From IMG/VR virus record IMGVR_UViG_3300021368_000002: a stretch of DNA of 64,000 nucleotides. One strand, 5' to 3'. The translations under genes and the position numbers were made by a program. Positions 1-64,000 of this stretch are shown here, piece by piece; positions within the stretch are counted from its first letter, which is position 1; every line of letters begins with the position of its first letter. Under the pieces are notes generated by a model. It was not told the origin of the DNA. It searched no databases and saw only the letters and a program-made list of their open reading frames with translations. The DNA is from a virus. Taxonomy: Duplodnaviria > Caudoviricetes.

Positions 1-2
1 GT

Positions 3-941
3 TTAACTGTTGTACATTTAGAAAATGTGAATTGGAGTAATAGATCAATACCTGTCGGTGTTGATAGTGAAATAGATGTAAGCACAATTAGTTTTACAAC
101 ACCTATCTATATAACTCCGCCTGCTAAAGTAAAACGCCTTGGTGTTATCACTAATATCATAACAAGTGTGTTTAATGAAGATGCGGGAGTAATTGATTTC
201 GGTGAAGCCAGACCAGTGTTAGACGCATACCAAAATAATCCTCTAGGTGCTACAAGCGAAAATAGAGATGGCGAGCAGAGACAGAGCGTGAGGGGCGATG
301 TTGATGCATTAGCAAATGTAAATTACAATAATTATAACATTGTAGTAATTAATAACACTGCACAGATAGTAGAAGGCAGCACTGTAGGTGAAATTAGCTG
401 GGAACCTATGTTCGAACAATTTGCTGGACCGTATCAAGCAGGTATAAGTAGGCTATTTTTAACAAGATCTGACCTAGACGGGGAAGTAGTTGCTACATTT
501 ACCCTTAATCTAACAAACACTAACCAATTGCTTTTAGATTTTGATGAAGATACACTTCCAACAGATTCAATTATTAGTAGTGATTTACAAGATAAATCAA
601 AAATTGATTACATAATTGATCCTACTACTTATAATCCATCAGCTATTAAGGCAACTGGTGTTAGATTGTTGCTTTTAGATAGTATAGGACCTCATGGGGC
701 AAATTTTGGGCCCTCGGCTTGGCAAAATACAGACGGAACTTATTTAGAAGCTGGAGAAAACGACATCATCGAGTGGGATGGAACAAAATGGGTCGTTGTT
801 TTTGATGCAAGTAATTATGATAGTAGTGTTATTTTCACAACAAATCTAAACACAGGTGTACAATATAAATTTAATGGTGTTGAATGGGTTAAATCTTTCG
901 AAGGTGAATACCAAGTTGGCACCTGGAGAATCACCCTTTAA
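3..941 (+). CDS. 5'-truncated tail completion/sheath-stabilizer-like protein (T4 gp15-like) with C-terminal extension
   Basis: Frame is open from the window start (LTVVHLENVNWSNRSIP...), so the GTG at 27 is not the real start. The segment NWSNRSIPVG..IDVSTISFTTPIYITPPAKVKRLGVITNII resembles gp15-like proteins of large T4-like phages (recalled similarity, not searched). Confidence 0.5.
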   Translation, partial: LTVVHLENVNWSNRSIPVGVDSEIDVSTISFTTPIYITPPAKVKRLGVITNIITSVFNEDAGVIDFGEARPVLDAYQNNPLGATSENRDGEQRQSVRGDVDALANVNYNNYNIVVINNTAQIVEGSTVGEISWEPMFEQFAGPYQAGISRLFLTRSDLDGEVVATFTLNLTNTNQLLLDFDEDTLPTDSIISSDLQDKSKIDYIIDPTTYNPSAIKATGVRLLLLDSIGPHGANFGPSAWQNTDGTYLEAGENDIIEWDGTKWVVVFDASNYDSSVIFTTNLNTGVQYKFNGVEWVKSFEGEYQVGTWRITL

Positions 942-953
942 GATACATACTAT

Positions 954-1397
954 ATGAGCGCAGATATAGTATGTAGCGGAGCATTAATTTTCGCAAAATC
1001 TACCCAAAGATTTTTACTTTTGCATAGAGCAAACGGTAAACGTAATAATATGTGGGGATTAGTTGGTGGCACAAATGAAGGTAAAGAAACTCCATGGGAA
1101 GGTTTACGGCGTGAAATCACCGAAGAAGTAGGTCACTTACCCAATATTAAAAAAACAATGCCATTAGAAAGTTTTATAAGTAATGATGAAAAGTTTCATT
1201 TTCATACATATCTTTGTGTTATAGAAGATGAATTTATTCCAAAATTAAACGATGAACACGACGGTTATGCTTGGGTTAAATTAGGCAATTGGCCTAAGCC
1301 TCTCCATCATGGGTTACGTAACACTCTTACAAGTAAAATTAACCAATCTAAACTAAAAACAGTATTCCAAGTAATATCGTTACTTGACGAACAATAA
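954..1397 (+). CDS. Nudix hydrolase
   Basis: Complete Nudix box G-x5-E-x7-REUxEExG: GTNEGKETPWEGLRREITEEVG. Confidence 0.92.
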   Translation: MSADIVCSGALIFAKSTQRFLLLHRANGKRNNMWGLVGGTNEGKETPWEGLRREITEEVGHLPNIKKTMPLESFISNDEKFHFHTYLCVIEDEFIPKLNDEHDGYAWVKLGNWPKPLHHGLRNTLTSKINQSKLKTVFQVISLLDEQ

Positions 1398-1412
1398 TTT
1401 TAATGTTATAAT
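1384..1412 (+). promoter_or_regulatory. sigma70-type promoter with extended -10, probably giving a leaderless hldE mRNA
   Basis: TTGACG (1384-1389), 17-nt spacer, TATAAT (1407-1412) preceded by TG at 1404-1405. The ATG lies at 1418 with no SD sequence upstream. Confidence 0.8.
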
Positions 1413-1417
1413 AAGAT

Positions 1418-2581
1418 ATGTCAAAAGTACTAGTAATCGGTGATATTATAATTGACAAATACATTTACGGAACAAGCACACGCTTGAGTCCAGAGGCACC
1501 TGTGCCTGTTGTTACTCAAGAACGCACTATAGAAACACAAGGCGGTGCAGGACTAGTTTACGAAAATCTACAAAGTCTAGGTGTTGACGTAGATTTATTT
1601 GACTATTACTATCCTAAAAGCACTAAAACAAGAGTACTATGTGACGGACATTACATTACACGTATAGACGACGATGTTATTGTACCTGGTGAAAACACAC
1701 TAGAAGACATCCTTAAAAAAGATTTTAGTGAATACACATATGTTATACTAAGCGATTATAAAAAAGGTGTTCTAGAAAAATCATACGAGATTATAGAACA
1801 TATTAACAAGTTTGGGTGTAAAGTAATAGTAGATCCAAAAGACCACTATACTTTCTATAATGGTGCCTGGATTGTAAAACCCAATGAAAAAGAATTTACA
1901 GAACTAGACTTTGATCTTTGGCAGGGCAATATTGTAATTACCAAAGCTAGTAATAATGTAATTGCTAAAATTGACGAAAAATTTTACGATGTTCCTGTAG
2001 AGCCTGTAGAAGTGTCGGACGTTACAGGTGCAGGAGATTGCTTTTTAGCAGCATTTGTTTATGCACTAACTAAAGATTACGACTATGGAACAGCATTAAA
2101 ACTAGCTGTTCAAGGATCGACTGAAAGTGTTAAACACGTAGGTACATACATTTTAAAAGAATCCGATTTAAAAAAGAAAGTAGTGTTTACAAATGGGTGT
2201 TTTGACATACTACACAAAGGCCATTTAACACTATTGAAAGAGGCACGCGAATTAGGCGATAAATTAATTGTTGGTCTAAACAGTGACAGTAGTGTAAAAC
2301 TATTAAAAGGTAACAACCGTCCAATCAATGACCAAAACACACGCCAAGAACAGCTAGAGCTCATACCATACGTAGACGAGGTAGTAATTTTTGAAGAAAA
2401 AACACCCTATGAATTGATAAAATCACTATCACCAGACCTTATTGTAAAAGGTGGTGATTATACTGTAGAAGAAATAGTCGGGCATGACCTTGCTCCTGTA
2501 CATATTGTACCAACTGTAAAAGGTCATAGCACTACAAAAATTATAGAGGAAGCAAATGAAGATATTAATTACAGGCTATAA
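1418..2581 (+). CDS. hldE: Bifunctional heptose-7-phosphate kinase / heptose-1-phosphate nucleotidyltransferase (HldE/RfaE), compact 387 aa form
   Basis: N-terminal VLVIGDIIIDKY..G...RLSPEAPVPVV and PfkB signature DVTGAGD. C-terminal cytidylyltransferase-family FTNGCFDILHKGH, LIVGLNSD.SV..LKG..RPIN and GHSTT. Confidence 0.9.
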   Translation: MSKVLVIGDIIIDKYIYGTSTRLSPEAPVPVVTQERTIETQGGAGLVYENLQSLGVDVDLFDYYYPKSTKTRVLCDGHYITRIDDDVIVPGENTLEDILKKDFSEYTYVILSDYKKGVLEKSYEIIEHINKFGCKVIVDPKDHYTFYNGAWIVKPNEKEFTELDFDLWQGNIVITKASNNVIAKIDEKFYDVPVEPVEVSDVTGAGDCFLAAFVYALTKDYDYGTALKLAVQGSTESVKHVGTYILKESDLKKKVVFTNGCFDILHKGHLTLLKEARELGDKLIVGLNSDSSVKLLKGNNRPINDQNTRQEQLELIPYVDEVVIFEEKTPYELIKSLSPDLIVKGGDYTVEEIVGHDLAPVHIVPTVKGHSTTKIIEEANEDINYRL

Positions 2582-3386
2582 AGGATTTATTGCCCAAAAT
2601 TTAGGAAGATACCTACATTCCCGTGGACACGATGTAGAAGGGTTTGACTGGATTCCTAACACTTTGCCAGCAGTTGACTATTATGACCAAATTATTCACC
2701 TAGGTGCAATTAGTAGTACCACTTGTACTGACGTTGATGCTGTTATGGAACAAAATTTAGACTTTTCTACGAGACTTTTAGGCCTCTGCGAAGCTCATGG
2801 TGTTAATTTAATGTATGCATCAAGTGCAAGCGTATATGGTCCATTGCCTGAATGTAAAGAAGATGGTCCTGTCTTGCCAAAATCACCCTATGCATGGTCA
2901 AAATACCTATTTGATAGAATTATTAATGCTACTGATATTGACAGTTTTGGGTGCAGGGTTCAAGGTTTTAGATATTTTAATGTATATGGTGAATTTGAAG
3001 AGCATAAAGGTCCTCAAGCAAGCATATTCCACCAGTTCAAACGTCAAGCAACTGAAGGAAGGATTAAACCTTTTGTAAACAGCGACAACTATTACAGAGA
3101 CTTTATCTATGTAGGTGATATTTGCCGTATCACTGAGATGTTTTTGAACGTAGATGAAAATGGAATATGGAATTTAGGTACAGGTAAAGCTGAAAGTATT
3201 GGTAACATTGCAAAATATATGAGTGAGACACTAAATGTGCCAATTGAAGAGGTAGAAATGCCTATAGAACTGAAAGATCAGTACCAAAAGTACACAAAAA
3301 GTGATAATACCAAGCTAATCAACTCAATTGGCGACTATAAATTTTTAACACCTTACGAATGGATGGATCAATGGCTACAAGACTAG
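2556..3386 (+). CDS. hldD: ADP-L-glycero-D-manno-heptose 6-epimerase-like extended SDR
   Basis: ITGYKGFIA Rossmann motif, HLGAISSTT, YASSASVYG, catalytic YAWSK, FRYFNVYG and RDFIYVGD. Overlaps the 3' end of hldE by 26 nt. Confidence 0.85.
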   Translation: MKILITGYKGFIAQNLGRYLHSRGHDVEGFDWIPNTLPAVDYYDQIIHLGAISSTTCTDVDAVMEQNLDFSTRLLGLCEAHGVNLMYASSASVYGPLPECKEDGPVLPKSPYAWSKYLFDRIINATDIDSFGCRVQGFRYFNVYGEFEEHKGPQASIFHQFKRQATEGRIKPFVNSDNYYRDFIYVGDICRITEMFLNVDENGIWNLGTGKAESIGNIAKYMSETLNVPIEEVEMPIELKDQYQKYTKSDNTKLINSIGDYKFLTPYEWMDQWLQD

Positions 3387-3763
3387 AAGGAAAAGTAGAA
3401 AAAGGTTGGGGTTTCGAGCTAATATGGGCTACAAACGAGCATTATTGCGGGAAAATCCTATTTTTTGAAAAAGCAGGTGCAAAATTTTCAATGCACTTCC
3501 ATAAAGAGAAGGACGAAACGTGGTTTATTAACAATGGCCGCTTTATAGTCCGGTGGATTGACACAAAAACAGCCCAGTTGCATACACAAGAGCTAAAAGA
3601 AGGAGATGTTTGGCATAATCCTCCATTGCAACCTCATCAATTAGAGTGTATTGTTGCTGGAAGCAGTTTAACAGAAGTATCTACTCCAGATTCTGTTGAA
3701 GATAACTATAGAGTTGCGCCAGGCGACAGCCAAAGTGCTATGCCTGGGCCTCACCCCACTTAA
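3371..3763 (+). CDS. Cupin-fold sugar isomerase-like protein (mannose-6-P isomerase / D-lyxose isomerase-like)
   Basis: KGWG.E.IW...HYCGK.L, FSMHFHKEKDETW, HNPPLQPHQL and EVSTPD..EDNYR..PGDSQ. Start placed at ATG 3371 (MATRLEG); the ORF track begins at 3359. Confidence 0.75.
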   Translation: MATRLEGKVEKGWGFELIWATNEHYCGKILFFEKAGAKFSMHFHKEKDETWFINNGRFIVRWIDTKTAQLHTQELKEGDVWHNPPLQPHQLECIVAGSSLTEVSTPDSVEDNYRVAPGDSQSAMPGPHPT

Positions 3764-6700
3764 GAATAACGTTTGAAGGAATAGCATTTCCTGAAGTTTT
3801 GTAAACATTAAGTGCTAACACGTCTGGACCGTTAGGAAATGTACCTCTACCACCTAAACTTGTGTTTGTAAGTTCTTTGATTGATGTAAGATCAATAACA
3901 GAACGTTCTCCCGGCACAGCGATAAATTTAAATATTGTTTCGCCTGGCTGTGCGTATACAGGTGGTGTTAAGCTCATAACAATAGTTGACCCAGCAGTCA
4001 ACCCTGTACCAGTTTGTGAGTATGTAATCCTATAAAATGTTGTAGTGTCAACTGTAATTTTCTGCACAGAAACAACCTGTGTACCAGCTGGGAAGTGTGT
4101 ATCAGTAGAATCTATGTTAGTTCCTTCTGTAGCATTTGAGGCTTCCCAACTTAATGCGGTAACAAGAGCATAGTTTGCATTTTCAGGTCCTAATGGATAT
4201 CCAAAAGTATAAGATGTGCCTGCATTAACTCTGTCTTTTGTTCTTCTGCTAAGTTGTACTCGTATGTAAGAACCATATGTGTTTACCTGAGTTACAGTTG
4301 TGTTGTTTCTAATATAATCACTAGGAGTTCCTGGTCCATTATATTCAACTGTCATACCTACTTGTATTGAACTACCACTTGGAACTGAACTTGTTGCAAT
4401 GTAAATTACATTTGTATTATTCCATGCCTGATAATATAGTGTAGCGTTAAAGCTAGGGGCAGTTGATAGTGTGGTTAAATTTGCTGTAACAGGCGTTGCA
4501 TCACCCCAGACAATAGCACCACTTGGCGCAATTTGAGCAAAACTAGGCTGTCCACCTTGTGCTTCGCCTCCTAGGTCTGTCCAACCAACATCTGCTGGAT
4601 TTTCAGGATAGTTCTGTGGATTTAAGATACCTTCAACAACAATACCTCCTGTATCACTTGCAGCTAATGGTTCGGAAGTAATTTCAATACCATTTAATAG
4701 CAACTGGGCTCTGTTTAATAATTCTCTATCACCAAGGTCGCCTGTAATAGCGTTAGAAACACTAGGCGCAAGTCTAATCATTAATGCAGTATTACGAACT
4801 GTACTTGCTTCAATGTTTGTAGCAGCATAAGAGAAAATGTAACCACGATCTTCATCAAAGCCACCATCTGTAATAAATGCTGATCCCCAGTGACTGATAA
4901 TAGGTGTAATAGTATTACTAATTAACACAACACCTGTTCTTCTTTCATGTTCAACAGCTGGTCCTGCTGTATACTGTCTTTGAGCGCCTGCTTGGAAGTT
5001 TGTCATTGTTGTACCTCTTGTACAACCTGTCAAATCATTTCCACTAACTCCTGTAAATGTTATAATTTCGTTATCAATTAACAATGTGCCGCCATCTGGA
5101 GGAAAGAAACTAGCGTCTTCTAATGTAATAGTAGTTTCAACATCATCTAAGTGTTCTGCAAGTTTGCCTGGAGGTCCTTCATTAGTAACTTCATAACGCA
5201 CAGGCAAGTTTCCTGAACGCATGAACGCTTCTGTGTTTACGTTTGAGTTACGCATTCTGTGACAGAATATAAAGTTACCATCTGCACCACGCAACATAAA
5301 GTCGATAAATCCAGCACCATACCAAGAATATTGAATTCCAATCATTTGCATTTTAGATATATCAGTATCGTATCCACTTTGCCCAGTTCCGTCTAATCTA
5401 TCTAAATTAAATGAATCTTGCTTGACTTTTTTATCTATTACAATACAACCTTTTGCATTGTAAGCAGGTGATACGCCTCTATAATCAGGTGTAACAATCA
5501 TTTCTGTTTGAGAATTTACATGAGCAACAACGTGTGTCATTCCTCTAATAACAATTCTATCACCTGCTTTTAATTGATCTTTAAATCTAGTTCCTGTGCC
5601 AGAAATAACATTTTCATCTGGATTTACATTAAGTGTACCTGCTATCTGGAACGTTGAACTTCTTTGTACAACAGAAATATTTCTCCCATCGTATTCCCAG
5701 AAAATTCCGTTTTGATCATCATATGCACCAGCCCTAACTGTAGCACCGTGCCAATTTAAAACTGATATTTGGCACCCAAATCCTAGTATAGGTATTTTGC
5801 TTCCTAATTGTGTAGTTGCAACTACTCTAAACTTTCTTTCTGAAACAATGTCAGAAACTCTATACGTACCGTCATAGCCTGCTGTGCTTACACCAATAAG
5901 TTTTATTGTACCGCCAACTTGTAATCCGTGATCCACATCGTCAGTTTCGATTGTTAATATATCTCCTACTCCTGTACCTGTGCTTTCTATGCTAAGAACA
6001 TCATAACTAGGTGCAAACAATGCACCAGTAGTATACATAATACCTTTACCTGACTGATATCTAATGTAGTTTTTACTTTGACGTATGGCTTGCGCACCGT
6101 GTTGTGGTCCGCCTGTACCTAGCTGAACACCACCATCATACGGTCTATGAATAAAGAAAGAATCTGGTCTGGTGTAAATAGTTGCAGTAATACTAGTTGC
6201 AATGTCTATTGTACCTGCCGTTCTAGCAACATATCTTAATTTGTTTTTTTCTGGTACATTTGTTGCAATAAATGATCCACCTGCCAAAGCATGGTTATTT
6301 GACCCGTCATCCGATGCAACTGCAACAATGAATGTTCCGCCCGGTATTAATCCATGAGGATTATCAAACTGAACTTCTATTGTTGCTAGACTTTCAAAAT
6401 CAATACTTGTTGTAGCAGGTAATGCTGCTGTAGTAGTTTCTGTAAATGTAACAGTTCCATAAAAATTAATAGCTGCTGCTGCTGTCACTGTACCTGTGAT
6501 TGTTGCTGTTAATATTGCACCTACACTATCTATACTTTCTACAACAATAGTTGCATCATTTGTTGGAGATGCGCCTCCTAAAGATTCGCCGCTAATAAAA
6601 ATAGTATTACCAGGATAATAGCCTGTGCCTGTACCGCCTGGATCAACTTCTATGCTATACGCACTGACTGTTCTAGTTATATCAAATGCTGCTGCTGTTC

Positions 6701-9700
6701 CATTAAGTGGAGAGTATGTGCTGTTTGTATTAGTATATGTACCCGATCCGTTTCCGCCTGTTCCTGAAACAGTTGCAGTTAAAATTTGTCCGCTCGAATC
6801 TACTGTCGATACGGTTATTGTTGCATCATTAGCCGGAGTTACACCGCCGATTTCATTACCTGGAACAACAATAGTATCGTTCTGTCTATAGCCTAAACCA
6901 CCATTATCTACAGATTGAACAGTGTAAACTTGACTAGCAAGGTTAATTGTAAATACAGCACCTGCACCTGCTACGTTTGTTCCTGAAATGCCGATTGCTT
7001 CCCCTACGTTTGCTGCTGTTCCTGAATGGTTAATTTGGGTGATTTCGCCTGTGCCTAAATCTATATCAGCCACAGTAATTGTTAAATCATTTGTCGGTGA
7101 TGTACCTCCTAGATTTGCACCAGAAATAGTTAGAGTATCGCCTATATTATATGCTGTACCACCGTTTTGCACTGATGGAGAGTATGTAGTTCCTGTTCTG
7201 CTAACAATAAATGCTGCATCTGCTCCGCCACTTGCAGTTGTATACGCAGGATCAATATAATTTCCAAATCCGTCCGGTGCTGTTCCAGATACAGTTACGC
7301 TTGTAATTTCTCCGTTTGAACCAACTGTGCTTACAGTAACTATTAAATCATTTGCAGGTGTTGCTCCGCCTACTTGATCACCAGTTATAGTGATTTCGTC
7401 TGTCGTAGTATAATTAGCACCCCTTAAATCAGGAGCTGTACCTGCAATGCTTGCTGTTAGAACTGCACCTGTTCCATCAACTGTCAAAACAGTTATAGTT
7501 GCATCATTAGCTGGAGATGATCCGCCTACTTGTGCACCTGTAAGTAAAAGTTGATCACCTTGTGAATATTCTTGACCGCCGCCGACTACAGTAACACTAT
7601 AGCTAGATCCTGTTGCACTTATGTCAAAACTTGCACCAGTACCATAAATTACATTTCCTGTTTGAGCTCCATAGTTTGCCTCATTTACTGCCAAACCTGC
7701 TCCGCTTACTCCAGTGATTCCTCCACTGCCGTCTACACTAGTTATTGTAATGGTACAGTCGTTAGTAGGACTAGATCCACCTAAATCTGTACCTGGTACA
7801 ACAAATGTTTCATTTTGAGAATACCCTGTACCTGGATTTGTAATTTGAGGGCTATATGAAGTACCGTTTGTTTGCACAACAAAACTTGCATCTACGCCGC
7901 TGCCGCCGCTATAATTAAGAGTCACAGATGCATAGTTATTTTGGGCATCTACTGCTGTTCCAGCAACACTTACACTTAAAATTTCTCCAGTAACACCGTC
8001 TACACTTGCTACAGTTACAATACAATCATTTGTACCATCGACGCCACCTAAGTTACTACCTAATATTCTTATATTGTCGCCTTGCTGATAAGATAAACCA
8101 CCATTCTGGACAGTGGCAAAATATGAATTATTTCCTGTTGTGATTAATAAAATAGCACCATTGCCGTCAGGTTCTTCTGCATCTATAGGAAATCCATTTA
8201 AGGCAATTTGACTTGTAGTAGCCGAGTAAACATTATTAGTGTATGTTATATCAAATGCTGCACCAGTACCTTGACCGTTTTGAAGTTGTCCTGCTATATT
8301 AGGAAATAATCCGTCAGCAGGTGCAGCAGTTCCCGTACTTGATATACTAGTAATGTCTCCGCTTGCGCCTACACCTGTTACCCTAATAAATAAATCATGT
8401 GTTGGCGATGTTCCGCCTAATAAATTACCTGCAATCTGTAGCGAATCATTTACATCATATCCCGAACCAGCATTATTTATAGTAGGAGTATACGATCCTG
8501 CAGATCTAACTACATCAAATCTTGCATCAATACCGCCTGATGTTGTTTTAAGTGTGCCAACGACTCCTGTATACTCAACATTAGAACCAGGAATAGGAGA
8601 TGTAATTGGACCACTTAAAGTAACAGTATTTCCACTTACTTGAGTAACAGTTACACCTTCTCCGTCACCCCTGTCCATTCCGTAACCAACTAGTATGCCT
8701 GAAGCACTTGTAACATCAAATTCACTTACTCCTGATGGAATATCTTGTGCAGTGTCTGCGGTGAATTCTATACCAGCACCTGTGCCGTTTATTGCTGTAA
8801 CCTGAGCACCAGTAGGAATAGCACCAGTTGCATCAACTAAAGGAGCACCAATTTCTGGAACATCTCCTGAAAATCCAATTGTGTCACTTTCGCTTGGCCA
8901 ATCTAAATTTACAGCAAAAGTACCAGAACTACCATTACTTGCTACTGTAAATTCTGGATCGCCTATTGCAGCGCCAGTAAAATAGCCTGCTTTCCTTAGC
9001 TGTGTATAGGTTGTAGAAATGACTTCGCCATTAGTTGTTCCTACTTTTGATTTGGCATAAAAATTAAATTGTTTATCGTTTACAACTTGATTTACTGCAA
9101 AGCTGCCTTCAGCTCTGCCAAATCCTAGTGCAGAACTACCTAATCCTTTTATTGTAAAAGGACCGCCTTGAGATAATCCATGAGTAACAATAGTGTTAAC
9201 AGTTATTAAACTAGAACCAATGCCTTGTGTTCCAGAAGAAGCATCTGTAGTCACAGACTCTACGCTTATTTCTGTACCAGGTATTTCGTAAATAGAAGGG
9301 TAACCTCTTGCCATACCAATCGCTTGCCATTTGGTTGGCTGTAGTCCATATTCAAAGTCAGCATCAAGCATAGACTGAGCGTTAGCAACTCTGTTTCTTT
9401 CGATTGCATCTGTACCAAAATCATATGGTCTTACACGTTGTTCTTTTTCTTCAACAAAGATTTGTAATCTATCAGTTGATGCATGAGTTGCTGTATTGTA
9501 GTATAATTTTAATGATGTAATAGTATCAGCTGTTTGATCAAAGCTAGGAAAATCTGTTTCGTTTAAGTTATCACTATCTTTTAAAAATTCAACTTCTGCA
9601 AGTTTTGTTGGATCGCTAAAGCTATATACAACATGGCCTTTTGTAACATTTGTTATTAACAAAATGTCTTCTTCGTTATAACGACCTTGGAAACGTATAG

Positions 9701-10742
9701 TTCCTAGTCCGTTTGTTTTTGTTCCCATATTACTAGTACCATTTTGTATGGTATTTGTTAATAGTAATGTAAGCGCAGTTAAATTATCTGTTGTTCCTGC
9801 TTCTGTGCTAATTTGAGGATCAAAAGATTGTTGTGTAACAACAGGTGTTTGTAAAGTCGTATGAGCTACTTGAGGTAAAATATTATTGTTAATTAAATCT
9901 CTTATCCAATTATGTGTTTCTATTTCAGGTGTCCTAGGTCCATCAATCTGAGGAACATCTTGTACCCAATATTTTTCTGCGGTTTCGAATGTTTCTTTGT
10001 TTCCACCATACTGTAAATCTTTAATATATGCATCTAATACATAACCTACGTCTCTTTCGCATTTATATGTATTGTAGGTATAATCAGCAAAAGCATATCC
10101 ATATGTTGCTGTAGGCAAACTACCTAGTCCATTGTTTACAACAGCTAGAGCACTTGTAAGAATATTGCCTACCTTAATTTGGGCTGCTGGTTCGCCGTTG
10201 TTTGAATTAGTTGCTTGAACTTGACCGACTTGCTGTACAGGATTTTTTATAGTATTAATAAGAATAAAATCCGTAATTAATGCTTCTAGCTCTACATAAA
10301 CATCATTATAAACATCAAAGGTAGGTTCATGTAAAGAAGTTTCGTCATTCCAGTTATTAGACATATGAGCATTAGTTTTATAATTACCGCCATATCTTAC
10401 ATCATATTCTAATGCATTTAAGAAATTTGTCAAATCTGTATTCCAGTAAGCATCATCATATGTAATACCTATAAAGTTGCCCTGGTTTGTAGAAATTTGT
10501 GATTGTATCCATGCTTTCATTTCTGCTACTATAAACTGTTTATTGATGTTCAACAGAGTATAGGCAAATGGATAATCGTTTTGAGCAGTATCTGTTGTAA
10601 TTCTTCCGTTAATATAACCAACTGATTCGTCTTTAATAAATTCTTTATTTGCTTCTAGTAAAGCAGTTGCATTTGGACGTTCATTATCTAGAAGTCCATT
10701 TCCCGGATTAAAAACGTATGTAGGTATTTTTCTCTTTGCCAT
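3738..10742 (-). CDS. Very large virion structural protein (2334 aa) with helical C-x-RD domains and 8 beta-rich GG-x-P-x-ND repeats
   Basis: Long uninterrupted ORF, Thr/Gly/Ser rich. Contains KCERDVGY..D..YGGN, SMLDADFEYGLQPTKW and internal repeats. Confidence 0.7.
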   Translation of the reverse strand: MAKRKIPTYVFNPGNGLLDNERPNATALLEANKEFIKDESVGYINGRITTDTAQNDYPFAYTLLNINKQFIVAEMKAWIQSQISTNQGNFIGITYDDAYWNTDLTNFLNALEYDVRYGGNYKTNAHMSNNWNDETSLHEPTFDVYNDVYVELEALITDFILINTIKNPVQQVGQVQATNSNNGEPAAQIKVGNILTSALAVVNNGLGSLPTATYGYAFADYTYNTYKCERDVGYVLDAYIKDLQYGGNKETFETAEKYWVQDVPQIDGPRTPEIETHNWIRDLINNNILPQVAHTTLQTPVVTQQSFDPQISTEAGTTDNLTALTLLLTNTIQNGTSNMGTKTNGLGTIRFQGRYNEEDILLITNVTKGHVVYSFSDPTKLAEVEFLKDSDNLNETDFPSFDQTADTITSLKLYYNTATHASTDRLQIFVEEKEQRVRPYDFGTDAIERNRVANAQSMLDADFEYGLQPTKWQAIGMARGYPSIYEIPGTEISVESVTTDASSGTQGIGSSLITVNTIVTHGLSQGGPFTIKGLGSSALGFGRAEGSFAVNQVVNDKQFNFYAKSKVGTTNGEVISTTYTQLRKAGYFTGAAIGDPEFTVASNGSSGTFAVNLDWPSESDTIGFSGDVPEIGAPLVDATGAIPTGAQVTAINGTGAGIEFTADTAQDIPSGVSEFDVTSASGILVGYGMDRGDGEGVTVTQVSGNTVTLSGPITSPIPGSNVEYTGVVGTLKTTSGGIDARFDVVRSAGSYTPTINNAGSGYDVNDSLQIAGNLLGGTSPTHDLFIRVTGVGASGDITSISSTGTAAPADGLFPNIAGQLQNGQGTGAAFDITYTNNVYSATTSQIALNGFPIDAEEPDGNGAILLITTGNNSYFATVQNGGLSYQQGDNIRILGSNLGGVDGTNDCIVTVASVDGVTGEILSVSVAGTAVDAQNNYASVTLNYSGGSGVDASFVVQTNGTSYSPQITNPGTGYSQNETFVVPGTDLGGSSPTNDCTITITSVDGSGGITGVSGAGLAVNEANYGAQTGNVIYGTGASFDISATGSSYSVTVVGGGQEYSQGDQLLLTGAQVGGSSPANDATITVLTVDGTGAVLTASIAGTAPDLRGANYTTTDEITITGDQVGGATPANDLIVTVSTVGSNGEITSVTVSGTAPDGFGNYIDPAYTTASGGADAAFIVSRTGTTYSPSVQNGGTAYNIGDTLTISGANLGGTSPTNDLTITVADIDLGTGEITQINHSGTAANVGEAIGISGTNVAGAGAVFTINLASQVYTVQSVDNGGLGYRQNDTIVVPGNEIGGVTPANDATITVSTVDSSGQILTATVSGTGGNGSGTYTNTNSTYSPLNGTAAAFDITRTVSAYSIEVDPGGTGTGYYPGNTIFISGESLGGASPTNDATIVVESIDSVGAILTATITGTVTAAAAINFYGTVTFTETTTAALPATTSIDFESLATIEVQFDNPHGLIPGGTFIVAVASDDGSNNHALAGGSFIATNVPEKNKLRYVARTAGTIDIATSITATIYTRPDSFFIHRPYDGGVQLGTGGPQHGAQAIRQSKNYIRYQSGKGIMYTTGALFAPSYDVLSIESTGTGVGDILTIETDDVDHGLQVGGTIKLIGVSTAGYDGTYRVSDIVSERKFRVVATTQLGSKIPILGFGCQISVLNWHGATVRAGAYDDQNGIFWEYDGRNISVVQRSSTFQIAGTLNVNPDENVISGTGTRFKDQLKAGDRIVIRGMTHVVAHVNSQTEMIVTPDYRGVSPAYNAKGCIVIDKKVKQDSFNLDRLDGTGQSGYDTDISKMQMIGIQYSWYGAGFIDFMLRGADGNFIFCHRMRNSNVNTEAFMRSGNLPVRYEVTNEGPPGKLAEHLDDVETTITLEDASFFPPDGGTLLIDNEIITFTGVSGNDLTGCTRGTTMTNFQAGAQRQYTAGPAVEHERRTGVVLISNTITPIISHWGSAFITDGGFDEDRGYIFSYAATNIEASTVRNTALMIRLAPSVSNAITGDLGDRELLNRAQLLLNGIEITSEPLAASDTGGIVVEGILNPQNYPENPADVGWTDLGGEAQGGQPSFAQIAPSGAIVWGDATPVTANLTTLSTAPSFNATLYYQAWNNTNVIYIATSSVPSGSSIQVGMTVEYNGPGTPSDYIRNNTTVTQVNTYGSYIRVQLSRRTKDRVNAGTSYTFGYPLGPENANYALVTALSWEASNATEGTNIDSTDTHFPAGTQVVSVQKITVDTTTFYRITYSQTGTGLTAGSTIVMSLTPPVYAQPGETIFKFIAVPGERSVIDLTSIKELTNTSLGGRGTFPNGPDVLALNVYKTSGNAIPSNVILKWGEAQA
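6480..8550 (-). repeat. Eight ~70-85 aa protein repeats (A.F.I..Y.......G.GY...D.I.I.G..LGG.SP.ND.TITV..VD..G.I....GTA)
   Basis: GGTSPTHD, GGVDGTND, GGSSPTND, GGSSPAND, GGATPAND, GGTSPTND, GGVTPAND, GGASPTND in the translation. Coordinates approximate. Confidence 0.85.
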
Positions 10743-10746
10743 ATTT

Positions 10747-11706
10747 TTAACTTCCTAATGCGATTGCAAATGCAATGCTATTATTATCTACGTAACTTTT
10801 GTTTGTAAGATCATTAGCACTTGTAGGTGTTCCTGTTGCCGAGACAGTTGTAAATGATCCAGAAGCAGGAGTTGTTGTGCCTATTGATATTCCGTTTAAA
10901 GATCCACTTGTAGCAGTCAAAGCTGTAAAAGTTCCAGCAGCAGGAACAGTTGTTCCTACATCCATATTATTTATTGTTCCTTTAGCGCCGCTATTGATAG
11001 TAAGTGTTCCTGTGCCTGTTGGGATAATTGTGACATTTTGATCTACAGGCTGTAATGTAACTTCACTTGTTGCACTTAGAGTATTTGCTGTGATATCTAA
11101 GCCTGATATAGATCCACTACCAGCACTTATTCTTACAGTTCCTATACCTGTAGGCTGTAATCTAATATCTGCATCAGTGCCTAAAGCATTTAAATTTCCT
11201 GCAACAGTAAGTGTTCTAAAACTTGCGTTACCTGTGATTACAGGTTCTTGAACAGTAATAAGTCCAAAAGGTAATCCATCAGCATCTGAAAATCTAAGTG
11301 TATCAGGAGCATCTACAGGTACATTAAATGTAAATGTTCCTGTTGTTCTATTTTGTGCATCAGCTCCTGTAAAAGTGTTTCCTCCTACAACAACTGAAAT
11401 ACCTTCGTTATACGGACTCGATCCATCTCCAGTTTTTATGTTCCATGTTAGTGTAGATAAAGTAATATCAAAACTATATGTAGAACCTTTTTCTAAAGTT
11501 ATTGTCGGATTATCGCCTACAACGCCCGCAAAATTAAAGCCAGTTCCTGCAATGTTCTGGGTGACTTGGTAATCAGCAGTTGAGTCTTCTTCTTCAATTA
11601 CACTGTATGTAATAGATCTTAAAGTTACGTTACCTTCGTCGTCAACTTCAAACCCTGGACTTTTAAATCCGAACTCTGATTCAAACTTATTATACTGAAG
11701 CGGCAT
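10747..11706 (-). CDS. Virion structural protein (319 aa) with degenerate cupredoxin-like module and C-terminal YVD..IAFAIALG motif
   Basis: NPTITLEKGSTYSFDI...IKT...FNVPVDAPDTL matches the module at ~30140-30460 but lacks His/Cys/Met. SD AGGAG upstream. Confidence 0.6.
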   Translation of the reverse strand: MPLQYNKFESEFGFKSPGFEVDDEGNVTLRSITYSVIEEEDSTADYQVTQNIAGTGFNFAGVVGDNPTITLEKGSTYSFDITLSTLTWNIKTGDGSSPYNEGISVVVGGNTFTGADAQNRTTGTFTFNVPVDAPDTLRFSDADGLPFGLITVQEPVITGNASFRTLTVAGNLNALGTDADIRLQPTGIGTVRISAGSGSISGLDITANTLSATSEVTLQPVDQNVTIIPTGTGTLTINSGAKGTINNMDVGTTVPAAGTFTALTATSGSLNGISIGTTTPASGSFTTVSATGTPTSANDLTNKSYVDNNSIAFAIALGS

Positions 11707-11725
11707 TTATATACTCCTACTAACA

Positions 11726-11733
11726 TATTTATC
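11726..11733 (-). promoter_or_regulatory. T4-late-like promoter GATAAATA
   Basis: Intergenic, 20 nt upstream of ATG 11706. The same 8-mer recurs in four other intergenic regions. Confidence 0.6.
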
Positions 11734-11735
11734 CA

Positions 11736-12146
11736 TTAGATACGTTCTAATAAATTTTGGTTGTTGAAGTAAAATGCATTAACAACTACCTTACTGTTTT
11801 TGACTGCATCTGAAGCGGGTGTTGCTTTTATTGTAACAAATGATTCATTTACTGTTGCACTTAAATTAATTAAATCGCTACCTATAGACGATCTTCCGTA
11901 AACAACTAGTGATGCATTTTCTATACTTGCAGCTACTAAACATTTTATAATTTCTTTATTACGTGTATCAAAGTCACACATAATAGTATATTCAGCAGCA
12001 CAAAAGTCGCCTAAGAAAAATCTATCAATTTCAGTTTCCTGTGGAATCGCTATCCAAGGACCTGTTCTTGAAAGATTTGTATCATTTTTTAATGCAATAG
12101 TATTTTTTCTACCAACTTGTAGAAATTTATCTATAAAGATTGCCAT
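11736..12146 (-). CDS. Small structural beta-domain protein (136 aa), similar to the C-terminal domain of the 2063 aa fibre
   Basis: IDRFFLGDFCAAEYTIMC...LVVYGRSSIGSDLINLSATVNESFVTIKATP aligns by eye with VAEWAVADFRTAKVLIQV...TEYAILFTGSAALAAFSTQVSGGNIELLSTP. SD GGGG upstream. Confidence 0.5.
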   Translation of the reverse strand: MAIFIDKFLQVGRKNTIALKNDTNLSRTGPWIAIPQETEIDRFFLGDFCAAEYTIMCDFDTRNKEIIKCLVAASIENASLVVYGRSSIGSDLINLSATVNESFVTIKATPASDAVKNSKVVVNAFYFNNQNLLERI

Positions 12147-12163
12147 ACATTACCCCTTTGTAT

Positions 12164-12171
12164 TATTTATC
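12164..12171 (-). promoter_or_regulatory. T4-late-like promoter GATAAATA
   Basis: Overlaps the carbamoyltransferase stop codon, 18 nt upstream of ATG 12146. Confidence 0.5.
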
Positions 12172-13939
12172 GCAAGGTAACTAACTTTCCGTACTCAGGC
12201 AAGTACAAGTAATCCAGATCACTTTGTTGTAAAGTCCAAAATGCATCTTCTAATGTTTCTACCAATGGTTCGCCACCTAAATTAAAACTCGTGTTGAAAA
12301 TAATAGGGCAGCCGGTCTTATCTTTAAATGTTTTAATTAGATCATAATAATTTGGATTCTGTTCTCTATTAACAGTTTGTATACGACAAGTACCATCTAC
12401 ATGAATAATAGCAGGAATCTTTTTCTCAATGCCAGGTTGACAGTTTACAGCATACATCATTGTAGGAGACGACTTCATACCACGTAGATCAAACCATTCA
12501 TGTGCATCTTCTTCAAGAATTGATCCAGCAAACGGACGGAAGTATTCTCTACGTTTAACTTCATTCACAAAATCCTTGCCATTAGGATCTGTAGGATCAT
12601 ATAGTATACTTCTGTTACCTAATGCACGTGGTCCATTTTCTGATCTTCCTTGGAAAATACATACAATATTTTTTTCTGTAATTAAATTTACTACATCCTC
12701 ATTAGTAGCGTCTTCTACAGTTGCTCCCCACTCTTCAGCTAAAGTTTCTATTTTATTTGAATAATCGTATTCAAATCCTAAGTACAATATATCTTGTCTA
12801 CCGTTATTTTTTGTAATTTTAGTTAAACTACGCCAATGTAGATATGCTGCACCAATAGCTGTACCGCAATCATTACTTACAGGTTCTACATATATTTCTA
12901 TACCGTCTTTTTGAAGATGCTGCAAATAAAAATAGTTAGCTACACAATTTAATCCATACCCGCCACTTATTACTACTTTTTTATGTCCTGTTAGTTCAAC
13001 TGCTTTATAAATTAAATTTAGAACTTGCTGTTGTGTTTGGGTTTGAACAGCATATGCCATGTCTCTCCTATTTTGTAATAGAGTAAGATCTTGACTATCG
13101 TGGTTGTCTAAATATTCAAAGTGTCCAGAGTTAACAAACGCTCCGTTTGGATAATTAGGAGTTATTATATTTCTATTAGAATATTCGCCTCTATCTGTTT
13201 TTTCAAATAGCGGCGGTATATCATCATTAGGTTTACCGTAAGGAAACAACCCCATTGTTTTTCCTGCTTCAATAAAATCCCAACCACAATAATTTGTTAC
13301 TGCTTCATACGTTTTTGTAATACCAGCTTTTTCAGTTACTGCTAATTCTATAGTTCCTTTTTCGTCGATAAAATCTGCATTACTTTCTTTATTGTAGCTA
13401 CTAAGCATAGGACCTCTTCCGCCTAAGTGCTTGTATTTTGTTTCAAAAATATCAGGATATCTACAATCAAAAATAGACTCAACTTCCCATATAGTTTCAT
13501 ATTCATTTGCAGGAATAAATGTACCTGCGCCATCAACTACGACTGCTGCTGCTTCATCAAACCCACTTCTGTAAAATGCACAAGCTGCATGAAGTTTGTG
13601 ATGATATTTTGCCATATCTATTACTTGGGGATGCTCTCCTGGCATTGCTTGTTTTTGTATCAATCCTAGCTTGCGAGCTAATGCTGTATAAATGTCCTCT
13701 CCTGTAAAGTCATTCTTGCCAGCTGTTTCCTGCAATGGTTGAGTATGAGCAATAACCAACCAGTCTAGTTTATCAGTATATTCTAATATTTTTGTCATCG
13801 ATGCAAGAGGTCCGCCGTCATATTTGACACGACTTAAACGTTCTTCTTCTATACTGAATACAACTTCACCGTCCTTAAGTAATGCAACACTTGCATTATG
13901 TCCTCTTGCTATTGCAGCAATCCATGTACTACTTTTCAT
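12167..13939 (-). CDS. O-carbamoyltransferase, NodU/CmcH/TobZ family
   Basis: GHNASV, EEERLSRVK, HHKLHAACAFY, VVDGAG, EAGKTMGL.PYG, SGGYGLNCVAN, NDCGTAIGAA, GPRALGNRS, VKRREYFRPFA, IHVDGTCRIQTV and FNTSFNLGGEPLVE cover both the Kae1-like and YrdC-like domains. Confidence 0.93.
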   Translation of the reverse strand: MKSSTWIAAIARGHNASVALLKDGEVVFSIEEERLSRVKYDGGPLASMTKILEYTDKLDWLVIAHTQPLQETAGKNDFTGEDIYTALARKLGLIQKQAMPGEHPQVIDMAKYHHKLHAACAFYRSGFDEAAAVVVDGAGTFIPANEYETIWEVESIFDCRYPDIFETKYKHLGGRGPMLSSYNKESNADFIDEKGTIELAVTEKAGITKTYEAVTNYCGWDFIEAGKTMGLFPYGKPNDDIPPLFEKTDRGEYSNRNIITPNYPNGAFVNSGHFEYLDNHDSQDLTLLQNRRDMAYAVQTQTQQQVLNLIYKAVELTGHKKVVISGGYGLNCVANYFYLQHLQKDGIEIYVEPVSNDCGTAIGAAYLHWRSLTKITKNNGRQDILYLGFEYDYSNKIETLAEEWGATVEDATNEDVVNLITEKNIVCIFQGRSENGPRALGNRSILYDPTDPNGKDFVNEVKRREYFRPFAGSILEEDAHEWFDLRGMKSSPTMMYAVNCQPGIEKKIPAIIHVDGTCRIQTVNREQNPNYYDLIKTFKDKTGCPIIFNTSFNLGGEPLVETLEDAFWTLQQSDLDYLYLPEYGKLVTLR

Positions 13940-13941
13940 AA

Positions 13942-14907
13942 TTATGCAGCCACCTGCGGTTTACCATTCCATTTTTTTTGATTGTTAACAACACTCTTAA
14001 CAATAACTTCTTCAATTTTTCCATTCATCACCATAACACCTTCATTAGTTCTATCTGCTAATTCATCTGCTGTAATTCTAATTGGACTATAAACACGAGC
14101 GCCTTCTCCCATGTCGAGTATATCAAAGTACTTACAATCTGGATAACTGATGTTTTCTTTAAATGTGCTTCCTATTACAACTGTGCTAGGAGTTTGCATA
14201 GAATAGGCAATATGTTGACCTACACTATCACATCCTAAGAAATAATCTGCGCAATTTATTATAGCAGCCCATTCTCTAATACTTGTGTTTAAAGGAACAG
14301 CAATAGGCTCGGTTACACCGTATTCATTAAACTGAATAGCAACTTCTCCCATAAACACTACAGCCATTTTTTTACTTAGAGCTTTAACAAGATTAATGAC
14401 AGATTCTGGTTCAAAACTTCTTCCGCTTGGATCCATTATTAATCCTTCTTGATTAACAACTCCCCTGCCGAACGGTTGAAAAACTAATACTTTATCTTTT
14501 TTAGTTTTTTCTTTTACTTCTTTAAGCAACTTAGTTGCCTGAAACATTTCTTCTTTGCCTAAATAAATATTTGGTTTAGGTAAGTCACGTAATCCTTTGT
14601 TGTTAATAGCAATATCATATGCCTGATTTAAGTGTGCTTTTTGATTGTAATATTCCCAAACTCTGTAAGGTTCTGGACTTAACAACTCCATGTCTTTTAA
14701 TTTTTCTTCAAATAGATTCTTATGCCATACGTCATAAGCTCTCTTAAATAAGGTCGGGTGACCTTTATAAAAATCTGTTCCGCCTTCGCATACAATTATA
14801 AAGTCGTCATCAGGATTTTCTTTTTCATATAATTCTAATGCAGGAATGCTAGAAATTACTCTGCCTGCACCACCGTTTATAAAAATAGCTGTATTTCGTT
14901 TGGTCAT
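13942..14907 (-). CDS. GT-B glycosyltransferase, GT9 (heptosyltransferase)-like
   Basis: N-terminal INGGAGRVISSIPAL (GxGD..x..P equivalent), mid LVFQPFG, C-terminal SIREWAAIINCADYFLGCDSVGQHIAYSM..PSTVVIG resembling the GT9 L.ELAALI..A...VG.DSG..H.A.A motif. Confidence 0.6.
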   Translation of the reverse strand: MTKRNTAIFINGGAGRVISSIPALELYEKENPDDDFIIVCEGGTDFYKGHPTLFKRAYDVWHKNLFEEKLKDMELLSPEPYRVWEYYNQKAHLNQAYDIAINNKGLRDLPKPNIYLGKEEMFQATKLLKEVKEKTKKDKVLVFQPFGRGVVNQEGLIMDPSGRSFEPESVINLVKALSKKMAVVFMGEVAIQFNEYGVTEPIAVPLNTSIREWAAIINCADYFLGCDSVGQHIAYSMQTPSTVVIGSTFKENISYPDCKYFDILDMGEGARVYSPIRITADELADRTNEGVMVMNGKIEEVIVKSVVNNQKKWNGKPQVAA

Positions 14908-14951
14908 AAAAAATCCTCTCTAAATATGAAAATATTTATAGAGAGGATCTT
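14908..14951 (-). terminator. Hairpin plus U-tract that also covers the SD of the glycosyltransferase and contains a TATAAATA late promoter
   Basis: Minus strand reads ATCCTCTC-TA-TAAATAT-tttc-ATATTTA-GAGAGGAT-TTTTT-ATG: a 15-bp stem with a 2-nt bulge, followed by a T run and the start codon at 14907. Confidence 0.75.
14933..14940 (-). promoter_or_regulatory. T4 late promoter consensus TATAAATA inside the hairpin 5' arm
   Basis: Exact T4 gp55 consensus, 26 nt upstream of ATG 14907. Confidence 0.7.
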
Positions 14952-14971
14952 AAACTTTAATTAAATATGGC

Positions 14972-15619
14972 TTATTGATCTTCTTCAGTTTCTGGTGGTT
15001 TAATTCCAGCAGTTGGCTGAACAGGAAATAAAACTTCCCAGGGCTCTTTGTCTGCCCAAGTTGAAGGAATATCTCTTAGTTTCTGTCTCCAAGTAATCCA
15101 TTCATTTTTAATTGAATCTGGAACATCTGGTCTAACTCTTGCATCGCTGCCGGCTAATAGAAAATCTCTCGCACCTCTAACATCATCCCAAGTCATATCT
15201 TTAGTTGCAAATGCAAACGTCCATCCTGCAACAGGGTCATATGTAATATCTTCATACCTATGTATTTCATTAGGGCTAGGATATTCGTGTTCCATATGTG
15301 TTTCGTCGTCCGGAGTATCTAGCTCAATCTCTGGTAAATCGCTATCATCATAATCCATAGCAACTATGGTTGCAAGTAACGGCTCATCTGCTGCACTTAC
15401 TTCCACTTTTAGTTCTCCTGGAGGAGGAGAATATGTTTCTCCGTCCATATCAGCAGTCATGTAGGCCCTTGGAGCAAGTTTTCCTGTTTCTCTTTCCACA
15501 AACACCCAAAATCTATCAGGACCTTCATATGTCCAGTCTGCTGTTTTGTTTAATGTTCTAGCTGTTGACCAAATTTTATCTGGTACAGGATAGCTAAAAT
15601 TTACAGTTATATTTGGCAT
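14972..15619 (-). CDS. Tail fibre assembly chaperone-like protein (paralog B)
   Basis: C-terminal TWDDVRGARDFLLAGSD..V.PD.P...K.EW..WRQKLRDIP, typical of phage tail-assembly chaperone domains. Paralog of 17151-17789. Confidence 0.7.
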   Translation of the reverse strand: MPNITVNFSYPVPDKIWSTARTLNKTADWTYEGPDRFWVFVERETGKLAPRAYMTADMDGETYSPPPGELKVEVSAADEPLLATIVAMDYDDSDLPEIELDTPDDETHMEHEYPSPNEIHRYEDITYDPVAGWTFAFATKDMTWDDVRGARDFLLAGSDARVRPDVPDSIKNEWITWRQKLRDIPSTWADKEPWEVLFPVQPTAGIKPPETEEDQ

Positions 15620-15630
15620 ATTATTTTATC

Positions 15631-16365
15631 CTATCTAAATACTAAGTAAACCATTCCACCTGCGCCAGCGCCACCGCAATTACTGCTGCCGCCAAATCGT
15701 CCTGCTGTAAAGCCGCCGCCTCCTGGGAAGTGTCCAAACAATATAGCTCCCGAGCAAGTACAGCAACCGTTAATACCCATAGACATATGTCCTGTCATAG
15801 GTGCACCTGGTTGTACGCTAAATCCATGATTGTAACAATAGCTGTTTGACCACCAAAAGCCTTTATTACCTTGTATACACATAACATTATGTGAATCACC
15901 ATTGTATGATACTGGTGTTGTTTGCAATGATCCACAACATCTGTAACAGTAATGTCCATTACATTGATACCATCCATGACATCCGCCTTGAGCTCTAGCA
16001 CACCATTCGCCATTCAAACATACATATGAGTCAAAGCCGTTCTGACATGATCCAGTGCTTCTGCAACAAGTTGATCCTGCTGCACAAATTATCAGTGTAT
16101 CGCCCGGTGATACAGTTTTTGAACCTGCAATATATCCGCCTGCGTCTGCACCCATACCAATTGTACAGCATTGTCCTCCAGCGCCGGCGCCACCGCCTCC
16201 CCAGATTTCCCATGCTACAACAGTTTTATCTCCAGGAACAATAAATTCACAGCACGCCCCACCATTATTAACAGTTGTAGTGTTAGTATTGTATACCACG
16301 AGTTCCTGCGGAACTACTGCTCCGCCTTCATCATAACCATACAAGTAATCTCTAAGTGTTGCCAT
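15631..16365 (-). CDS. Cys-rich, Gly-rich (polyglycine-II/gp38-like) protein, paralog C
   Basis: 244 aa, 21 Cys by hand count. NNGGACCEFIVPGD..V.WEIWGGGGAGAGGQCC; ends GAGAGGMVYLVF. Confidence 0.65.
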   Translation of the reverse strand: MATLRDYLYGYDEGGAVVPQELVVYNTNTTTVNNGGACCEFIVPGDKTVVAWEIWGGGGAGAGGQCCTIGMGADAGGYIAGSKTVSPGDTLIICAAGSTCCRSTGSCQNGFDSYVCLNGEWCARAQGGCHGWYQCNGHYCYRCCGSLQTTPVSYNGDSHNVMCIQGNKGFWWSNSYCYNHGFSVQPGAPMTGHMSMGINGCCTCSGAILFGHFPGGGGFTAGRFGGSSNCGGAGAGGMVYLVFR

Positions 16366-16377
16366 TATCTAAATTCC

Positions 16378-17139
16378 TTACGATGCTTCCGTTATGTACA
16401 TAATTTGTACCATTCCACTGCCGCCTTTTGCGCCGCAATATCTTGTTGATGTTCCGCCATTATTACTAGCCATACCGCTTGAACCTGGAATAGATTGACA
16501 GTTTCCTTGGCGAGCGTGTCCTGATTCATTTACACATCCGTTTCTACTCCACCAGCCGCCTGTCCATCCATATGGTGCTCCTGGTGCAAAATTTTTAAAA
16601 TGACACTTGTTGCCATATGTCCATTTTGCTTGTCCGTTCATACCGCAAATATGCATTGATGCTCCTGTAACACACCCACAAGCACATTGTCTTATTTGAC
16701 AGTTACCGTAACTACAATGTCCTAAACAAATTGTGCATCCTGGCTGTCCGCCATATGCTCTTAATTCGCAAGTTGAAGCTTTACAAATATAAGAATTATA
16801 TCCCTGTGTTCCTGTACAACCTGTACAACAATTCGTTGTACCGCCTGCACATATTGTCCATTGATCTCCTGGTGTTACTTCAAAAACTTTACGTCCGTAA
16901 CTACCGGCGCCACCAGGCTTGTTTGACCTATTACAACAGGATCCTGCACCTGAACCTCCGCCGCTCCAAAGTTCAACAGCGATCCATGTTACACCTGTAG
17001 GAACTGTCCATAAGCAACATTGTCCGCCATTGTTTACTGTGTTGGTATTTGTATTATAAATCCTTAACGTAGCCATTGTACCATTTGTTGGTGCTGTTGC
17101 TCCTGCGGAATATTCTAACAATGTTCTTAAGCCTGCCAT
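16378..17139 (-). CDS. Cys-rich, Gly-rich protein, paralog B
   Basis: 253 aa, 22 Cys by hand count. NNGGQCCLWTVPTGVTWIAVELWSGGGSGAGSCC; ends GGSGMVQIMY. Confidence 0.65.
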   Translation of the reverse strand: MAGLRTLLEYSAGATAPTNGTMATLRIYNTNTNTVNNGGQCCLWTVPTGVTWIAVELWSGGGSGAGSCCNRSNKPGGAGSYGRKVFEVTPGDQWTICAGGTTNCCTGCTGTQGYNSYICKASTCELRAYGGQPGCTICLGHCSYGNCQIRQCACGCVTGASMHICGMNGQAKWTYGNKCHFKNFAPGAPYGWTGGWWSRNGCVNESGHARQGNCQSIPGSSGMASNNGGTSTRYCGAKGGSGMVQIMYITEAS

Positions 17140-17150
17140 TTTTTATTTCC

Positions 17151-17789
17151 TTAATCTGATCCTGCGTCTGGAGTGTTGGGCAACGTTACTTTATGTGCAG
17201 GAATGCCGTTCCACGTAGCTGGTAAATCCCTTAGTGCAGCTCTATAGTCTAACCAAGGTTGTTTAACCGCTGCCGGCATATCTTCTGCAATATTACCGTC
17301 CGTTGCTTCTAACATTCTATCTCTAATTTCTCTTAACATTTCCCAAGTAATTTCTGGCTCTAGCATATCATATGTCCATGAACCGTCTGCATATGTTAAC
17401 GTATCTAAGTCAACAAATTCATCTGGTTCTAAAGGATATGAATATACCCAAGTCTCGCCGTTTGAAAGTGTTTGTGTTACATCTGATGCAGCAGTAGTCA
17501 TTGTAAACGCTGTTGGATCAATTAATGATGCAACTAAAGGATCTTGTTGACTATCTACTAGAACTTTTGTTGTACCTTCTGGTGCAGCAGCATTTTCACC
17601 GTCATTAGCTTCATCATAAAATGGATAAGTGTTTTCAATAACGCCAGTTGTTGCGTCTACAAATACCCACCATTTGGATGGACCTGTATATGAAGCATTT
17701 ACAGTTGTATTGTCCGCTACGCTTGATGATCTAAGCTCGTCTGGGCAAACATATGTAAATGTTTGTGTTATGGTTGTGTTTGTTGGCAT
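17151..17789 (-). CDS. Tail fibre assembly chaperone-like protein (paralog A)
   Basis: TWEMLREIRDRMLEATD....EDMP...KQPWLDYRAALRDLP. Shares Y.GP..WVFV...TG and DP(L)..(L) with 14972-15619. Confidence 0.7.
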   Translation of the reverse strand: MPTNTTITQTFTYVCPDELRSSSVADNTTVNASYTGPSKWWVFVDATTGVIENTYPFYDEANDGENAAAPEGTTKVLVDSQQDPLVASLIDPTAFTMTTAASDVTQTLSNGETWVYSYPLEPDEFVDLDTLTYADGSWTYDMLEPEITWEMLREIRDRMLEATDGNIAEDMPAAVKQPWLDYRAALRDLPATWNGIPAHKVTLPNTPDAGSD

Positions 17790-17801
17790 TTCTCTTTTCC
17801 T

Positions 17802-18533
17802 CTATGCAAATGATACTTTTACAATTCCGCCGGCGCCTTGGTCTCCACAATAGCAGTTATAATAACAGCAACTTCTTCCGTTAGGTCCTCCGCCTGATGG
17901 AAAGTTTGTACAAGTATAAGCACACCCATGTGCTCTATTTCCTACGTTACAAACTGAGCGTTCACCAACACTTTGGCCAAATTGATATGAGTGTCCTAGC
18001 CAATCGTTCCAGTGATGCAAACATCCGTCTTTGAGTGAGTTACCTCTAATTGATCCTAATGTAAAGTCTCCTGCTGCTCCCGGTGTGCAATAATACATCG
18101 GACAGCAAGTGCTTCCGTAAGCATAAAAACATTGTGTTCTGCCTCCACATCCTCCGCCTGCACAAGTAGTCGAAATACCTGATCCGCTAACGAATGATGT
18201 GTATCCTGTACAACCTACACAGTAATTAGATCTACAGCTAGATCCTCCTGCACAAATTGTATATTGACAGCCAGCTACTGTAGAAATCGTTCTAGTACTA
18301 TATGCTCCGCCTGCTGCTGTTTGAGAAGATGATTGACAGCATCTTGCGCCAGCACCGCCGCCGCCACCTCCCCATAATTCAAATGTTACCTGTGTTACAC
18401 CATCGGGCACAGTCCATAGACAACATTTACCACCAGAGTTGTGTGCTCTTGACATATTATATACATAAAATGTTTGCATTGCCGGCGGTGCAGCCGGTGC
18501 TACATCTGATTTCAAACTTTGTAATGTTGCCAT
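17802..18533 (-). CDS. Cys-rich, Gly-rich protein, paralog A
   Basis: 243 aa, 23 Cys by hand count. NSGGKCCLWTVPDGVTQVTFELWGGGGGGAGARCC; ends GAGGIVKVSF. Confidence 0.65.
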   Translation of the reverse strand: MATLQSLKSDVAPAAPPAMQTFYVYNMSRAHNSGGKCCLWTVPDGVTQVTFELWGGGGGGAGARCCQSSSQTAAGGAYSTRTISTVAGCQYTICAGGSSCRSNYCVGCTGYTSFVSGSGISTTCAGGGCGGRTQCFYAYGSTCCPMYYCTPGAAGDFTLGSIRGNSLKDGCLHHWNDWLGHSYQFGQSVGERSVCNVGNRAHGCAYTCTNFPSGGGPNGRSCCYYNCYCGDQGAGGIVKVSFA

Positions 18534-18546
18534 TTTTTATTCCTTA

Positions 18547-18879
18547 TTAAGATCCTGCTAAGACCCAACCGTATGTTGCTCCGCTGTATACTAGTGTTGC
18601 TGCGCTGTTGCCGATGTCTAATGATAGATCCTCTGTAAGTCCATGTATCTTATGTCCATTACGAGCAACAGTAGCGTTGTTTGTTCCAAAGTTACCTCCA
18701 ATATCAATAAATTGGATTGTGTCGTTTACTAATGTATCAGACGACCCTGGTAATGTTAATGTAATAGCCCCTGCTGTTGTATCTATCAATAGGCGTTCGT
18801 TAGCGACTGCATTAGTATTTGCAGTGACAGTTCTTACGGTGGTGCCTGCTGACCCAGTTGTTGTAATGTATCTTGCCAT
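18547..18879 (-). CDS. Small tail connector-like protein (110 aa), stand-alone copy of the C-terminal domain of 39022-40002
   Basis: ITLTLP...D.IQFIDIGGNFGTNN.TV...I.GL.E.L.LD......LVY....GW aligns with ITINLP...DEVRFLDIGGTFATNNLTV...IQGLAESLTVD...LVY....GW. Confidence 0.6.
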   Translation of the reverse strand: MARYITTTGSAGTTVRTVTANTNAVANERLLIDTTAGAITLTLPGSSDTLVNDTIQFIDIGGNFGTNNATVARNGHKIHGLTEDLSLDIGNSAATLVYSGATYGWVLAGS

Positions 18880-18905
18880 TTTAAATTATCCTAACTTCCT
18901 ATTTG

Positions 18906-18913
18906 TATTTATG
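18906..18913 (-). promoter_or_regulatory. T4-late-like promoter CATAAATA
   Basis: Overlaps the stop of 18909-19229, 27 nt upstream of ATG 18879, followed by SD-like AGGA. Confidence 0.45.
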
Positions 18914-19229
18914 CAGTTGGAGTCTCAACACCAAACGCAACTGCGGTTGTATTAGCTGCACTACTTCTTACAACTAATTTCTGACCTGCACCAACTGCAA
19001 TACCTGTTCTTTCAAGTACGCCTTTGGGCATGATTTCTGTTTCATATTCTATATATTCAGCAGCAGTTGGTGTATCTAAATCTGCAACCGCTAGCCTAAT
19101 AGTTATAGCTTGGTTTCCTCTATTAACAATAGAAACACTTGTAATTGCAAACGTGCTAGTTGGCACTGTATACAAAGTAGTATTTGTATCTGCTAATAAA
19201 TTTTCTGCTCCTAGTCTTCCTGATGCCAT
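18909..19229 (-). CDS. Small virion adaptor protein (106 aa), paralog of 40509-40838
   Basis: TTLYTVP....ITSVSIVN.....I.L.V...IEYETEIMPKGVLE...I.VGAGQKLVVRSS. Same size and pattern as 40509-40838. Confidence 0.55.
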   Translation of the reverse strand: MASGRLGAENLLADTNTTLYTVPTSTFAITSVSIVNRGNQAITIRLAVADLDTPTAAEYIEYETEIMPKGVLERTGIAVGAGQKLVVRSSAANTTAVAFGVETPTA

Positions 19230-19239
19230 TATATTATCC

Positions 19240-22200
19240 TTACGAGTTCAAAAAGTATTGCAGTGCCAAAGGTGTGCCACTTAGTCCTGCTTCAAAATTA
19301 ATTGGTTTATCAATTGTTATTCCGCTACTATCAGTTGTTGTAATAGTGTTACCTGAAATTTGTACCACACCAGCAACAAGCGTATTTACATTAAGAGTAG
19401 CTGCACCGCCACCAATTTGTGAGTTAATATAAGTTCTGATCGCTCGCTGCGTAGGAACAATTTCATCACTATCAGCAGCAAATGTTCCGTCAGTGCTAAA
19501 TTCTTTAATTGTTGCACTTGTACCACCTAATGATACAGAACCTAGTTGTAGTTCTTGCAACCCGCTAACACTAAAGTTGTCAGCATCTAGTGTAGCAGTA
19601 CCAGTTGCCTGTTCAACAGTAAACAAGTCGCCAACTCTAAAGTTACCATCTTGGTCTGTTGATGTATAGAATACTCTACCACCGCCACCTTCTACAGTTT
19701 CATTAGCAGGAGTTGGATTTTGTAGCGGAATACCCGGATAATTGGTTTGTGTGAAATTACCTGTACCAATATCTAGGAAATCGTGTCCTGTTAATCGCAC
19801 TTGTGAATATCTAATTCTATGTGTTACTGCCGCAGCGTGAGCAGGTTCCCCATCTACAGGAATCTCTGGACTTAATTGCAATCTAGCAGTATATGGTCCA
19901 GAACCACCTAATTCAAATAATTGAACAAGTTTGTAGATTGTACTATCGCCTGCTATTTGAATATTTGCTCCAGGTTGCGGTTCGTCGGTTAAATTTTCTA
20001 CATAAACATATTTTCCGCTTTGTAAAATATCAGCATAACCGTCACCAGTTACATCTGCACTTGCTGTCTCATAACCTGTTCCTCTATCAGCAAAGGTAGG
20101 TTGTGCAAGCACTCCGCTACCTACTCTTACCGTATGGGGTACATCTACAGTGTTGTTTGGATCTGTAATTGTCATTGTAGGCGGACTTGCAGGATCATAT
20201 CCAGTGCCCGGTTCTATAATTACAATTTTAAATATTTTATCACCTGCGACTTTTGCTCTTCCTCTTGCAGTTGTTCCAGTTACTGGATCAGCAAACGTAA
20301 CTCTTGGCTCTATTCTATAGTTTGATGTTTGATCTAATGTAGTTTCAATAGCAGTTCCAGGAACAAGATGGTCCCATCCTGCTGTATCGTCACTCATTTT
20401 CTTTACTGTTGCAATTTTTGTACCAGCATTGTATGTGTCAATATAAGCATATTGTCCTACCCCTACGCCGTCTTCTATATAGATTGCCATACCAACATAG
20501 TCTGCACTATTTGCTGTATCTGTGTTCGAAATAGTAATAGTAGTTGATGTACCGCTTTGAGCATTATTGAGTGCTGTTGTGTAATCTGCACCACCATAGT
20601 TATTTGCTGGATTAGTAAGTTGCACTGCAAAAACACCATTTGTCCTTGTATTTACTGCACTAACACTTGCACCTATACCTTCACCTACAAAGCTATAAGA
20701 TGCTGTTGTGTAGTTAACACCTGCATTTTCGTATTCTAGTGCTAATATTCTACTACCATCTGTAAATACGCTATTAATAATAGCTTCTGCATAGTAGTTA
20801 TTTACTGTACCTGTTATAGGTGTTTCAGTAGTATCAATACCTTCAGCTACTGATCCAAAATCACCATAAGAGTTGTTTCCGTTTGTAGCACGAATCTTAC
20901 CACCGTTCTCTGCAAGATATCCAATATGGTTGTAATACGTAAACACTGACACAAGTTCTGAGCGGCCTAAGTTTGTTACCCAGTAACCAATACCATCACT
21001 TAGAATCTGTGTAAAGTCGTTAGCAACAATTGAATCGTTTCCGCCTGCGTGTAGATCACCATCTACTTTTAATCCTATACAAGCTGTACCAAATGTTGAA
21101 ACGTTTTGAATGTAAGGTGATTTGTTATGAATCCATACAAGCCTATCATCTACACCCTCGCCTGGATCTAAACTCACATATGCACCTGCTGATGGACGAC
21201 TTGTGCCATAAGAATTTGCAGCGCCTAAAGTACCTGTAAGTCCTGCTAGTGTGCAATTTCTAATACCACATCCGTTTCTAACATAAAACATATTTTCAGT
21301 TAGTGAATCACCGTCTGGAGTAATTCTTGTACTACGTAATTCGTCTCCAACAATAGCTGTATGTGAAGGAACACTAATCGGTAATGCTTCTGCATATGTT
21401 CCTGTCTTAACATATAGTGTATTATGAATCACTTGTTCTGCAGGTAAACTTGATAAGTTTCCTGCTGTAATCGCTGCTGTTATATGTGAAACAAGTGAGT
21501 CGTAAGTGCTTTCAGCATCTGTTTCTGCTGTGTAGGCTACATCAATTACTTGTGTAACTGGAGTTGCTACACTGTTTTCTGTTTGGTAATTTGTTGCAGG
21601 AGGTGTATTTCCTAAAACTGCTGCTACAACATCTAAACTGTAATTTATTGCTGCAACTGTTTCTGTTTCCTGGCCAGCAACGTAACTTGCACCAGCTGTT
21701 GTAAAATATGACTGCGCTGCTTTTCTTGTTTCTACATTACCGCCATGTGATATATCATACCCTACGTGTTTTACAATTCTTTTCATATCACGTAAACATT
21801 TTGTTTTATCGTATGTAAATGCTCCTGTAAATGGCGCAATCGCATTTGCAATTTGATAATCAACCCATTCAACTGTTTCTGCTGCAATAAAATCAATATT
21901 TTGATCTAAAAGATATTTTGCATTTACACGAGTAGTTGCATTAAGTATTTGTGAACAAGCATATGCAACTGTTAGCCAAGGCCTGTCTGCTGTAATACCA
22001 TATGTCGGAGCAGGAGAGTCTGTACCTTGTGGTGAAACATAATAGACATTATCTACAAGTCCAAAATAATCCCATTCTACACCAGTGCCAGCAGTGTCAA
22101 CTTTTAAAACTTGTCCCGGGTCACCAATTGGTAATCTAGTAGGTCCAGCTCCTGAATAATAAAGAATATCACCATCTGTTGTTAAAACATTTTCTTCAGC

Positions 22201-23508
22201 TGTTGCACCTACTAGATTCCAAAATGTACCATTAGAATCCAAGTCCGGTCTATTGCTTGCATTATCTGAAGTATGGTTTTGTTGAGCTACATAAGCGTTG
22301 TCGCTATATTTAACAAGATCGCCTATTTTGTATGCAGTAGCATCTGCCCAGTCGCCCTGCCATGCAAAACCTTCGTTTAGTTTGCTCCAATATGTTGTGT
22401 TTGGTGGTTCTTGTCCTGTGCTATCTGCTGTTGCAAGATATGTGTATCCATTTACTCGGACAACATCGCCCACTTTGTATGCTGTAGCAACATCCCAATC
22501 ACCTTGTAGGTTAAATCCTGTAATATATACGTCCCAGTCAGTAGTAGCAGTTGAAGGTGTACTACCTGAATGGTTTGTTTTTGCAACATATGTATATCCA
22601 CCGTACGATACAATATCTCCAGGTTGATAAACAGTTGCTACGTTCCAGCTATCTTCAAATTCTAAACCAGGTAAGAAAACTTCCCAATTAGATTGATCTG
22701 TTTGGAATAAACTTGTGCTAGTGTGGTATGTTGTACAAATCCAAAGACTTGGGCCGTTTTTAACAATGTCGTTTACTACATATCTTGTGTTTTGCTGCCA
22801 TGCTGATCTATAATTAATACCTTGATGATAAACATTCCAATTTGCAATATCATTTTCTAATCCTAAAGCAGCATCAGATGTTGATGTGTGTCCTGTGATA
22901 GCAATATAGATAAACCCGTTATATTTTACGATGTCATCTTTCTTGTATCTAGTTGATATTGCCCAATCACCTTTCCAATCAATTCCTGGAGTGAATTCAT
23001 TCCAATTAGCAATATCATCTTCTAAACCATCAGTAACAGTTTCGGCACTAGTATGCGCTGTTGCACATATGTATGTTGTACCGCCATACTTAGCAATGTC
23101 GTTAACTTTATATTTTGTGTTTATTGTCCAAGCGCCAGTATATGAAAGCCCTTCAGCAAAAATATCCCACTTAGACTGATCGTCTTCTAAGCCTAGTGCA
23201 TTTGTAGCAGCAGATGTGTGTCCTGTGTTACAAATGTAAATGTATCCGCCGTTTCTAACAATGTCGTTAACTTTAAAATATTTGTTAACTACCCAGTCGC
23301 CTTCCCATGTTAGACCGTCGCCGAATTGTTGCCATTTAGGTTGAACATCGTTTAAATCAGTTTCTAGGTTTGCAGCACCTGTGTGTGCAAGTATACATAT
23401 GAAGGTTTTACCTCCATACTGTACAATATCATCTCGTACGTACTCAGTTCCTGTCGCCCAGGCACCTTTCCAAATAAATCTAATTCTACCAAGTTTAAAC
23501 TCAGCCAT
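19240..23508 (-). CDS. Large tail/baseplate fibre protein (~1422 aa): 8 CBM5/12-like repeats, helical C-x-RD insert, pectin-lyase-like beta-helix
   Basis: Repeats W...T.Y...DIV.YGG..YIC...HTS......W; TTDGDILYY..RLPIG..GQVL; GIRNCTL.GL; SPYIQNVSTFG; SIVANDFTQILSDGIG. ATG 23508 preferred; an in-frame GTG lies at 23517. Confidence 0.75.
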   Translation of the reverse strand: MAEFKLGRIRFIWKGAWATGTEYVRDDIVQYGGKTFICILAHTGAANLETDLNDVQPKWQQFGDGLTWEGDWVVNKYFKVNDIVRNGGYIYICNTGHTSAATNALGLEDDQSKWDIFAEGLSYTGAWTINTKYKVNDIAKYGGTTYICATAHTSAETVTDGLEDDIANWNEFTPGIDWKGDWAISTRYKKDDIVKYNGFIYIAITGHTSTSDAALGLENDIANWNVYHQGINYRSAWQQNTRYVVNDIVKNGPSLWICTTYHTSTSLFQTDQSNWEVFLPGLEFEDSWNVATVYQPGDIVSYGGYTYVAKTNHSGSTPSTATTDWDVYITGFNLQGDWDVATAYKVGDVVRVNGYTYLATADSTGQEPPNTTYWSKLNEGFAWQGDWADATAYKIGDLVKYSDNAYVAQQNHTSDNASNRPDLDSNGTFWNLVGATAEENVLTTDGDILYYSGAGPTRLPIGDPGQVLKVDTAGTGVEWDYFGLVDNVYYVSPQGTDSPAPTYGITADRPWLTVAYACSQILNATTRVNAKYLLDQNIDFIAAETVEWVDYQIANAIAPFTGAFTYDKTKCLRDMKRIVKHVGYDISHGGNVETRKAAQSYFTTAGASYVAGQETETVAAINYSLDVVAAVLGNTPPATNYQTENSVATPVTQVIDVAYTAETDAESTYDSLVSHITAAITAGNLSSLPAEQVIHNTLYVKTGTYAEALPISVPSHTAIVGDELRSTRITPDGDSLTENMFYVRNGCGIRNCTLAGLTGTLGAANSYGTSRPSAGAYVSLDPGEGVDDRLVWIHNKSPYIQNVSTFGTACIGLKVDGDLHAGGNDSIVANDFTQILSDGIGYWVTNLGRSELVSVFTYYNHIGYLAENGGKIRATNGNNSYGDFGSVAEGIDTTETPITGTVNNYYAEAIINSVFTDGSRILALEYENAGVNYTTASYSFVGEGIGASVSAVNTRTNGVFAVQLTNPANNYGGADYTTALNNAQSGTSTTITISNTDTANSADYVGMAIYIEDGVGVGQYAYIDTYNAGTKIATVKKMSDDTAGWDHLVPGTAIETTLDQTSNYRIEPRVTFADPVTGTTARGRAKVAGDKIFKIVIIEPGTGYDPASPPTMTITDPNNTVDVPHTVRVGSGVLAQPTFADRGTGYETASADVTGDGYADILQSGKYVYVENLTDEPQPGANIQIAGDSTIYKLVQLFELGGSGPYTARLQLSPEIPVDGEPAHAAAVTHRIRYSQVRLTGHDFLDIGTGNFTQTNYPGIPLQNPTPANETVEGGGGRVFYTSTDQDGNFRVGDLFTVEQATGTATLDADNFSVSGLQELQLGSVSLGGTSATIKEFSTDGTFAADSDEIVPTQRAIRTYINSQIGGGAATLNVNTLVAGVVQISGNTITTTDSSGITIDKPINFEAGLSGTPLALQYFLNS
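22200..23495 (-). repeat. Eight ~48-52 aa CBM5/12-like (chitin-binding-type) repeats; eight more at ~26950-28650
   Basis: Visible periodic W-x-G-x-W....Y...D(I/V)V.Y.G..Y.C/A...H..S....W pattern in both paralogs. Coordinates approximate. Confidence 0.8.
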
Positions 23509-23550
23509 CCGGTTCACTCTCCCCTAACTGGCGTTATACAGTTATTTATC
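23509..23550 (-). promoter_or_regulatory. Late promoter GATAAATA (23543-23550) plus conserved leader TTAGGGGAGAGTGAACC (23511-23527)
   Basis: The 17-nt exact match at 47214-47230 sits at the same distance from the ATG. Confidence 0.8.
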
Positions 23551-23558
23551 ACTTTCCA

Positions 23559-26500
23559 CTACTTAGCTGTGAAAAGGTTTTGTTGTAGTCCCACTCCTGA
23601 CATTCCTCCAATAGCAGTGACAGGTGCTGTAACTTTCAAAGACGTGCTTTCGCCCGACGGTAACAATCCTATTGTTTTATTTTGTATTTGAACGTCTCCT
23701 GCAATAAGTGTGTTAGCATTAACAACAGCACCACCACTTGAAATACGTGCTTCAAAATATCCTGCAATCGCTCGTTGAGTAGGCACAATATTGTCGCTAT
23801 TAGCAACAAATGTTTGGTCTTTTGAAAATTCTCTAACAACAGCACTTGTACCGCCTAATACAATACCACCTAATACAAGCTCATCTAATCCAGATAAGTC
23901 AAACTGGCTTGCACTAATTGTCACAACACCAGTAGCTTGGTCAACTTTAAACAGTTCGCCAACTCTAAAGTTACCATCTTGATCTGTTGATGTATAGAAT
24001 ACTCTACCACCGCCTGAACCAACTGTTTCTTGGAACTGTCGAGGTGTATTTTCACTTGTGTATCCAAATACATATCTATTAGGATATGCAGTTTCTGTAA
24101 AGTTACCTGTGCCTATATCTAAGAAGTCATGTCCTGTTAATCTTATTTGACTATATTTTTGTCTAATTTCTACTTGCGTGTCATGTTGTGGAGCAGTATT
24201 AGTATCTAAATTTGGAGTAATTTGTAATCTAGCTGTAAGATTTGGTTCTGTACCCGTTACATCTTCAATTTTTTGTATACTAAATTGTGCTCCTGGTAAT
24301 GATCCAAATGTAAGAGCATCACCTGGACCAGGAATTCTTAAAAGATCTTTAACAAATATAATACCACTGCTTGGGAATATATCTGCATATCCATCTCCTA
24401 ATATTTCTACAGATGCCCGTGTATATTCGATACCGCCACTAGTTAAAAACGGTTGTGCTAAAACGCCATCGTTTACTCTAAATTGATACACAGCATCTAT
24501 AGTTGAGTTTTGATCGTAAATTATTCCCTCTGGCAGAGTGTTATACCCAGCACCTGGATTTACAATATTAATCTGGTCTAAGCTCTGACTTCTCACACTA
24601 CATCTTGCAATAGCAGGTGTACCATATGTAATAGGAGTAATAGTGCTTGCACTACTGTTATTGGCAGGAATGTAATAGTGCTGCCCTGTGCATGAAATCA
24701 AATTAACTGCTCTAACGTCAACACCTCCAGTAGGAGTAAGTGGATACCAATTAATTGCATCAACACTAGCAACTGTTGCACCTGTATTTGCCATAGCAAA
24801 ATATAATCCTTGTTCACCTGTTACATACCATGTAGCAATACTTGTTTCTGTAAGATTACTTGGATTTGGTTTAATGCTTTCTTGTAAATTAAATACAGGT
24901 GTTTGATCACCTGAAACATGGGCAACTACAGTTCTTGCCGGATTAACAGAAGTTGAGTCTCTAACCATTGCTACAAATGATCTCGGTCCACCATCAAAAT
25001 CTGTTACAATGTAATTAGCAGGTAAAGGTAATCCTGACTGATTGTTACCTTGTATCCATGAACTTCCACTATCTTTTGATTCGTAGATATTTCCGTTTGT
25101 ATCGCAAACCATCCAATAATCGCCAGATACTCCTACAAAATTAAACCCAGATCCTAATCCAGTTGTTGATGTAGTCCAGCTGCTTCCGCCATCGGTAGAT
25201 ACATAAATGGCATCTGCTGACGGATTAGTAACCATAACAACATTACCTTGTGCTTTTATGTCGCTAAATGCTGTTCCTGGTATTGTGCCTGCGCTCCAAT
25301 TTATTCCATCTGCTGATGTTTTACTATTTCCACTTGCGCCTATTGCAATAAATTTGTCATTTACCCAAACACATCCTATCCAGTCATCGGAGTCAGAAAC
25401 TGATGCATTTGTCCAACTTGTACCTCCGTCTGTACTGTATGAAAACACACTGCCTTGAACACTTGTTAAAACTACAGTATTTTCACCATCAGTAGCAGAA
25501 GCACCAATTCTCTTAAAACTACCAGTAGATACAGATCCAGCGTTAAATCCAGGTTTGTTTATGTCTAAATATGGCTCTATAGAATATCTTGTAGTTCCAT
25601 CTAAACTAGATTCTATTGGTTTGCCTTCTATTATTGTATTCCATCCCGGTTGACCCCATATGTTAGTAATTGTTGCAACTTTTGTGGAAAAATCATATGT
25701 ATCGATTTTGCCCCATTGACCTGCACCTATACCTTTAATAATCCATATACACATACCTACATAATCATTAGACACATTTTCGTCAGCTGCTGCTAATGTA
25801 ATTTGTGTTTCAGATCCAGCTTGAGCATTATTTTCAATTCTTCTAAATCCAAAACCACCAGCTGTTGAAGAGTCGTCAGCATCTAATAAACGTACTTGAG
25901 ATACTCCGCGTTTTCTAAAATCGTTATAGGTTAAGTTAGCACTTACCCCAGACCCTGTAACTGTTGTAGTTGCGTTTGAATATTCTTGTCCTGCGTGTTC
26001 GTACACCAACCCTACAACCCTATCATCATTGTCAATAATTGTAGCTTCAACTAGTGCTTCACTTGTTCGGTTATCTAAAACTGCACTAATTGCTGATTCT
26101 GCTGTGTTCGATCCTTCTGCAACAGATCCATAATCTCCGTAGGAATTATTTCCGTTTGTAGCTCTTAACTTACCGCCGTTTGTAGCAAGATAACCTATAT
26201 GGCAATAGTATGTAAATACAGAAACAAGTTCAGACTTTCCTTCTTCATTTGCCCAATAACCGATACCATCACTTAGAATTTGTGTAAAGTCGTTAGCAAC
26301 CATTGACTTGTTACCACCATCGTGTAACTCTCCATCAATTTTCATACCTATACATCCTGTTCCAAATGTTGTAACATTTTGGACGTAAGGAGATTTACTA
26401 GTAATCCAAACACTTTGGTCTGTAGGTCCTGTTCCAGGATCTAGTGCAACATATGCTCCTGCATTAGGTCTACGTGTAAAATATGAATTTTGTTCACCTA

Positions 26501-28673
26501 ATTCACCATTTAATCCTTGTAAAGTACAATTTCTTAACCCTGTTCCATTATGCATTCTAAACATATCACTTAGTTCAAATGTTGGAGCAGGTTTTATTAC
26601 TGTGCTTCTAAGTTCGTCACCTACTATAGCAGTATCTGTAGGAACAACTATAGGAAGAACTTCTGAATATGTACCCGTTTTTACAAATATTGTTGCAGGG
26701 CGTCTACCTGCATCAGCACCAACATATTCACAAGCATATTTAATTGTTCTAAACGGACTTCCTTCAGTTCCTGCTGTAGGAATATCTTGCCCTCGTAGCG
26801 AAACATAATATGTATTATCGGCGAAATTTAACGAATCCCAAGTAACAATATTTGTGTTATCTACTACTAATGTAGATCCTACAGAACCTACAGGTTTTCT
26901 TACATCTGCTCCGTCTTCTCTAGTTTTAAGGTCTCCCCTGTTGTTTAGAACGTTTGTTGCACTGCCTTCATAAAAAGTTTCCCAGTAACTGCCGTCGTCA
27001 ACATTAGGAGCAACTAAACTACTATCATCTGACGAGTGAGATTGTATACATACATATGAACTGCCTGCAAAACCGACTACATCGCCTAAAGTATAATATG
27101 TTGCTTCTTGCCAAGGGCCTTTCCAATCGTTACCTGTAACAATTTTAACCCAACTTGAACTATCACTAGTAAATGTAATACCATTAGTGTCATACATTCC
27201 TGAATGGTTAACACATACAATGTAAATAGTACCTGCGTTTGGAGCAACTAATTCTATACTTCTTGAGGTTTCAGCATCGTCAAAGTTATCAAAATAATCT
27301 TCTCGTGTGCTTGCCACTCCGTCTATTCTATATGTAACATTTGTTTCATAATAATTGTAACTACCGCCATCATGATGACCGTTTTGTGTTGTGCTAAAAT
27401 ATATTGCGTGTCCTGAATTTGTAATACTTGATTGATCAAAAACGTAAGTATTACCAGCTACTAAATTAAGTGCAGGGGATTGAGTATTATTTACAAAATA
27501 CTTATTAGAAGAATTTACGTTTTCTACTGTAACTGTATAAGTTATAGTCTGAATAGGTTCAAAAGGATAAGAACTTGTATCTTGGATTGCACTAAAAATA
27601 TTACCGCCTTCACGAATTGTATCTCCTGAATAATAATATGTATTTTCAGTCCATTGACCTCTCCAATTATAACCTTCAACTACGATTTCCCAATTTGGAC
27701 TTCCTGCAGGTAAGTTACCTAAATTGTTATCTAGCAAACTTCTATAACTATATCCACCATACATAACAATATCACCATACTGATATGTTGTTAGTGAATT
27801 ATATAATGTTTCGTATCCTGTTCCTGGAATATAAAGTTGAAATGCGCCTTGTGGAAACTCTGTAGTGTTTGTAAGTGTGATACATTTTTGGAGACTACTT
27901 CCTACTCTTACAACATCGCCTACAAGATAAGTTGTATTGGCTGTCCATGTGCCCATGTAACGAACACCATCTAAAATTAATTCCCAGTTGCTACTATTGC
28001 CTTCTAAACCTATTAACGCACTTGCATCACTTGAATGTCCTACTGTACATCTGTATAGTCTTGCACCATATCTTACAATATTATCTTTATAATATCTAGT
28101 TGCTACGGTCCAGGTATTTCTCCATTGTGACCCTCTGTTTACATAGGTCCAATTTACAATATCGTTTTCTAAGCCTTGCGAAGCATCTGACGCAATATGT
28201 CCGGTAGTACAAATATATGTTGATCCGTTGTAATTTATTACATCACCTAATTCATACTGTCTACCTGCAACCCAAAAATCTCGCCAGTCAAAAGTTGTAG
28301 CGACAAAATCCCAATAGTCTATATTTTCAACTAGTCCGTCTATAGATAAATCAGCACTTGTATGACCTGTATTTGCTTTATATAAAGTTGCACCATACTT
28401 GACTATTTCGTTTTGTTCATACTTTGTTTGTGTTGTCCACAAACCTCTCCATTTTTGTCCATCTGACATTAATTCCCAGCGTGGTTCTGGATTGCCATAT
28501 TGATCTACTGCGTTTAAATCATTATCAAATGTGGCCGGATCAGCAATGTGTCCTATTAAACAAACGTAAATTTTACCGCCATTTGATACAATATCGTCTT
28601 GATTGTAAGATATGCCAGATCCGTGTGGACCTCTCCAAACATATTTAAATCGTGTAATATTAAACTCTGCCAT
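23559..28673 (-). CDS. Large tail/baseplate fibre protein (1704 aa), paralog of 19240-23508, with cupredoxin-like insert and BNR/Asp-box propeller
   Basis: Same CBM-like repeats, beta-helix and C-terminal YSQIRLTGHDFLDIGTGNFT..YP...GGGRVFYTSTDQDGNFRVG. Also has Asp-boxes YSTDGGTSW, STDGGSSW, SKDSGSSW and GH...CVNHSGM. Confidence 0.75.
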   Translation of the reverse strand: MAEFNITRFKYVWRGPHGSGISYNQDDIVSNGGKIYVCLIGHIADPATFDNDLNAVDQYGNPEPRWELMSDGQKWRGLWTTQTKYEQNEIVKYGATLYKANTGHTSADLSIDGLVENIDYWDFVATTFDWRDFWVAGRQYELGDVINYNGSTYICTTGHIASDASQGLENDIVNWTYVNRGSQWRNTWTVATRYYKDNIVRYGARLYRCTVGHSSDASALIGLEGNSSNWELILDGVRYMGTWTANTTYLVGDVVRVGSSLQKCITLTNTTEFPQGAFQLYIPGTGYETLYNSLTTYQYGDIVMYGGYSYRSLLDNNLGNLPAGSPNWEIVVEGYNWRGQWTENTYYYSGDTIREGGNIFSAIQDTSSYPFEPIQTITYTVTVENVNSSNKYFVNNTQSPALNLVAGNTYVFDQSSITNSGHAIYFSTTQNGHHDGGSYNYYETNVTYRIDGVASTREDYFDNFDDAETSRSIELVAPNAGTIYIVCVNHSGMYDTNGITFTSDSSSWVKIVTGNDWKGPWQEATYYTLGDVVGFAGSSYVCIQSHSSDDSSLVAPNVDDGSYWETFYEGSATNVLNNRGDLKTREDGADVRKPVGSVGSTLVVDNTNIVTWDSLNFADNTYYVSLRGQDIPTAGTEGSPFRTIKYACEYVGADAGRRPATIFVKTGTYSEVLPIVVPTDTAIVGDELRSTVIKPAPTFELSDMFRMHNGTGLRNCTLQGLNGELGEQNSYFTRRPNAGAYVALDPGTGPTDQSVWITSKSPYVQNVTTFGTGCIGMKIDGELHDGGNKSMVANDFTQILSDGIGYWANEEGKSELVSVFTYYCHIGYLATNGGKLRATNGNNSYGDYGSVAEGSNTAESAISAVLDNRTSEALVEATIIDNDDRVVGLVYEHAGQEYSNATTTVTGSGVSANLTYNDFRKRGVSQVRLLDADDSSTAGGFGFRRIENNAQAGSETQITLAAADENVSNDYVGMCIWIIKGIGAGQWGKIDTYDFSTKVATITNIWGQPGWNTIIEGKPIESSLDGTTRYSIEPYLDINKPGFNAGSVSTGSFKRIGASATDGENTVVLTSVQGSVFSYSTDGGTSWTNASVSDSDDWIGCVWVNDKFIAIGASGNSKTSADGINWSAGTIPGTAFSDIKAQGNVVMVTNPSADAIYVSTDGGSSWTTSTTGLGSGFNFVGVSGDYWMVCDTNGNIYESKDSGSSWIQGNNQSGLPLPANYIVTDFDGGPRSFVAMVRDSTSVNPARTVVAHVSGDQTPVFNLQESIKPNPSNLTETSIATWYVTGEQGLYFAMANTGATVASVDAINWYPLTPTGGVDVRAVNLISCTGQHYYIPANNSSASTITPITYGTPAIARCSVRSQSLDQINIVNPGAGYNTLPEGIIYDQNSTIDAVYQFRVNDGVLAQPFLTSGGIEYTRASVEILGDGYADIFPSSGIIFVKDLLRIPGPGDALTFGSLPGAQFSIQKIEDVTGTEPNLTARLQITPNLDTNTAPQHDTQVEIRQKYSQIRLTGHDFLDIGTGNFTETAYPNRYVFGYTSENTPRQFQETVGSGGGRVFYTSTDQDGNFRVGELFKVDQATGVVTISASQFDLSGLDELVLGGIVLGGTSAVVREFSKDQTFVANSDNIVPTQRAIAGYFEARISSGGAVVNANTLIAGDVQIQNKTIGLLPSGESTSLKVTAPVTAIGGMSGVGLQQNLFTAK

Positions 28674-28686
28674 ATTCTACTTCTTC

Positions 28687-29055
28687 CTAAACATCGGTTG
28701 GATATTCGTAACCTTGGTTAATTCTAACAACAAATTCGCCGTCATCGTTTATGTAATAATATACGTTTCTATCATCCCAACGGAATTGTTCATAATTTAA
28801 ATTCCTATAAACTATATTATGATACGTATCTCTACCTTCAAAAAAGTCTTGTCCTGGTTGGAAATTAGGGTAATCTTGGCTAGGATCATCACCAACGTTA
28901 TTAATTTGAATACCGTCGGCTACGTCAAGTTGATCAACTTTTGCAAAATGTAAATATCCGTCTGGGTCTCTTCTAAGTCCATAAAAATATCTTGCACCCT
29001 GTAAGGAATCTTGTAAAACTCCTACATCATTACCTACATAAAAATCTGACATCAT
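28687..29055 (-). CDS. Conserved hypothetical virion protein (122 aa), paralog of 39995-40501
   Basis: RYFYGLR....L..KVD.LD..DGI.IN..GD...QD(Y/F)P.F.PG.DFFEG.D...Y.NL.Y.Q..(W/F)DDR..YY..D.GE..(V/L)R is shared. The start may be the second ATG (29052). Confidence 0.7.
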   Translation of the reverse strand: MMSDFYVGNDVGVLQDSLQGARYFYGLRRDPDGYLHFAKVDQLDVADGIQINNVGDDPSQDYPNFQPGQDFFEGRDTYHNIVYRNLNYEQFRWDDRNVYYYINDDGEFVVRINQGYEYPTDV

Positions 29056-29071
29056 TTATCTCCAGTTATTG

Positions 29072-29079
29072 TATTTATC
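29072..29079 (-). promoter_or_regulatory. T4-late-like promoter GATAAATA
   Basis: Intergenic, 17 nt upstream of ATG 29055, SD GGAG follows. Confidence 0.6.
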
Positions 29080-29089
29080 AAGTTACGTT

Positions 29090-32000
29090 TTATAGATCGC
29101 CTGTATTTGTGCTAGGATATGCTCTATTTGGTCCCCATATAATTCTTACTGCGCCGTCACCGCCATCACCGCCTCTATGTGTACTACCGTTAACTGTTGC
29201 TGCGGATGCTGCACCGCCTCCTCCTCCATATGAACCGCCATAACCGCCATTTGTTGCGTTATAGCCGCCTGGATTAGAGCCACCGCTATTACCTCCAGAT
29301 CCTCCACGACCTCCAGACCCAGCACCTCCTGCTGCACCTGATGACCCTTCACCTAACAATCCAACACCGCCTCCTGCAGGTGCACCTACTAATCCATAAG
29401 TTTGTCCGCTACCGCCGCCACCACCTCCGGCTCCATTAGTACCCGAAGTTGTGCCATACCCGCCATCACCGCCGCGGCCGCTATAACCGCCAGCGCCACC
29501 ACCGCCACCGCCCCAGCTATTAGGCGCCGCAACACCACCACTTTGTCCTCCACGACCTCCGAATCCGTTACTTAGAGGACTGGTACTATATATGTAATTT
29601 CCACCTTTTGAACTACTGGTACTTGTGTAGACAACATTTCCGCTTGCTGCAAGGCCGCCTTGTCCGCCACTAGCCCATAGGTAGCCAGTCCCTTGATAAT
29701 CTATTCTAGATTCACCACCTCTAGCTCCATTTCCAGTACCACCAGTACCGCCTGCTCCTACAGTAATGTCTAAAACTTGTCCGCCAGTTACAGGTATTGA
29801 AACAGCAAATCCAAGGTTGCCTCCGCTGCCGCCAGACCCAGAATACGATCCTGTGCTGCCGCCGCCACCTGCTCCGCCGCCACCTACTACTACAGCACTT
29901 ATTGAAGTAACACCTGTTGGTACAGTCCAAGTAGTTGTTCCTGGAGTAGTAAATGCAACTTGTCCTACTGGATTAGCGGTAATTGTTATATCACTTGATG
30001 TGGCTCTAGTAATGCTCGAATCTATTTCATCGGTTATTTTTACTGTAAATGTTTCATCTGTGTTGTCTGCATCATCAGATGTTCCTACATTAATAACAGC
30101 AGAATTATTGTAAACATAAATTTGTTTGCTGTCTGGATTAGGAGTTTTTATATTTAAAATATTGCTCATTCCATAATGGTATTCACAAATATAGTAAAGA
30201 GTGTCAGGAGCAGTCAACGGAACTGTAAATACAACTGCTCCAGATTCAGCACCATTTCCTGTTACTCCGTTGCTGAACAAACTACCCGTTCCTGTTCCTC
30301 GTGCAGTTTTTATGTAAAAAGGATGCCCTGACGCACTAATATTGAATGTGTACGTAAATCCTCTGTATAATGTCATTTCTGGATTATTTACACTAGACAA
30401 CTCTTCACCGTTAAATGTATAAGCACTTGCACCACTATTAGTTACAGCATATGTAAACGAAGTTTGAGCATTTGCAAAATCGCTCTGTGTAGTACCTGTA
30501 CTCGAAGCTAACCAGTTTAATTTTGTTCCATCATTAATGTTAGTTGTTGTTAGATTAATTGCTAAACTATTACCTTCCAATACACTAGTACCATTTGGAT
30601 AAGAAAATGTATAAGTAGGAGCAACATTATTATCAGTTATCGTAACAGTAACTAGATTGCCATTTGTAGGATATGTATATCCGCCACTTAAATTGTATAT
30701 TTCAAAAATATTATTTGTGTCACCTATATAACTTGTTGCATCCGTAGTAGGTACCCCAATAGTGACAGATGTTTGTCCAGCATTAAATTGTCCAGTTCCG
30801 CTTGATAAACTAATGCGCTGATCCCCTGTTCCTACGACTCTCCATGCAAATGTTGGTGTATCGGAATAATTTTCTACTCCGTCTACTGTGCTTGTTCTGG
30901 TAACTACAAGGCTAATACTATTACCTTCTTCTACAGAACTTTCAGCTACTGAAATCGACATTAGTTTTACCACTGCAAGAACATCTTGAATAGTAATTGT
31001 ACAAGTGTCCCCGACGATAGTATAGTTATTAGTTGCTGTTATTAACCTTAGAGTGTTTGTTGTATTAGTTTGGGCACCTGATTCTGACGAAATAGGAATT
31101 ACAATAGTTGCTGTAGATTCTCCAGATATAAAGTTTACAGTTCCTACATTTTGGCTTATTCTATCATCGTTAGCTGTAGTAATTCTCCAAGAAACAGAAG
31201 ATCCTTCATTAGGTGTAGCTGCAACTCCGTTGATTTTGTAAACTCTTGAAACTTCTATTGCAGTGCTGTTGCCTTCTTCTACTGTTTCAGTTGATGCTAC
31301 ACTAATTGACCTAAATACGTTATTTAAATTTAATGTTGCTGAAGAAGTTGAAATAGTATATTTAGGATCCGATATATTAGTTATGTTTATAGTATTAGTA
31401 GTTGAATCACTGTCGGTGTTACCTGCAGACATAGAAACGTTAAATGATGCTGTATTTTCTCCTGCAGGAATTACAACTGTTCCTGAAGTGGGCGAAATAC
31501 GACTATCTGGATTTGATATTGACCAACTAACTGTTATGTCATGATTGTTATTTACTATACCATTTCTAGTTGCTGTTCTAGAAACTGTAATTGCACTTGT
31601 AGTACCTTCGGTTAAGTTATACGAGTTAGCTAAAAATCCTGCCGTATATGTAGGAGGATTAGGATTTGCAGTTATTTCTATATCTACTGTAACTCCTGTT
31701 TGATTAGCAGTAAATAGATATTGATCGCTAAGACTTCTTGCACAAACTCTATAAGTTCCTACGCTATTTCCTACTTGTCCAACAGAGTCATCTAACACAG
31801 GTATACATAATGTTTTTGTTACAGTATTAGCAGATGCATCAGGTTTAAATTGATGAAGTAACCAACAAGTCCCTGTTGCATTTGTTGATAAACTTGAAGG
31901 AATACTTAATGTTGATCCGCGTGTGCTAACATTGTATTCAAAAGTTGGTGTATCGCTAGTATAATAAACAGTTCCTGGTTGAGATGTATTTTCGTACAAA

Positions 32001-33370
32001 TCTTTCGTTCTATTACTAGGATAATTACGGTCATTACCCCAAATAATTCTTACAGCACCTTGTGTACCAGAGTCGCCTGCTCTAGAATCTCCTTGGTCTC
32101 CAGGCCAGCCTGCGCCTCCGCCTCCAGCACCAAAGTAACCATCTCCAACTGTTCCATTGCTTTTGTATCTACCATCTGATCCTAAAGATCCATTTGTACC
32201 ACCACCGCCGTTTGACAATGTTCCTGCGCTACCGCTAGTTCCATCAAACCCGTATATTCCAGTACTTCCTGCTTTTCCGTATCTATACCCACCTGCTCCG
32301 GCACCACCATTACCATCTTGTGCTGATTGATAATTTGCATCACCTACTTCGTATGCAATACCACCTGCGCCACCACTACCTGTATAACCACCAGCGCCGC
32401 CTCCAGCACCTGGATATCCTGTTTCTATAGCACCTTGTTGCGTGTATAAAACTGATATACCTCCGCCTTGGCCGCCAGCGCCACCACCAGCACAAGTAGA
32501 TCCTCCAGCAGTTAAATCAGTTATATATGTTCCTCCCGAGCCGCCATCATTTGATGTGTTGCCTCTTTGAGAAGTGCCGCCACCGCCACCGCCGGCACAT
32601 AAAATCATCGAACCACCTGTTATACAAACCGCAGAGTCTCCTCCAGCTGATCCGGAAAGTCCTGAATTACCTGTGCCGCCATTACCTACTTCAATTTCAA
32701 GAGTTCCTCCTGGAGTTACACTTACATCTTGCATCCATGCTAACGCTGCACCTCCGCCACCTTTACCCCAAGATCCAAACTGCCCTGATACTGCTCCGCC
32801 ACCTGCTCCGCCTCCGCCTATAGCTGCTATGCTAACAGATGAAACATTTGACGGTATTGTCCATGTGCAGTTTTGGGTAAAGAGCTGTTGTCCTTGAACA
32901 GGTTGATTGTCTATTGCAAAGGTTTTGATAAAAGGTATTTCAAACTGTGCGCCTGCATTATCGTAAACACTTGTTATAGCAGATCCAAAATCAATAGCTA
33001 CAGATTTGCCTGTCGGCCCTGTCGCTGTTTGTGTTAAAACAAATGGTGGCGACATTATAGTTTTAGAACCCACTGTGGCCAGTAATCTTACAGTTTGGTT
33101 TGTAAATGTTCCGCTATGCGAAATAGTTAATTTTGTAACATTATATCCAGTAGTATCTACACCTGCGGCTGCAAAAGCATAATTAGGAGCACTTGCTGTC
33201 TCTCCTTCTAATGTTTCTATCGACCATACAGTATTAGTTACGTCGGCCGCTAAATGATAGTCTACAGAAGTATTCGAAGGTGAAATAACAATATAATCAT
33301 GATCAGTTAAAACAATGCCGTCACCAGCACTGCTACTTGAAAGTATTGCTAATTTACCTATATCTGCCAT
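29090..33370 (-). CDS. Mosaic fibre/adhesin (1426 aa): two Gly-rich PGII-like domains, Calx-beta/Ig-like repeats, cupredoxin-like insert
   Basis: WT(I/V)P..V.S(V/I)S....GGGG.GG...GAVRIIWG..R.YPS occurs twice; (V)EEGNS..I.V.R..W.I....D.RIS...GT..F..G repeats; GHPF...CEYHYGM. Confidence 0.7.
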   Translation of the reverse strand: MADIGKLAILSSSSAGDGIVLTDHDYIVISPSNTSVDYHLAADVTNTVWSIETLEGETASAPNYAFAAAGVDTTGYNVTKLTISHSGTFTNQTVRLLATVGSKTIMSPPFVLTQTATGPTGKSVAIDFGSAITSVYDNAGAQFEIPFIKTFAIDNQPVQGQQLFTQNCTWTIPSNVSSVSIAAIGGGGAGGGAVSGQFGSWGKGGGGAALAWMQDVSVTPGGTLEIEVGNGGTGNSGLSGSAGGDSAVCITGGSMILCAGGGGGGTSQRGNTSNDGGSGGTYITDLTAGGSTCAGGGAGGQGGGISVLYTQQGAIETGYPGAGGGAGGYTGSGGAGGIAYEVGDANYQSAQDGNGGAGAGGYRYGKAGSTGIYGFDGTSGSAGTLSNGGGGTNGSLGSDGRYKSNGTVGDGYFGAGGGGAGWPGDQGDSRAGDSGTQGAVRIIWGNDRNYPSNRTKDLYENTSQPGTVYYTSDTPTFEYNVSTRGSTLSIPSSLSTNATGTCWLLHQFKPDASANTVTKTLCIPVLDDSVGQVGNSVGTYRVCARSLSDQYLFTANQTGVTVDIEITANPNPPTYTAGFLANSYNLTEGTTSAITVSRTATRNGIVNNNHDITVSWSISNPDSRISPTSGTVVIPAGENTASFNVSMSAGNTDSDSTTNTINITNISDPKYTISTSSATLNLNNVFRSISVASTETVEEGNSTAIEVSRVYKINGVAATPNEGSSVSWRITTANDDRISQNVGTVNFISGESTATIVIPISSESGAQTNTTNTLRLITATNNYTIVGDTCTITIQDVLAVVKLMSISVAESSVEEGNSISLVVTRTSTVDGVENYSDTPTFAWRVVGTGDQRISLSSGTGQFNAGQTSVTIGVPTTDATSYIGDTNNIFEIYNLSGGYTYPTNGNLVTVTITDNNVAPTYTFSYPNGTSVLEGNSLAINLTTTNINDGTKLNWLASSTGTTQSDFANAQTSFTYAVTNSGASAYTFNGEELSSVNNPEMTLYRGFTYTFNISASGHPFYIKTARGTGTGSLFSNGVTGNGAESGAVVFTVPLTAPDTLYYICEYHYGMSNILNIKTPNPDSKQIYVYNNSAVINVGTSDDADNTDETFTVKITDEIDSSITRATSSDITITANPVGQVAFTTPGTTTWTVPTGVTSISAVVVGGGGAGGGGSTGSYSGSGGSGGNLGFAVSIPVTGGQVLDITVGAGGTGGTGNGARGGESRIDYQGTGYLWASGGQGGLAASGNVVYTSTSSSKGGNYIYSTSPLSNGFGGRGGQSGGVAAPNSWGGGGGGAGGYSGRGGDGGYGTTSGTNGAGGGGGGSGQTYGLVGAPAGGGVGLLGEGSSGAAGGAGSGGRGGSGGNSGGSNPGGYNATNGGYGGSYGGGGGAASAATVNGSTHRGGDGGDGAVRIIWGPNRAYPSTNTGDL

Positions 33371-34299
33371 TAGCTAAATGCCTGTCCTGCTATAAATGCA
33401 TACCAAGATGTTCCGCCATTAGTAGAAATCGCAGAAATTATATCAGTTCCTGATTGAGTAAGCGTTGGTGCAGATCCGTTAGCCCACTGGAAACTAGGAG
33501 GCCAAGTTATTCCAAAACTCGCACTATTTGTAATTATAAAAGTTAATGTTGTGCCTGACGTTGGTACATTATTAATGCTAACAGTGTTTACAGCACTATC
33601 TAAAGATACTGAAAAAACACTAGAAGCACTACAATCAACTGTTAAAATATTACTTGCTGGGCTTATTGATGCAACAGGTTCTGTGTTTCTGCCTTTTACG
33701 TAAATGTTTCCTTTCATAGTTCCGTGAATAGAACATTGATAAGTCCAAGTTTCGCTATTATTATCTGGCGGAGTTGCATATAAAGTACCGTCAACTTTTC
33801 CTTGTGCATCGGCTCCTGTGCTTACAGTACCAGTTGGGCTGACATGAACTATGTAATCACCAGTAATATTCTGTCCATTTTGTTGTAATTGAAAAGGATG
33901 TCCATTACAGTCCAAATGAAATGCAACAGTATCTCCTGCTGTAACAGATATATTTTGATTAGTATCTCCGCCATCAAAAACATATGCATTTCCTGATGTA
34001 GTTACTGCATATGTACGTGCTGCATTTTTGTAAATTTGATCGTATGTCTTTGTAGCATTCTGCCAAGCTGTTCCGTTATAATATAACAATGCACCTGATG
34101 TAGGACTACTAATAAGTGTATCAGTTAATCCAGCAAAAGTCGACGATCCTGTGCCGCCGCCGCCACCTCCGCCTCCACTACCAGAGTCAGATATAACTGC
34201 TTTCCATAAATTTTTTGCAGATACATATGTGTAAACTGTATTTCCTACAACAAATTCTTGGTTGTTTACAGGATTGCTGGGAAAGTCTATTGCTGCCAT
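33370..34299 (-). CDS. Virion protein (309 aa) with cupredoxin-like domain
   Basis: N-terminal IDFPSNP..NQ.F......YTY...W; GHPFQL...YQCSIHGTM; C-terminal ITWP..F.W..G..PTL..SGTDII...S..GG..W. TAATG coupling to the next gene. Confidence 0.65.
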   Translation of the reverse strand: MAAIDFPSNPVNNQEFVVGNTVYTYVSAKNLWKAVISDSGSGGGGGGGGTGSSTFAGLTDTLISSPTSGALLYYNGTAWQNATKTYDQIYKNAARTYAVTTSGNAYVFDGGDTNQNISVTAGDTVAFHLDCNGHPFQLQQNGQNITGDYIVHVSPTGTVSTGADAQGKVDGTLYATPPDNNSETWTYQCSIHGTMKGNIYVKGRNTEPVASISPASNILTVDCSASSVFSVSLDSAVNTVSINNVPTSGTTLTFIITNSASFGITWPPSFQWANGSAPTLTQSGTDIISAISTNGGTSWYAFIAGQAFS

Positions 34300-34317
34300 T
34301 GTTTTATTCCTTTTATA

Positions 34318-34325
34318 TATTTAAG
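34318..34325 (-). promoter_or_regulatory. Late-promoter-like CTTAAATA
   Basis: TAAATA core overlapping the upstream stop, 19 nt before ATG 34299. Weaker match. Confidence 0.35.
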
Positions 34326-35976
34326 TTAAATCTATTGTAATTATTCCGTCAATAATATCAGTTGATGTACTTCTTGTAGAAGTAAGATTTGCTTCGTTGT
34401 CACCACCTAATATGTTATCACCATTATAATAAAACGCCCTGCCAAATCCACCATCTGTTCTAGGCGTGCTAGGAGACCATTCTGCAACCTTCAACCAATA
34501 GTTACCAGTCTGATACTCGTATGCAATTATTTCGCCACATCTATTTACCACTCCGCTATTTGCATTAGGATTTCCTACAAAAAATCTGTTTGCGGTTAGA
34601 TCTGCATAACTACAAATTCCAAAATCCGTTGTGCTTATATCAAAATTAAAAATTGTAGAATGATATTGGTAGAAAAATGTTCCTGCATTATAATTATATA
34701 TTTTAAAATAATATAAATCATTTGCAGAATCGTAAGTTCTTACTGCAAATTCATTTTCACTATAAATTTTACTAAATTTTTGTTTATCGTTTCCACCTAC
34801 GTTTACTGTTAGAGTATTTTGTGTTTGTAATGAATACGACCCTAGAGGACCTGACCATTGTTCGATCCTTGTGTAATCACCGTCATATGTTAATACAAGC
34901 AACACATCGTTAAGGAATTGTACATCTAATATTTTTTTATTAGAAGAATCATTATAATCTAATTTATAGACCTGTTGTTGTCTAGAATACTGCCCTGAAG
35001 GATCTGCTCTTGACCATACAGAAACGCCTCCTAAATATTCTACAACATTATTGACTTCTGTGCCCCAATATTCTCTTGAAATTAATTTATTATCTCTTAG
35101 AACAACAGGTTTACCGAAGCCTTCTGGTCCTGAACCTTCTGTTTCTGGATGACTAATTGTTTCTATAGCAGCTGACCAATTTAATCCTACGTCTTGTTTG
35201 ATATATTCTACATTTCTGCTGAATGGATTGTTATCGCTTGTGACTATTATGCCACTGTCCATAGCAACAAGATCGCCTATGTTTTCCATTACAGAATTTA
35301 ACGAATATGAACCATTAGTATAATTCCAAATTAAAGCCTTAGTACCTATTGTTCCTGTATTATTAGTGTTTGTAATTCTATTTGTAAATGTTATGTTTTG
35401 TCCATAAGCAGCAACATCTGTCGGCCAAGCGCCGTGTTGTCCTTGAGTAAAAATATTTGTTTTTACAACAGTTCTGCTTGACCAATACGGATCTCTTATC
35501 TGCAAAATCTTGTTATATGCACCTACTGTTAACACCAAACTTTCTGTCCCTTCAGTAATTGAGTCAGAAATAACTGGTATTTCAATTGTTGCAACACTAT
35601 TTGTAGTTGTAACATTTCCTGATAAAACAACTAGAATATCATTTGCTTGTACTCCTGCTATTTCATAGTTTATAACTGTTCCTGTACCACTGCCATTATA
35701 TGTTATTTTTGCATATGCAGTGCTTCCTTCCTCTATATATTCTATAGTTTCACCGTTGGCATTTTGGAATTCTAAAATATACACTTCTGGGGGTGTGTTA
35801 GGAAGTAATGGATCTTCTCCTAAAACTACTGGCAGGTTTAACCCTCCTACAGATATAAATGCTGTATCTATTGTATTGTCTATTAGCAAACTTCCTTCTG
35901 CATACCTTGTTGCAAGATCTACATTGTCTGATCTAATACCTTTTTTAGTTTTATATCTTTTTTGTCTGTAATCCAT
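34321..35976 (-). CDS. Virion protein (~551 aa): Calx-beta/Ig-like domain plus FG-GAP-like beta-propeller head
   Basis: IEEGSTAYAKITY...INYEIAGVQANDI...DSITEGTESLVLTV; C-terminal FFVGNPNA......G.IIAY and FGRA. Start set at ATG 35976 (TAATG overlap); the ORF track begins at 36015. Confidence 0.55.
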   Translation of the reverse strand: MDYRQKRYKTKKGIRSDNVDLATRYAEGSLLIDNTIDTAFISVGGLNLPVVLGEDPLLPNTPPEVYILEFQNANGETIEYIEEGSTAYAKITYNGSGTGTVINYEIAGVQANDILVVLSGNVTTTNSVATIEIPVISDSITEGTESLVLTVGAYNKILQIRDPYWSSRTVVKTNIFTQGQHGAWPTDVAAYGQNITFTNRITNTNNTGTIGTKALIWNYTNGSYSLNSVMENIGDLVAMDSGIIVTSDNNPFSRNVEYIKQDVGLNWSAAIETISHPETEGSGPEGFGKPVVLRDNKLISREYWGTEVNNVVEYLGGVSVWSRADPSGQYSRQQQVYKLDYNDSSNKKILDVQFLNDVLLVLTYDGDYTRIEQWSGPLGSYSLQTQNTLTVNVGGNDKQKFSKIYSENEFAVRTYDSANDLYYFKIYNYNAGTFFYQYHSTIFNFDISTTDFGICSYADLTANRFFVGNPNANSGVVNRCGEIIAYEYQTGNYWLKVAEWSPSTPRTDGGFGRAFYYNGDNILGGDNEANLTSTRSTSTDIIDGIITIDLT

Positions 35977-37484
35977 TATGTTATCTCTGCCAATCTTTTG
36001 CAAATATGCCAACAATAATTTTTTATAGCTGTTTCTATATCATTAACTGTCCATGCTTGATTTCCTGTAAATATATAAACCATATTACCAATAATACTCT
36101 GTCTAGCACTATTAGTTTGATTTAACATTAATTGTTCGCTACCTGTTCCCGGAGTTGTATTTGTTATTCCACCACTTATTGTCGGATGACTAGTCAAACT
36201 TGTGTAGCTTGTTTTATCACTATCTAAAAATACAGTAGGACTGTTGGCATAAAAACTCCAATCTCCCCAATGTGAAGTTGTTAAAGTAAAACAAACCATT
36301 ACCATAGAATTAATATTGTTATCGCCTGACCAACCCCAAATTTGATAAGTAGCTCCAGCTTTTCCTCCTGTGGGTAAAAAGTTGCCTACAGAAAATCCTC
36401 TATTAGTGTGTAACTCTACATCTGCTATACGTACATTTTTATTATTTGTAAAATTAGCTGTAGCAACAGGACTGGAAAGTCTACCGTAGAATGATTGATT
36501 TATAGCCCAAGGTCCATAGTATTGACTAGAATTACCACTACCAGGGTAATCAGGCTCGTATCGACCTATGCTAGGTTCCATTGCGCTTAAAAAAGTAAAT
36601 GGATACCTGTCGTTTGACGGTCCATTTATTTCAGCAGTTTTGTATAATGTTGCAGGCCAACTAGCCCAGGGTGATCTATGAGTTCCGCCGGTTTGATTAT
36701 ATATTCCATTTCTTAAATTTGAAGAGGTTCCTCCATGCCAGTTTGAATATATATTTGTTGTGTAATCGTAACCAAAAACACTACTAATGTCATCTGGATA
36801 TCTTAATCTAATACCATTCACAAATCTAAGTCCACTGCCGGAAAACACAGCACCTTGTCCTGAAGAAGTGTTACCTGTAGCCCATATATATTCACCTGTA
36901 CCATCATATGGAGGTTCCCCAGATCCAGTTAGGTTAATATCAGATTTAAAGTCATCATCATTTCCTAATAAGGCTGTTATTGTAAATAAATCATCAAAAT
37001 AACTTCTATCATAATCTGGATTGGTTGGCGCTGTATTAGAACTATCTGTAATACTAATACTAAATGCACTTCCTGGGTCAACATCTAGCTGTACTGTTAG
37101 AGTTTCTGTTTCAACTGTTGTATCTGATGCTAATTCGATGTCAAATGAACCTAAGCCTTCTGTAATTGTTACAGTTCCAGTTAAATTTCCGACTATATCT
37201 TCAGCCTGGACACCCGAAATTGTATATGCTAAACTAGTACCATCAGGAATTAGAGATGTAGATACTTGTATAGTTATGGTGTTTCCTTCTGCTAAACTTA
37301 CAGACTCAGAACTTAAACTATAAGTAGGTTGACTTATTGAAATTTTTCTCCATCCTGTTCCCCCATATATAAACAAATCTGTACCTATAAATGCTTTTTC
37401 TCCAATGTAAGCAACAGGAGGTAAGTCTGGTACTGAATTGTAATACTTAATATCAACATTTTTTACTACATTATATCTTGCCAT
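35976..37484 (-). CDS. Virion protein (502 aa): N-terminal anchor, Calx-beta/Ig-like domain, unknown aromatic-rich head
   Basis: YSLSSESVSLAEGNTITIQV....DGTSLAYTISGVQAEDIVGNLTGTVTI is shared with both neighbours. Confidence 0.55.
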   Translation of the reverse strand: MARYNVVKNVDIKYYNSVPDLPPVAYIGEKAFIGTDLFIYGGTGWRKISISQPTYSLSSESVSLAEGNTITIQVSTSLIPDGTSLAYTISGVQAEDIVGNLTGTVTITEGLGSFDIELASDTTVETETLTVQLDVDPGSAFSISITDSSNTAPTNPDYDRSYFDDLFTITALLGNDDDFKSDINLTGSGEPPYDGTGEYIWATGNTSSGQGAVFSGSGLRFVNGIRLRYPDDISSVFGYDYTTNIYSNWHGGTSSNLRNGIYNQTGGTHRSPWASWPATLYKTAEINGPSNDRYPFTFLSAMEPSIGRYEPDYPGSGNSSQYYGPWAINQSFYGRLSSPVATANFTNNKNVRIADVELHTNRGFSVGNFLPTGGKAGATYQIWGWSGDNNINSMVMVCFTLTTSHWGDWSFYANSPTVFLDSDKTSYTSLTSHPTISGGITNTTPGTGSEQLMLNQTNSARQSIIGNMVYIFTGNQAWTVNDIETAIKNYCWHICKRLAEIT

Positions 37485-37492
37485 TATATTTC

Positions 37493-39022
37493 CTATGTTG
37501 CAGAACTAGGATAACTTCTGCCTTGCCCCCAAATAATTCTTACTGCGCCAGGTAACGGAGTAGAACCGTCTTGTCCCAAAAACCATCTATAATAAAATCT
37601 AGCACCATAACTAGTTATAATTGCTTGATCTCGAATTCTACCACCAGCGCCACCACCACCACCGCCGCCGGCTCCAGAACCATTATTTGGAGCAGTTGAG
37701 CCGATTGCACTACTACCTGTGCCACCTTTAGTTCCACTATTGTAATTAATTACAAGTGGATTTGTACTAGTTACAAGATTAGGCGCACTGGTTCCGCCAC
37801 CACCTGTGCCACCTTGTCCATAAATATTTGTTCCGCCGCCCGGACCACCGCTGGCTTGTTTGTAATAGTTATATCCACCAGTACTTCTATAAAAGTCACC
37901 TAATCCACTACCGCCTTGGCCGCCACCGCCTCCGGTGCCATATCCTCCGGCTCCGCCACCGCCGCCAGGCCTTACACCACTGTTGCCACTCGCGCCTGCA
38001 TTACCATTTGATCCATTAGATCCTCCACTAGAGGTGCCATAGCTAGGATTTGTATAATATGCTCCTCCTGCTCCTCCACTAGTAATAGTGCTAGGCCGAT
38101 TGCCTCCTTCGCCTCTAATATAAACAACCGAATCTTTTGCAAGAAAACTCTGTCCACCATTGCTAGGATAATTGTAATTGTTCATTGTCGGATAAAAAGT
38201 TAGATATGAACCTGAATTGCTAGAAACATATTCAAAAGGAGTATTATAACTTGTAGATCCTCTGCTTCCTGCTGATCCTACTTGTACGGTAAAGGTATCT
38301 CCTGGTTGACATGATATACCATTCATCCAAGCAAGGCCTCCGCCTCCGCCTCCACCACCACTTCCGTTACTGTAATATCCTGTTGCTCCTCCAGCACCTC
38401 CTCCTATAACAACAGCACTTATGTCAACAACACCGGAAGGAACAGTAAAGGTATAGGAACCAGGACTTACATAAATTTGTTCTCCTGAAACTACAGTAGT
38501 TGTTACATCATTAATAACAACAGTTTGAGATAAGGAGCCTGTAGGATTTCCTAAACTATCATTTTGAGCAAGGGTTAAAGTAAAAGATTCAGCCCCTTCA
38601 GTAGCACCATCTAAACTAATACTACAAAATAATGATGCAACTCCACTGCCAATTGTTAAAGTACCAGTGAGCGAACTTAGTCCTAAATCTGCTGCTGTTA
38701 CACCATCTCCTGTAATTGTATAAGCTATAGTGACACCATCTTCTGTGTATGGAGCAACTAGTTCGAATACTACAGACTGTCCTTCATCGACAGTTGTTTT
38801 GTTTGCAGTCAGTGTAAACGGAGCAGCAACTTCTTGAGATTCTAATATCTTCCAAACACTGCCGTTGAATACTACAAAATCTTCTAAACTATCAATATAA
38901 GCAATTTGTCCTATATCTACATCATATTCGAGATCATCAGGAGTTGCATAAATTAAAGTATTGGCAATATTATCAACTTCGTTACCGTCGATGTCGTACC
39001 GCAATTTTTTATAAACTGCCAT
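37493..39022 (-). CDS. Virion protein (509 aa): N-terminal anchor, Calx-beta/Ig-like domain, Gly-rich PGII-like head
   Basis: FTLTANKTTVDEGQSVVFEL...DGVTIAYTITG; YTFTVPSGV..ISAVVIGGGAGG...GAVRIIWGQGRSYPS. Confidence 0.65.
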   Translation of the reverse strand: MAVYKKLRYDIDGNEVDNIANTLIYATPDDLEYDVDIGQIAYIDSLEDFVVFNGSVWKILESQEVAAPFTLTANKTTVDEGQSVVFELVAPYTEDGVTIAYTITGDGVTAADLGLSSLTGTLTIGSGVASLFCSISLDGATEGAESFTLTLAQNDSLGNPTGSLSQTVVINDVTTTVVSGEQIYVSPGSYTFTVPSGVVDISAVVIGGGAGGATGYYSNGSGGGGGGGGLAWMNGISCQPGDTFTVQVGSAGSRGSTSYNTPFEYVSSNSGSYLTFYPTMNNYNYPSNGGQSFLAKDSVVYIRGEGGNRPSTITSGGAGGAYYTNPSYGTSSGGSNGSNGNAGASGNSGVRPGGGGGAGGYGTGGGGGQGGSGLGDFYRSTGGYNYYKQASGGPGGGTNIYGQGGTGGGGTSAPNLVTSTNPLVINYNSGTKGGTGSSAIGSTAPNNGSGAGGGGGGGAGGRIRDQAIITSYGARFYYRWFLGQDGSTPLPGAVRIIWGQGRSYPSSAT

Positions 39023-40002
39023 TACTTCTCCTTCAGTAACCAGCCAACTGACGTGTTTACGTATACAAGACTTGATCCTGCATAATCAACATCAACTGTT
39101 AAACTTTCTGCAAGACCTTGAATAAAGTGTTGTGAACTTGAAACAGTCAAATTGTTAGTAGCAAAAGTGCCTCCTATATCTAAAAACCTTACTTCGTCTC
39201 CTGTTGAAGGATTTGTAGGTAGGTTAATTGTAATAGCACCAGATGATGTATTTGTAAACACTAGAGTATTTGCAGCAACATTATACGGACTATCGGAACT
39301 TGTAATAGTGACATTTGACAAATTTTGTCCTCCACCACTGCCACTACCTCCTGTGTTGTCTATAAATTCAATTGCTGTTCCGGTTGCATTTACTGCTAGT
39401 ATTTTATTAGCCGCAGCTGACATAGAAGACGGAGTATCTGTCAGTCCAACAAATGAACTACTTCCACTACCACCGCCTGTGCCATTATATGTTTCAATTA
39501 TACCACTGCCATTTGTTTGTACCCATACACTTTCAGTGCTGTACCATACAGCTAATATACCTAATTCACTATCGTACCACAAATCACCAGCAGCCGGGCT
39601 AGTAGGAGGAGTTGTCGAAACTGTTACACTTGCGCCACCTGAACCACCTGAACCACCGCTGCCTGTTATTGTTAAAATATTATTAGTCAAAGAAGTTGTT
39701 ATACCAGTGCCGCCTACAATCGCAAATGTAGTGCTTCCTGGTGCTGCTGCTGAAGTTCCTGTATCTGCTTGAATAGAGTTGTATGCAGTGCTTGAACTTG
39801 TAGTAGGAACAAAACCTGTACCGTTGTATGCTAAAACTTGTCCATTCGTAGCATTATCTATACTAATTTTTAAACTAGATCCGTCACCTATTGCATTATA
39901 AACTTCACTAAAATTACTGTTTACTTTTCCTGCACCCGAACGTAGGCTATCACCTGTTCCGTCGTTAGCTGCTAATCCTGTTTGTATTTCTTGTCTAGCC
40001 AT
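39022..40002 (-). CDS. Baseplate wedge/tail-fibre connector-like protein (T4 gp9/gp10-type N-terminus)
   Basis: MARQEIQTG..ANDGTGDSLR....KVNSNFSEVY is the gp9/gp10-family N-terminal motif. Start ATG 40002 with SD GAGGA; the ORF track begins at 40020. Confidence 0.7.
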   Translation of the reverse strand: MARQEIQTGLAANDGTGDSLRSGAGKVNSNFSEVYNAIGDGSSLKISIDNATNGQVLAYNGTGFVPTTSSSTAYNSIQADTGTSAAAPGSTTFAIVGGTGITTSLTNNILTITGSGGSGGSGGASVTVSTTPPTSPAAGDLWYDSELGILAVWYSTESVWVQTNGSGIIETYNGTGGGSGSSSFVGLTDTPSSMSAAANKILAVNATGTAIEFIDNTGGSGSGGGQNLSNVTITSSDSPYNVAANTLVFTNTSSGAITINLPTNPSTGDEVRFLDIGGTFATNNLTVSSSQHFIQGLAESLTVDVDYAGSSLVYVNTSVGWLLKEK

Positions 40003-40501
40003 TTGGATCCTCGTTATCAAATTTCAAGTCTTTATTATCAAATGTAATTGTTACTAAGTCAAATGTAGGAAATACACTTAACTTTCTATAATCTTTTTGT
40101 GGAGGATTCAGCGGGACATCTGGTATTGTTATTGTTCCTTCGCCAATTCCTTGGAAAACTCTTAATGTAAGTTCTCCGTTGTCGTCTACATAATAATTAA
40201 AGTCTCTATCATCAAATTTATACTGACTGTAAATTAAATTTCCGTATCTAGTTTCATGAAATTCATCTATACCTTCGAAAAAATCGCTTCCTGGGATAAA
40301 ATGGGGGAAGTCTTGATCTGCATAATCTCCGATTCCGTTAATTACAATTCCGTCATCACTATCTAAACTATCAACTTTACCTAAAATAAGTTCACCTTCT
40401 TCGGCACGTAGCCCGTAGAAAAATCTTTGCCCGGCTGTTTGTTTTGCAACAATCCTCGGATTATTTCCTACATACCATTTAGTTGCTTTGCTACGAGCCA
40501 T
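39995..40501 (-). CDS. Conserved hypothetical virion protein (168 aa), paralog of 28687-29055
   Basis: See the shared motifs under 28687-29055. Overlaps the next start by 8 nt (ATGGCTAG). Confidence 0.7.
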   Translation of the reverse strand: MARSKATKWYVGNNPRIVAKQTAGQRFFYGLRAEEGELILGKVDSLDSDDGIVINGIGDYADQDFPHFIPGSDFFEGIDEFHETRYGNLIYSQYKFDDRDFNYYVDDNGELTLRVFQGIGEGTITIPDVPLNPPQKDYRKLSVFPTFDLVTITFDNKDLKFDNEDPNG

Positions 40502-40508
40502 GATGATC

Positions 40509-40838
40509 CTACAATATTTCTACATAACTTACAATACAATCTACACTAGCTGCAAGATTGCTTTTAACAGCTAGTTGGTTGTCATTTGCTAATATAAGTT
40601 TTTCACCACCATTTATTGCTCTTAAACTACTATTTGGTGGTAGAGGTACTTGTTTTAAATAAAATACTTCTGTATCTGTGCTATCAGTTACAGTTACGTC
40701 TACAAAAAGATTACTTTCACTTACATTAGCTAAACTTATACCAATTACAGTAAGTTTACTGTTATTAGTATTATCTAAAACAGTTTGCTTTGTTGTTCCT
40801 ATATCTTTAAATGTTGCATTTCTAAAATATGTTGCCAT
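40509..40838 (-). CDS. Small virion adaptor protein (109 aa), paralog of 18909-19229
   Basis: TVIGISLANV......VDVTV......V.YLKQVPLPPNSSL......KLILA.DNQL.V.S....SVD.IVSYVEI. Confidence 0.6.
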   Translation of the reverse strand: MATYFRNATFKDIGTTKQTVLDNTNNSKLTVIGISLANVSESNLFVDVTVTDSTDTEVFYLKQVPLPPNSSLRAINGGEKLILANDNQLAVKSNLAASVDCIVSYVEIL

Positions 40839-40842
40839 TTTT

Positions 40843-43800
40843 TTATCCCATAATTAACGCTGCTGCGAACGCTTGATCTTCAGATGCTTGTTGTGTTATT
40901 CCACCTGTACTAGATGCTGCGACAGGCGTCCATGCACTTCCGTCCCACTGTAAATAATCTCCAACTTGTTTTCCTGTTGTATCAATATCTCCAATTTGAT
41001 CTAAAATAATACTAACATTAGCACCATCAATAGTACCAGGCTGCCATCTATTATTTGCATCATTCCAAACAAGTGCTTGCGCATCATTTGCACCAACTTG
41101 TTCAAGCTGGTGTGTTTTTATTAAACTATTTACTGCATCTATCAATAATACCGAGTCATCTCCGAACACACTACCTTTTAGATCGCCGATCATATCATCG
41201 CCTGCGCTGTAAAATCCTACATCATCAGTAAACGAAGATAGCAATGTAGGAACATTCAATAGATCGCCGTAATCTCCACTAAATGCTACATTAGCAAAAG
41301 AAGGAATATTACTTAAACTTGTATAGCTTAATTGACCAAAAGAAGTATTGCCTGATCCGTCTGTTATTAATGCCTCGCCGACATTACCGTCTGCTGTTGG
41401 TAAGTTGTATGCATTGTTAATTCTAATTGAACCATCAATACCACTTATTTTAATTCTTTCAGAGGAAAGATTAAGAACATTATTATTTGCCGATCCTTGG
41501 TCACCAGTTTTAAATATTATGTCACCGCTTGCTGCATTACCTGTACTTGTACCAGCTTCGATAGTCAAGTTACTGCCGCTTACATTGGTTCCTGATGAAT
41601 TAGGAGTTTTTATTGTTCTATTAACAGACCCAGTAGTAGTTGTTGCTGTTTCGTTTAAATAGATATTTCCGTCTGCAAAAATGTCAGTTGTATTTGCAAG
41701 AACAATACTGTTAGCATTTAATTCAATTTGAGGTACATTTGCTTGGTTAGCATATTTTAACGCAACACCTTGAGAGAATATTTCATTCTGCATAGTAAGC
41801 GTACTATTAATTGTAATAGCACTATTAGATGTGCCTCCTCTTGCTGCAACATCGCCAAATGTATCTGTTAAACTTGCACTTGTTAAATATCCGCTTGTAT
41901 TATTAAAGCTGATTACACCGGTACTTTGATCAAAACTAATATCACCAGTGCCGCTAATTGCAGTTAGAGTAATTACGCCTATGTCATCATTAAGATCGCC
42001 TAAGTCTGTTGCAATCTTTTGATAGGCACTTCCATCGTTTGTAAATTCCCATTCACCGTTTGTTTCATTCCAACGTAGAGCAACATCAGTTTGGTTACCC
42101 CTGTTAATTTCAATACCAGCATTTTCGGTAGGAGCAGTAGCTGATCCCACATCACTGTTTAGCGTAATTAAGTTGTCGCCAACATTTAACGTAGTTGAAT
42201 TAACAGTTGTTGTTGTACCGCTGACTGTTAAGTTACCATTAACAGTCATGTCATTGACTGTAATGTTATTTGTTGTAGTGTTGCCGCGGCCTGTTACACT
42301 GTCAAGTGTATCGGTTTCATTAATATTTGCACTTGTTAAGTATCCACTTGTGTTGTTGAAACTAATTTCACCTGTTGTGCTGTTATAACTAATGTCGCCA
42401 ACACCGCTTACTAATCCACGTACTTCGGCATCTGTTCTCTCAGTGAAAGATATTGTACCAGTTGCACTATCGTATGATAAATCACCTGACGCACTTATCA
42501 ATCCACGTACTTCTGCATCAGTACGCTCTGTAAAACTAAACGTACCTGTTGCATTATCATATGATAAGTCGCCACCAGCTGCAAACAATGCTCTTACTTC
42601 TGCATCAGTACGTTCTGTAAAACTATATGTACCGCTTGCATTGTCATAAGTTAAATCACCGCCAGCTGATAAATCAGTAAGAGTAATAAAGTTTGCGTTG
42701 TTTGTTAAATCACTAGTATCAACTGCAAATACTTTGTAATCTGTACCGTTATTAGTGAATGTCCACTGTGTATTAGATTCGTCCCATTGTATTTTTACAG
42801 TGTTTTCAACACCACGTCTTACAGCAATCCCTGCATCTTCTGTAGGATTACCAGTAACATCGCTGTTTAGTGTTATTTCGTTATCTGCAACATCTAAAGT
42901 TGTAGTATTAATTGTAGTTGTTGTACCACTAACTGTAAGATTTCCGCTCACTGTCATATTATTAACAGTAATATCGTTAGTTGTAGTGTTACCTCTACCG
43001 GTTACACTATCTAGTGTATCTGTTTCTGAATAACTTGTTAAATATCCTGTGGTATTATTAAAACTTATAACACCAGTTGTATTGTTATATGAGATATCTC
43101 CAGTGCCGCTTATAAGTCCACGTATTTCTGAATCAGATCGTTTTGTATAAGACATAACACCTGTTGAAGCATTATATGTAAGATCTCCACCAGCACTTAT
43201 AAGTCCACGCACTTCTGCATCAGTGCGCTCTGTAAACGACACAACTCCTGTTGCACTATCGTATGATAAATCACCACCTGCGCTAATTGCACCTCTTGCT
43301 CTAGCAGTAGTAAAGTAAAGATTAGATCCTGATTCGCTAATATCACCTGTTCCTAAAACAACAGCACCTGTTTTAGTATTAACACTCGAAACTGCTTGAG
43401 CACCAGCAGTAAAGCTAATCACACCAGTTGTAGAATTATATGAAATATCTCCACTTGCACTTATTAATCCTCTAATCTCAGCATCTGTTCTTTCAGTGTA
43501 ACTAAATTGTCCAGATGTAGAATTATAAGAAAGACTGCCTGCTGCGCTAAACAAACTTCTAATATTTGCATCTGTGCGCTGTGTCGGAGTATTAATTAAG
43601 TCAGTATAATCTCCTGTAGTAGCAACAGTTGCTAGAGTAGGAGTACCGCTTACTTCTGTGTATGCAACTTTTCCAAATGTTACAGCACCGCTACCATCAG
43701 TAACCATTGCTTGTCCTGATGTACCATCACTTGAAGGTAAGCTATATGCTGCGTTAATTGTAACTGCACCGTTGCTACCGCTTATCTTTAAACGTTCAGA

Positions 43801-46800
43801 TAGCGCATTTGTTGTAGATCCTGTTGAACCTGTGCTACCTGTTTTAAATATTATGTTACCACCGGCACCTGTACCAGTCGAACTACCTGCTTCGATACTT
43901 AAATTATTACCAGCAACGTCAGTACCTAATGCATTTGCAGTTGCAATTTTCTTTGTGTCACCGCCACTTGTATTAGTTTGCTGATTTGCTAACCATAAAT
44001 CACCATCTGAATAAAGTTGGTTGATATAATTAAGTTGAATGTAGCCATTGTACATTCCCACATTTGTTTTATTAGTACCTACTTCAGTTTGTAAAATAGT
44101 ACCGTTAGTAAATATTTCATTACCTACAGTCATATTTCCGCTAAACGTTACATTATCTGTTGTAGTTGCACCTCTGCCAGTAACAGTTGCTAAGGTATCT
44201 GTTTCAGCAGTAAGATATCCTGCTCCGTTAGAAAAACTTATAACACCTGTAGAGCTATCGTACGAAATATCTCCAGTGGCACTTATACCAGCTCGTGTAA
44301 TAAAGTTACTATCGTTAGTAAATGTACTTAAATTTGCACCAACAAGTGCAACGTCTGTTCCGCCAACTGTTAATCCACCAAATTCTGCAGAATTTGTTGT
44401 TGTTGCTCCTCGCCCTGTAACCGTATCAAGCGTGTCAGTTTCAGTATAACTTGTTAGATAATTGCTAGTATTGTTAAAACTTATTTGTCCTGTTGCACTA
44501 TCATAAGAAATATCACCAGTTCCGCTTATTCCTGCTCTAGTAATATATCCTGTGTTATTATTAAAAGTTATGATACCTGTATTTGTGTCATAACTAATAT
44601 CACCTGTAGCACTTATTCCACTTCTTGAGATAAAATTACTATCGTTAGATAACTGACTTACTGCATTGGCAAGCACATAATATGTAGAACCATCATTTGT
44701 AAATTCCCATTTATCGCTTGTTTCATTCCAACGTATATCAACATTAGTTGATGTTCCACGTTCTACTATAAATCCTGCATTTTCGCTAGGTGCACCTGTA
44801 ACATCTGAATTTAAAACTATTTGATTGTCTGCTACATTTAAGGTTGCAGTGTTTATTGTAGTTGTAGTGCCACTAACTGTTAAATTACCAGAAACAGTCA
44901 TGTCGCCTACAGTAATATTATTTGTTGTAGTTGCACCTCGCCCAGTTACACTATCTAGTGTATCTGTTTCTGTATAATTTGTTAGATATCCACTATTATT
45001 TGCAAAACTTATAACACCTGTGCTATTATCATATGAAATATCACCTGTTGCACTAATTAATCCTCTTACTTCTGAGTCTGTACGCTCAGTAAAGCTAATT
45101 ACACCAGTAGAATTGTTATAACTTATACTTCCACTTGCACTAATAAGCCCACGTACTTCTGAATCTGTACGCTCAGTAAAGCTAAATGTTCCGTTAGTAT
45201 TGTTATAACTTAAACTTCCAGTAGCACTTAAACTTGCTAATGTAATAAAGTTTGTATCATTTGTAAAACTACTTAAAGTTGTTGGAGTAGAATAACTTAT
45301 AACACCAGTTGAACTATTATAACTTAAATCTCCAGCAACACTTATTGCTGCCCTAGCTCTTGTATTAGTAAAATATAAGTTTGTAGAACCTTCAGATAGA
45401 TCATCTGTTGTTTTTGAAGCGAAATCTGTATCAAAACTGTTAGATACATAAGGATCTGCAGGTTCCCAGTACTGATTTGCATTATCCCATACTAAAAATT
45501 GTCCGTTTGCCGGTGTTGTTGTATAATTTACATCAGTTAAATCAGCAATACTTGCAGCAGCTATTCTTGCATCTGCTTCTGTATCTGTATATTTTGTAAT
45601 ACTGAATACACCCGTTGTGCTATTATATGCAAGATCTCCACCTGCACTAACTAGGCCTCTTACCTCTGCATCTGTTCTTTCAGTAAAAGATATAACACCA
45701 GATGAGTTGTCGTATGAAATATCACCACTTGCACTAAGATCAGCAAGTTTTATATATCCTGCATTGTTAGTTAGATCACCTAAGTCTACAGGTGCGGTGT
45801 AACTTATAACACCAGTGGTGCTATTATAACTTATATCGCCTGTTGCACTAATCAGTCCTCGTACTTCTGCATCTGTGCGTTCTGTAAAACTAAAGATTCC
45901 AGTTGCACTATCATAAGATAAATCTCCAGTTGCACTTACTGCTGCCCTAACTCTTGCATCTGTGTAATATAAATTTGTGCCTTCGCTAAGATCAGTTGTA
46001 GATTTTGCTGCAAATGCTGTGTTAAATCTAGCCTGTGTATAGTATAAGTTGTTTGTTCCCTCAGCAAGGTCATCTGTTGTAACACCACTAAGGTCTAGAT
46101 TTGAACCAGTATTAGATTGAATACGTGCATCAACTCTTGCATCTGTGTAATAAAGATTTGTACTACCTTCACTAAGTGCATCTGTGTCGTGATTTGAAAT
46201 ATCACTTACTGTACCTGTAACATCACCTGTTAAATTTCCAGTAAATCCTGTGCTTGCTGTAACAGTTGTACCTGTAATTGCAGCAGCAGATGTGCCACCT
46301 ATAATAGTTCCGTCTATTGTACCGCCATTTATATCTACAGTGGCAAATGTGCTTGTTCCAGAACTAGTAATATCGCCTGTAACATTACCAGTTACATTAC
46401 CTGTTAGATCACCTGTGACATTACCAGTTACATTACCGGTGACATTACCTACTAAATTAGTTGCTAAATCTTTATTTGCTGTCCATCTATCATTTGTTGA
46501 GTCGTATGTAAAGGTTGCATTTGCACCATCTACAGTCAAACCTGCTCCATCTGCTGCCGCAGCATTTGCTGCACCGCTTGCAACAACTATATTAAGGTCA
46601 TCAACAGTCAGTGTTGTGCTATTAAGTGTTGTTGTAGTGCCGTTTACAGTAAGATCGCCTTCAACAATCAAACTATCGTCAATAGTTACAGTTGTGCCTG
46701 TTCCTGTAGCTGTGATTGTATCTGTTAAAACAGTGCCTGTTGCAGTTACATTAACAAATGTAGGACTATCAGTAGTTTCAATTCCCTGTCCAATGCTAAT

Positions 46801-47211
46801 TTGCCCTGTAGTATTGTCATAGGTGATGCCAGTGCCGCCGCTTAGGCTTGTAAGAGTGATGTAACCAGTTGAATTATTAAAACTAAATGTTCCGTTTGTG
46901 CTTTCGTAGCTTATATCGCCTGTAGCACTGAACAACCCACGGACTTGTGCGTCTGTTCTTTGTGTAAAACTAAAAACACCTGTTGACGAGTTATATGTTA
47001 AATCGCCTCCAGCACTTAAACTACCTAATGTTATGTAGTTTGCATCGTTAGTTAATGAGCTTACATTGTCAGCATCTGTTAAAACAGTATCTGTACCAAT
47101 GTTTATTGTAAATCCTGAAGCGAATGCAGCGGTATCATTATCAATATCAATTGAGAAATCGCCCGGCCCTACCTGCAGACCTTTTTTGATTTTAAAATCA
47201 CTAGTTGCCAT
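40843..47211 (-). CDS. Long repetitive tail fibre (~2122 aa)
   Basis: About 12 FTERTDAEVRGLIS..GD.SY units, 5 ETDTL..VTGRG.TTT units, TDDLSEG.TNLY(F/Y)T units and GNVT runs. ATG 47211 preferred; an in-frame GTG lies at 47220. Confidence 0.75.
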   Translation of the reverse strand: MATSDFKIKKGLQVGPGDFSIDIDNDTAAFASGFTINIGTDTVLTDADNVSSLTNDANYITLGSLSAGGDLTYNSSTGVFSFTQRTDAQVRGLFSATGDISYESTNGTFSFNNSTGYITLTSLSGGTGITYDNTTGQISIGQGIETTDSPTFVNVTATGTVLTDTITATGTGTTVTIDDSLIVEGDLTVNGTTTTLNSTTLTVDDLNIVVASGAANAAAADGAGLTVDGANATFTYDSTNDRWTANKDLATNLVGNVTGNVTGNVTGDLTGNVTGNVTGDITSSGTSTFATVDINGGTIDGTIIGGTSAAAITGTTVTASTGFTGNLTGDVTGTVSDISNHDTDALSEGSTNLYYTDARVDARIQSNTGSNLDLSGVTTDDLAEGTNNLYYTQARFNTAFAAKSTTDLSEGTNLYYTDARVRAAVSATGDLSYDSATGIFSFTERTDAEVRGLISATGDISYNSTTGVISYTAPVDLGDLTNNAGYIKLADLSASGDISYDNSSGVISFTERTDAEVRGLVSAGGDLAYNSTTGVFSITKYTDTEADARIAAASIADLTDVNYTTTPANGQFLVWDNANQYWEPADPYVSNSFDTDFASKTTDDLSEGSTNLYFTNTRARAAISVAGDLSYNSSTGVISYSTPTTLSSFTNDTNFITLASLSATGSLSYNNTNGTFSFTERTDSEVRGLISASGSISYNNSTGVISFTERTDSEVRGLISATGDISYDNSTGVISFANNSGYLTNYTETDTLDSVTGRGATTTNNITVGDMTVSGNLTVSGTTTTINTATLNVADNQIVLNSDVTGAPSENAGFIVERGTSTNVDIRWNETSDKWEFTNDGSTYYVLANAVSQLSNDSNFISRSGISATGDISYDTNTGIITFNNNTGYITRAGISGTGDISYDSATGQISFNNTSNYLTSYTETDTLDTVTGRGATTTNSAEFGGLTVGGTDVALVGANLSTFTNDSNFITRAGISATGDISYDSSTGVISFSNGAGYLTAETDTLATVTGRGATTTDNVTFSGNMTVGNEIFTNGTILQTEVGTNKTNVGMYNGYIQLNYINQLYSDGDLWLANQQTNTSGGDTKKIATANALGTDVAGNNLSIEAGSSTGTGAGGNIIFKTGSTGSTGSTTNALSERLKISGSNGAVTINAAYSLPSSDGTSGQAMVTDGSGAVTFGKVAYTEVSGTPTLATVATTGDYTDLINTPTQRTDANIRSLFSAAGSLSYNSTSGQFSYTERTDAEIRGLISASGDISYNSTTGVISFTAGAQAVSSVNTKTGAVVLGTGDISESGSNLYFTTARARGAISAGGDLSYDSATGVVSFTERTDAEVRGLISAGGDLTYNASTGVMSYTKRSDSEIRGLISGTGDISYNNTTGVISFNNTTGYLTSYSETDTLDSVTGRGNTTTNDITVNNMTVSGNLTVSGTTTTINTTTLDVADNEITLNSDVTGNPTEDAGIAVRRGVENTVKIQWDESNTQWTFTNNGTDYKVFAVDTSDLTNNANFITLTDLSAGGDLTYDNASGTYSFTERTDAEVRALFAAGGDLSYDNATGTFSFTERTDAEVRGLISASGDLSYDSATGTISFTERTDAEVRGLVSGVGDISYNSTTGEISFNNTSGYLTSANINETDTLDSVTGRGNTTTNNITVNDMTVNGNLTVSGTTTTVNSTTLNVGDNLITLNSDVGSATAPTENAGIEINRGNQTDVALRWNETNGEWEFTNDGSAYQKIATDLGDLNDDIGVITLTAISGTGDISFDQSTGVISFNNTSGYLTSASLTDTFGDVAARGGTSNSAITINSTLTMQNEIFSQGVALKYANQANVPQIELNANSIVLANTTDIFADGNIYLNETATTTTGSVNRTIKTPNSSGTNVSGSNLTIEAGTSTGNAASGDIIFKTGDQGSANNNVLNLSSERIKISGIDGSIRINNAYNLPTADGNVGEALITDGSGNTSFGQLSYTSLSNIPSFANVAFSGDYGDLLNVPTLLSSFTDDVGFYSAGDDMIGDLKGSVFGDDSVLLIDAVNSLIKTHQLEQVGANDAQALVWNDANNRWQPGTIDGANVSIILDQIGDIDTTGKQVGDYLQWDGSAWTPVAASSTGGITQQASEDQAFAAALIMG
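42380..45950 (-). repeat. ~25 aa ERTDAEVRGL-IS-GDISY-GVISF shaft repeats, 10+ copies in this span
   Basis: Recurrent DNA such as acgtacttctgcatcagtacg(c/t)tctgtaaaact. One further copy lies near 46940 and one in the next fibre near 57170-57200. Confidence 0.85.
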
Positions 47212-47254
47212 CTGGTTCACTCTCCCCTAAAGTGGCTTATATAATGTATTTATC
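47212..47254 (-). promoter_or_regulatory. Late promoter GATAAATA (47247-47254) plus conserved leader TTAGGGGAGAGTGAACC (47214-47230)
   Basis: Second copy of the element at 23509-23550. Confidence 0.8.
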
Positions 47255-47256
47255 GG

Positions 47257-50200
47257 TTACACAGTTATCATAGTCTTAGCTACCTTGTAAACTAAAGTGT
47301 TTGCTGTATTTGGAGTAGATAACAACTCTATATTGCCCCCCGATACTTGTGTACTAAACGCTGCCAAAGCTGCTGATCCTGTAAACAATATTGCGTATTC
47401 AGTTGATTTTACACCAGCATTATTTGAGCTATCATGTATAATTAACATTTCCTGTGCTTGGTATTCACCATTTGTGCTGTCCGTAACTTGTATTAAAACT
47501 TTTGCAGTTCTAAAATCTGCTACAGCCCATTCAGCAACTTTTGCTGTACTTGTTCCGCTTGCGCTTGTAGTTTCTGTATCCATTGCAACGTCTTGTACTT
47601 GTAATGGTGCTTTCGGAGTACTTGTTTGTATGCCTACCGAGTCTGCACTACCGTCTACAAATAAAGCGTGTGTCTGTGCATTAGATTCAACTCTAAAATC
47701 ATAGCTTGCGCCAGCTTCGTTTATAGTAACATCGCCTTCAATAATTGCACCTGCATCTGCTGTAAGTTGATTTTGTATATCAACTGTGCCTGTGCCTGCT
47801 GCTCTTAATTCTAAGTTACTATTAGATACAGTTGTAGTAATATAACTTGAATTTATTTCTATATCACTAACATTTAATTTTGTAAATCCGCTTTCGGTTA
47901 ATTCAGCTGCTAATACATTATTAGTATAAAATTTAAGTGTATCATTATCTGCACCTGGAGAATCTTCTGCTGTAATAAAAGTATCGCCGTCAACATCTCT
48001 TGCACTTTGCAAGTTTACCCATGAGTTTCCGGAATATCCTTCAAAACTGTTTATTGTTGAATTATATCTCATATATCCGTCAACAGGACTTGCAGGTCTT
48101 TGAACTGTAGTACCTACAGGTATTCTTATAGAGTCAGTTGCATTAATATCTACAGTAATTTGAGGACTTGTTGTATTAACACCTATTCTATGTTCAGTAC
48201 CGTCAACATATAAAGTATCAGTATCTACTATTAAATCATCTAGTTCTAATGCACCTAATGTAATACTGTTAGACCATTCAGGTATACTTCCATTACTTTT
48301 TAATACATAACCTGCAGGACCAATTGCTAATGTATTCAGGCTATCTGAATTTAAACTTAAATTACTTGCTGCATAGAGCATATCACCAGCTGTATACCCA
48401 GTTAAGTTTGTACCACCTTTAGTAATTGGCATTGCTCTAGTATTATTTTCTGGATTAAGATAGTAAGAACCTGCTTGTCCGTTTAGTGTACTTGCATCTA
48501 ATGCACCGCCGTCTGCTGTACTTGTAATACTAATTTCTCCGTCGGCTGTAATGCTAAATTGACTTTTGTTAAATGCAGCAACACCTAAGTTAGTATAAGT
48601 AACATCACCTGCTGTTGGATCTACAGGATCTACTTCAATGTTTACTTCCCCAAAGAACTTTTCTTCACCACCTTCTGTAACACTGTCACCTACAAGTGAA
48701 ATAGGATTTCCATCTGTAACTGTCATACTTCTAATTGTACGTTTAAAAGTACCGTCTCCGTATAAAGCTGTATTTTGGTTAGCTGTTCCTGTTCCTAAAC
48801 GTGTAGCACTAATAATGCCAGATACAATATTAGTTGCATCAATATTCAAACTATTCAAACTAGAATAATTATCTAAGTTCCTGCTTGATGTGTTTATTGT
48901 ACCTGTAATTTTTACATTCTGTTCTCTTAAACTTAGTGTACCTGTATTAACGGCTGTAATATCTACAGCTGATTGTGTAACGCCATTAACACTTTCTTGG
49001 GCATCATTTCTTAATGTGTGTAATGTAAAGGAATTTGTAGTTACACTACCTATAAAGAAAAAGTTTCCTGATGTAATACCAGTTGGCAAAGTATCACCTG
49101 TAATCTTTACTGGTGTGCCGGCTGTATATCCGTGTGCAGGCAAATAAATCCTATCACCGTTTACACTAATATTCCTTAACCTAAATACATGATTACCTGT
49201 ACTACTTGACCCAAAATCAACTTGGTTAGCTTCTGCCAGATCATAAGATGTGTAAACTTCAAAATTATCACTGTCTATTACTTTTGCAAAATAAACAACA
49301 CCGTTTTCTAAATTACCAATTTCGGTATTTCCGTTTGCATTGTATTCTATAGGGTCACCATTTGTTAATCCATGGCTAGTGTTTGTAATTATATCAGTAG
49401 TATAATCTATTTCATTATTTACAGCGTTTGCACTAAATGTAATTGTACTAAATGCAGCTTGGTTTACTGTTTGCGTTGTAGCATTATTATCTTGTATAAA
49501 TTCATTTGTTGTTGCACTTGCTTCAAACTTAACAAAATTGCCTGCTAAATCAACATATAGTCTATTTTCAACTTGTGAAATGTCTACAGTAAATGCACTT
49601 CCTCCCGAACGCCCGCCTAAATCTGAATCAGACGCACTTAAAGTATCTCCTGCTGTATAACCTGTTCCTCCTCTTACCAAATCAACTACAGTAACAGTGC
49701 CTGTACCATCAACAGTTATATCTGCTTTTGCACCACTTCCTGTACCTCCAGTAAGTGTAACATTTGTGTATATGCCTGCTGTACCATAACCACTTCCGCT
49801 AGGTAGTGTGTTTGTATTTGTAAATGTAGCAACACCTTCTCTATATTCAGTTATATCGCCTTCTGCTAGAGTGTTAGCTCCTTGAACTCTAGATCCTACT
49901 ACAAAATTATGAACTGTTGAATCTTCTGGATCTTCAACAATTAAAAATTGAGATTCTGAATCATCTGATAAGAAATAATTATCTTGTGTGCTAACACTAC
50001 CACTTGCAACAGTCGGATAAACGCTTAAAGCACCTGCTGTACTTGCTGTTAATGTATCTGCTGCATTAGTTGTAAATGTTCCTGTGCCTTTAACTAGTGT
50101 TACACTTGAATCTGCTGTCACTGCTGCTTTTACAATACCAGTTGCTCCACTGTTTGCCTGAGTTATTGTTTCACCTTTGGCAACAGTAATATTTCCGCTT

Positions 50201-53200
50201 AATGTAAGAACTTCTTGATTATAGGCTTCAATAACGTTATCGCCTGCTAAAACTTCATCAGCAGGAATATTTTCAAATAACGTAATTCTTTCTTCAAATT
50301 CATCTAGTGTATAGTTGTTGTTTGTTCTAATCGGAGGAATAAGATCAGGATTAATTTTACCACTAGAGTTAAGTTGCACAACTGCTCCTGGAACAGCACT
50401 TGATGTAACTTGTTTGTCAAGGAAGTCACCTAGCCTGTTATTCATAAATGAACGTTGTGCTAATTGTGTTGTTAAACGTCCATGACTTGCACCGCCAGGA
50501 TCGTTATCACCTAATGTAACATCAGTAGAAATTGCTTCAATAGTAACATCCGATAAACTTAACTGCAAACTATCTAGCTGTGCAATACTCACTTTGTTTG
50601 TAAATGTAACATTACCAGTTCTGTTTTGGGCAGTAATAAATTTACCAACTTTAAAATCACCTAGTTCGGTTGTACCTGATGTATAAACACGACCTGGTAG
50701 ATCTTCGTATTGCTCATACTCTGCATTTCCTTGTCCGCCATTTACTGGCATAGCATTATAATCTGTACCAGAACCTGCATATTCCCATGTGTGAGCAGAT
50801 GAATTAACAATTGAAGGTCTGTGCAAGAATATTTGGAAGCCCGGTAATAATGCAATATTATCAATACTACCGGCAGTTTTTGTGCTTCTCATTAATAATG
50901 TTGCACTATATAAGTCTGTTCTGTCTGTTACACTTGAAATTCCAATATCTGTAGTACCGTCAGCATCAACATCTATTGTGCTATCTGCTGTGAATTTTAC
51001 ATAACTTGTTACTCCAGAAACAACAACTTGGTTTATACTTACAACAAGTGTGTTAGTAGTATTGTCCCAACTATACACATATGCATTATTAGTATTTCCG
51101 CTAACAGTTCCAGTTATCTCTTGTCCGACTGTAAAGTTATAACTACCAGCATCTAAAACAATAGTTTGGTATGTTGCATGAGGTTTTTTAATTTCGTTAA
51201 TATAAAACTCTTCATCACCTGAAATAAATTTATGTGTTCCTGATGATGTAGATCCTAGTTCGGCTAAATTTGTTAATTCTTCATCTTCAAATAATTTAAA
51301 TTCATCAGTATTAATTAGACTAACATAGTAATAAGTTTCATCGTAAATTCCAAATATATCCGGATTTCCGTTACTATCATATCTAACTCTATCACCATTA
51401 GACAGTCCGTGTGCAGTAATTACAAACTTGTTATTTGCTGTGTCAACAGTTGTGCTATTTGCACTAAAAGTTTTTGTTGTTGTGCTTGATTTGAAATTGT
51501 CTGTAACATCAACATCACTAGAGTTAACAAATCTTGTAACAAAATGTTCTACAGGAGGTCTTTGAAATCCAATTACATCAAATGTTTGGAACACACCATC
51601 TACACCATTAGTTGCAATAATACCTCTATCAAATTCAAAAGCTGTAGTTCTAAAACCTCCTGCACGTAATGCATATGTACCAAAGTTTGTTGCAGAGTTT
51701 GTAATAGATAGATAGCCGCCCGATTGAGCATATGATCCATTTTTACAGAAAATTTGGAAGCAACTAACAATTTGCGAATATGCTTCATTCCTTACTCTAT
51801 AACCAGTTCCGTTAAATGATAGAATAGTAAATGCATTACCTACCATTGATGGGTTTTGTACTGGAGCATCACCTGCTACTGGATTTTCAGATTCAATTTG
51901 ATTTGCAGGTGTGTTAGGACTGAATATCTTGGCACCATCAACATCGCATCCATTGCCACCCAAGAAAGAAATGATAGAACAGTTTTGCACATATGGCGAT
52001 ACTGTAATAAGTGGTTTTTGTATTGGTAAGTCTGGATATTCGTGTCTACTTAATGTAAAATCTTCTACATCATCAAATGCAACAGCAAACGCATAAGTTC
52101 CGATAGGAACACCACTTGAATTTAGTTTATCTCTAAATGTAAATCCGCTCATATATGTAGCATTACGCAAACGGAAAATATCTTTTTGTAAATTTTGAGG
52201 GCGTATAACTACTGCACGTAAGGCATCTCCCATAATACAAACGTTATCAGGAATTATAATTGGATTGTCTTCCAAATATTCACCTGTACCAATTTTAATT
52301 GTAATTAGATTTACATTGTATTCACCGTATACGGTTGTACTAGCTTGTCCTACTCCTAAGTTTAGAATTGTTATTGTTTCGTCCCACAGATCGTCATGTG
52401 CTGTTTTTGAACTTGCGCCGTCGTCGTACGAATTATCAGTTACTTGTGTTACTGTGCTTTGGAAAGGAGCATTTGTGTTACCGTCTTGATCATCAGTTAG
52501 TGCTATATTCCTAATAATATCGCCAGCAATATGTTTTGCATATTCTAACGCTGCAACAGTTTGAGCTTTTTGGTTATTAATAACTTCTTCAGTTGATGTT
52601 GTACCTCTGTAGTAACTTTTACCTGCCTCGATAGATTTTGCATTTCCGCCATATTTTAAATCATAAATTACAGCTTCAACAATATAACCTGTGTCTCTTT
52701 CACAAGTTGTACTATCATATGTAAAATTTTCCCAAATACTTCCTGTAGTTGCATTAGTAATTTGGTAATCAATATATGCAATAACTTCTTTTTGTATAAA
52801 TGTTTTGTTTAAAGTTAAAAGTTGTATAACATCATTTTTTGTATCTGTAACTGCTGTTTTTGGAACATAAACATTTTCACTAGCAATTAGTGCAGCTTTC
52901 TTAATTGTTGCAACTGGTTTTAAAAATCCATCGTTGGTATCATCGCCTAAGACACTATCTACATAAATCATGTTTGATGTTATACCAGGATTATTAAATG
53001 ACAAGTTTCCACTACCGTCAGTTGTTAGAACTTGTCCTGCACTACCTGCGTTAGGAGGCAATTTAAAATTGTATGTGCTAGTGATACTATCTGGTACAGT
53101 AATTACAACACCATTGGTTCCGTTGGCGCTACCTTCCCTAATTGTTATAGTATTATTATCTTCAACAACTACAGGAACTTTTATATTCATTGCTGCTGCT

Positions 53201-53448
53201 GTTACCTCAGCAACGTTAGAACCATCTGCTTCAAATACAACTATTCCGTTAGCACCGCTTTCGTCAATGCTAACACTTGTATCTCCATCATGGATTTGTT
53301 TTGTTATTTCTCTTACTGTGCTGTCGGACTTTTTCATAAACAACTTGCCATCGGCTGTGTTTAATGCTAATTGTCCTTCGTCCATTTGTGCAGCAGTAGG
53401 TGCTCTACCTGCAACGCTAGAACGTAAATGTTTTATCTTACTTGCCAT
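47257..53448 (-). CDS. Large fibre/baseplate protein (2063 aa): Mtd-N-like start, helical C-x-RD domain, pectin-lyase-like beta-helix
   Basis: MASKIKHLRSSVAGRAPT..QMDEGQLALNTADGKLFMK (major-tropism-determinant N-terminal type); TCERDTGY..D.KYGGN; SPYVQNCSIIS; DVDGDTFITAEDSPGADNDTL.FY. Confidence 0.72.
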   Translation of the reverse strand: MASKIKHLRSSVAGRAPTAAQMDEGQLALNTADGKLFMKKSDSTVREITKQIHDGDTSVSIDESGANGIVVFEADGSNVAEVTAAAMNIKVPVVVEDNNTITIREGSANGTNGVVITVPDSITSTYNFKLPPNAGSAGQVLTTDGSGNLSFNNPGITSNMIYVDSVLGDDTNDGFLKPVATIKKAALIASENVYVPKTAVTDTKNDVIQLLTLNKTFIQKEVIAYIDYQITNATTGSIWENFTYDSTTCERDTGYIVEAVIYDLKYGGNAKSIEAGKSYYRGTTSTEEVINNQKAQTVAALEYAKHIAGDIIRNIALTDDQDGNTNAPFQSTVTQVTDNSYDDGASSKTAHDDLWDETITILNLGVGQASTTVYGEYNVNLITIKIGTGEYLEDNPIIIPDNVCIMGDALRAVVIRPQNLQKDIFRLRNATYMSGFTFRDKLNSSGVPIGTYAFAVAFDDVEDFTLSRHEYPDLPIQKPLITVSPYVQNCSIISFLGGNGCDVDGAKIFSPNTPANQIESENPVAGDAPVQNPSMVGNAFTILSFNGTGYRVRNEAYSQIVSCFQIFCKNGSYAQSGGYLSITNSATNFGTYALRAGGFRTTAFEFDRGIIATNGVDGVFQTFDVIGFQRPPVEHFVTRFVNSSDVDVTDNFKSSTTTKTFSANSTTVDTANNKFVITAHGLSNGDRVRYDSNGNPDIFGIYDETYYYVSLINTDEFKLFEDEELTNLAELGSTSSGTHKFISGDEEFYINEIKKPHATYQTIVLDAGSYNFTVGQEITGTVSGNTNNAYVYSWDNTTNTLVVSINQVVVSGVTSYVKFTADSTIDVDADGTTDIGISSVTDRTDLYSATLLMRSTKTAGSIDNIALLPGFQIFLHRPSIVNSSAHTWEYAGSGTDYNAMPVNGGQGNAEYEQYEDLPGRVYTSGTTELGDFKVGKFITAQNRTGNVTFTNKVSIAQLDSLQLSLSDVTIEAISTDVTLGDNDPGGASHGRLTTQLAQRSFMNNRLGDFLDKQVTSSAVPGAVVQLNSSGKINPDLIPPIRTNNNYTLDEFEERITLFENIPADEVLAGDNVIEAYNQEVLTLSGNITVAKGETITQANSGATGIVKAAVTADSSVTLVKGTGTFTTNAADTLTASTAGALSVYPTVASGSVSTQDNYFLSDDSESQFLIVEDPEDSTVHNFVVGSRVQGANTLAEGDITEYREGVATFTNTNTLPSGSGYGTAGIYTNVTLTGGTGSGAKADITVDGTGTVTVVDLVRGGTGYTAGDTLSASDSDLGGRSGGSAFTVDISQVENRLYVDLAGNFVKFEASATTNEFIQDNNATTQTVNQAAFSTITFSANAVNNEIDYTTDIITNTSHGLTNGDPIEYNANGNTEIGNLENGVVYFAKVIDSDNFEVYTSYDLAEANQVDFGSSSTGNHVFRLRNISVNGDRIYLPAHGYTAGTPVKITGDTLPTGITSGNFFFIGSVTTNSFTLHTLRNDAQESVNGVTQSAVDITAVNTGTLSLREQNVKITGTINTSSRNLDNYSSLNSLNIDATNIVSGIISATRLGTGTANQNTALYGDGTFKRTIRSMTVTDGNPISLVGDSVTEGGEEKFFGEVNIEVDPVDPTAGDVTYTNLGVAAFNKSQFSITADGEISITSTADGGALDASTLNGQAGSYYLNPENNTRAMPITKGGTNLTGYTAGDMLYAASNLSLNSDSLNTLAIGPAGYVLKSNGSIPEWSNSITLGALELDDLIVDTDTLYVDGTEHRIGVNTTSPQITVDINATDSIRIPVGTTVQRPASPVDGYMRYNSTINSFEGYSGNSWVNLQSARDVDGDTFITAEDSPGADNDTLKFYTNNVLAAELTESGFTKLNVSDIEINSSYITTTVSNSNLELRAAGTGTVDIQNQLTADAGAIIEGDVTINEAGASYDFRVESNAQTHALFVDGSADSVGIQTSTPKAPLQVQDVAMDTETTSASGTSTAKVAEWAVADFRTAKVLIQVTDSTNGEYQAQEMLIIHDSSNNAGVKSTEYAILFTGSAALAAFSTQVSGGNIELLSTPNTANTLVYKVAKTMITV

Positions 53449-53510
53449 TACAATTTCCTATATAGTGTGGGTCAGGTCCTAAGACGCCCGTTGGTCAAAA
53501 GTATTTTATG

Positions 53511-53518
53511 TATTTACC
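53511..53518 (-). promoter_or_regulatory. Late-promoter-like GGTAAATA ahead of a 63-nt GC-richer leader
   Basis: TAAATA core in the 53449-53522 intergenic region, SD-like AGGA before ATG 53448. Confidence 0.4.
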
Positions 53519-53522
53519 GCAT

Positions 53523-56500
53523 TTAGAAAGTACCTTCGTCAATTACGTCTGTCCAAACAGGCGTTCCGTTTGAATCTGTAGTTAAAATCTCGTTTGAAGT
53601 TGTAGCATCGCTTGTTCCAGCTGCTGCTGTTACTTGGACTGCACTTGTTCCATTACCATAAAGTATACCTTTTGCTGTAAATGAACTTACTCCTGTACCG
53701 CCGTGTTCAACTGCTAGATCACCGGTTGTAACAATACTGTTTACTGTTAAGTCTTGTGCGTATATGTTGTTAAATTCTGCATCACCAGCTGTTCCACTAA
53801 ACACTTCAGAAGTATTTGTTGAATCTGGTTTGAATGTAAATCTACCAGTAGACTCGTCAAATCCGAAGAATCCTAATTTCGCTGCTGTTCCGTTATGCCA
53901 ACGGAACTCAATACCTTTATCCTTAGCATCATTTACTGTAGGAGCAGTGTTGCCACCTAGTGTAAACACAGGATCATCAATAGTAACTGTTGTACTATCT
54001 ACAGTAGTTGTTGTGCCTTGTACAGTTAAGTTACCTGCAATAGTTACTGTTCCGCCGCTGCCTGCTGTATCAGGATCTATTGTAATTGCACCAGTTGTTG
54101 AACCAATTGTACCGCCATTAATATTAATATCATCGATATTTGCTTCGCCGGTAACATCTAATGTGCCTACTAGTGTTAAAGTGTTACTTGCAAATGTTAG
54201 ATTGCTATCATCTACAAGTCTTCCGTCAACACCTGCAAATGTAATTCTGCTTTGTGTTAAATCTTCAACTTTTGCTTGAGCAAGTGTAGCAAGTCCGTCA
54301 ACATCTATTGTTGTTGATACTGTAACATCTCCTGTAACTGCTAAAGTTGTACCATCAAATGTTAAGTTACCACTATCTTCTATTTCACCAGCTGTGCCTG
54401 CTAGTACAACTCTACCTGCTGTTAAGTCACTTATTTTAGCACTTGACATAGTTGTTGCTGCTAATGTACTTGCACCAGTAACTCCGAATGTTCCTGATAT
54501 AGCAGCATCGCCTGTTATGTTTGTGCTGTCTTGTAATTCAATTGTTCCTGCGCCATTTGTTCTTAATTCAAGATCAGTTGCACTTACAGTAGTTTGTATA
54601 ACGTTTGTATCAATTAAAATATCACCAACATCTACTCTATTTGAATATGTAGTATCATTATACATATCCATCATAGTTGATGTGCCTGGCATATGCACCA
54701 TTATACCGTTATCGTGTGTGCTAACTGTTGCATAGCCTAAGTAAATTGAACTACCGTTTAGATATAGATCGTTCCAGCGTAAATCGCTTGTTCCTAAATC
54801 GTATGTGTTAGTTGCACTAGGAACAATGTTACTATCAACTCTACCACCAAATGTAATTGTTTGAGCTGTTGTTGCACCTAAATCAACATTACCATTAATT
54901 TGTGTATTACCTGTAATTGTTGCTGCTGCGTCAACTGTTAACAAAGAACTTGCAAAAGTTAATTGTGCGCTATCTTCGATAGTACCGCCTGTTCCAGCTA
55001 GTACTACTCTGCCAGCTGTTAGATTTGTAATATCTATGCCTGGGAATGTTGCACTTGATCCTGCACTTACTTGTGGTACAGTAAGAGTAGTTCCATCAAA
55101 TGTAAAGTTTGCACTATCAGTAAGAGAACCATTTGTGCCAGCAAATGTTACTCTACCTGCTGTTAGATCTGAAACAGTTGCACTTGCAAGAGTTGCTTCA
55201 CCGGTTACACCTAATGTTCCGCCAACTGCTGTGTTTCCGTTTGCACTTGTAACTGTAAATGCGTTTGACCCTACAACAAATGTTGTTCCATCGTAGGTTA
55301 AGTTTGCACTTCCTTCAAGCTCACCATTAGTACCAGGTACAACAATTTGATTGCTTGTTAGGTCTTCAACATTTAAACTTGCTAAGGTTGCTTGTCCATT
55401 AACATCAAATGTGCCGCTTACAGTAGCATCTCCAGTTATATTTGTACTGTCAATTAATTCAATAGTGCCAGTACCTGCTACTGTCAATTCTAAGTTTGCA
55501 TTACTTGCTGTTGTTCTAATTTGATTTCCGCTGATTGTTATATCATCTAATTCAATAGTATTTGAACCTAATATAGTACCACCAACTGTTAGCGCACCTG
55601 CGATACTAAAGTCGCCTGTTACGCCGCCTATGTTGATATCATTTCCTGGCTTAAATGAATCTGACTTTGCTTCATATATTAAAACTTGTCCGTCAATAAT
55701 ATTAGTTGTGTCAACATCAACTAAATCGTTTATTTCAGGTGTTACATTTTCAAATGCTGTACCCAATGTACCTGCAAATGTGTAAGCAGCTCTATCCGGA
55801 GTAACATAGTTTGTTGCACCATAACGAGCAGCAGTTGTAACTCTAAAGTCATCAATGTTACCATTTACATATCCTGCACTGCCATTAGTACCATCATTAC
55901 CACCGATATTCCAATCCGTAGCAGTAAGATCTGTTGCATAAGTTGCACTTGTGCTTAGAGTTCCGTTAATATGTCTATAAAGTGTACCATTGTCTCTTGT
56001 AAAACTTACGTAATACCATGTGTTCGGAGTCAATGAAGTAGCAGTCATTATGTTACCTGTAGAGTCTGTAACTGCTAAACTTCCGCTTATTTGAAACTCT
56101 GTAGCATCATTTGCAGAGTAAATATAACCTTGTACACTGCTATCATGATAGATCCAAAAATCAATAGTAAAGTCACTTGTACCAATTGCTGTTCTAGTTA
56201 CGCTAAGGTAGTCGTCTGTACCGTCTAATAGTAAACTACCTGTACCAAACTTTTTAGTTGCTTGTGTAATTTGTGCATCACCATTTGCAGTAATTGTTCC
56301 TGCTACAGTACTTTCGTCTAAGAACGATGTGCTGGCTTCTGATCCGTTTGCTGGAATCAATAACAGTGTATTTGCATACTCAACATCACCAAATGATCCA
56401 CCGTAACGTAGATATTGCCCCGGTTTAATATCAGCAATAGTAACATCACCAATTCCGTCTACACTTGCCGCTGCTAAGTCAGTTGTAAAATCTGCTGTTT

Positions 56501-59500
56501 TGTATGTTGTTACACTAAATTCACCGCTTGTACTGTTGTATGATAAATCGCCTGCTGCACTTAATGCAGATCTTGCTCTTGCATCTGTAAAGTATAAATT
56601 TGTAGATCCTTCACTTAGTGCATCTGTATCATGATTTGAAATATCACTTACTGTTCCTGTTACATTTCCTGTTACATTTCCTACTAAGTTAGTTGCAAGC
56701 GACTTGTTCATTGCCCAACGATCGTTTGTACTATCATATGTAAATGTAGCAGTGCCGTCTGTACCTAGATCAGCAGTAATACCTGCACCATTTGCAGCAG
56801 TAGCATCTGCACTGCCGTTTGCAATAGTAATGTTTATATCGTCAACAACTAGTTCTGTAGAATTTACAGTTGTAGTTGTACCACTAACTGTTAAGTTTCC
56901 AGTAACAGTTAAGTTACCTGCTGCACTAATATTAGTTGCTGTAATATCGTCTGAGTTAAGAGATCCATTTACTGTAACATCATTAAATGTAACATTATCA
57001 GTTGTACCTACAGCTTGGCCAATACTTATTTCACCATTACTTATAGAAACACCAGTTCCTGCACTTAGATCATTTAAAGTAACAAAATTTGTTACAGTGT
57101 TATCAAAACCTATTTCGCCAGTTGTATTATTGTAAGTTATACCAGTTGTAGTATCTGCGCTAATTAGTCCTCGTACTTCAGCATCTGTACGTTCTGTAAA
57201 GCTAACAATACCAGTATTAGCATCATATGCTAGATCACCACCTGCACTAATATGAGCTCTTACTTCTGCTGCACTTGGTCCGGTATATGTAAACGCACCA
57301 GTTGCACTGTCGTAAGTCATGCTACCGTCGCCGCCAGCATCTGTAAGCGATATTGCGCTTCTTGCTCTTGTATTTGTGAAGTAGATGTTAGTTGAGCCTT
57401 CAGATAAATCATCACTAGTTTTGTTTCCAAAATCAGTGTTAAAATCTGCTGTTTTGTATGTTGTTACACTAAATTCGCCTGTTGCTTGTGTATAAGTTAA
57501 GTCTCCGCTTGCGCTAAAATGTGCTCTAACTTCAGTTGAGCTAGGCCCTGTATATGTAAACGCACCAGTTGCACTATCATACGTCATGCTGCCGTCACCA
57601 CCAGCATCAGTTAAACTAATTGCACTTCTTACTCTTGTGTCAGTGTAATATAAATTTGTAGAACCTTCTGATAAATCATCTGTTGTATGATTGCTTATGT
57701 CTGATACTGTTCCTGTAACATTTCCTGAAAGTGTAGCATAAACTGTACCAAACTGTGCATCACCTAAATCTCCAGTGAATACTTCTGAAGTATTAGTTGC
57801 ATTTGGAATAAAGCTAAAACGTCCTGTGCCTTCATCAAGTCCAAAGAACCCAGTCTTTGCTGCTGTATCCCACCATAAGAATTCAATACCCCTGTCTTTG
57901 CCGTCACTTGAACTTAGTCCACTTACTCCAACTCTTAATACCGGATCTTCAGTTGTTGTAACTGTAGATTCAACAGTTGTTGTAGTACCTTGTACTGTAA
58001 GATTACCTGCAACAGTCAATCCGTTGCTTATAGTTACATCATCAATATATGCATTTGCAAAATATTTTGTTGTGCTACCTAGATCAATTGCACTGTCAGC
58101 GTTTGGTACTAGATTACCTAACAGTGTTGCATTACTGAAATTAACTGTATCGCTTGCGGCATCATTGCCAATCACAACATTACCGTTTAGTGTTGTTACA
58201 CCACTTACAGTTAGTGTTCCTGTGATATCTGTGTTTGTTAAATTACTGTCACCGGTAACATTTAAAACACCGCCTATTGTGGCTTGGCCACTTGTTTCAA
58301 ACGGGCTACCTACTACACTTACAGAACCAGTTCCTGCTGCACGTAGTTCCAAATCAGTGTTTGTATTATATGTTTCGATAATATTATCATCTATGCGTAT
58401 TTGATCTGTTTCAATAATTGCAGAACTAATTGTACCACTTGCATTAATGTCTACACCACTTAGTGTTGCATATGTTAAAGTTCCACCTGCTGTAATGTTA
58501 CCTGTAACAACTAAGTTACGACCAATTGTTGCATCTTGTGTAACTGTTAAATTATTGCCAATAGTAACATCGTCAGTAAGAGCTACTGTAAATGCATTAT
58601 CACTTACTGTTACACCTATTTCGTTTGCTGTTCCGTTTACAGTTAATGTTTCGGTAAGTAAATCAATTGTTGTTGAATTTGTACCGTCAGTAATATCTAA
58701 TGTCTCTACAAGAGCAGCAGTTGATGCTGCTGTTACTCTACCATAAACATCAATTGTTAGTACCGGTATTGCAGTTGCACTACCATATGTACCGCTTGGA
58801 TCAGCGCCTAGTGCGTCTAAAGCAAATGTTACTTCGTTGTTTGAAACTGTACTTGCAAGTCCTGTGCCACCTGTAAATGTAAGTGTTTCACCGCCTGCTA
58901 CTGTATCAGTTGTTGATCCGTCAGTAATATCAAAACTTGTTGCAATAGCTTGTGTTGTGACTGCTGTTACACGCCCTTGTGCATCAACTGTAATAACAGG
59001 TACTGCTGTATTAGACCCGTATGATGCTGCTGTAACTCCAGTTGCTGGTAGGCTTAGTACAGGTGTACTTCCTTCACCAGTTCCTCCTGTCACAGTAATA
59101 TGTCCAGATGTTGCACTAATTGATTCTACATAATCGCCTGTAGTATCTGTACCTAGTGTTAGCGATCCTGGATTGAAAACAGTGTTAAATTGTACATCGC
59201 CAGTTCCGTCAAAAGTTATGCCGGTTGCAGTAACATCTCCTACCATACTAAACGTTCTAGCAGTTGCTAATGCAGTTGCAGTATCAGCATTTCCTGTTAA
59301 ATTACCAGTAACATCTCCTGTTACATTTCCTGTAAAAGTAGCATCTGTTCCATCAGTGCCGCTTTCTAGTACTTTATTAGTTCCGTCTGCTGCATATATG
59401 TCGCCAATGATATTACCAGTTAGATAGTTTGTTCCGATACTTAACGACTTATTAAATTCGATACGTTGATTTGCATGGCTCCATGTCATCGACGCATCGC

Positions 59501-62500
59501 CGTTTGTACCTAAATCAATAGTAAGTCCTGCACCGTTTGCAGTAGAACTATCTGTTGTTCCTTTAGCAACAGTTATGTTTACATCGTCAACATCTAGTGT
59601 TGTGCTGTTAATTGTTGTAGTTGCACCGTTAACTGTTAAGTTACCTGTAATTACAACATTACCACTTGCTGTAACAGTTGTTGCTGTAATATCATCAGTG
59701 TTAAGTGTTCCACTTACATTAACATTATTAAATGTAACATCGTCTGTTGTACCAACAGACTGTCCAATTGATATTGTAGGAGTAGCAGCTTCGCCTGTGT
59801 TATTTGTAATTGTTACACCTGTGCCAGCTACTAATGATTCTACATAATCACCTGTAGTATCTGTTCCTAATTCTAATGCTCCCGGGTTGAAAACTGTAGT
59901 AAGCTCTACGTTTCCTGTTCCGTCAAATGTTACACCAGTTGCTGTAATATCGCCTGTTAAGCTAAACGTTCTTGCGGTTTCTAGTGCAGTTGCAGTATCT
60001 GCATTACCTGTTAAATCACCTGTTACGTTACCAGTAAATGTTGCAGGAGTTGTTGTACCATCTCCGCCATCAAGTACTTTAGTTGTGCCGTTACTTGCAA
60101 ATACATCCCCTGTTAAGTTACCAACAACGTTACCAACAACGTTACCTGTTACATTACCTGTTACGTTTCCTGTAAGTGCTCCTGTAATTCCGTTAGATGC
60201 TGCAAGTGTTGTAAAGGAACCAGCAGCAGGTGTAGTACCACCTATTATAGTTCCATCTATTGCACCACCATTTATGTCTACAGTTGTGAAAGTACTTGTA
60301 CCGGTTGAAGTGATATTACCTGTTACATTACCTGTTACGTTTCCTGTAACATCACCTGTTAATGCGCCTGTAAATGTAGCGTCAGTGCCATCTGTACCGT
60401 TTTGAACAACAATACTTGTTCCGTCGGCTGCTAATACATCACCTATAAGATTACCTGTTACGTTACCTGTTACGTTACCAGTAGTATTACCTGTTAAGTT
60501 ACCTTCAAATGTTGCTGCTTTTACGGTTTGATAAACAGGCGTACCAGCTGTATCTACAAATTCAAACTTGTCGTCAGTTTCATTCCACTGTATAACAACA
60601 TCAACTAGTGATCCTCTGTTTATTAATAATCCTGCATCTTGTGTAGGTGCAGTTCCTGATCCTAAGTTACTGTTTAGTTCTATTATATTGTCTGCCAATT
60701 TAATAGTTTCAGTATTAACAGTTGTAGTTGTGCCGTTGACTGTAAGGTCGCCTGTGATTATGACGTTTCCACTTGCTGTAACTGTTGTTGCTGTTAAATC
60801 ATCAGTGCTTAATGTTCCACCAACAGTAACATTGTTAAATTCAACATCGTCTGTAGTACCAACAGCCTGTCCGATTTCTATAGTTGCAGTTGAGCCTTCG
60901 CTAGGTGTATGTGTAATTGTAACACCTGTTCCTGCTGTTAAATCTACAAGATAATTTCCAGTAGTATCCGTTCCAAGTGCTACACTATTTGGTTGAATAG
61001 TGGTTGCTAAGTTAAAGTTTGCACTACCGTCAAAACTTGCTGTACCTTGAACATCTCCAGTGAGGTTGATGCTTCTAGCTGTTGCCCATTTACTTGCTTC
61101 TGATGCAAGTCCTGTAAACACAGCATCAGTGCCATCTGTACCATTTTCTAATATTTTTGTACCGTCATCTGCATATATGTCGCCTGTAATATCACCTGAT
61201 ATTGTTGCTGTGACTATATTGTTAATTGCGTCAACAAGTAATGTGCTATCGTCACCAAATACACTACCTTTGAGGTCACCTACTACACTACCAGTTACAT
61301 TACCGGTTAAGTCTCCAGTTACATTACCAGTTACATTACCAGTGACGTTACCTGTTACGTTACCAGTGACACTACCAGTAAATGAAGCATCAGTACCGTC
61401 AGTTCCAGCATCAAGAACTGTTGTCCCAGTAGGTGCTTTTACATCTGCTTTAATAAATGCATCTGTTCCATCAGTACCGTTATCTAGTATAGTTTGTCCG
61501 CCACTTGATTTAACATCACCTTGCAAATTACCTATAAACAAAGTAGTTGTTAGTTCGTTGCCTAAAGGATTATATGTAAGTCCTGTGTCAGTTTCTATAC
61601 CTTGAGCACCACTTACACCGTCTACAAAAGTAAGATATACTGTTTCATTTGTAGCATTGTTTGCAGTAGCAGTTATTTCAGTTGCTAGGCTTGCTGTTCC
61701 TGTTAAATCAGCAGTAATTGTGCCAGCAGCAAAGTTACCGCTTGCATCTCTAAATACTGTTGTGCTGCCTGTATTAGATGCTGTTGCGTCAGAAGTAATT
61801 GTATATTGTGTTCCTTCGCCAGCTGTACCTGTGATTGTTAAACCATTGCCGCTTACACTAACATCTTGTGCATAGTTTCCTGTTGTATCTGTACCAAGTG
61901 CTACACTATCTGGTTGTATTGTAAGTGCAATATTCCCTACGTCTGCACTTCCGTCAATACTAAATGTGCCGGTTACATCACCACCTGCAAATGTTACTGA
62001 TCTTGCTGTTGCCCAGTTTGCTGCGGTTCCGCTAACGTTACCTGTTACATTACCAGTAAGGTTTGCATAAACCATTCCAAATTCTGCATCACCTCTAGTT
62101 CCTGTGAAGTTTTCACTAGTATTTGTCGCATCAGGTATAAAAGTAAATCTGTTAGTTGCGTTATCCCATCCAAAGAATCCAGTTTTAGCAGCTATGCCTG
62201 TATGGTAAAGGAATTCACTACCTCTGTCTTTACCATCGTTAGATGTAAGTGAACTTACACCTAATCTAATAACAGGATCTTCTAAAGTAACAACAGTTGT
62301 ATCAACAGTTGTAGTAGATCCACTTACAGTTAAATTACCTGTAACTGTTAAATCGTTTCCTACAGTTAAGTTTGTATTAACATTTACACTATTAGGTAAT
62401 CCAATTTTAACTTGATTGTTCGAAACTGTTGCTTCAATTTCGTTTGTTGTACCTGCAAAAGTTAGTGTGTCTGTTAATAGGTTAACAGTATCAGTATTTG

Positions 62501-63998
62501 GAGTGCCTTGATCATCTGAAATATTAAGAACTGTTGCAACATTTGTTTCGCTGGCAGCAGTAATTCTACCATAATCGTCAACTGTAAAAGATGGTATTGC
62601 AGTAGCACTTCCGTATGAACCAGCTGTTACAGCAGTTGTGCTTAAATCAACTGTAGCTGCTGCTGTTTCTGTTCCACTGTTTGCTACAACAATATTTCCA
62701 TTACCTGCGTCTGCTAATGTAGCAATATAGTTTCCAGTTGTATCTGTACCAAGTGCTACACTATTTGCTTGAATAGTAGCAGTTATAGTTACATCACTTG
62801 TACCATTAAATGTTGTTGTACCACCTAAATCTCCAGCTAGTGTTATCGATCTAGCAGTTTGTAATGCAGTTGCAGTATCTGCGTTTCCGGTTAATGCACC
62901 TGTAAATGTAGTTGCTGTAACATCAGTTGCTGTAATAGCTCTGATAAAACCTTCTGACCATCTAAAAGTAGCACTACCTAAGTCTCTAGCATTATCTGTA
63001 GTTGGTAGTAAATTTGAATTAATTTTAGAATTTACTGTAAGAACATCAGTATCTGCATCGCCTATTGTTACTGCGCCAGTAATAGATAACGCAGGTGCTG
63101 TTATTGTTCCTTGAGCTAAAGTTAACCCTGTAGATTCAAATCTTGCAACCTCTGTATTACTAATTTCAAATACAGTAGCATTGCCTGCATCTAATACAAT
63201 ATTAGTAACACTTTCAATAGTAGGTGTGCCTGTGCCGTCACTTATAAAACTTTCTGCTGTAACAGTTCCATTAACTTCAAATGTTGTTCCGTCAAATGTT
63301 ACATCTGTGCTTGTGGTTAGTTCTCCGTCTGTTGATGCTATCACAATACCTTCAGCAGTTAGATTACTTACTTTTAATCCTGTAACAGTTGCATCACTAA
63401 GGATATCAATTATTCCTGCACCTGATGCTAGTAATTCTACATTTGCGTCACTATTAATAGTTTCTATTCTATTACCGTTTATAGCAATTTGATCAAGTAT
63501 TAAATTACCGTTAGGATCGATTACAACAGTATCATTAATAGTTGTAGAACCGCCACCACCGCCAATATTTGTATTACCGCCATCGCCTGCACCAACGTTA
63601 AGATCATCGCCTTCACCTGTTGAAATATCTGTGCCACCGTCGCCACCACCTATTGTAATTCCGCCAAATGATGAACCGTCAGATGAGGCAGGTCCAAATG
63701 CTCCTGTATATACAGCACCTACAACATAAATTGATTTACCTGTTGTAACATTGCTAGGTAGGTTATCACCGATAAAGTGTACAGTACCTGCTTGATAGTC
63801 GAAGAACCATTCATCACTGTCTCCTGCACCAACAGCAAATAACTGTGTACCTGTGCTTGTTGGATCTGCTGCGTTTGCATTATCAACATAAACTTTTACA
63901 TTATATGTTGCACCAAATTCTGTTGGGATCCAATCAGTATATCCTGTTAGCCAAGTTCTTCTTGGTTGTGCTGTTCCGTCCTCTGTACACTCAACTGC
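53523..63998 (-). CDS. 5'-truncated giant tail fibre (>3490 aa) with LamG/ConA-like domain
   Basis: I translated 63998-63345 by hand and found no stop (AVECTEDGTAQPRRTWLTG...EWFFDYQAGTVHF...), so the gene starts beyond the window. LamG-like KFGTGSLLLDG.DDYL..DFTIDFWIY..WYYVSFTR..G.IDDFRVT at ~55760-56400; ends VIDEGTF. Confidence 0.8.
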   Translation of the reverse strand, partial: AVECTEDGTAQPRRTWLTGYTDWIPTEFGATYNVKVYVDNANAADPTSTGTQLFAVGAGDSDEWFFDYQAGTVHFIGDNLPSNVTTGKSIYVVGAVYTGAFGPASSDGSSFGGITIGGGDGGTDISTGEGDDLNVGAGDGGNTNIGGGGGSTTINDTVVIDPNGNLILDQIAINGNRIETINSDANVELLASGAGIIDILSDATVTGLKVSNLTAEGIVIASTDGELTTSTDVTFDGTTFEVNGTVTAESFISDGTGTPTIESVTNIVLDAGNATVFEISNTEVARFESTGLTLAQGTITAPALSITGAVTIGDADTDVLTVNSKINSNLLPTTDNARDLGSATFRWSEGFIRAITATDVTATTFTGALTGNADTATALQTARSITLAGDLGGTTTFNGTSDVTITATIQANSVALGTDTTGNYIATLADAGNGNIVVANSGTETAAATVDLSTTAVTAGSYGSATAIPSFTVDDYGRITAASETNVATVLNISDDQGTPNTDTVNLLTDTLTFAGTTNEIEATVSNNQVKIGLPNSVNVNTNLTVGNDLTVTGNLTVSGSTTTVDTTVVTLEDPVIRLGVSSLTSNDGKDRGSEFLYHTGIAAKTGFFGWDNATNRFTFIPDATNTSENFTGTRGDAEFGMVYANLTGNVTGNVSGTAANWATARSVTFAGGDVTGTFSIDGSADVGNIALTIQPDSVALGTDTTGNYAQDVSVSGNGLTITGTAGEGTQYTITSDATASNTGSTTVFRDASGNFAAGTITADLTGTASLATEITATANNATNETVYLTFVDGVSGAQGIETDTGLTYNPLGNELTTTLFIGNLQGDVKSSGGQTILDNGTDGTDAFIKADVKAPTGTTVLDAGTDGTDASFTGSVTGNVTGNVTGNVTGNVTGDLTGNVTGSVVGDLKGSVFGDDSTLLVDAINNIVTATISGDITGDIYADDGTKILENGTDGTDAVFTGLASEASKWATARSINLTGDVQGTASFDGSANFNLATTIQPNSVALGTDTTGNYLVDLTAGTGVTITHTPSEGSTATIEIGQAVGTTDDVEFNNVTVGGTLSTDDLTATTVTASGNVIITGDLTVNGTTTTVNTETIKLADNIIELNSNLGSGTAPTQDAGLLINRGSLVDVVIQWNETDDKFEFVDTAGTPVYQTVKAATFEGNLTGNTTGNVTGNVTGNLIGDVLAADGTSIVVQNGTDGTDATFTGALTGDVTGNVTGNVTGNITSTGTSTFTTVDINGGAIDGTIIGGTTPAAGSFTTLAASNGITGALTGNVTGNVTGNVVGNVVGNLTGDVFASNGTTKVLDGGDGTTTPATFTGNVTGDLTGNADTATALETARTFSLTGDITATGVTFDGTGNVELTTVFNPGALELGTDTTGDYVESLVAGTGVTITNNTGEAATPTISIGQSVGTTDDVTFNNVNVSGTLNTDDITATTVTASGNVVITGNLTVNGATTTINSTTLDVDDVNITVAKGTTDSSTANGAGLTIDLGTNGDASMTWSHANQRIEFNKSLSIGTNYLTGNIIGDIYAADGTNKVLESGTDGTDATFTGNVTGDVTGNLTGNADTATALATARTFSMVGDVTATGITFDGTGDVQFNTVFNPGSLTLGTDTTGDYVESISATSGHITVTGGTGEGSTPVLSLPATGVTAASYGSNTAVPVITVDAQGRVTAVTTQAIATSFDITDGSTTDTVAGGETLTFTGGTGLASTVSNNEVTFALDALGADPSGTYGSATAIPVLTIDVYGRVTAASTAALVETLDITDGTNSTTIDLLTETLTVNGTANEIGVTVSDNAFTVALTDDVTIGNNLTVTQDATIGRNLVVTGNITAGGTLTYATLSGVDINASGTISSAIIETDQIRIDDNIIETYNTNTDLELRAAGTGSVSVVGSPFETSGQATIGGVLNVTGDSNLTNTDITGTLTVSGVTTLNGNVVIGNDAASDTVNFSNATLLGNLVPNADSAIDLGSTTKYFANAYIDDVTISNGLTVAGNLTVQGTTTTVESTVTTTEDPVLRVGVSGLSSSDGKDRGIEFLWWDTAAKTGFFGLDEGTGRFSFIPNATNTSEVFTGDLGDAQFGTVYATLSGNVTGTVSDISNHTTDDLSEGSTNLYYTDTRVRSAISLTDAGGDGSMTYDSATGAFTYTGPSSTEVRAHFSASGDLTYTQATGEFSVTTYKTADFNTDFGNKTSDDLSEGSTNIYFTNTRARSAISLTDAGGDGSMTYDSATGAFTYTGPSAAEVRAHISAGGDLAYDANTGIVSFTERTDAEVRGLISADTTTGITYNNTTGEIGFDNTVTNFVTLNDLSAGTGVSISNGEISIGQAVGTTDNVTFNDVTVNGSLNSDDITATNISAAGNLTVTGNLTVSGTTTTVNSTELVVDDINITIANGSADATAANGAGITADLGTDGTATFTYDSTNDRWAMNKSLATNLVGNVTGNVTGTVSDISNHDTDALSEGSTNLYFTDARARSALSAAGDLSYNSTSGEFSVTTYKTADFTTDLAAASVDGIGDVTIADIKPGQYLRYGGSFGDVEYANTLLLIPANGSEASTSFLDESTVAGTITANGDAQITQATKKFGTGSLLLDGTDDYLSVTRTAIGTSDFTIDFWIYHDSSVQGYIYSANDATEFQISGSLAVTDSTGNIMTATSLTPNTWYYVSFTRDNGTLYRHINGTLSTSATYATDLTATDWNIGGNDGTNGSAGYVNGNIDDFRVTTAARYGATNYVTPDRAAYTFAGTLGTAFENVTPEINDLVDVDTTNIIDGQVLIYEAKSDSFKPGNDINIGGVTGDFSIAGALTVGGTILGSNTIELDDITISGNQIRTTASNANLELTVAGTGTIELIDSTNITGDATVSGTFDVNGQATLASLNVEDLTSNQIVVPGTNGELEGSANLTYDGTTFVVGSNAFTVTSANGNTAVGGTLGVTGEATLASATVSDLTAGRVTFAGTNGSLTDSANFTFDGTTLTVPQVSAGSSATFPGIDITNLTAGRVVLAGTGGTIEDSAQLTFASSLLTVDAAATITGNTQINGNVDLGATTAQTITFGGRVDSNIVPSATNTYDLGTSDLRWNDLYLNGSSIYLGYATVSTHDNGIMVHMPGTSTMMDMYNDTTYSNRVDVGDILIDTNVIQTTVSATDLELRTNGAGTIELQDSTNITGDAAISGTFGVTGASTLAATTMSSAKISDLTAGRVVLAGTAGEIEDSGNLTFDGTTLAVTGDVTVSTTIDVDGLATLAQAKVEDLTQSRITFAGVDGRLVDDSNLTFASNTLTLVGTLDVTGEANIDDININGGTIGSTTGAITIDPDTAGSGGTVTIAGNLTVQGTTTTVDSTTVTIDDPVFTLGGNTAPTVNDAKDKGIEFRWHNGTAAKLGFFGFDESTGRFTFKPDSTNTSEVFSGTAGDAEFNNIYAQDLTVNSIVTTGDLAVEHGGTGVSSFTAKGILYGNGTSAVQVTAAAGTSDATTSNEILTTDSNGTPVWTDVIDEGTF
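61270..61380 (-). repeat. 12-nt tandem repeats encoding (GNVT)n; further runs at ~46370-46460, 56650-56690, 60100-60190, 60310-60370, 60440-60500
   Basis: Imperfect acc(t/a)gt(t/g)ac(a/g)tt tandem units with synonymous variation, in frame within fibre genes. Confidence 0.85.
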
Positions 63999-64000
63999 GT

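Follow-up and report, generated by a model that had tools for sequence, protein, structure and literature searches.

A hairpin uniting a late-promoter box, a Shine-Dalgarno sequence and a U tract as a putative one-way valve between a tail-fibre operon and a glycosyltransferase gene in a marine T4-like cyanomyovirus

The window, that is the whole 64,000-nt stretch of DNA analysed here, is a minus-strand block of large structural genes from a T4-like cyanomyovirus, and the nearest isolates, S-SSM7, S-SSM6a, S-CAM1/3 and P-SSM2, share only 66-70% nucleotide identity with it. Genes in the window are tightly spaced, 2-40 nt apart, and the 64-nt spacer running on the minus strand from the stop codon at 14974-14972 to the ATG at 14907 is among the widest gaps. 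The features of this spacer and of its surroundings are listed below in the direction of transcription, followed by the late-box motifs of the window.

18906..18913, minus strand: nearest upstream late box, CATAAATA, predicted origin of a tip/chaperone transcript of about 4 kb (late-box placement survey)
14972..15619, minus strand: upstream gene, 215 aa, tail-fibre assembly chaperone-like (Pfam PF16778, E 4e-7; PHROG tail-fibre assembly families), with its stop codon at 14974-14972
14910..14951, minus strand: RNA hairpin of 42 bases, its 18 pairs interrupted by a 2-nt bulge and closed by a UUUC loop (MFE and centroid both -17.1 kcal/mol)
14941..14946, minus strand: anti-SD CCUCUC, part of the 5' arm and located ahead of the promoter box (sequence and fold)
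14933..14940, minus strand: TATAAATA, T4-type late-promoter box, exact match, 25 nt from the ATG
14927, minus strand: predicted +1 (A), first base of the 3' arm, placed by the T4 box-to-start rule (PMC2988020)
14914..14920, minus strand: Shine-Dalgarno (SD) sequence GAGAGGA, carried by the 3' arm at 6-7 nt from the AUG (sequence; P(paired) 1.0 in the long leader)
14908..14913, minus strand: U6 tract, putative terminator tail and SD-AUG spacer (sequence; T5-T6 conserved in L023 and in each of the five close relatives)
13942..14907, minus strand: GT9-like glycosyltransferase (GT-B fold), 321 aa (PHROG 8954, E 3e-146; weak, sub-threshold PF01075 match)
12167..13939, minus strand: NodU/CmcH-type carbamoyltransferase, 590 aa, 2 nt downstream of the GT9-like gene (PF16861, E 5e-61; PF02543, E 6e-25)
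12164..12171, minus strand: next late box, GATAAATA, 17 nt ahead of a 136-aa gene (late-box placement survey)
11732, 12170, 14939, 18912, 23549, 29078 and 47253, minus strand: ATAAATA upstream of starts (placement survey)

An AlphaFold (AF2) model of the 321-aa protein (pLDDT 84, pTM 0.87) had GT9 enzymes as its top PDB matches (3tov, WaaC, WaaF and TibC), and on this model the protein has a GT9 fold. The names given to the gene pair by an initial annotation of this DNA, a GT9-like enzyme and a carbamoyltransferase, agree with this fold and with the PF16861 and PF02543 matches. The context of the pair differs from phage to phage. In P-SSM2 (L162:4782-6575) the genes directly behind it carry annotations as heptose kinase/adenylyltransferase, carbohydrate kinase and phosphoheptose isomerase, a gene order that supports a heptose-based glycosylation module. 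On the upstream side of the spacer, the tail-fibre tip/chaperone genes have their own late boxes at 18913 and 23550, and the unit of the 18913 box would cover a connector, three Cys-rich tip proteins and two chaperones. The transcript of about 4 kb from this box probably runs into the hairpin, and the chaperone-like gene at 14972..15619 would then be the final gene of the late operon that the hairpin would terminate. On the downstream side, a scan of both strands of the 64 kb for hairpins with T-runs found no terminator between the transferases and the box at 12164..12171. Both flanks of the hairpin are present in RNA libraries, as a 150-nt metatranscriptome contig matches the glycosyltransferase gene exactly (13987-14136) and a second lies at 16250-16400, these being assembled contigs that carry no end information; no match to the hairpin region itself was found among the metatranscriptome contigs searched.

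The hairpin consists of 13 outer pairs (14951-14939 with 14922-14910), a bulge at 14938-37 and 5 inner pairs. The minus-strand letters matched those of the initial annotation, which had drawn a slightly smaller fold. By the folding-energy calculation that it had suggested, the 46-nt element has an MFE of -17.1 kcal/mol compared with a shuffle mean of -6.7 (z -5.0), and 0 of 200 shuffles were as good. The structure has the stable stem-loop and directly adjoining U tract of an intrinsic terminator at the end of a unit (-15 to -17 kcal/mol, U6). A simple consensus terminator scan missed the element owing to the bulge, and a purpose-made scan for hairpins with T-runs was used instead. In that scan it ranked first on both strands of the 64 kb (-15.1 versus -10.6 for the runner-up) and was the sole candidate lying between genes; the 60-kb late region contained no second terminator candidate. 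Only 4 of the 18 pairs are G-C, clustered in the lower half, and the lowest pairs are A-U and G-U; the stem is thus AU-rich, unlike the terminators of relatives, which are rich in G+C. Some of the U tract can base-pair with the A-rich 5' flank, and termination may be less efficient as a result. Taken together, we lean somewhat towards the hairpin and U6 terminating transcription. The antisense strand folds almost equally well (-15.9 versus -17.1 kcal/mol), and strand specificity therefore rests on the U tract, the SD and the box. No Rfam family matched positions 14700-15200 at E up to 1, and a covariance model of the hairpin found one copy in the window and one per locus, matching the close clade only.

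The 5' arm of the hairpin carries TATAAATA. T4 late promoters lack a -35 element; their 8-bp TATA box precedes the start by about one helical turn, with AT-rich DNA after it, and similar late consensus sequences have been reported in silico for cyanophage S-PM2 (PMC2988020). In the window the octamer is depleted, with 2 copies versus 9.7 expected from shuffles, and its occurrence alone is not above chance, whereas its placement is. Seven of the nine ATAAATA copies on the minus strand sit 16-26 nt upstream of start codons, compared with 0-1 such placements for each of 13 control heptamers (2-19 copies each), and the 25-nt distance from the box to the ATG at 14907 is typical of the box class. 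The coding-strand bias of ATAAATA was 36:5 in S-SSM7, 61:5 in P-SSM2 and 22:5 in the 107-kb contig of the closest relative. The motif is nearly confined to pre-gene positions, which is consistent with selection against stray late promoters in the huge ORFs. Ten of the 11 nt after the box are A or T, and a promoter scan gave no match to a sigma70-type -35/-10 at the hairpin site. Most late boxes of the window phage read GATAAATA or CATAAATA. The gene for gp55, described as a cyanophage core protein (PMC3037559), is absent from the 64-kb window. The box had been called an internal late promoter in the initial annotation, and in silico it does fall into a position-specific class; TATAAATA at 14940-14933 very probably acts as a late promoter. 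Membership of the element in the PeSL cassettes was considered and rejected, as there is no -35/-10 match and the element occurs as a single copy in the window and per locus. Elsewhere in the window, two giant fibre paralogues (23517-23550 and 47220-47254, minus strand) share the same leader, with GATAAATA, a distance of 25-26 nt, UUAGGGGAGA, a GUG start and identical first codons.

Two kinds of leader were compared. When the long leader, beginning at the upstream stop codon, was folded, the SD at 14920-14914 was fully paired (P 1.0). The short leader, beginning at 14927, had an MFE of -3.3 kcal/mol, a z of +1.1 and an empty centroid, with the SD unpaired. Transcripts begun at the box cannot form the stem because the anti-SD at 14946-14941 lies 5' of the box, and judged from this order of the signals the anti-SD would be absent from box-initiated RNA whatever the exact start. 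The claim that initiation at about 14927 would free the SD is borne out in silico, as the 3' arm begins with A14927 and the short leader lacks structure. Occlusion of the SD in the long RNA is considered likely.

To what extent SD sequestration is specific to this gene was assessed leader by leader from P, the probability of the SD being paired to RNA that precedes the predicted start. The median P was 0.76 (mean 0.76) in 35 distinct ATAAATA-bearing leaders of the GT9-like gene and 0.11 in 32 other late-box leaders from the window, the contig of the closest relative, S-SSM7 and P-SSM2 (Mann-Whitney p 9e-7). With the GT9-like leaders collapsed to 14 clades the mean was 0.82 (p 2e-5). A P of at least 0.9 was reached by 40% of the 35 GT9-like leaders, and for 31% it was also true that no more than 2 of 60 shuffles did as well, figures to be read with the leaders being related, the trait patchy (31-40% strong) and the shuffled baselines high (0.3-0.8), so that base composition contributes to the pairing. 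Among the other late-box leaders of the window and its flanks, 1 of 24 reached 0.9. In clade after clade the partner of the SD is a pyrimidine stretch immediately 5' of the box, while the arm sequences differ between clades (L015, L095, L101, L019, L023, L062, L117 and the L126 group).

Two leaders of other genes also came to attention. That of SSSM7_206 in S-SSM7 (L194:1480-1525; NC_015287.1, about 167280-167325) has the same design, with AGACUC, TATAAATA, about 10 nt and GGAGUUU (MFE -15.3, z -1.8), and it is the only other strong case among 34 filtered late-box leaders of four genomes. SSSM7_206 is annotated as an 'endonuclease' with an SNase domain (PF00565) and lies within the petE/PTOX auxiliary-gene region; its arrangement parallels the late-only nucleases in T4 early units. 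In the window, the leader of a 319-aa fibre-like gene (10747-11706; leader 11692-11790, minus strand) places its SD in a long-range helix with coding RNA about 60 nt upstream of a GATAAATA box (MFE -20.1, z -2.2; P 0.97; 0-1 of 30 shuffles). This leader is a second, weaker candidate for read-through silencing.

Conservation was followed in 160 loci encoding homologues of the 321-aa protein (56-75% aa identity), which gave 87 distinct leaders. The five closest relatives (L001, L005, L007, L022 and L009; 72-75% aa identity) carry the stem, the box, the SD, T5-6 and the ATG all in register. In the alignment of the close clade 92% of the stem cells are paired, with 2 compensatory pairs, several G-U variants and 7 invariant pairs, a covariation count that is supportive but small. 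Stem conservation in homologous loci, which the initial annotation had named as one test of its reading, was therefore seen in the form of a kept design with two compensations. A strain about 2% diverged, X7 (a DNA contig), has an unchanged spacer and offers too few sites to be informative. As the covariance model of the hairpin is restricted to the close clade, the family-wide test was done by per-sequence folding.

Four of the five closest relatives carry TATAAGTA in place of TATAAATA. The corresponding ATAAGTA lies before the GT9-like gene at L005:2974, L007:2974, L009:2961, L022:2974, L010:2960, L011:2961 and in their relatives. It keeps the same distance before the gene in the hairpin-less lineage (L010, L011 and others), where the gene follows directly after the upstream ORF in L010 and L011, and the other genes of these loci use ATAAATA. 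ATAAGTA may be a working variant or a weakened box, perhaps a late box that is weak by design or under a different control.

A separate canonical GC-rich terminator lies 40-100 nt before the ATG in 36 of the 87 distinct leaders, and a terminator ahead of the GT9-like gene is therefore regarded as a trait of the family; from these leaders, the gene appears often to begin a new transcription unit. In the six members of the window clade and in L023 the SD hairpin itself carries the T5-T6 tract, and no other terminator was found within 120 nt. On the protein tree this fused form occupies two places, the window clade (100/99 support) and L023, while L019, the sister of L023 (100/96), has a separate GC-rich terminator and an 11-bp SD hairpin without a U tract. 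This distribution gives the fused form at least two origins. In front of the P-SSM2 homologue stand a terminator and then a consensus sigma70-type promoter, TTGACT-17-TATAAT (L162:1812-1840), and timing is therefore not conserved across the family. A further conserved motif, CACTTT(T/G)A(A/C), occurs about 19-20 nt upstream of the late box in many relatives (for example L017:2923-2933, L026, L033, L109-L135) and at 14958-14966 in the window, where CACTTT(T/G)A is not repeated elsewhere. In relatives it reads TTCACTTTGAC directly after a GGCGC..GCGCC terminator and provides a TTGAC -35-like hexamer 17-19 nt before TATA(T/A)A. The TTCACTTTGAC arrangement suggests overlapping sigma70-type and late promoters of a PeSL-like kind.

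From the sequence anatomy, the folding energies, the late-box class and the conservation and recurrence observed here, we propose, with a probability of about 50%, that the element works as a composite 'one-way valve' where one operon of this T4-like cyanomyovirus gives way to the next; that late promoter, SD occlusion and termination are all three present together is evenly balanced. We infer the start site, the termination and the translational block to operate as follows. Late transcripts from upstream, for example from the 18913 box, would cross the tip/chaperone genes and then the whole inverted repeat. The hairpin with U6 would end most of these transcripts just before the AUG at 14907, and termination would leave a protective 3' hairpin on the upstream mRNA. 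In read-through RNA the SD GAGAGGA would be locked by the anti-SD CCUCUC, and no transferase would be translated from structural mRNA. A polymerase with a gp55-type late sigma would recognise TATAAATA in the 5' arm and start at about A14927, and the RNA, being without the 5' arm, would show neither termination at U6 nor a hidden SD. The GT9-like gene and the coupled carbamoyltransferase gene would then be expressed at the level of their own promoter, the transcript continuing to the downstream fibre genes.

Four other explanations were weighed against the one-way valve. The hairpin could simply end the tip/chaperone operon as an ordinary intrinsic terminator, with a late promoter placed inside it to save space; the SD occlusion would be incidental and, read-through being slight, of no regulatory consequence. 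Such a reading, which we regard as possible though unlikely, draws on the element being the best terminator-like structure in the window, on the canonical terminators at the same position in 36 of 87 relatives, and on the covariation of the close clade, which is equally expected of a terminator stem. However, relatives with a separate terminator still pair the SD with pyrimidines just 5' of the box (for example L019, L062, L117, L118, L109 and L089), the pairing is far stronger than at other late-box genes, and about 25 of the 64 nt of the spacer are unused, so that compaction was not forced. Conversely, the element could be a translational gate only, hiding the SD on long transcripts without ending them, in which case the U tract would be an AU-rich spacer between SD and AUG. 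T5-T6 directly after the stem in all six clade members and in the independent L023, with no other terminator within 120 nt, makes this quite improbable, as does the lack of another terminator candidate in the 60-kb late region, although the stem is AU-rich with an A-rich 5' flank, L019, L015 and L095 have the SD gate without the U tract, and AU-rich spacers are common before other genes of the window.

The remaining two explanations question the promoter and the RNA. If TATAAATA were not an active promoter, expression would come from read-through RNA and the hairpin would be an attenuator, a processing site or a stability element. TATA-like runs arise easily in AU-rich stems, four of the closest relatives have TATAAGTA, and in L010 and L011 the gene follows straight on from the upstream ORF and lacks the hairpin; but the 25-nt distance is typical of the class, a box or near-box stands at that position across the family, and a dead promoter together with a terminator and a buried SD would silence an intact, conserved gene, and we hold little brief for an inactive box. 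It is more doubtful still, to the point of being very improbable, that the repeat acts at the DNA level, as a protein operator or as a recombination hotspot flanking a mobile gene cassette in the manner of PeSLs. In its favour, the antisense strand folds nearly as well, the gene pair occurs in different contexts in different phages, and PeSL terminator/promoter cassettes mediate shuffling in T4-like phages (PMC2839356, PMC4122927). Against a DNA palindrome stand the single copy per locus and in the window, the site having no sigma70-type -35/-10, the G-U variants, which preserve pairing on the sense strand only, and the location of the U tract, the SD and the box, all on the sense strand.

For the one-way valve, the setting bears on what it would be used for. 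The initial annotation had described the transferases as strictly late and uncoupled from upstream transcription. That they are strictly late and silenced early is not supported, since the upstream tip/chaperone genes have late boxes at 18913 and 23550 and read-through RNA would also be late. The T4 logic of preventing early synthesis of a late protein is inapplicable because the upstream unit is itself late, and the element probably serves to insulate an enzyme cassette within a structural operon or to set its dosage, not its timing. Nor does the gate appear to concern the transferase pair alone, as had been claimed, given that no terminator follows the carbamoyltransferase gene and that the next genes have late boxes ahead of them, at 12171 and 11733. 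Tentatively, and with less confidence than the valve itself, we suggest that the fused valve evolved at least two times from a separate terminator and gating hairpin, that it insulates a virion-glycosylation cassette from the surrounding, strongly expressed structural operon by way of dosage, and that its logic recurs at other genes, for example at the SNase-type endonuclease gene of S-SSM7.

The underlying principle is well established for T4. The window element departs from it in being fused with a terminator, in following a unit that is itself late, and in its repeated use by marine cyanomyoviruses. A limited literature search, which is not proof of absence, found no published description of such a hairpin in cyanophages. 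If the valve is real, the T4 device of a late promoter in an SD-hiding hairpin also works in ecologically dominant marine cyanophages, is usable inside a late operon for insulation or dosage instead of timing, and can be combined with a terminator in a single minimal element. Expression of the GT9-like and carbamoyltransferase genes would then be that of a separate late unit. Such elements would aid in drawing operon boundaries and in predicting the expression of auxiliary enzymes in uncultured cyanophage genomes, and would offer synthetic biology a compact, direction-dependent insulator part.

I-TevII/III, segB and Aeh1 mobE are grouped with the T4 inhibitory leader hairpins. The T4 precedents named in the initial annotation, genes e, soc, 49 and I-TevI, are real: on transcripts started upstream their SD lies in a helix, and the late promoter TATAAATA lies in or at the 5' strand, so that late RNA is free of this strand and is translated (PMC3014915, PMC2988022). 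The window element resembles them in silico in having its SD in a stable helix on the long RNA (P 1.0, -17.1 kcal/mol) and a late box placed so that the predicted late RNA loses the 5' strand. It differs in that the T4 genes lie in early/middle units, where the hairpin delays translation, whereas the upstream unit in the window is late; in its U6 tail and in being the sole terminator candidate at the boundary; and in that the host is a cyanobacterium and the element is known from sequence alone.

The box itself is like T4-type late promoters, which depend on gp55, gp33 and gp45, in its 8-bp TATAAATA, its AT-rich downstream segment, the absence of a -35 element and the position about 20-30 nt before start codons (PMC2988020), and differs in that the boxes of the window phage are mostly GATAAATA or CATAAATA and the gp55 gene lies outside the window. 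Like the PeSLs, the element joins a promoter to a stem-loop terminator within a short intergenic stretch bordering a variable gene cassette (PMC2839356, PMC4122927). PeSLs, in contrast, have a sigma70-type early promoter after the terminator, occur in multiple copies and have been implicated in shuffling, whereas the promoter in the window is late-type and inside the stem, and the element is single-copy and without -35/-10. A likeness in gene and layout is found in the L019-type cyanomyovirus leaders, which precede the same gene and have the same order of signals, with the anti-SD just 5' of the box. There, a distinct GC-rich terminator stands 30-60 nt further upstream of an SD hairpin without a U tract, whereas in the window clade one hairpin would serve for both.

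Follow-up and report, generated by a model that had tools for sequence, protein, structure and literature searches.

Several described systems come close to the leader reported here. In the T4 gene e and I-TevI type, the segment that pairs with the Shine-Dalgarno (SD) sequence and AUG lies 5' of a late promoter, so that only the late transcripts are translated. The STAB-SD of Bacillus thuringiensis cryIIIA, reportedly described by Agaisse and Lereclus in 1996, is a leader highly complementary to the 16S 3' end. T4 genes 25 and 38 (baseplate and fibre) carry a structured "split" ribosome-binding site, attributed to Nivinskas and Malys and reviewed in PMC3014915, in which a hairpin between SD and AUG shortens the spacing. 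The gp43 (DNA polymerase) operator of T4/RB69 is an early-gene hairpin with a known binding protein and autogenous repression (PMC3014915). The Cyanophyceae reportedly use UCACCUCCU as anti-SD and AGGAGGUGA as SD, which includes GUGA (PMC10783764). Finally, the PeSL (promoter-stem-loop) cassettes, through which modules are shuffled in T4-type phages, combine a conserved promoter and terminator in one composite motif and flank the variable genes of hyperplastic regions in T4-like genomes (PMC2839356, PMC4122927).

The window analyzed here is a stretch of 64,000 nucleotides from a virus (IMGVR_UViG_3300021368_000002). An earlier note had pointed to an identical 17-nt leader at two minus-strand sites in it, and the strings were confirmed as quoted. 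The element to which this leader belongs, with the core GGGGA-N-AGUGAACC, is a short hairpin across phages, and the window copies are its local forms. Like the T4 gene 25/38 site, it is a small hairpin that is conserved in relatives, lies in the initiation region of a late virion gene and acts in cis; in contrast to that site, its SD is in the loop, its stem has only 2–5 bp and it is the loop sequence that is conserved. The split ribosome-binding site was rejected as an assignment because GGAG lies inside the loop and the stem ends 0–3 nt before AUG, and a covariance model of the element found no copy in T4. As in the gp43 operator, the loop is conserved and the stem varies in a hairpin by the ribosome site (PMC3014915), but the element is on a late structural gene, holds the SD in the loop itself and has only a candidate binder. 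A hairpin that sequesters the ribosome-binding site around a nested late promoter, as in gene e or I-TevI, was also rejected, since the stem arms are 3' of the promoter and the loop leaves the SD unpaired.

Two copies of one leader in the window

The window contains two exact copies of the 17-mer TTAGGGGAGAGTGAACC, each lying downstream of GATAAATA and ahead of the start codon (ATG) of a giant fibre gene. The features are as follows.

23559-28673, minus strand: paralogue of the site 1 gene, 1,704 aa, N-terminus MAEFNITRFKYVWRG, beginning MAEF
23550-23543, minus strand: site 1 predicted late promoter GATAAATA, 9 nt past the stop codon of the paralogue
23532-23528, minus strand: site 1 GCCAG, read from the sequence
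23527-23511, minus strand: site 1 17-mer, with core 23524-23511 and loop GGAGAGTGAA 23522-23513, followed by GG
23508-23506, minus strand: site 1 start codon ATG
19240-23508, minus strand: site 1 fibre-like gene, 1,422 aa, N-terminus MAEFKLGRIRFIWKG, seven CBM_5_12 repeats
47254-47247, minus strand: site 2 predicted late promoter GATAAATA, directly past the stop codon of the upstream gene 47257-53448
47236-47231, minus strand: site 2 GCCACT, read from the sequence
47230-47214, minus strand: site 2 17-mer, with conserved core GGGGAGAGTGAACC 47227-47214, followed by AG
47225-47216, minus strand: site 2 loop GGAGAGTGAA, with stem GG 47227-47226 and CC 47215-47214
47211-47209, minus strand: site 2 start codon ATG
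40843-47211, minus strand: site 2 fibre gene, 2,122 aa, N-terminus MATSDFKIKKGLQV, no Pfam hit

A search of the window for the 17-mer with up to 3 mismatches returned the same two matches only, against 0.09 expected by chance, and two matches were reached in 0 of 100 shuffles. The covariance model, built from 121 related copies, likewise found just two sites in the window, site 2 (29.1 bits, E = 1.2e-5) and site 1 (27.2 bits, E = 4.3e-5); the next hit scored 13.8 bits (E = 0.2). The whole window had 0 Rfam matches at or above the gathering score on either strand, and a search of the accessible literature for the motif string found nothing. The element is apparently a small RNA hairpin that has not been described previously.

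T4-type late promoters need gp55, gp33 and gp45, and the transcript starts about 6 nt downstream. At both sites, GATAAATA lies 34–35 nt from the ATG of a virion gene and agrees with the T4-type late promoter (TATAAATA), whose cyanomyovirus consensus is NATAAATA (PMC2984593). ATAAATA is underrepresented in the window (12 copies versus 31 expected), and 7 of its 9 minus-strand copies are just 5' of the ATG of minus-strand genes. Judged from the sequence, both copies of the element lie in the 5' untranslated leader of messages from predicted T4-type late promoters. Neither this promoter assignment nor the wide spread of the element was part of the earlier note.

The genes behind the two copies are unrelated, as had been proposed: only the site 1 protein has CBM_5_12 repeats, and the two belong to different PHROG families. 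Gene duplication does not explain the shared leader either. BLASTP confirmed 23559-28673 as a true paralogue of the site 1 gene (54%, 46% and 36% identity in the three best segments), and the element was not found in its leader; this paralogue is predicted to be read from a late promoter at 29078, through a small gene at 28687-29055. Nor was the element found in the leaders of the other giant genes of the window.

The element in marine phages

The core GGGGA-N-AGTGAACC was found just 5' of a start codon in at least 120 IMG/VR contigs and also in the cultured T4-like cyanophages Bellamy, S-SM2, P-TIM68, S-B05, S-SCSM1 and S-CAM7. Among the matches listed, an ORF followed directly in about 115 of 121. 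The distinct copies, 134 in number, had a K-N-G-L type N-terminus behind the element in 118 cases and [AT]AAATA no more than 40 nt upstream in 114. The distance from promoter to element varied from 2 to 34 nt, whereas that from loop to start codon was tightly constrained (2–6 nt, most commonly 5), with 12–15 nt, behind a second GGAG, in a few phages.

This spacing bears on the suggestion that the leader is a dual-start motif, in which an in-frame GTG three codons upstream would give an N-terminally extended isoform. GTG-AAC-CRG-ATG is indeed in frame and open in both window copies. However, loop and start must be 4 nt apart for GTG to be in frame, which applies to 21 of the 134 distinct copies and not to the main class of 5 nt; furthermore, GGAG ends 1 nt before GTG, too near to serve as its SD, and protein conservation begins at M-A. 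We give a second start practically no chance.

Samples gathered via the protein rather than via the motif gave a similar distribution. The core or a close variant was present in 8 of 9 cultured Kyanoviridae, and 39 of 54 distinct leaders had the exact core, with 7 further variants in which the loop was kept. The core occurred once in each of five complete genomes, and the element is usually single-copy. It belongs to one family, the fibre proteins beginning M-A-x-N-K-N-F-V-V-K-N-G-L, which are extremely diverse past this constant N-terminus; many of the carrier genes are very long and some are short (78–300 aa). The K-N-G-L N-terminus and the element occur together in T4-like, tape-measure-bearing, other sheath-type and podovirus-like phages. 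Among the cases checked, carriers of another type shared a window or locus with a K-N-G-L carrier twice, in the present window and in contig L220. In other phages, the same gene has an alternative leader in which an anti-SD-like sequence (CUCUCCACC or CUCCUCCUU) replaces the extended SD.

Structure and conservation of the hairpin

In the 121 distinct copies, a covarying stem of 3–4 bp surrounds a 10-nt loop, GGA-N-AGUGAA, which holds the SD and is nearly invariant apart from position N; the full range of stem lengths across phages is 2–5 bp. The covariation score was 0.338, compared with 0.116 in shuffles (0 of 500 as high) and 0.00–0.16 with the partners slid. The third stem pair was GC in 61 copies, AU in 23, UG in 8, UA in 7, CG in 2 and GU in 2. 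There were also paired insertions with the loop intact (GGGU..ACCC and GGGG..CUCC) and a compensated stem (GAGG..CCUC in place of GGGG..CCCC). The G-U pairs indicate that the sense-strand RNA is the form under selection. RNAalifold and single-sequence folds gave the same hairpin. At the window sites, the third stem pair is replaced by A-A or A-G, and the hairpins there are therefore marginal; single-sequence folds of these sites were no more stable than shuffles. The GCCA/TGGC pairing over the start codon is possible and present in the minimum-energy fold, but that fold is no stabler than shuffled sequence, and the Met-Ala codons dictate the TGGC side. The neighbouring codons vary at synonymous sites, whereas the loop is constant.

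We consider it very probable that the leader acts in cis as a conserved RNA element of the translation-initiation region. The earlier note had made its reading depend on conservation in relatives beyond the SD, which is what was observed. Of the shared translational operator that it proposed, a selected cis-acting signal at the translation start stands, and co-regulation of the fibres is plausible, since three close relatives keep both copies.

Pairing with the 16S rRNA 3' tail

With RNAduplex, both window sites paired with 13 of 14 nt of the 16S 3' tail at –16.6 kcal/mol, whereas 21 other window genes gave –4.0 to –9.2 kcal/mol; the tail sequence was that of textbooks and PMC10783764 rather than one from the host genome. 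GGAG lies 10 nt before ATG in the window, so that the predicted pairing is at a workable distance for an SD. Random 8-mers placed after GGGGAG paired equally well in 1.3% of cases (P ~0.013), which is suggestive only, and a natural variant in L289, GUGAUCC, is a perfect complement. The loop segments GGAG and GUGA match the AGGAG-GUGA of the Cyanophyceae (PMC10783764), but here a conserved bulged A interrupts the pairing and a conserved A-A mismatch comes after it. Unlike the SD of strongly expressed genes in general, the element is within a hairpin and confined to one gene family.

We consider that the hairpin presents an extended SD and sets translation initiation, and assign a probability of about 0.5 to this account as a whole, including its mechanism. 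The loop would offer the extended SD to the 30S subunit, with GGAG and GUGA pairing with CUCC and UCAC of the 16S 3' tail; the weak stem would then open, and the flanking GG and CC would lengthen the duplex to 13 of 14 tail nucleotides. The extended pairing would fix a characteristic rate of ribosome loading, perhaps with ribosome-dependent protection of very long fibre messages as well, and both fibre genes would receive the same translational setting late in infection. The element on the second fibre gene probably serves common translational control of both. It counts against this account that the element is gene-specific, although strong ribosome sites are expected on other abundant late genes.

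Two further observations point beyond simple SD pairing. The bulged and mismatched A's (GUGA-A-CC) are almost invariant yet unpaired with the rRNA, so the loop must be constrained by more than the anti-SD, and N other than G weakens the canonical SD. In P-TIM68, S-SCSM1 and L293, the hairpin is kept 12–15 nt upstream while a separate GGAG serves as SD, which implies a role beyond the SD. A translational operator would account for both: a protein would recognize the invariant loop and block or recruit the ribosome, and the two fibre genes would be titrated together. The binder could be the conserved N-terminal domain of the fibre (autogenous control), a candidate because the fibre gene alone always travels with the element, or a host factor found in all hosts. 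An invariant loop on a freely covarying stem is the signature of protein-recognized hairpins such as the gp43 operator (PMC3014915). The single-copy, gene-specific distribution also fits, as do the K-N-G-L N-terminus that accompanies the element across phages of different build and the other-type carriers beside a K-N-G-L carrier here and in L220. On the other hand, a Pfam search of the fibre N-termini found no RNA-binding domain, the binder is only a candidate, and the match of the loop to the anti-SD complement would have to be a coincidence (P ~0.01). Moreover, we know of no precedent for a fibre protein as an RNA binder. On balance, an operator of this kind seems rather unlikely, but it has to be taken seriously as a competing account.

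The same three phages resemble the STAB-SD, in which a 16S-complementary leader is separate from the initiation SD. Whether or not the element is the SD used in initiation, a 30S subunit parked on this SD-like sequence near the 5' end might shield the long fibre mRNA from ribonucleases, as its high predicted affinity for the 16S tail and the length of many carrier genes would suggest. In most copies, however, including both in the window, the element is the sole SD, and its position is fixed relative to AUG and not to the 5' end. Some carriers are short and the other giant genes of the window lack the element, and we regard message stabilization as improbable.

Origin of the site 1 copy

The site 2 N-terminus is of the F-x-[VI]-K-x-G-L type usually found behind the element, and orthologues of the site 2 gene in L345, L351 and L352 have an identical leader. 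Site 1 orthologues at 39–58% identity (47 contigs) have plain GGAG leaders with the late promoter kept, and a 73%-identical orthologue (L152/L350) has the core with different flanks. The site 1 leader, GCCA-G-17mer-GG-ATGGCT (23532-23503), agrees at 29 of 30 positions with the leader of a third gene type, MANNKKFVVKNGL, in L001/L346. Three close relatives have both copies, spaced about 25.3 kb apart. This comparison of leaders indicates that site 2 is the ancestral location and site 1 a secondary, lineage-specific acquisition, which recombination or gene conversion may have brought in from the leader of an ancestral-type fibre gene. The leader has clearly moved between genes, and recombination is its route of spread, not its likely function.

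The earlier note had also considered a recombination site for swapping fibre blocks. As a function, such a DNA-level junction, at which homologous recombination would exchange fibre cassettes in a late-gene analogue of T4-type PeSL cassettes, is very improbable. The near-identity of the site 1 leader to that of L001, when the orthologous leaders of the closest relatives have other flanks, and the extreme diversity of the fibre genes past their N-terminus would fit it, and the PeSL cassettes are a precedent (PMC2839356, PMC4122927). Nevertheless, identity is limited to 14–17 nt and some patches, genera without shared flanks have the same invariant loop while neighbouring synonymous sites vary, and the covarying stem with its G-U pairs indicates that RNA is under selection. 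Direct repeats would promote loss of the intervening 23.7 kb, but relatives keep both copies; contigs from two other samples bridge site 2 with no rearrangement or joint seen, which is weak evidence. PeSL is likewise a short conserved module at gene boundaries in variable regions, before unrelated genes and with signs of transfer, but the present element combines a late promoter with a ribosome-site hairpin, is selected as RNA and is normally single-copy. The PeSL promoter is of the early type. The element was rejected as a PeSL cassette for its late-type promoter, its 2–5 bp hairpin without a U-run and its normal count of one copy per genome.

Discussion

It is possible, though we put it forward only tentatively, that the element represents a new class of phage cis-regulatory RNA, a hairpin with a 10-nt loop (decaloop) that accompanies the N-terminal attachment module of tail fibres in unrelated marine phage lineages and works by a mechanism undescribed for structural genes. 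This mechanism could be a toehold-like capture of the entire single-stranded 16S 3' tail, or autogenous repression by the fibre N-terminal domain, which would couple fibre synthesis to assembly. If so, the anti-SD-like leader of other phages would set the same switch the other way.

Host range is decided by the tail fibres, whose genes vary more than any others in marine phages and are often the longest. To our knowledge, almost nothing is known about the control of fibre gene dosage. A 14-nt RNA signal that stays constant while the downstream proteins have diverged past recognition offers a way into this control, and it can be used as a marker of fibre genes in metagenomes. It also suggests an interaction of the mRNA with the ribosome or a protein that can be tested in cyanobacteria, in which the use of SD pairing is debated, and experiments are possible because both phage and host are in culture for the carriers S-SM2, Bellamy, P-TIM68 and S-CAM7. 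In the phage of the window, two "unrelated" fibre genes would be wired to one translational setting.

A late leader shared by two fibre genes

The 17-nt sequence that the earlier note had reported before two giant fibre genes was read in both leaders as quoted, and no third match was found in the window even when three mismatches were allowed (chance expectation, 0.09). Both leaders and the genes that they precede are listed below.

Leaders carrying the 17-mer and their downstream genes
23550-23503, - strand: site 1 leader, GATAAATA-actg-TATAAc-GCCAg-TTAGGGGAGAGTGAACC-gg-ATGGCT
47254-47206, - strand: site 2 leader, GATAAATA-catta-TATAA-GCCAct-TTAGGGGAGAGTGAACC-ag-ATGGCA
19240-23508, - strand: site-1 gene, 1,422 aa, seven CBM_5_12 repeats, PHROG 9851
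40843-47211, - strand: site-2 gene, 2,122 aa, no Pfam match, PHROG 9729 and 697

The two proteins differed in Pfam content and PHROG families, in agreement with the view that they are unrelated, and the true paralogue of the site-1 gene (23559-28673, just upstream of site 1), which also starts MAEF, had an ordinary leader without the element, as had been claimed. The site-2 protein starts MATSDFKIKKGLQV, an N-terminus of the K-N-G-L type (M-A-x-N-K-N-F-V-V-K-N-G-L).

The window comes from an uncultured T4-like cyanomyovirus and represents its fibre and baseplate region. The encoded carbamoyltransferase shared 63-65% identity with its counterparts in Synechococcus phages Sf-FS3 and S-SSM7; nucleotide similarity of cultured phages to the window was almost nil. 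The T4 late promoter is TATAAATA, with the cyanomyovirus form NATAAATA (PMC2984593), and GATAAATA in both leaders is this cyanomyovirus form. ATAAATA was strongly depleted in the window (12 copies observed versus 31 ± 5 expected), and seven of the nine minus-strand copies shortly preceded the ATG of a gene on that strand. The promoter match and this placement indicated that the shared string combines a late promoter with the 5' leader of a late message. Five other late leaders in the window (- strand promoters at 29078, 18912, 14939, 12170 and 11732) were shorter and carried plain Shine-Dalgarno (SD) sequences.

The window also contains an unusual run of giant fibre-like genes (3738-63998, - strand; 2,334, 1,422, 1,704, 1,426, 2,122, 2,063 and at least 3,491 aa); within them are repeats of about 87 nt and 12-nt periodic repeats that code for tetrapeptide runs of the G-N-V-T-G type (46337-46495, 60100-61400). 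Sugar- and envelope-modification genes (NUDIX hydrolase, heptose kinase/adenylyltransferase-like, nucleotide-sugar epimerase and Nol-like carbamoyltransferase) adjoin virion genes at 954-3386 (+) and 12167-13939 (-). CheckV completeness was only 23-31% for relatives of 62-110 kb (the contigs behind L001, L003, L005, L007 and L008), so this phage group may have genomes of about 300 kb or more.

Distribution of the element

The search of relatives proposed in the earlier note found the exact 17-mer in nine IMG/VR contigs, four with orthologues of the site-2 gene and five before a third gene type starting MANNKKFVVKNGL. A relaxed query (GGGGA-N-AGTGAACC, 0-3 nt, ATG) matched at least 120 IMG/VR contigs. 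Among the matches listed, almost every one directly preceded an open reading frame; 118 of 134 distinct copies were located before M-A-x-(N/D)-K-(N/D/K)-F-[VI]-[VI]-K-N-G-L proteins, and in 114 of the 134 a late-promoter-like [AT]AAATA lay no more than 40 nt upstream.

Because the core was fixed in this large sample, its invariance is to be judged from two further samples, which were gathered via the protein and were unbiased toward the motif. In cultured Kyanoviridae, the core or a close variant preceded the fibre gene in eight of nine phages (Bellamy, S-SM2, S-B05, SynMITS9220M01, P-TIM68, S-SCSM1, S-CAM7 and ACG-2014f). Four of these grow on hosts that can themselves be cultured: S-SM2 on WH8017, Bellamy on WH8109, S-CAM7 on WH7803 and P-TIM68 on MIT9515. 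Among 54 distinct IMG/VR leaders, 39 had the exact core and seven a loop-keeping variant. A subfamily was used for the locus search, the alignment of all K-N-G-L N-termini being too divergent. The core was single-copy in five complete genomes. The neighbours of the element also included a tape-measure gene, sheath and portal genes of other types and an internal virion protein of podovirus-like kind, indicating that it is not confined to T4-like phages. In another phage (L220:1050-3503, - strand), two hairpin copies occurred on adjacent genes, one for a 795-aa fibre of the K-N-G-L type and the following one for a protein starting MTVIRPNSVAGINSI.

The element was essentially absent from 185,579 bacterial genomes, with only three matches, all on metagenome-bin contigs, and we read it as not prophage-borne. 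A covariance model found no convincing copy in T4, Syn9, S-PM2, HTVC008M or S-SSM7; the near-match in S-PM2 was an ordinary AGGAGG with a GTG start. The motif was absent from roseophage genomes with related fibre domains, and the motif string was not found in the searchable literature. Blastn of the leader against cultured phages gave chance matches of 17-20 nt only, because the element is too short for BLAST; the cultured-phage copies were obtained via the protein.

Covariation around an invariant loop

On comparative sequence grounds, the element is a hairpin. When 121 distinct copies (among the matches listed) were aligned without gaps, GGA-N-AGTGAA was invariant except for N, which was G in about two thirds, and the positions flanking this 10-nt loop covaried on both sides. 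The covariation score of the five pairs closing the loop was 0.338, compared with 0.116 in shuffles (0 of 500 reached the observed value) and 0.00-0.16 in a slid-partner control that preserves relatedness and is the sole control for phylogeny. The third stem pair was GC in 61 copies, AU in 23, UG in 8, UA in 7, CG in 2, GU in 2 and unpaired in 18; the fourth showed six pair types and was unpaired in 46 copies. GGG-loop-CCC was replaced by GGGU-loop-ACCC in four contigs and by GGGG-loop-CUCC in two, and GGGG..CCCC in S-SCSM1 contrasted with GAGG..CCUC in the phages P-TIM68 and L293. The G-U pairs argue for a sense-strand RNA as the selected form.

RNAalifold and single-sequence folds gave the same hairpin, with small energies. 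In the window copies, which read UUAGG-loop-CCRGA, the third pair is A-G or A-A; they are weak members of the set, and their single-sequence folds were no better than shuffles (z from -0.15 to +0.79). The GCCA/UGGC helix proposed in the earlier note can stack below the window hairpin, one side of it being fixed by the Met-Ala codons.

Predicted pairing of the loop with the 16S tail

RNAduplex paired 13 of 14 nt of the 16S 3' tail, which was taken from general knowledge and PMC10783764 and not read from a host genome, with each window site at -16.6 kcal/mol, compared with -4.0 to -9.2 kcal/mol for 21 other window genes. Synechococcus and E. coli have this tail in common. The duplex consisted of GGAG/CUCC, a bulged A, GUGA/UCAC, an A-A mismatch and CC/GG, and random eight letters after GGGGAG reached the same energy in 1.3% of trials. 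A survey gave the Cyanophyceae anti-SD as UCACCUCCU and the SD as AGGAGGUGA (PMC10783764), so these hosts make use of the GUGA part. A natural variant, L289, has the fully complementary GUGAUCC. Because the core nearly complements the 16S 3' tail, we favour an SD-presenting hairpin, in which the loop would start to pair with the tail, after which the weak stem would open to let the pairing extend.

Several features did not fit a mere strong SD. The bulged and mismatched A residues were invariant although they do not pair with rRNA, and the element was confined to one gene rather than common to abundant late genes. In P-TIM68 (L247:269-300), S-SCSM1 (L251:269-300) and L293:369-400, the hairpin had a stronger stem of 4 bp and stood 12-15 nt before the ATG, and a second GGAG in between serves as SD, so that hairpin and working SD are separate. 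Furthermore, the start codon was closer to the loop when N was not G (2-3 nt rather than 5). These four features are the expected look of an operator hairpin recognised by a protein, such as the gp43 operator of T4 and RB69 (PMC3014915), and no gene other than the fibre gene invariably occurs with the element; we rate such an operator as a less probable but serious alternative. Resemblances of the element to the 3' half of the sarcin-ricin loop, to the apex of 16S helix 45 and to the RegB site GGAGRAYARAA (PMC3014915) were set aside, since the partner strands or enzymes that define them are absent or inaccessible.

A message stabiliser of the STAB-SD kind is also a possibility, and extended SDs and STAB-SD have a sequence logic in common with the element. 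However, the distance to the AUG was fixed whereas that to the promoter varied from 2 to 34 nt, which favours initiation over 5'-end protection. A phage-encoded complementary RNA acting in trans was rejected, since the 14-mer had no reverse-strand copy in nine complete genomes. The in-frame GTG, once proposed as part of a dual start, proved to be a chance result of the 4-nt spacing that this lineage has, and occurred in 21 of 134 copies. In S-CAM7 (L253:274-299) and ACG-2014f (L254), the loop variant GGAAUGUGAA contains ATG-TGA, a start followed by a stop, and the annotated start of the fibre gene is a GTG directly after the stem.

A second class of leader

A different leader type, class B, accounted for 8 of the 54 distinct leaders of the orthologous fibre gene and was also found in Synechococcus phage B3, whose whole genome contained no copy of the class A element.

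Class B leaders
About 375-400 of each: L335, L340, L336, L318, L307, L320, L265, L329
L252:270-300: phage B3

Its sequence, aaaaGGT[TA]GGCGCTCTCC[AT]CC-n-ATG, has no exposed SD; an anti-SD-like run, CUCUCCACC (CUCCUCCUU in B3), folds back on the upstream AAGGUNGG. The 9-mer GGTGGAGAG is common to class B and, in reverse complement, to one class A variant. Class B may be an inverted class A copy or a convergence on an anti-SD-like sequence, between which this 9-mer does not discriminate.

Origin of the second copy

Site 2, before a K-N-G-L type gene, is where the element normally occurs. In the 47 contigs with site-1 gene orthologues (39-58% identical), a late promoter and a plain GGAG leader were present in every case, and the covariance model found no element at these leaders. 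Three closer relatives (site-1 protein 73% identical) had both copies, about 25.3 kb apart, indicating that the two-copy state is maintained within the lineage. Their site-1 flanks differed (..GCCTATA-core-GA..), and between GCCA and ATGGCT, both included, the window site-1 leader agreed with the MANNKKF-type leader in 29 of 30 positions. Together, these observations indicate that the leader was copied between fibre genes at least once, and that it was probably re-converted, which accounts for the identity of the two window leaders.

The earlier suggestion of a recombination site thus holds for the means of the leader's spread but probably not for its function, because the loop is fixed across genera while adjacent synonymous sites vary. 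In contigs of four DNA runs over 46950-47550, two records bridged site 2 without joints, and the interval 47026-47271 had no listed variant; the stretch is too short to inform in either respect.

Relation to known systems

We class the element with a known kind, the structured translation-initiation region of a phage late gene. It differs from the split ribosome site of T4 genes 25/38, where the SD is upstream of the hairpin rather than in the loop, and from the sequestering hairpins of gene e and I-TevI, since it leaves the SD unpaired and has both arms on the downstream side of the promoter. The gp43 operator and the element have their form in common, although a binding protein for the element is hypothetical. 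The element is not a PeSL cassette, and the proposed comparison with Rfam yielded no family that covers it. It can credibly be proposed as a new RNA family, and the cultured phages that carry it are usable for tests.
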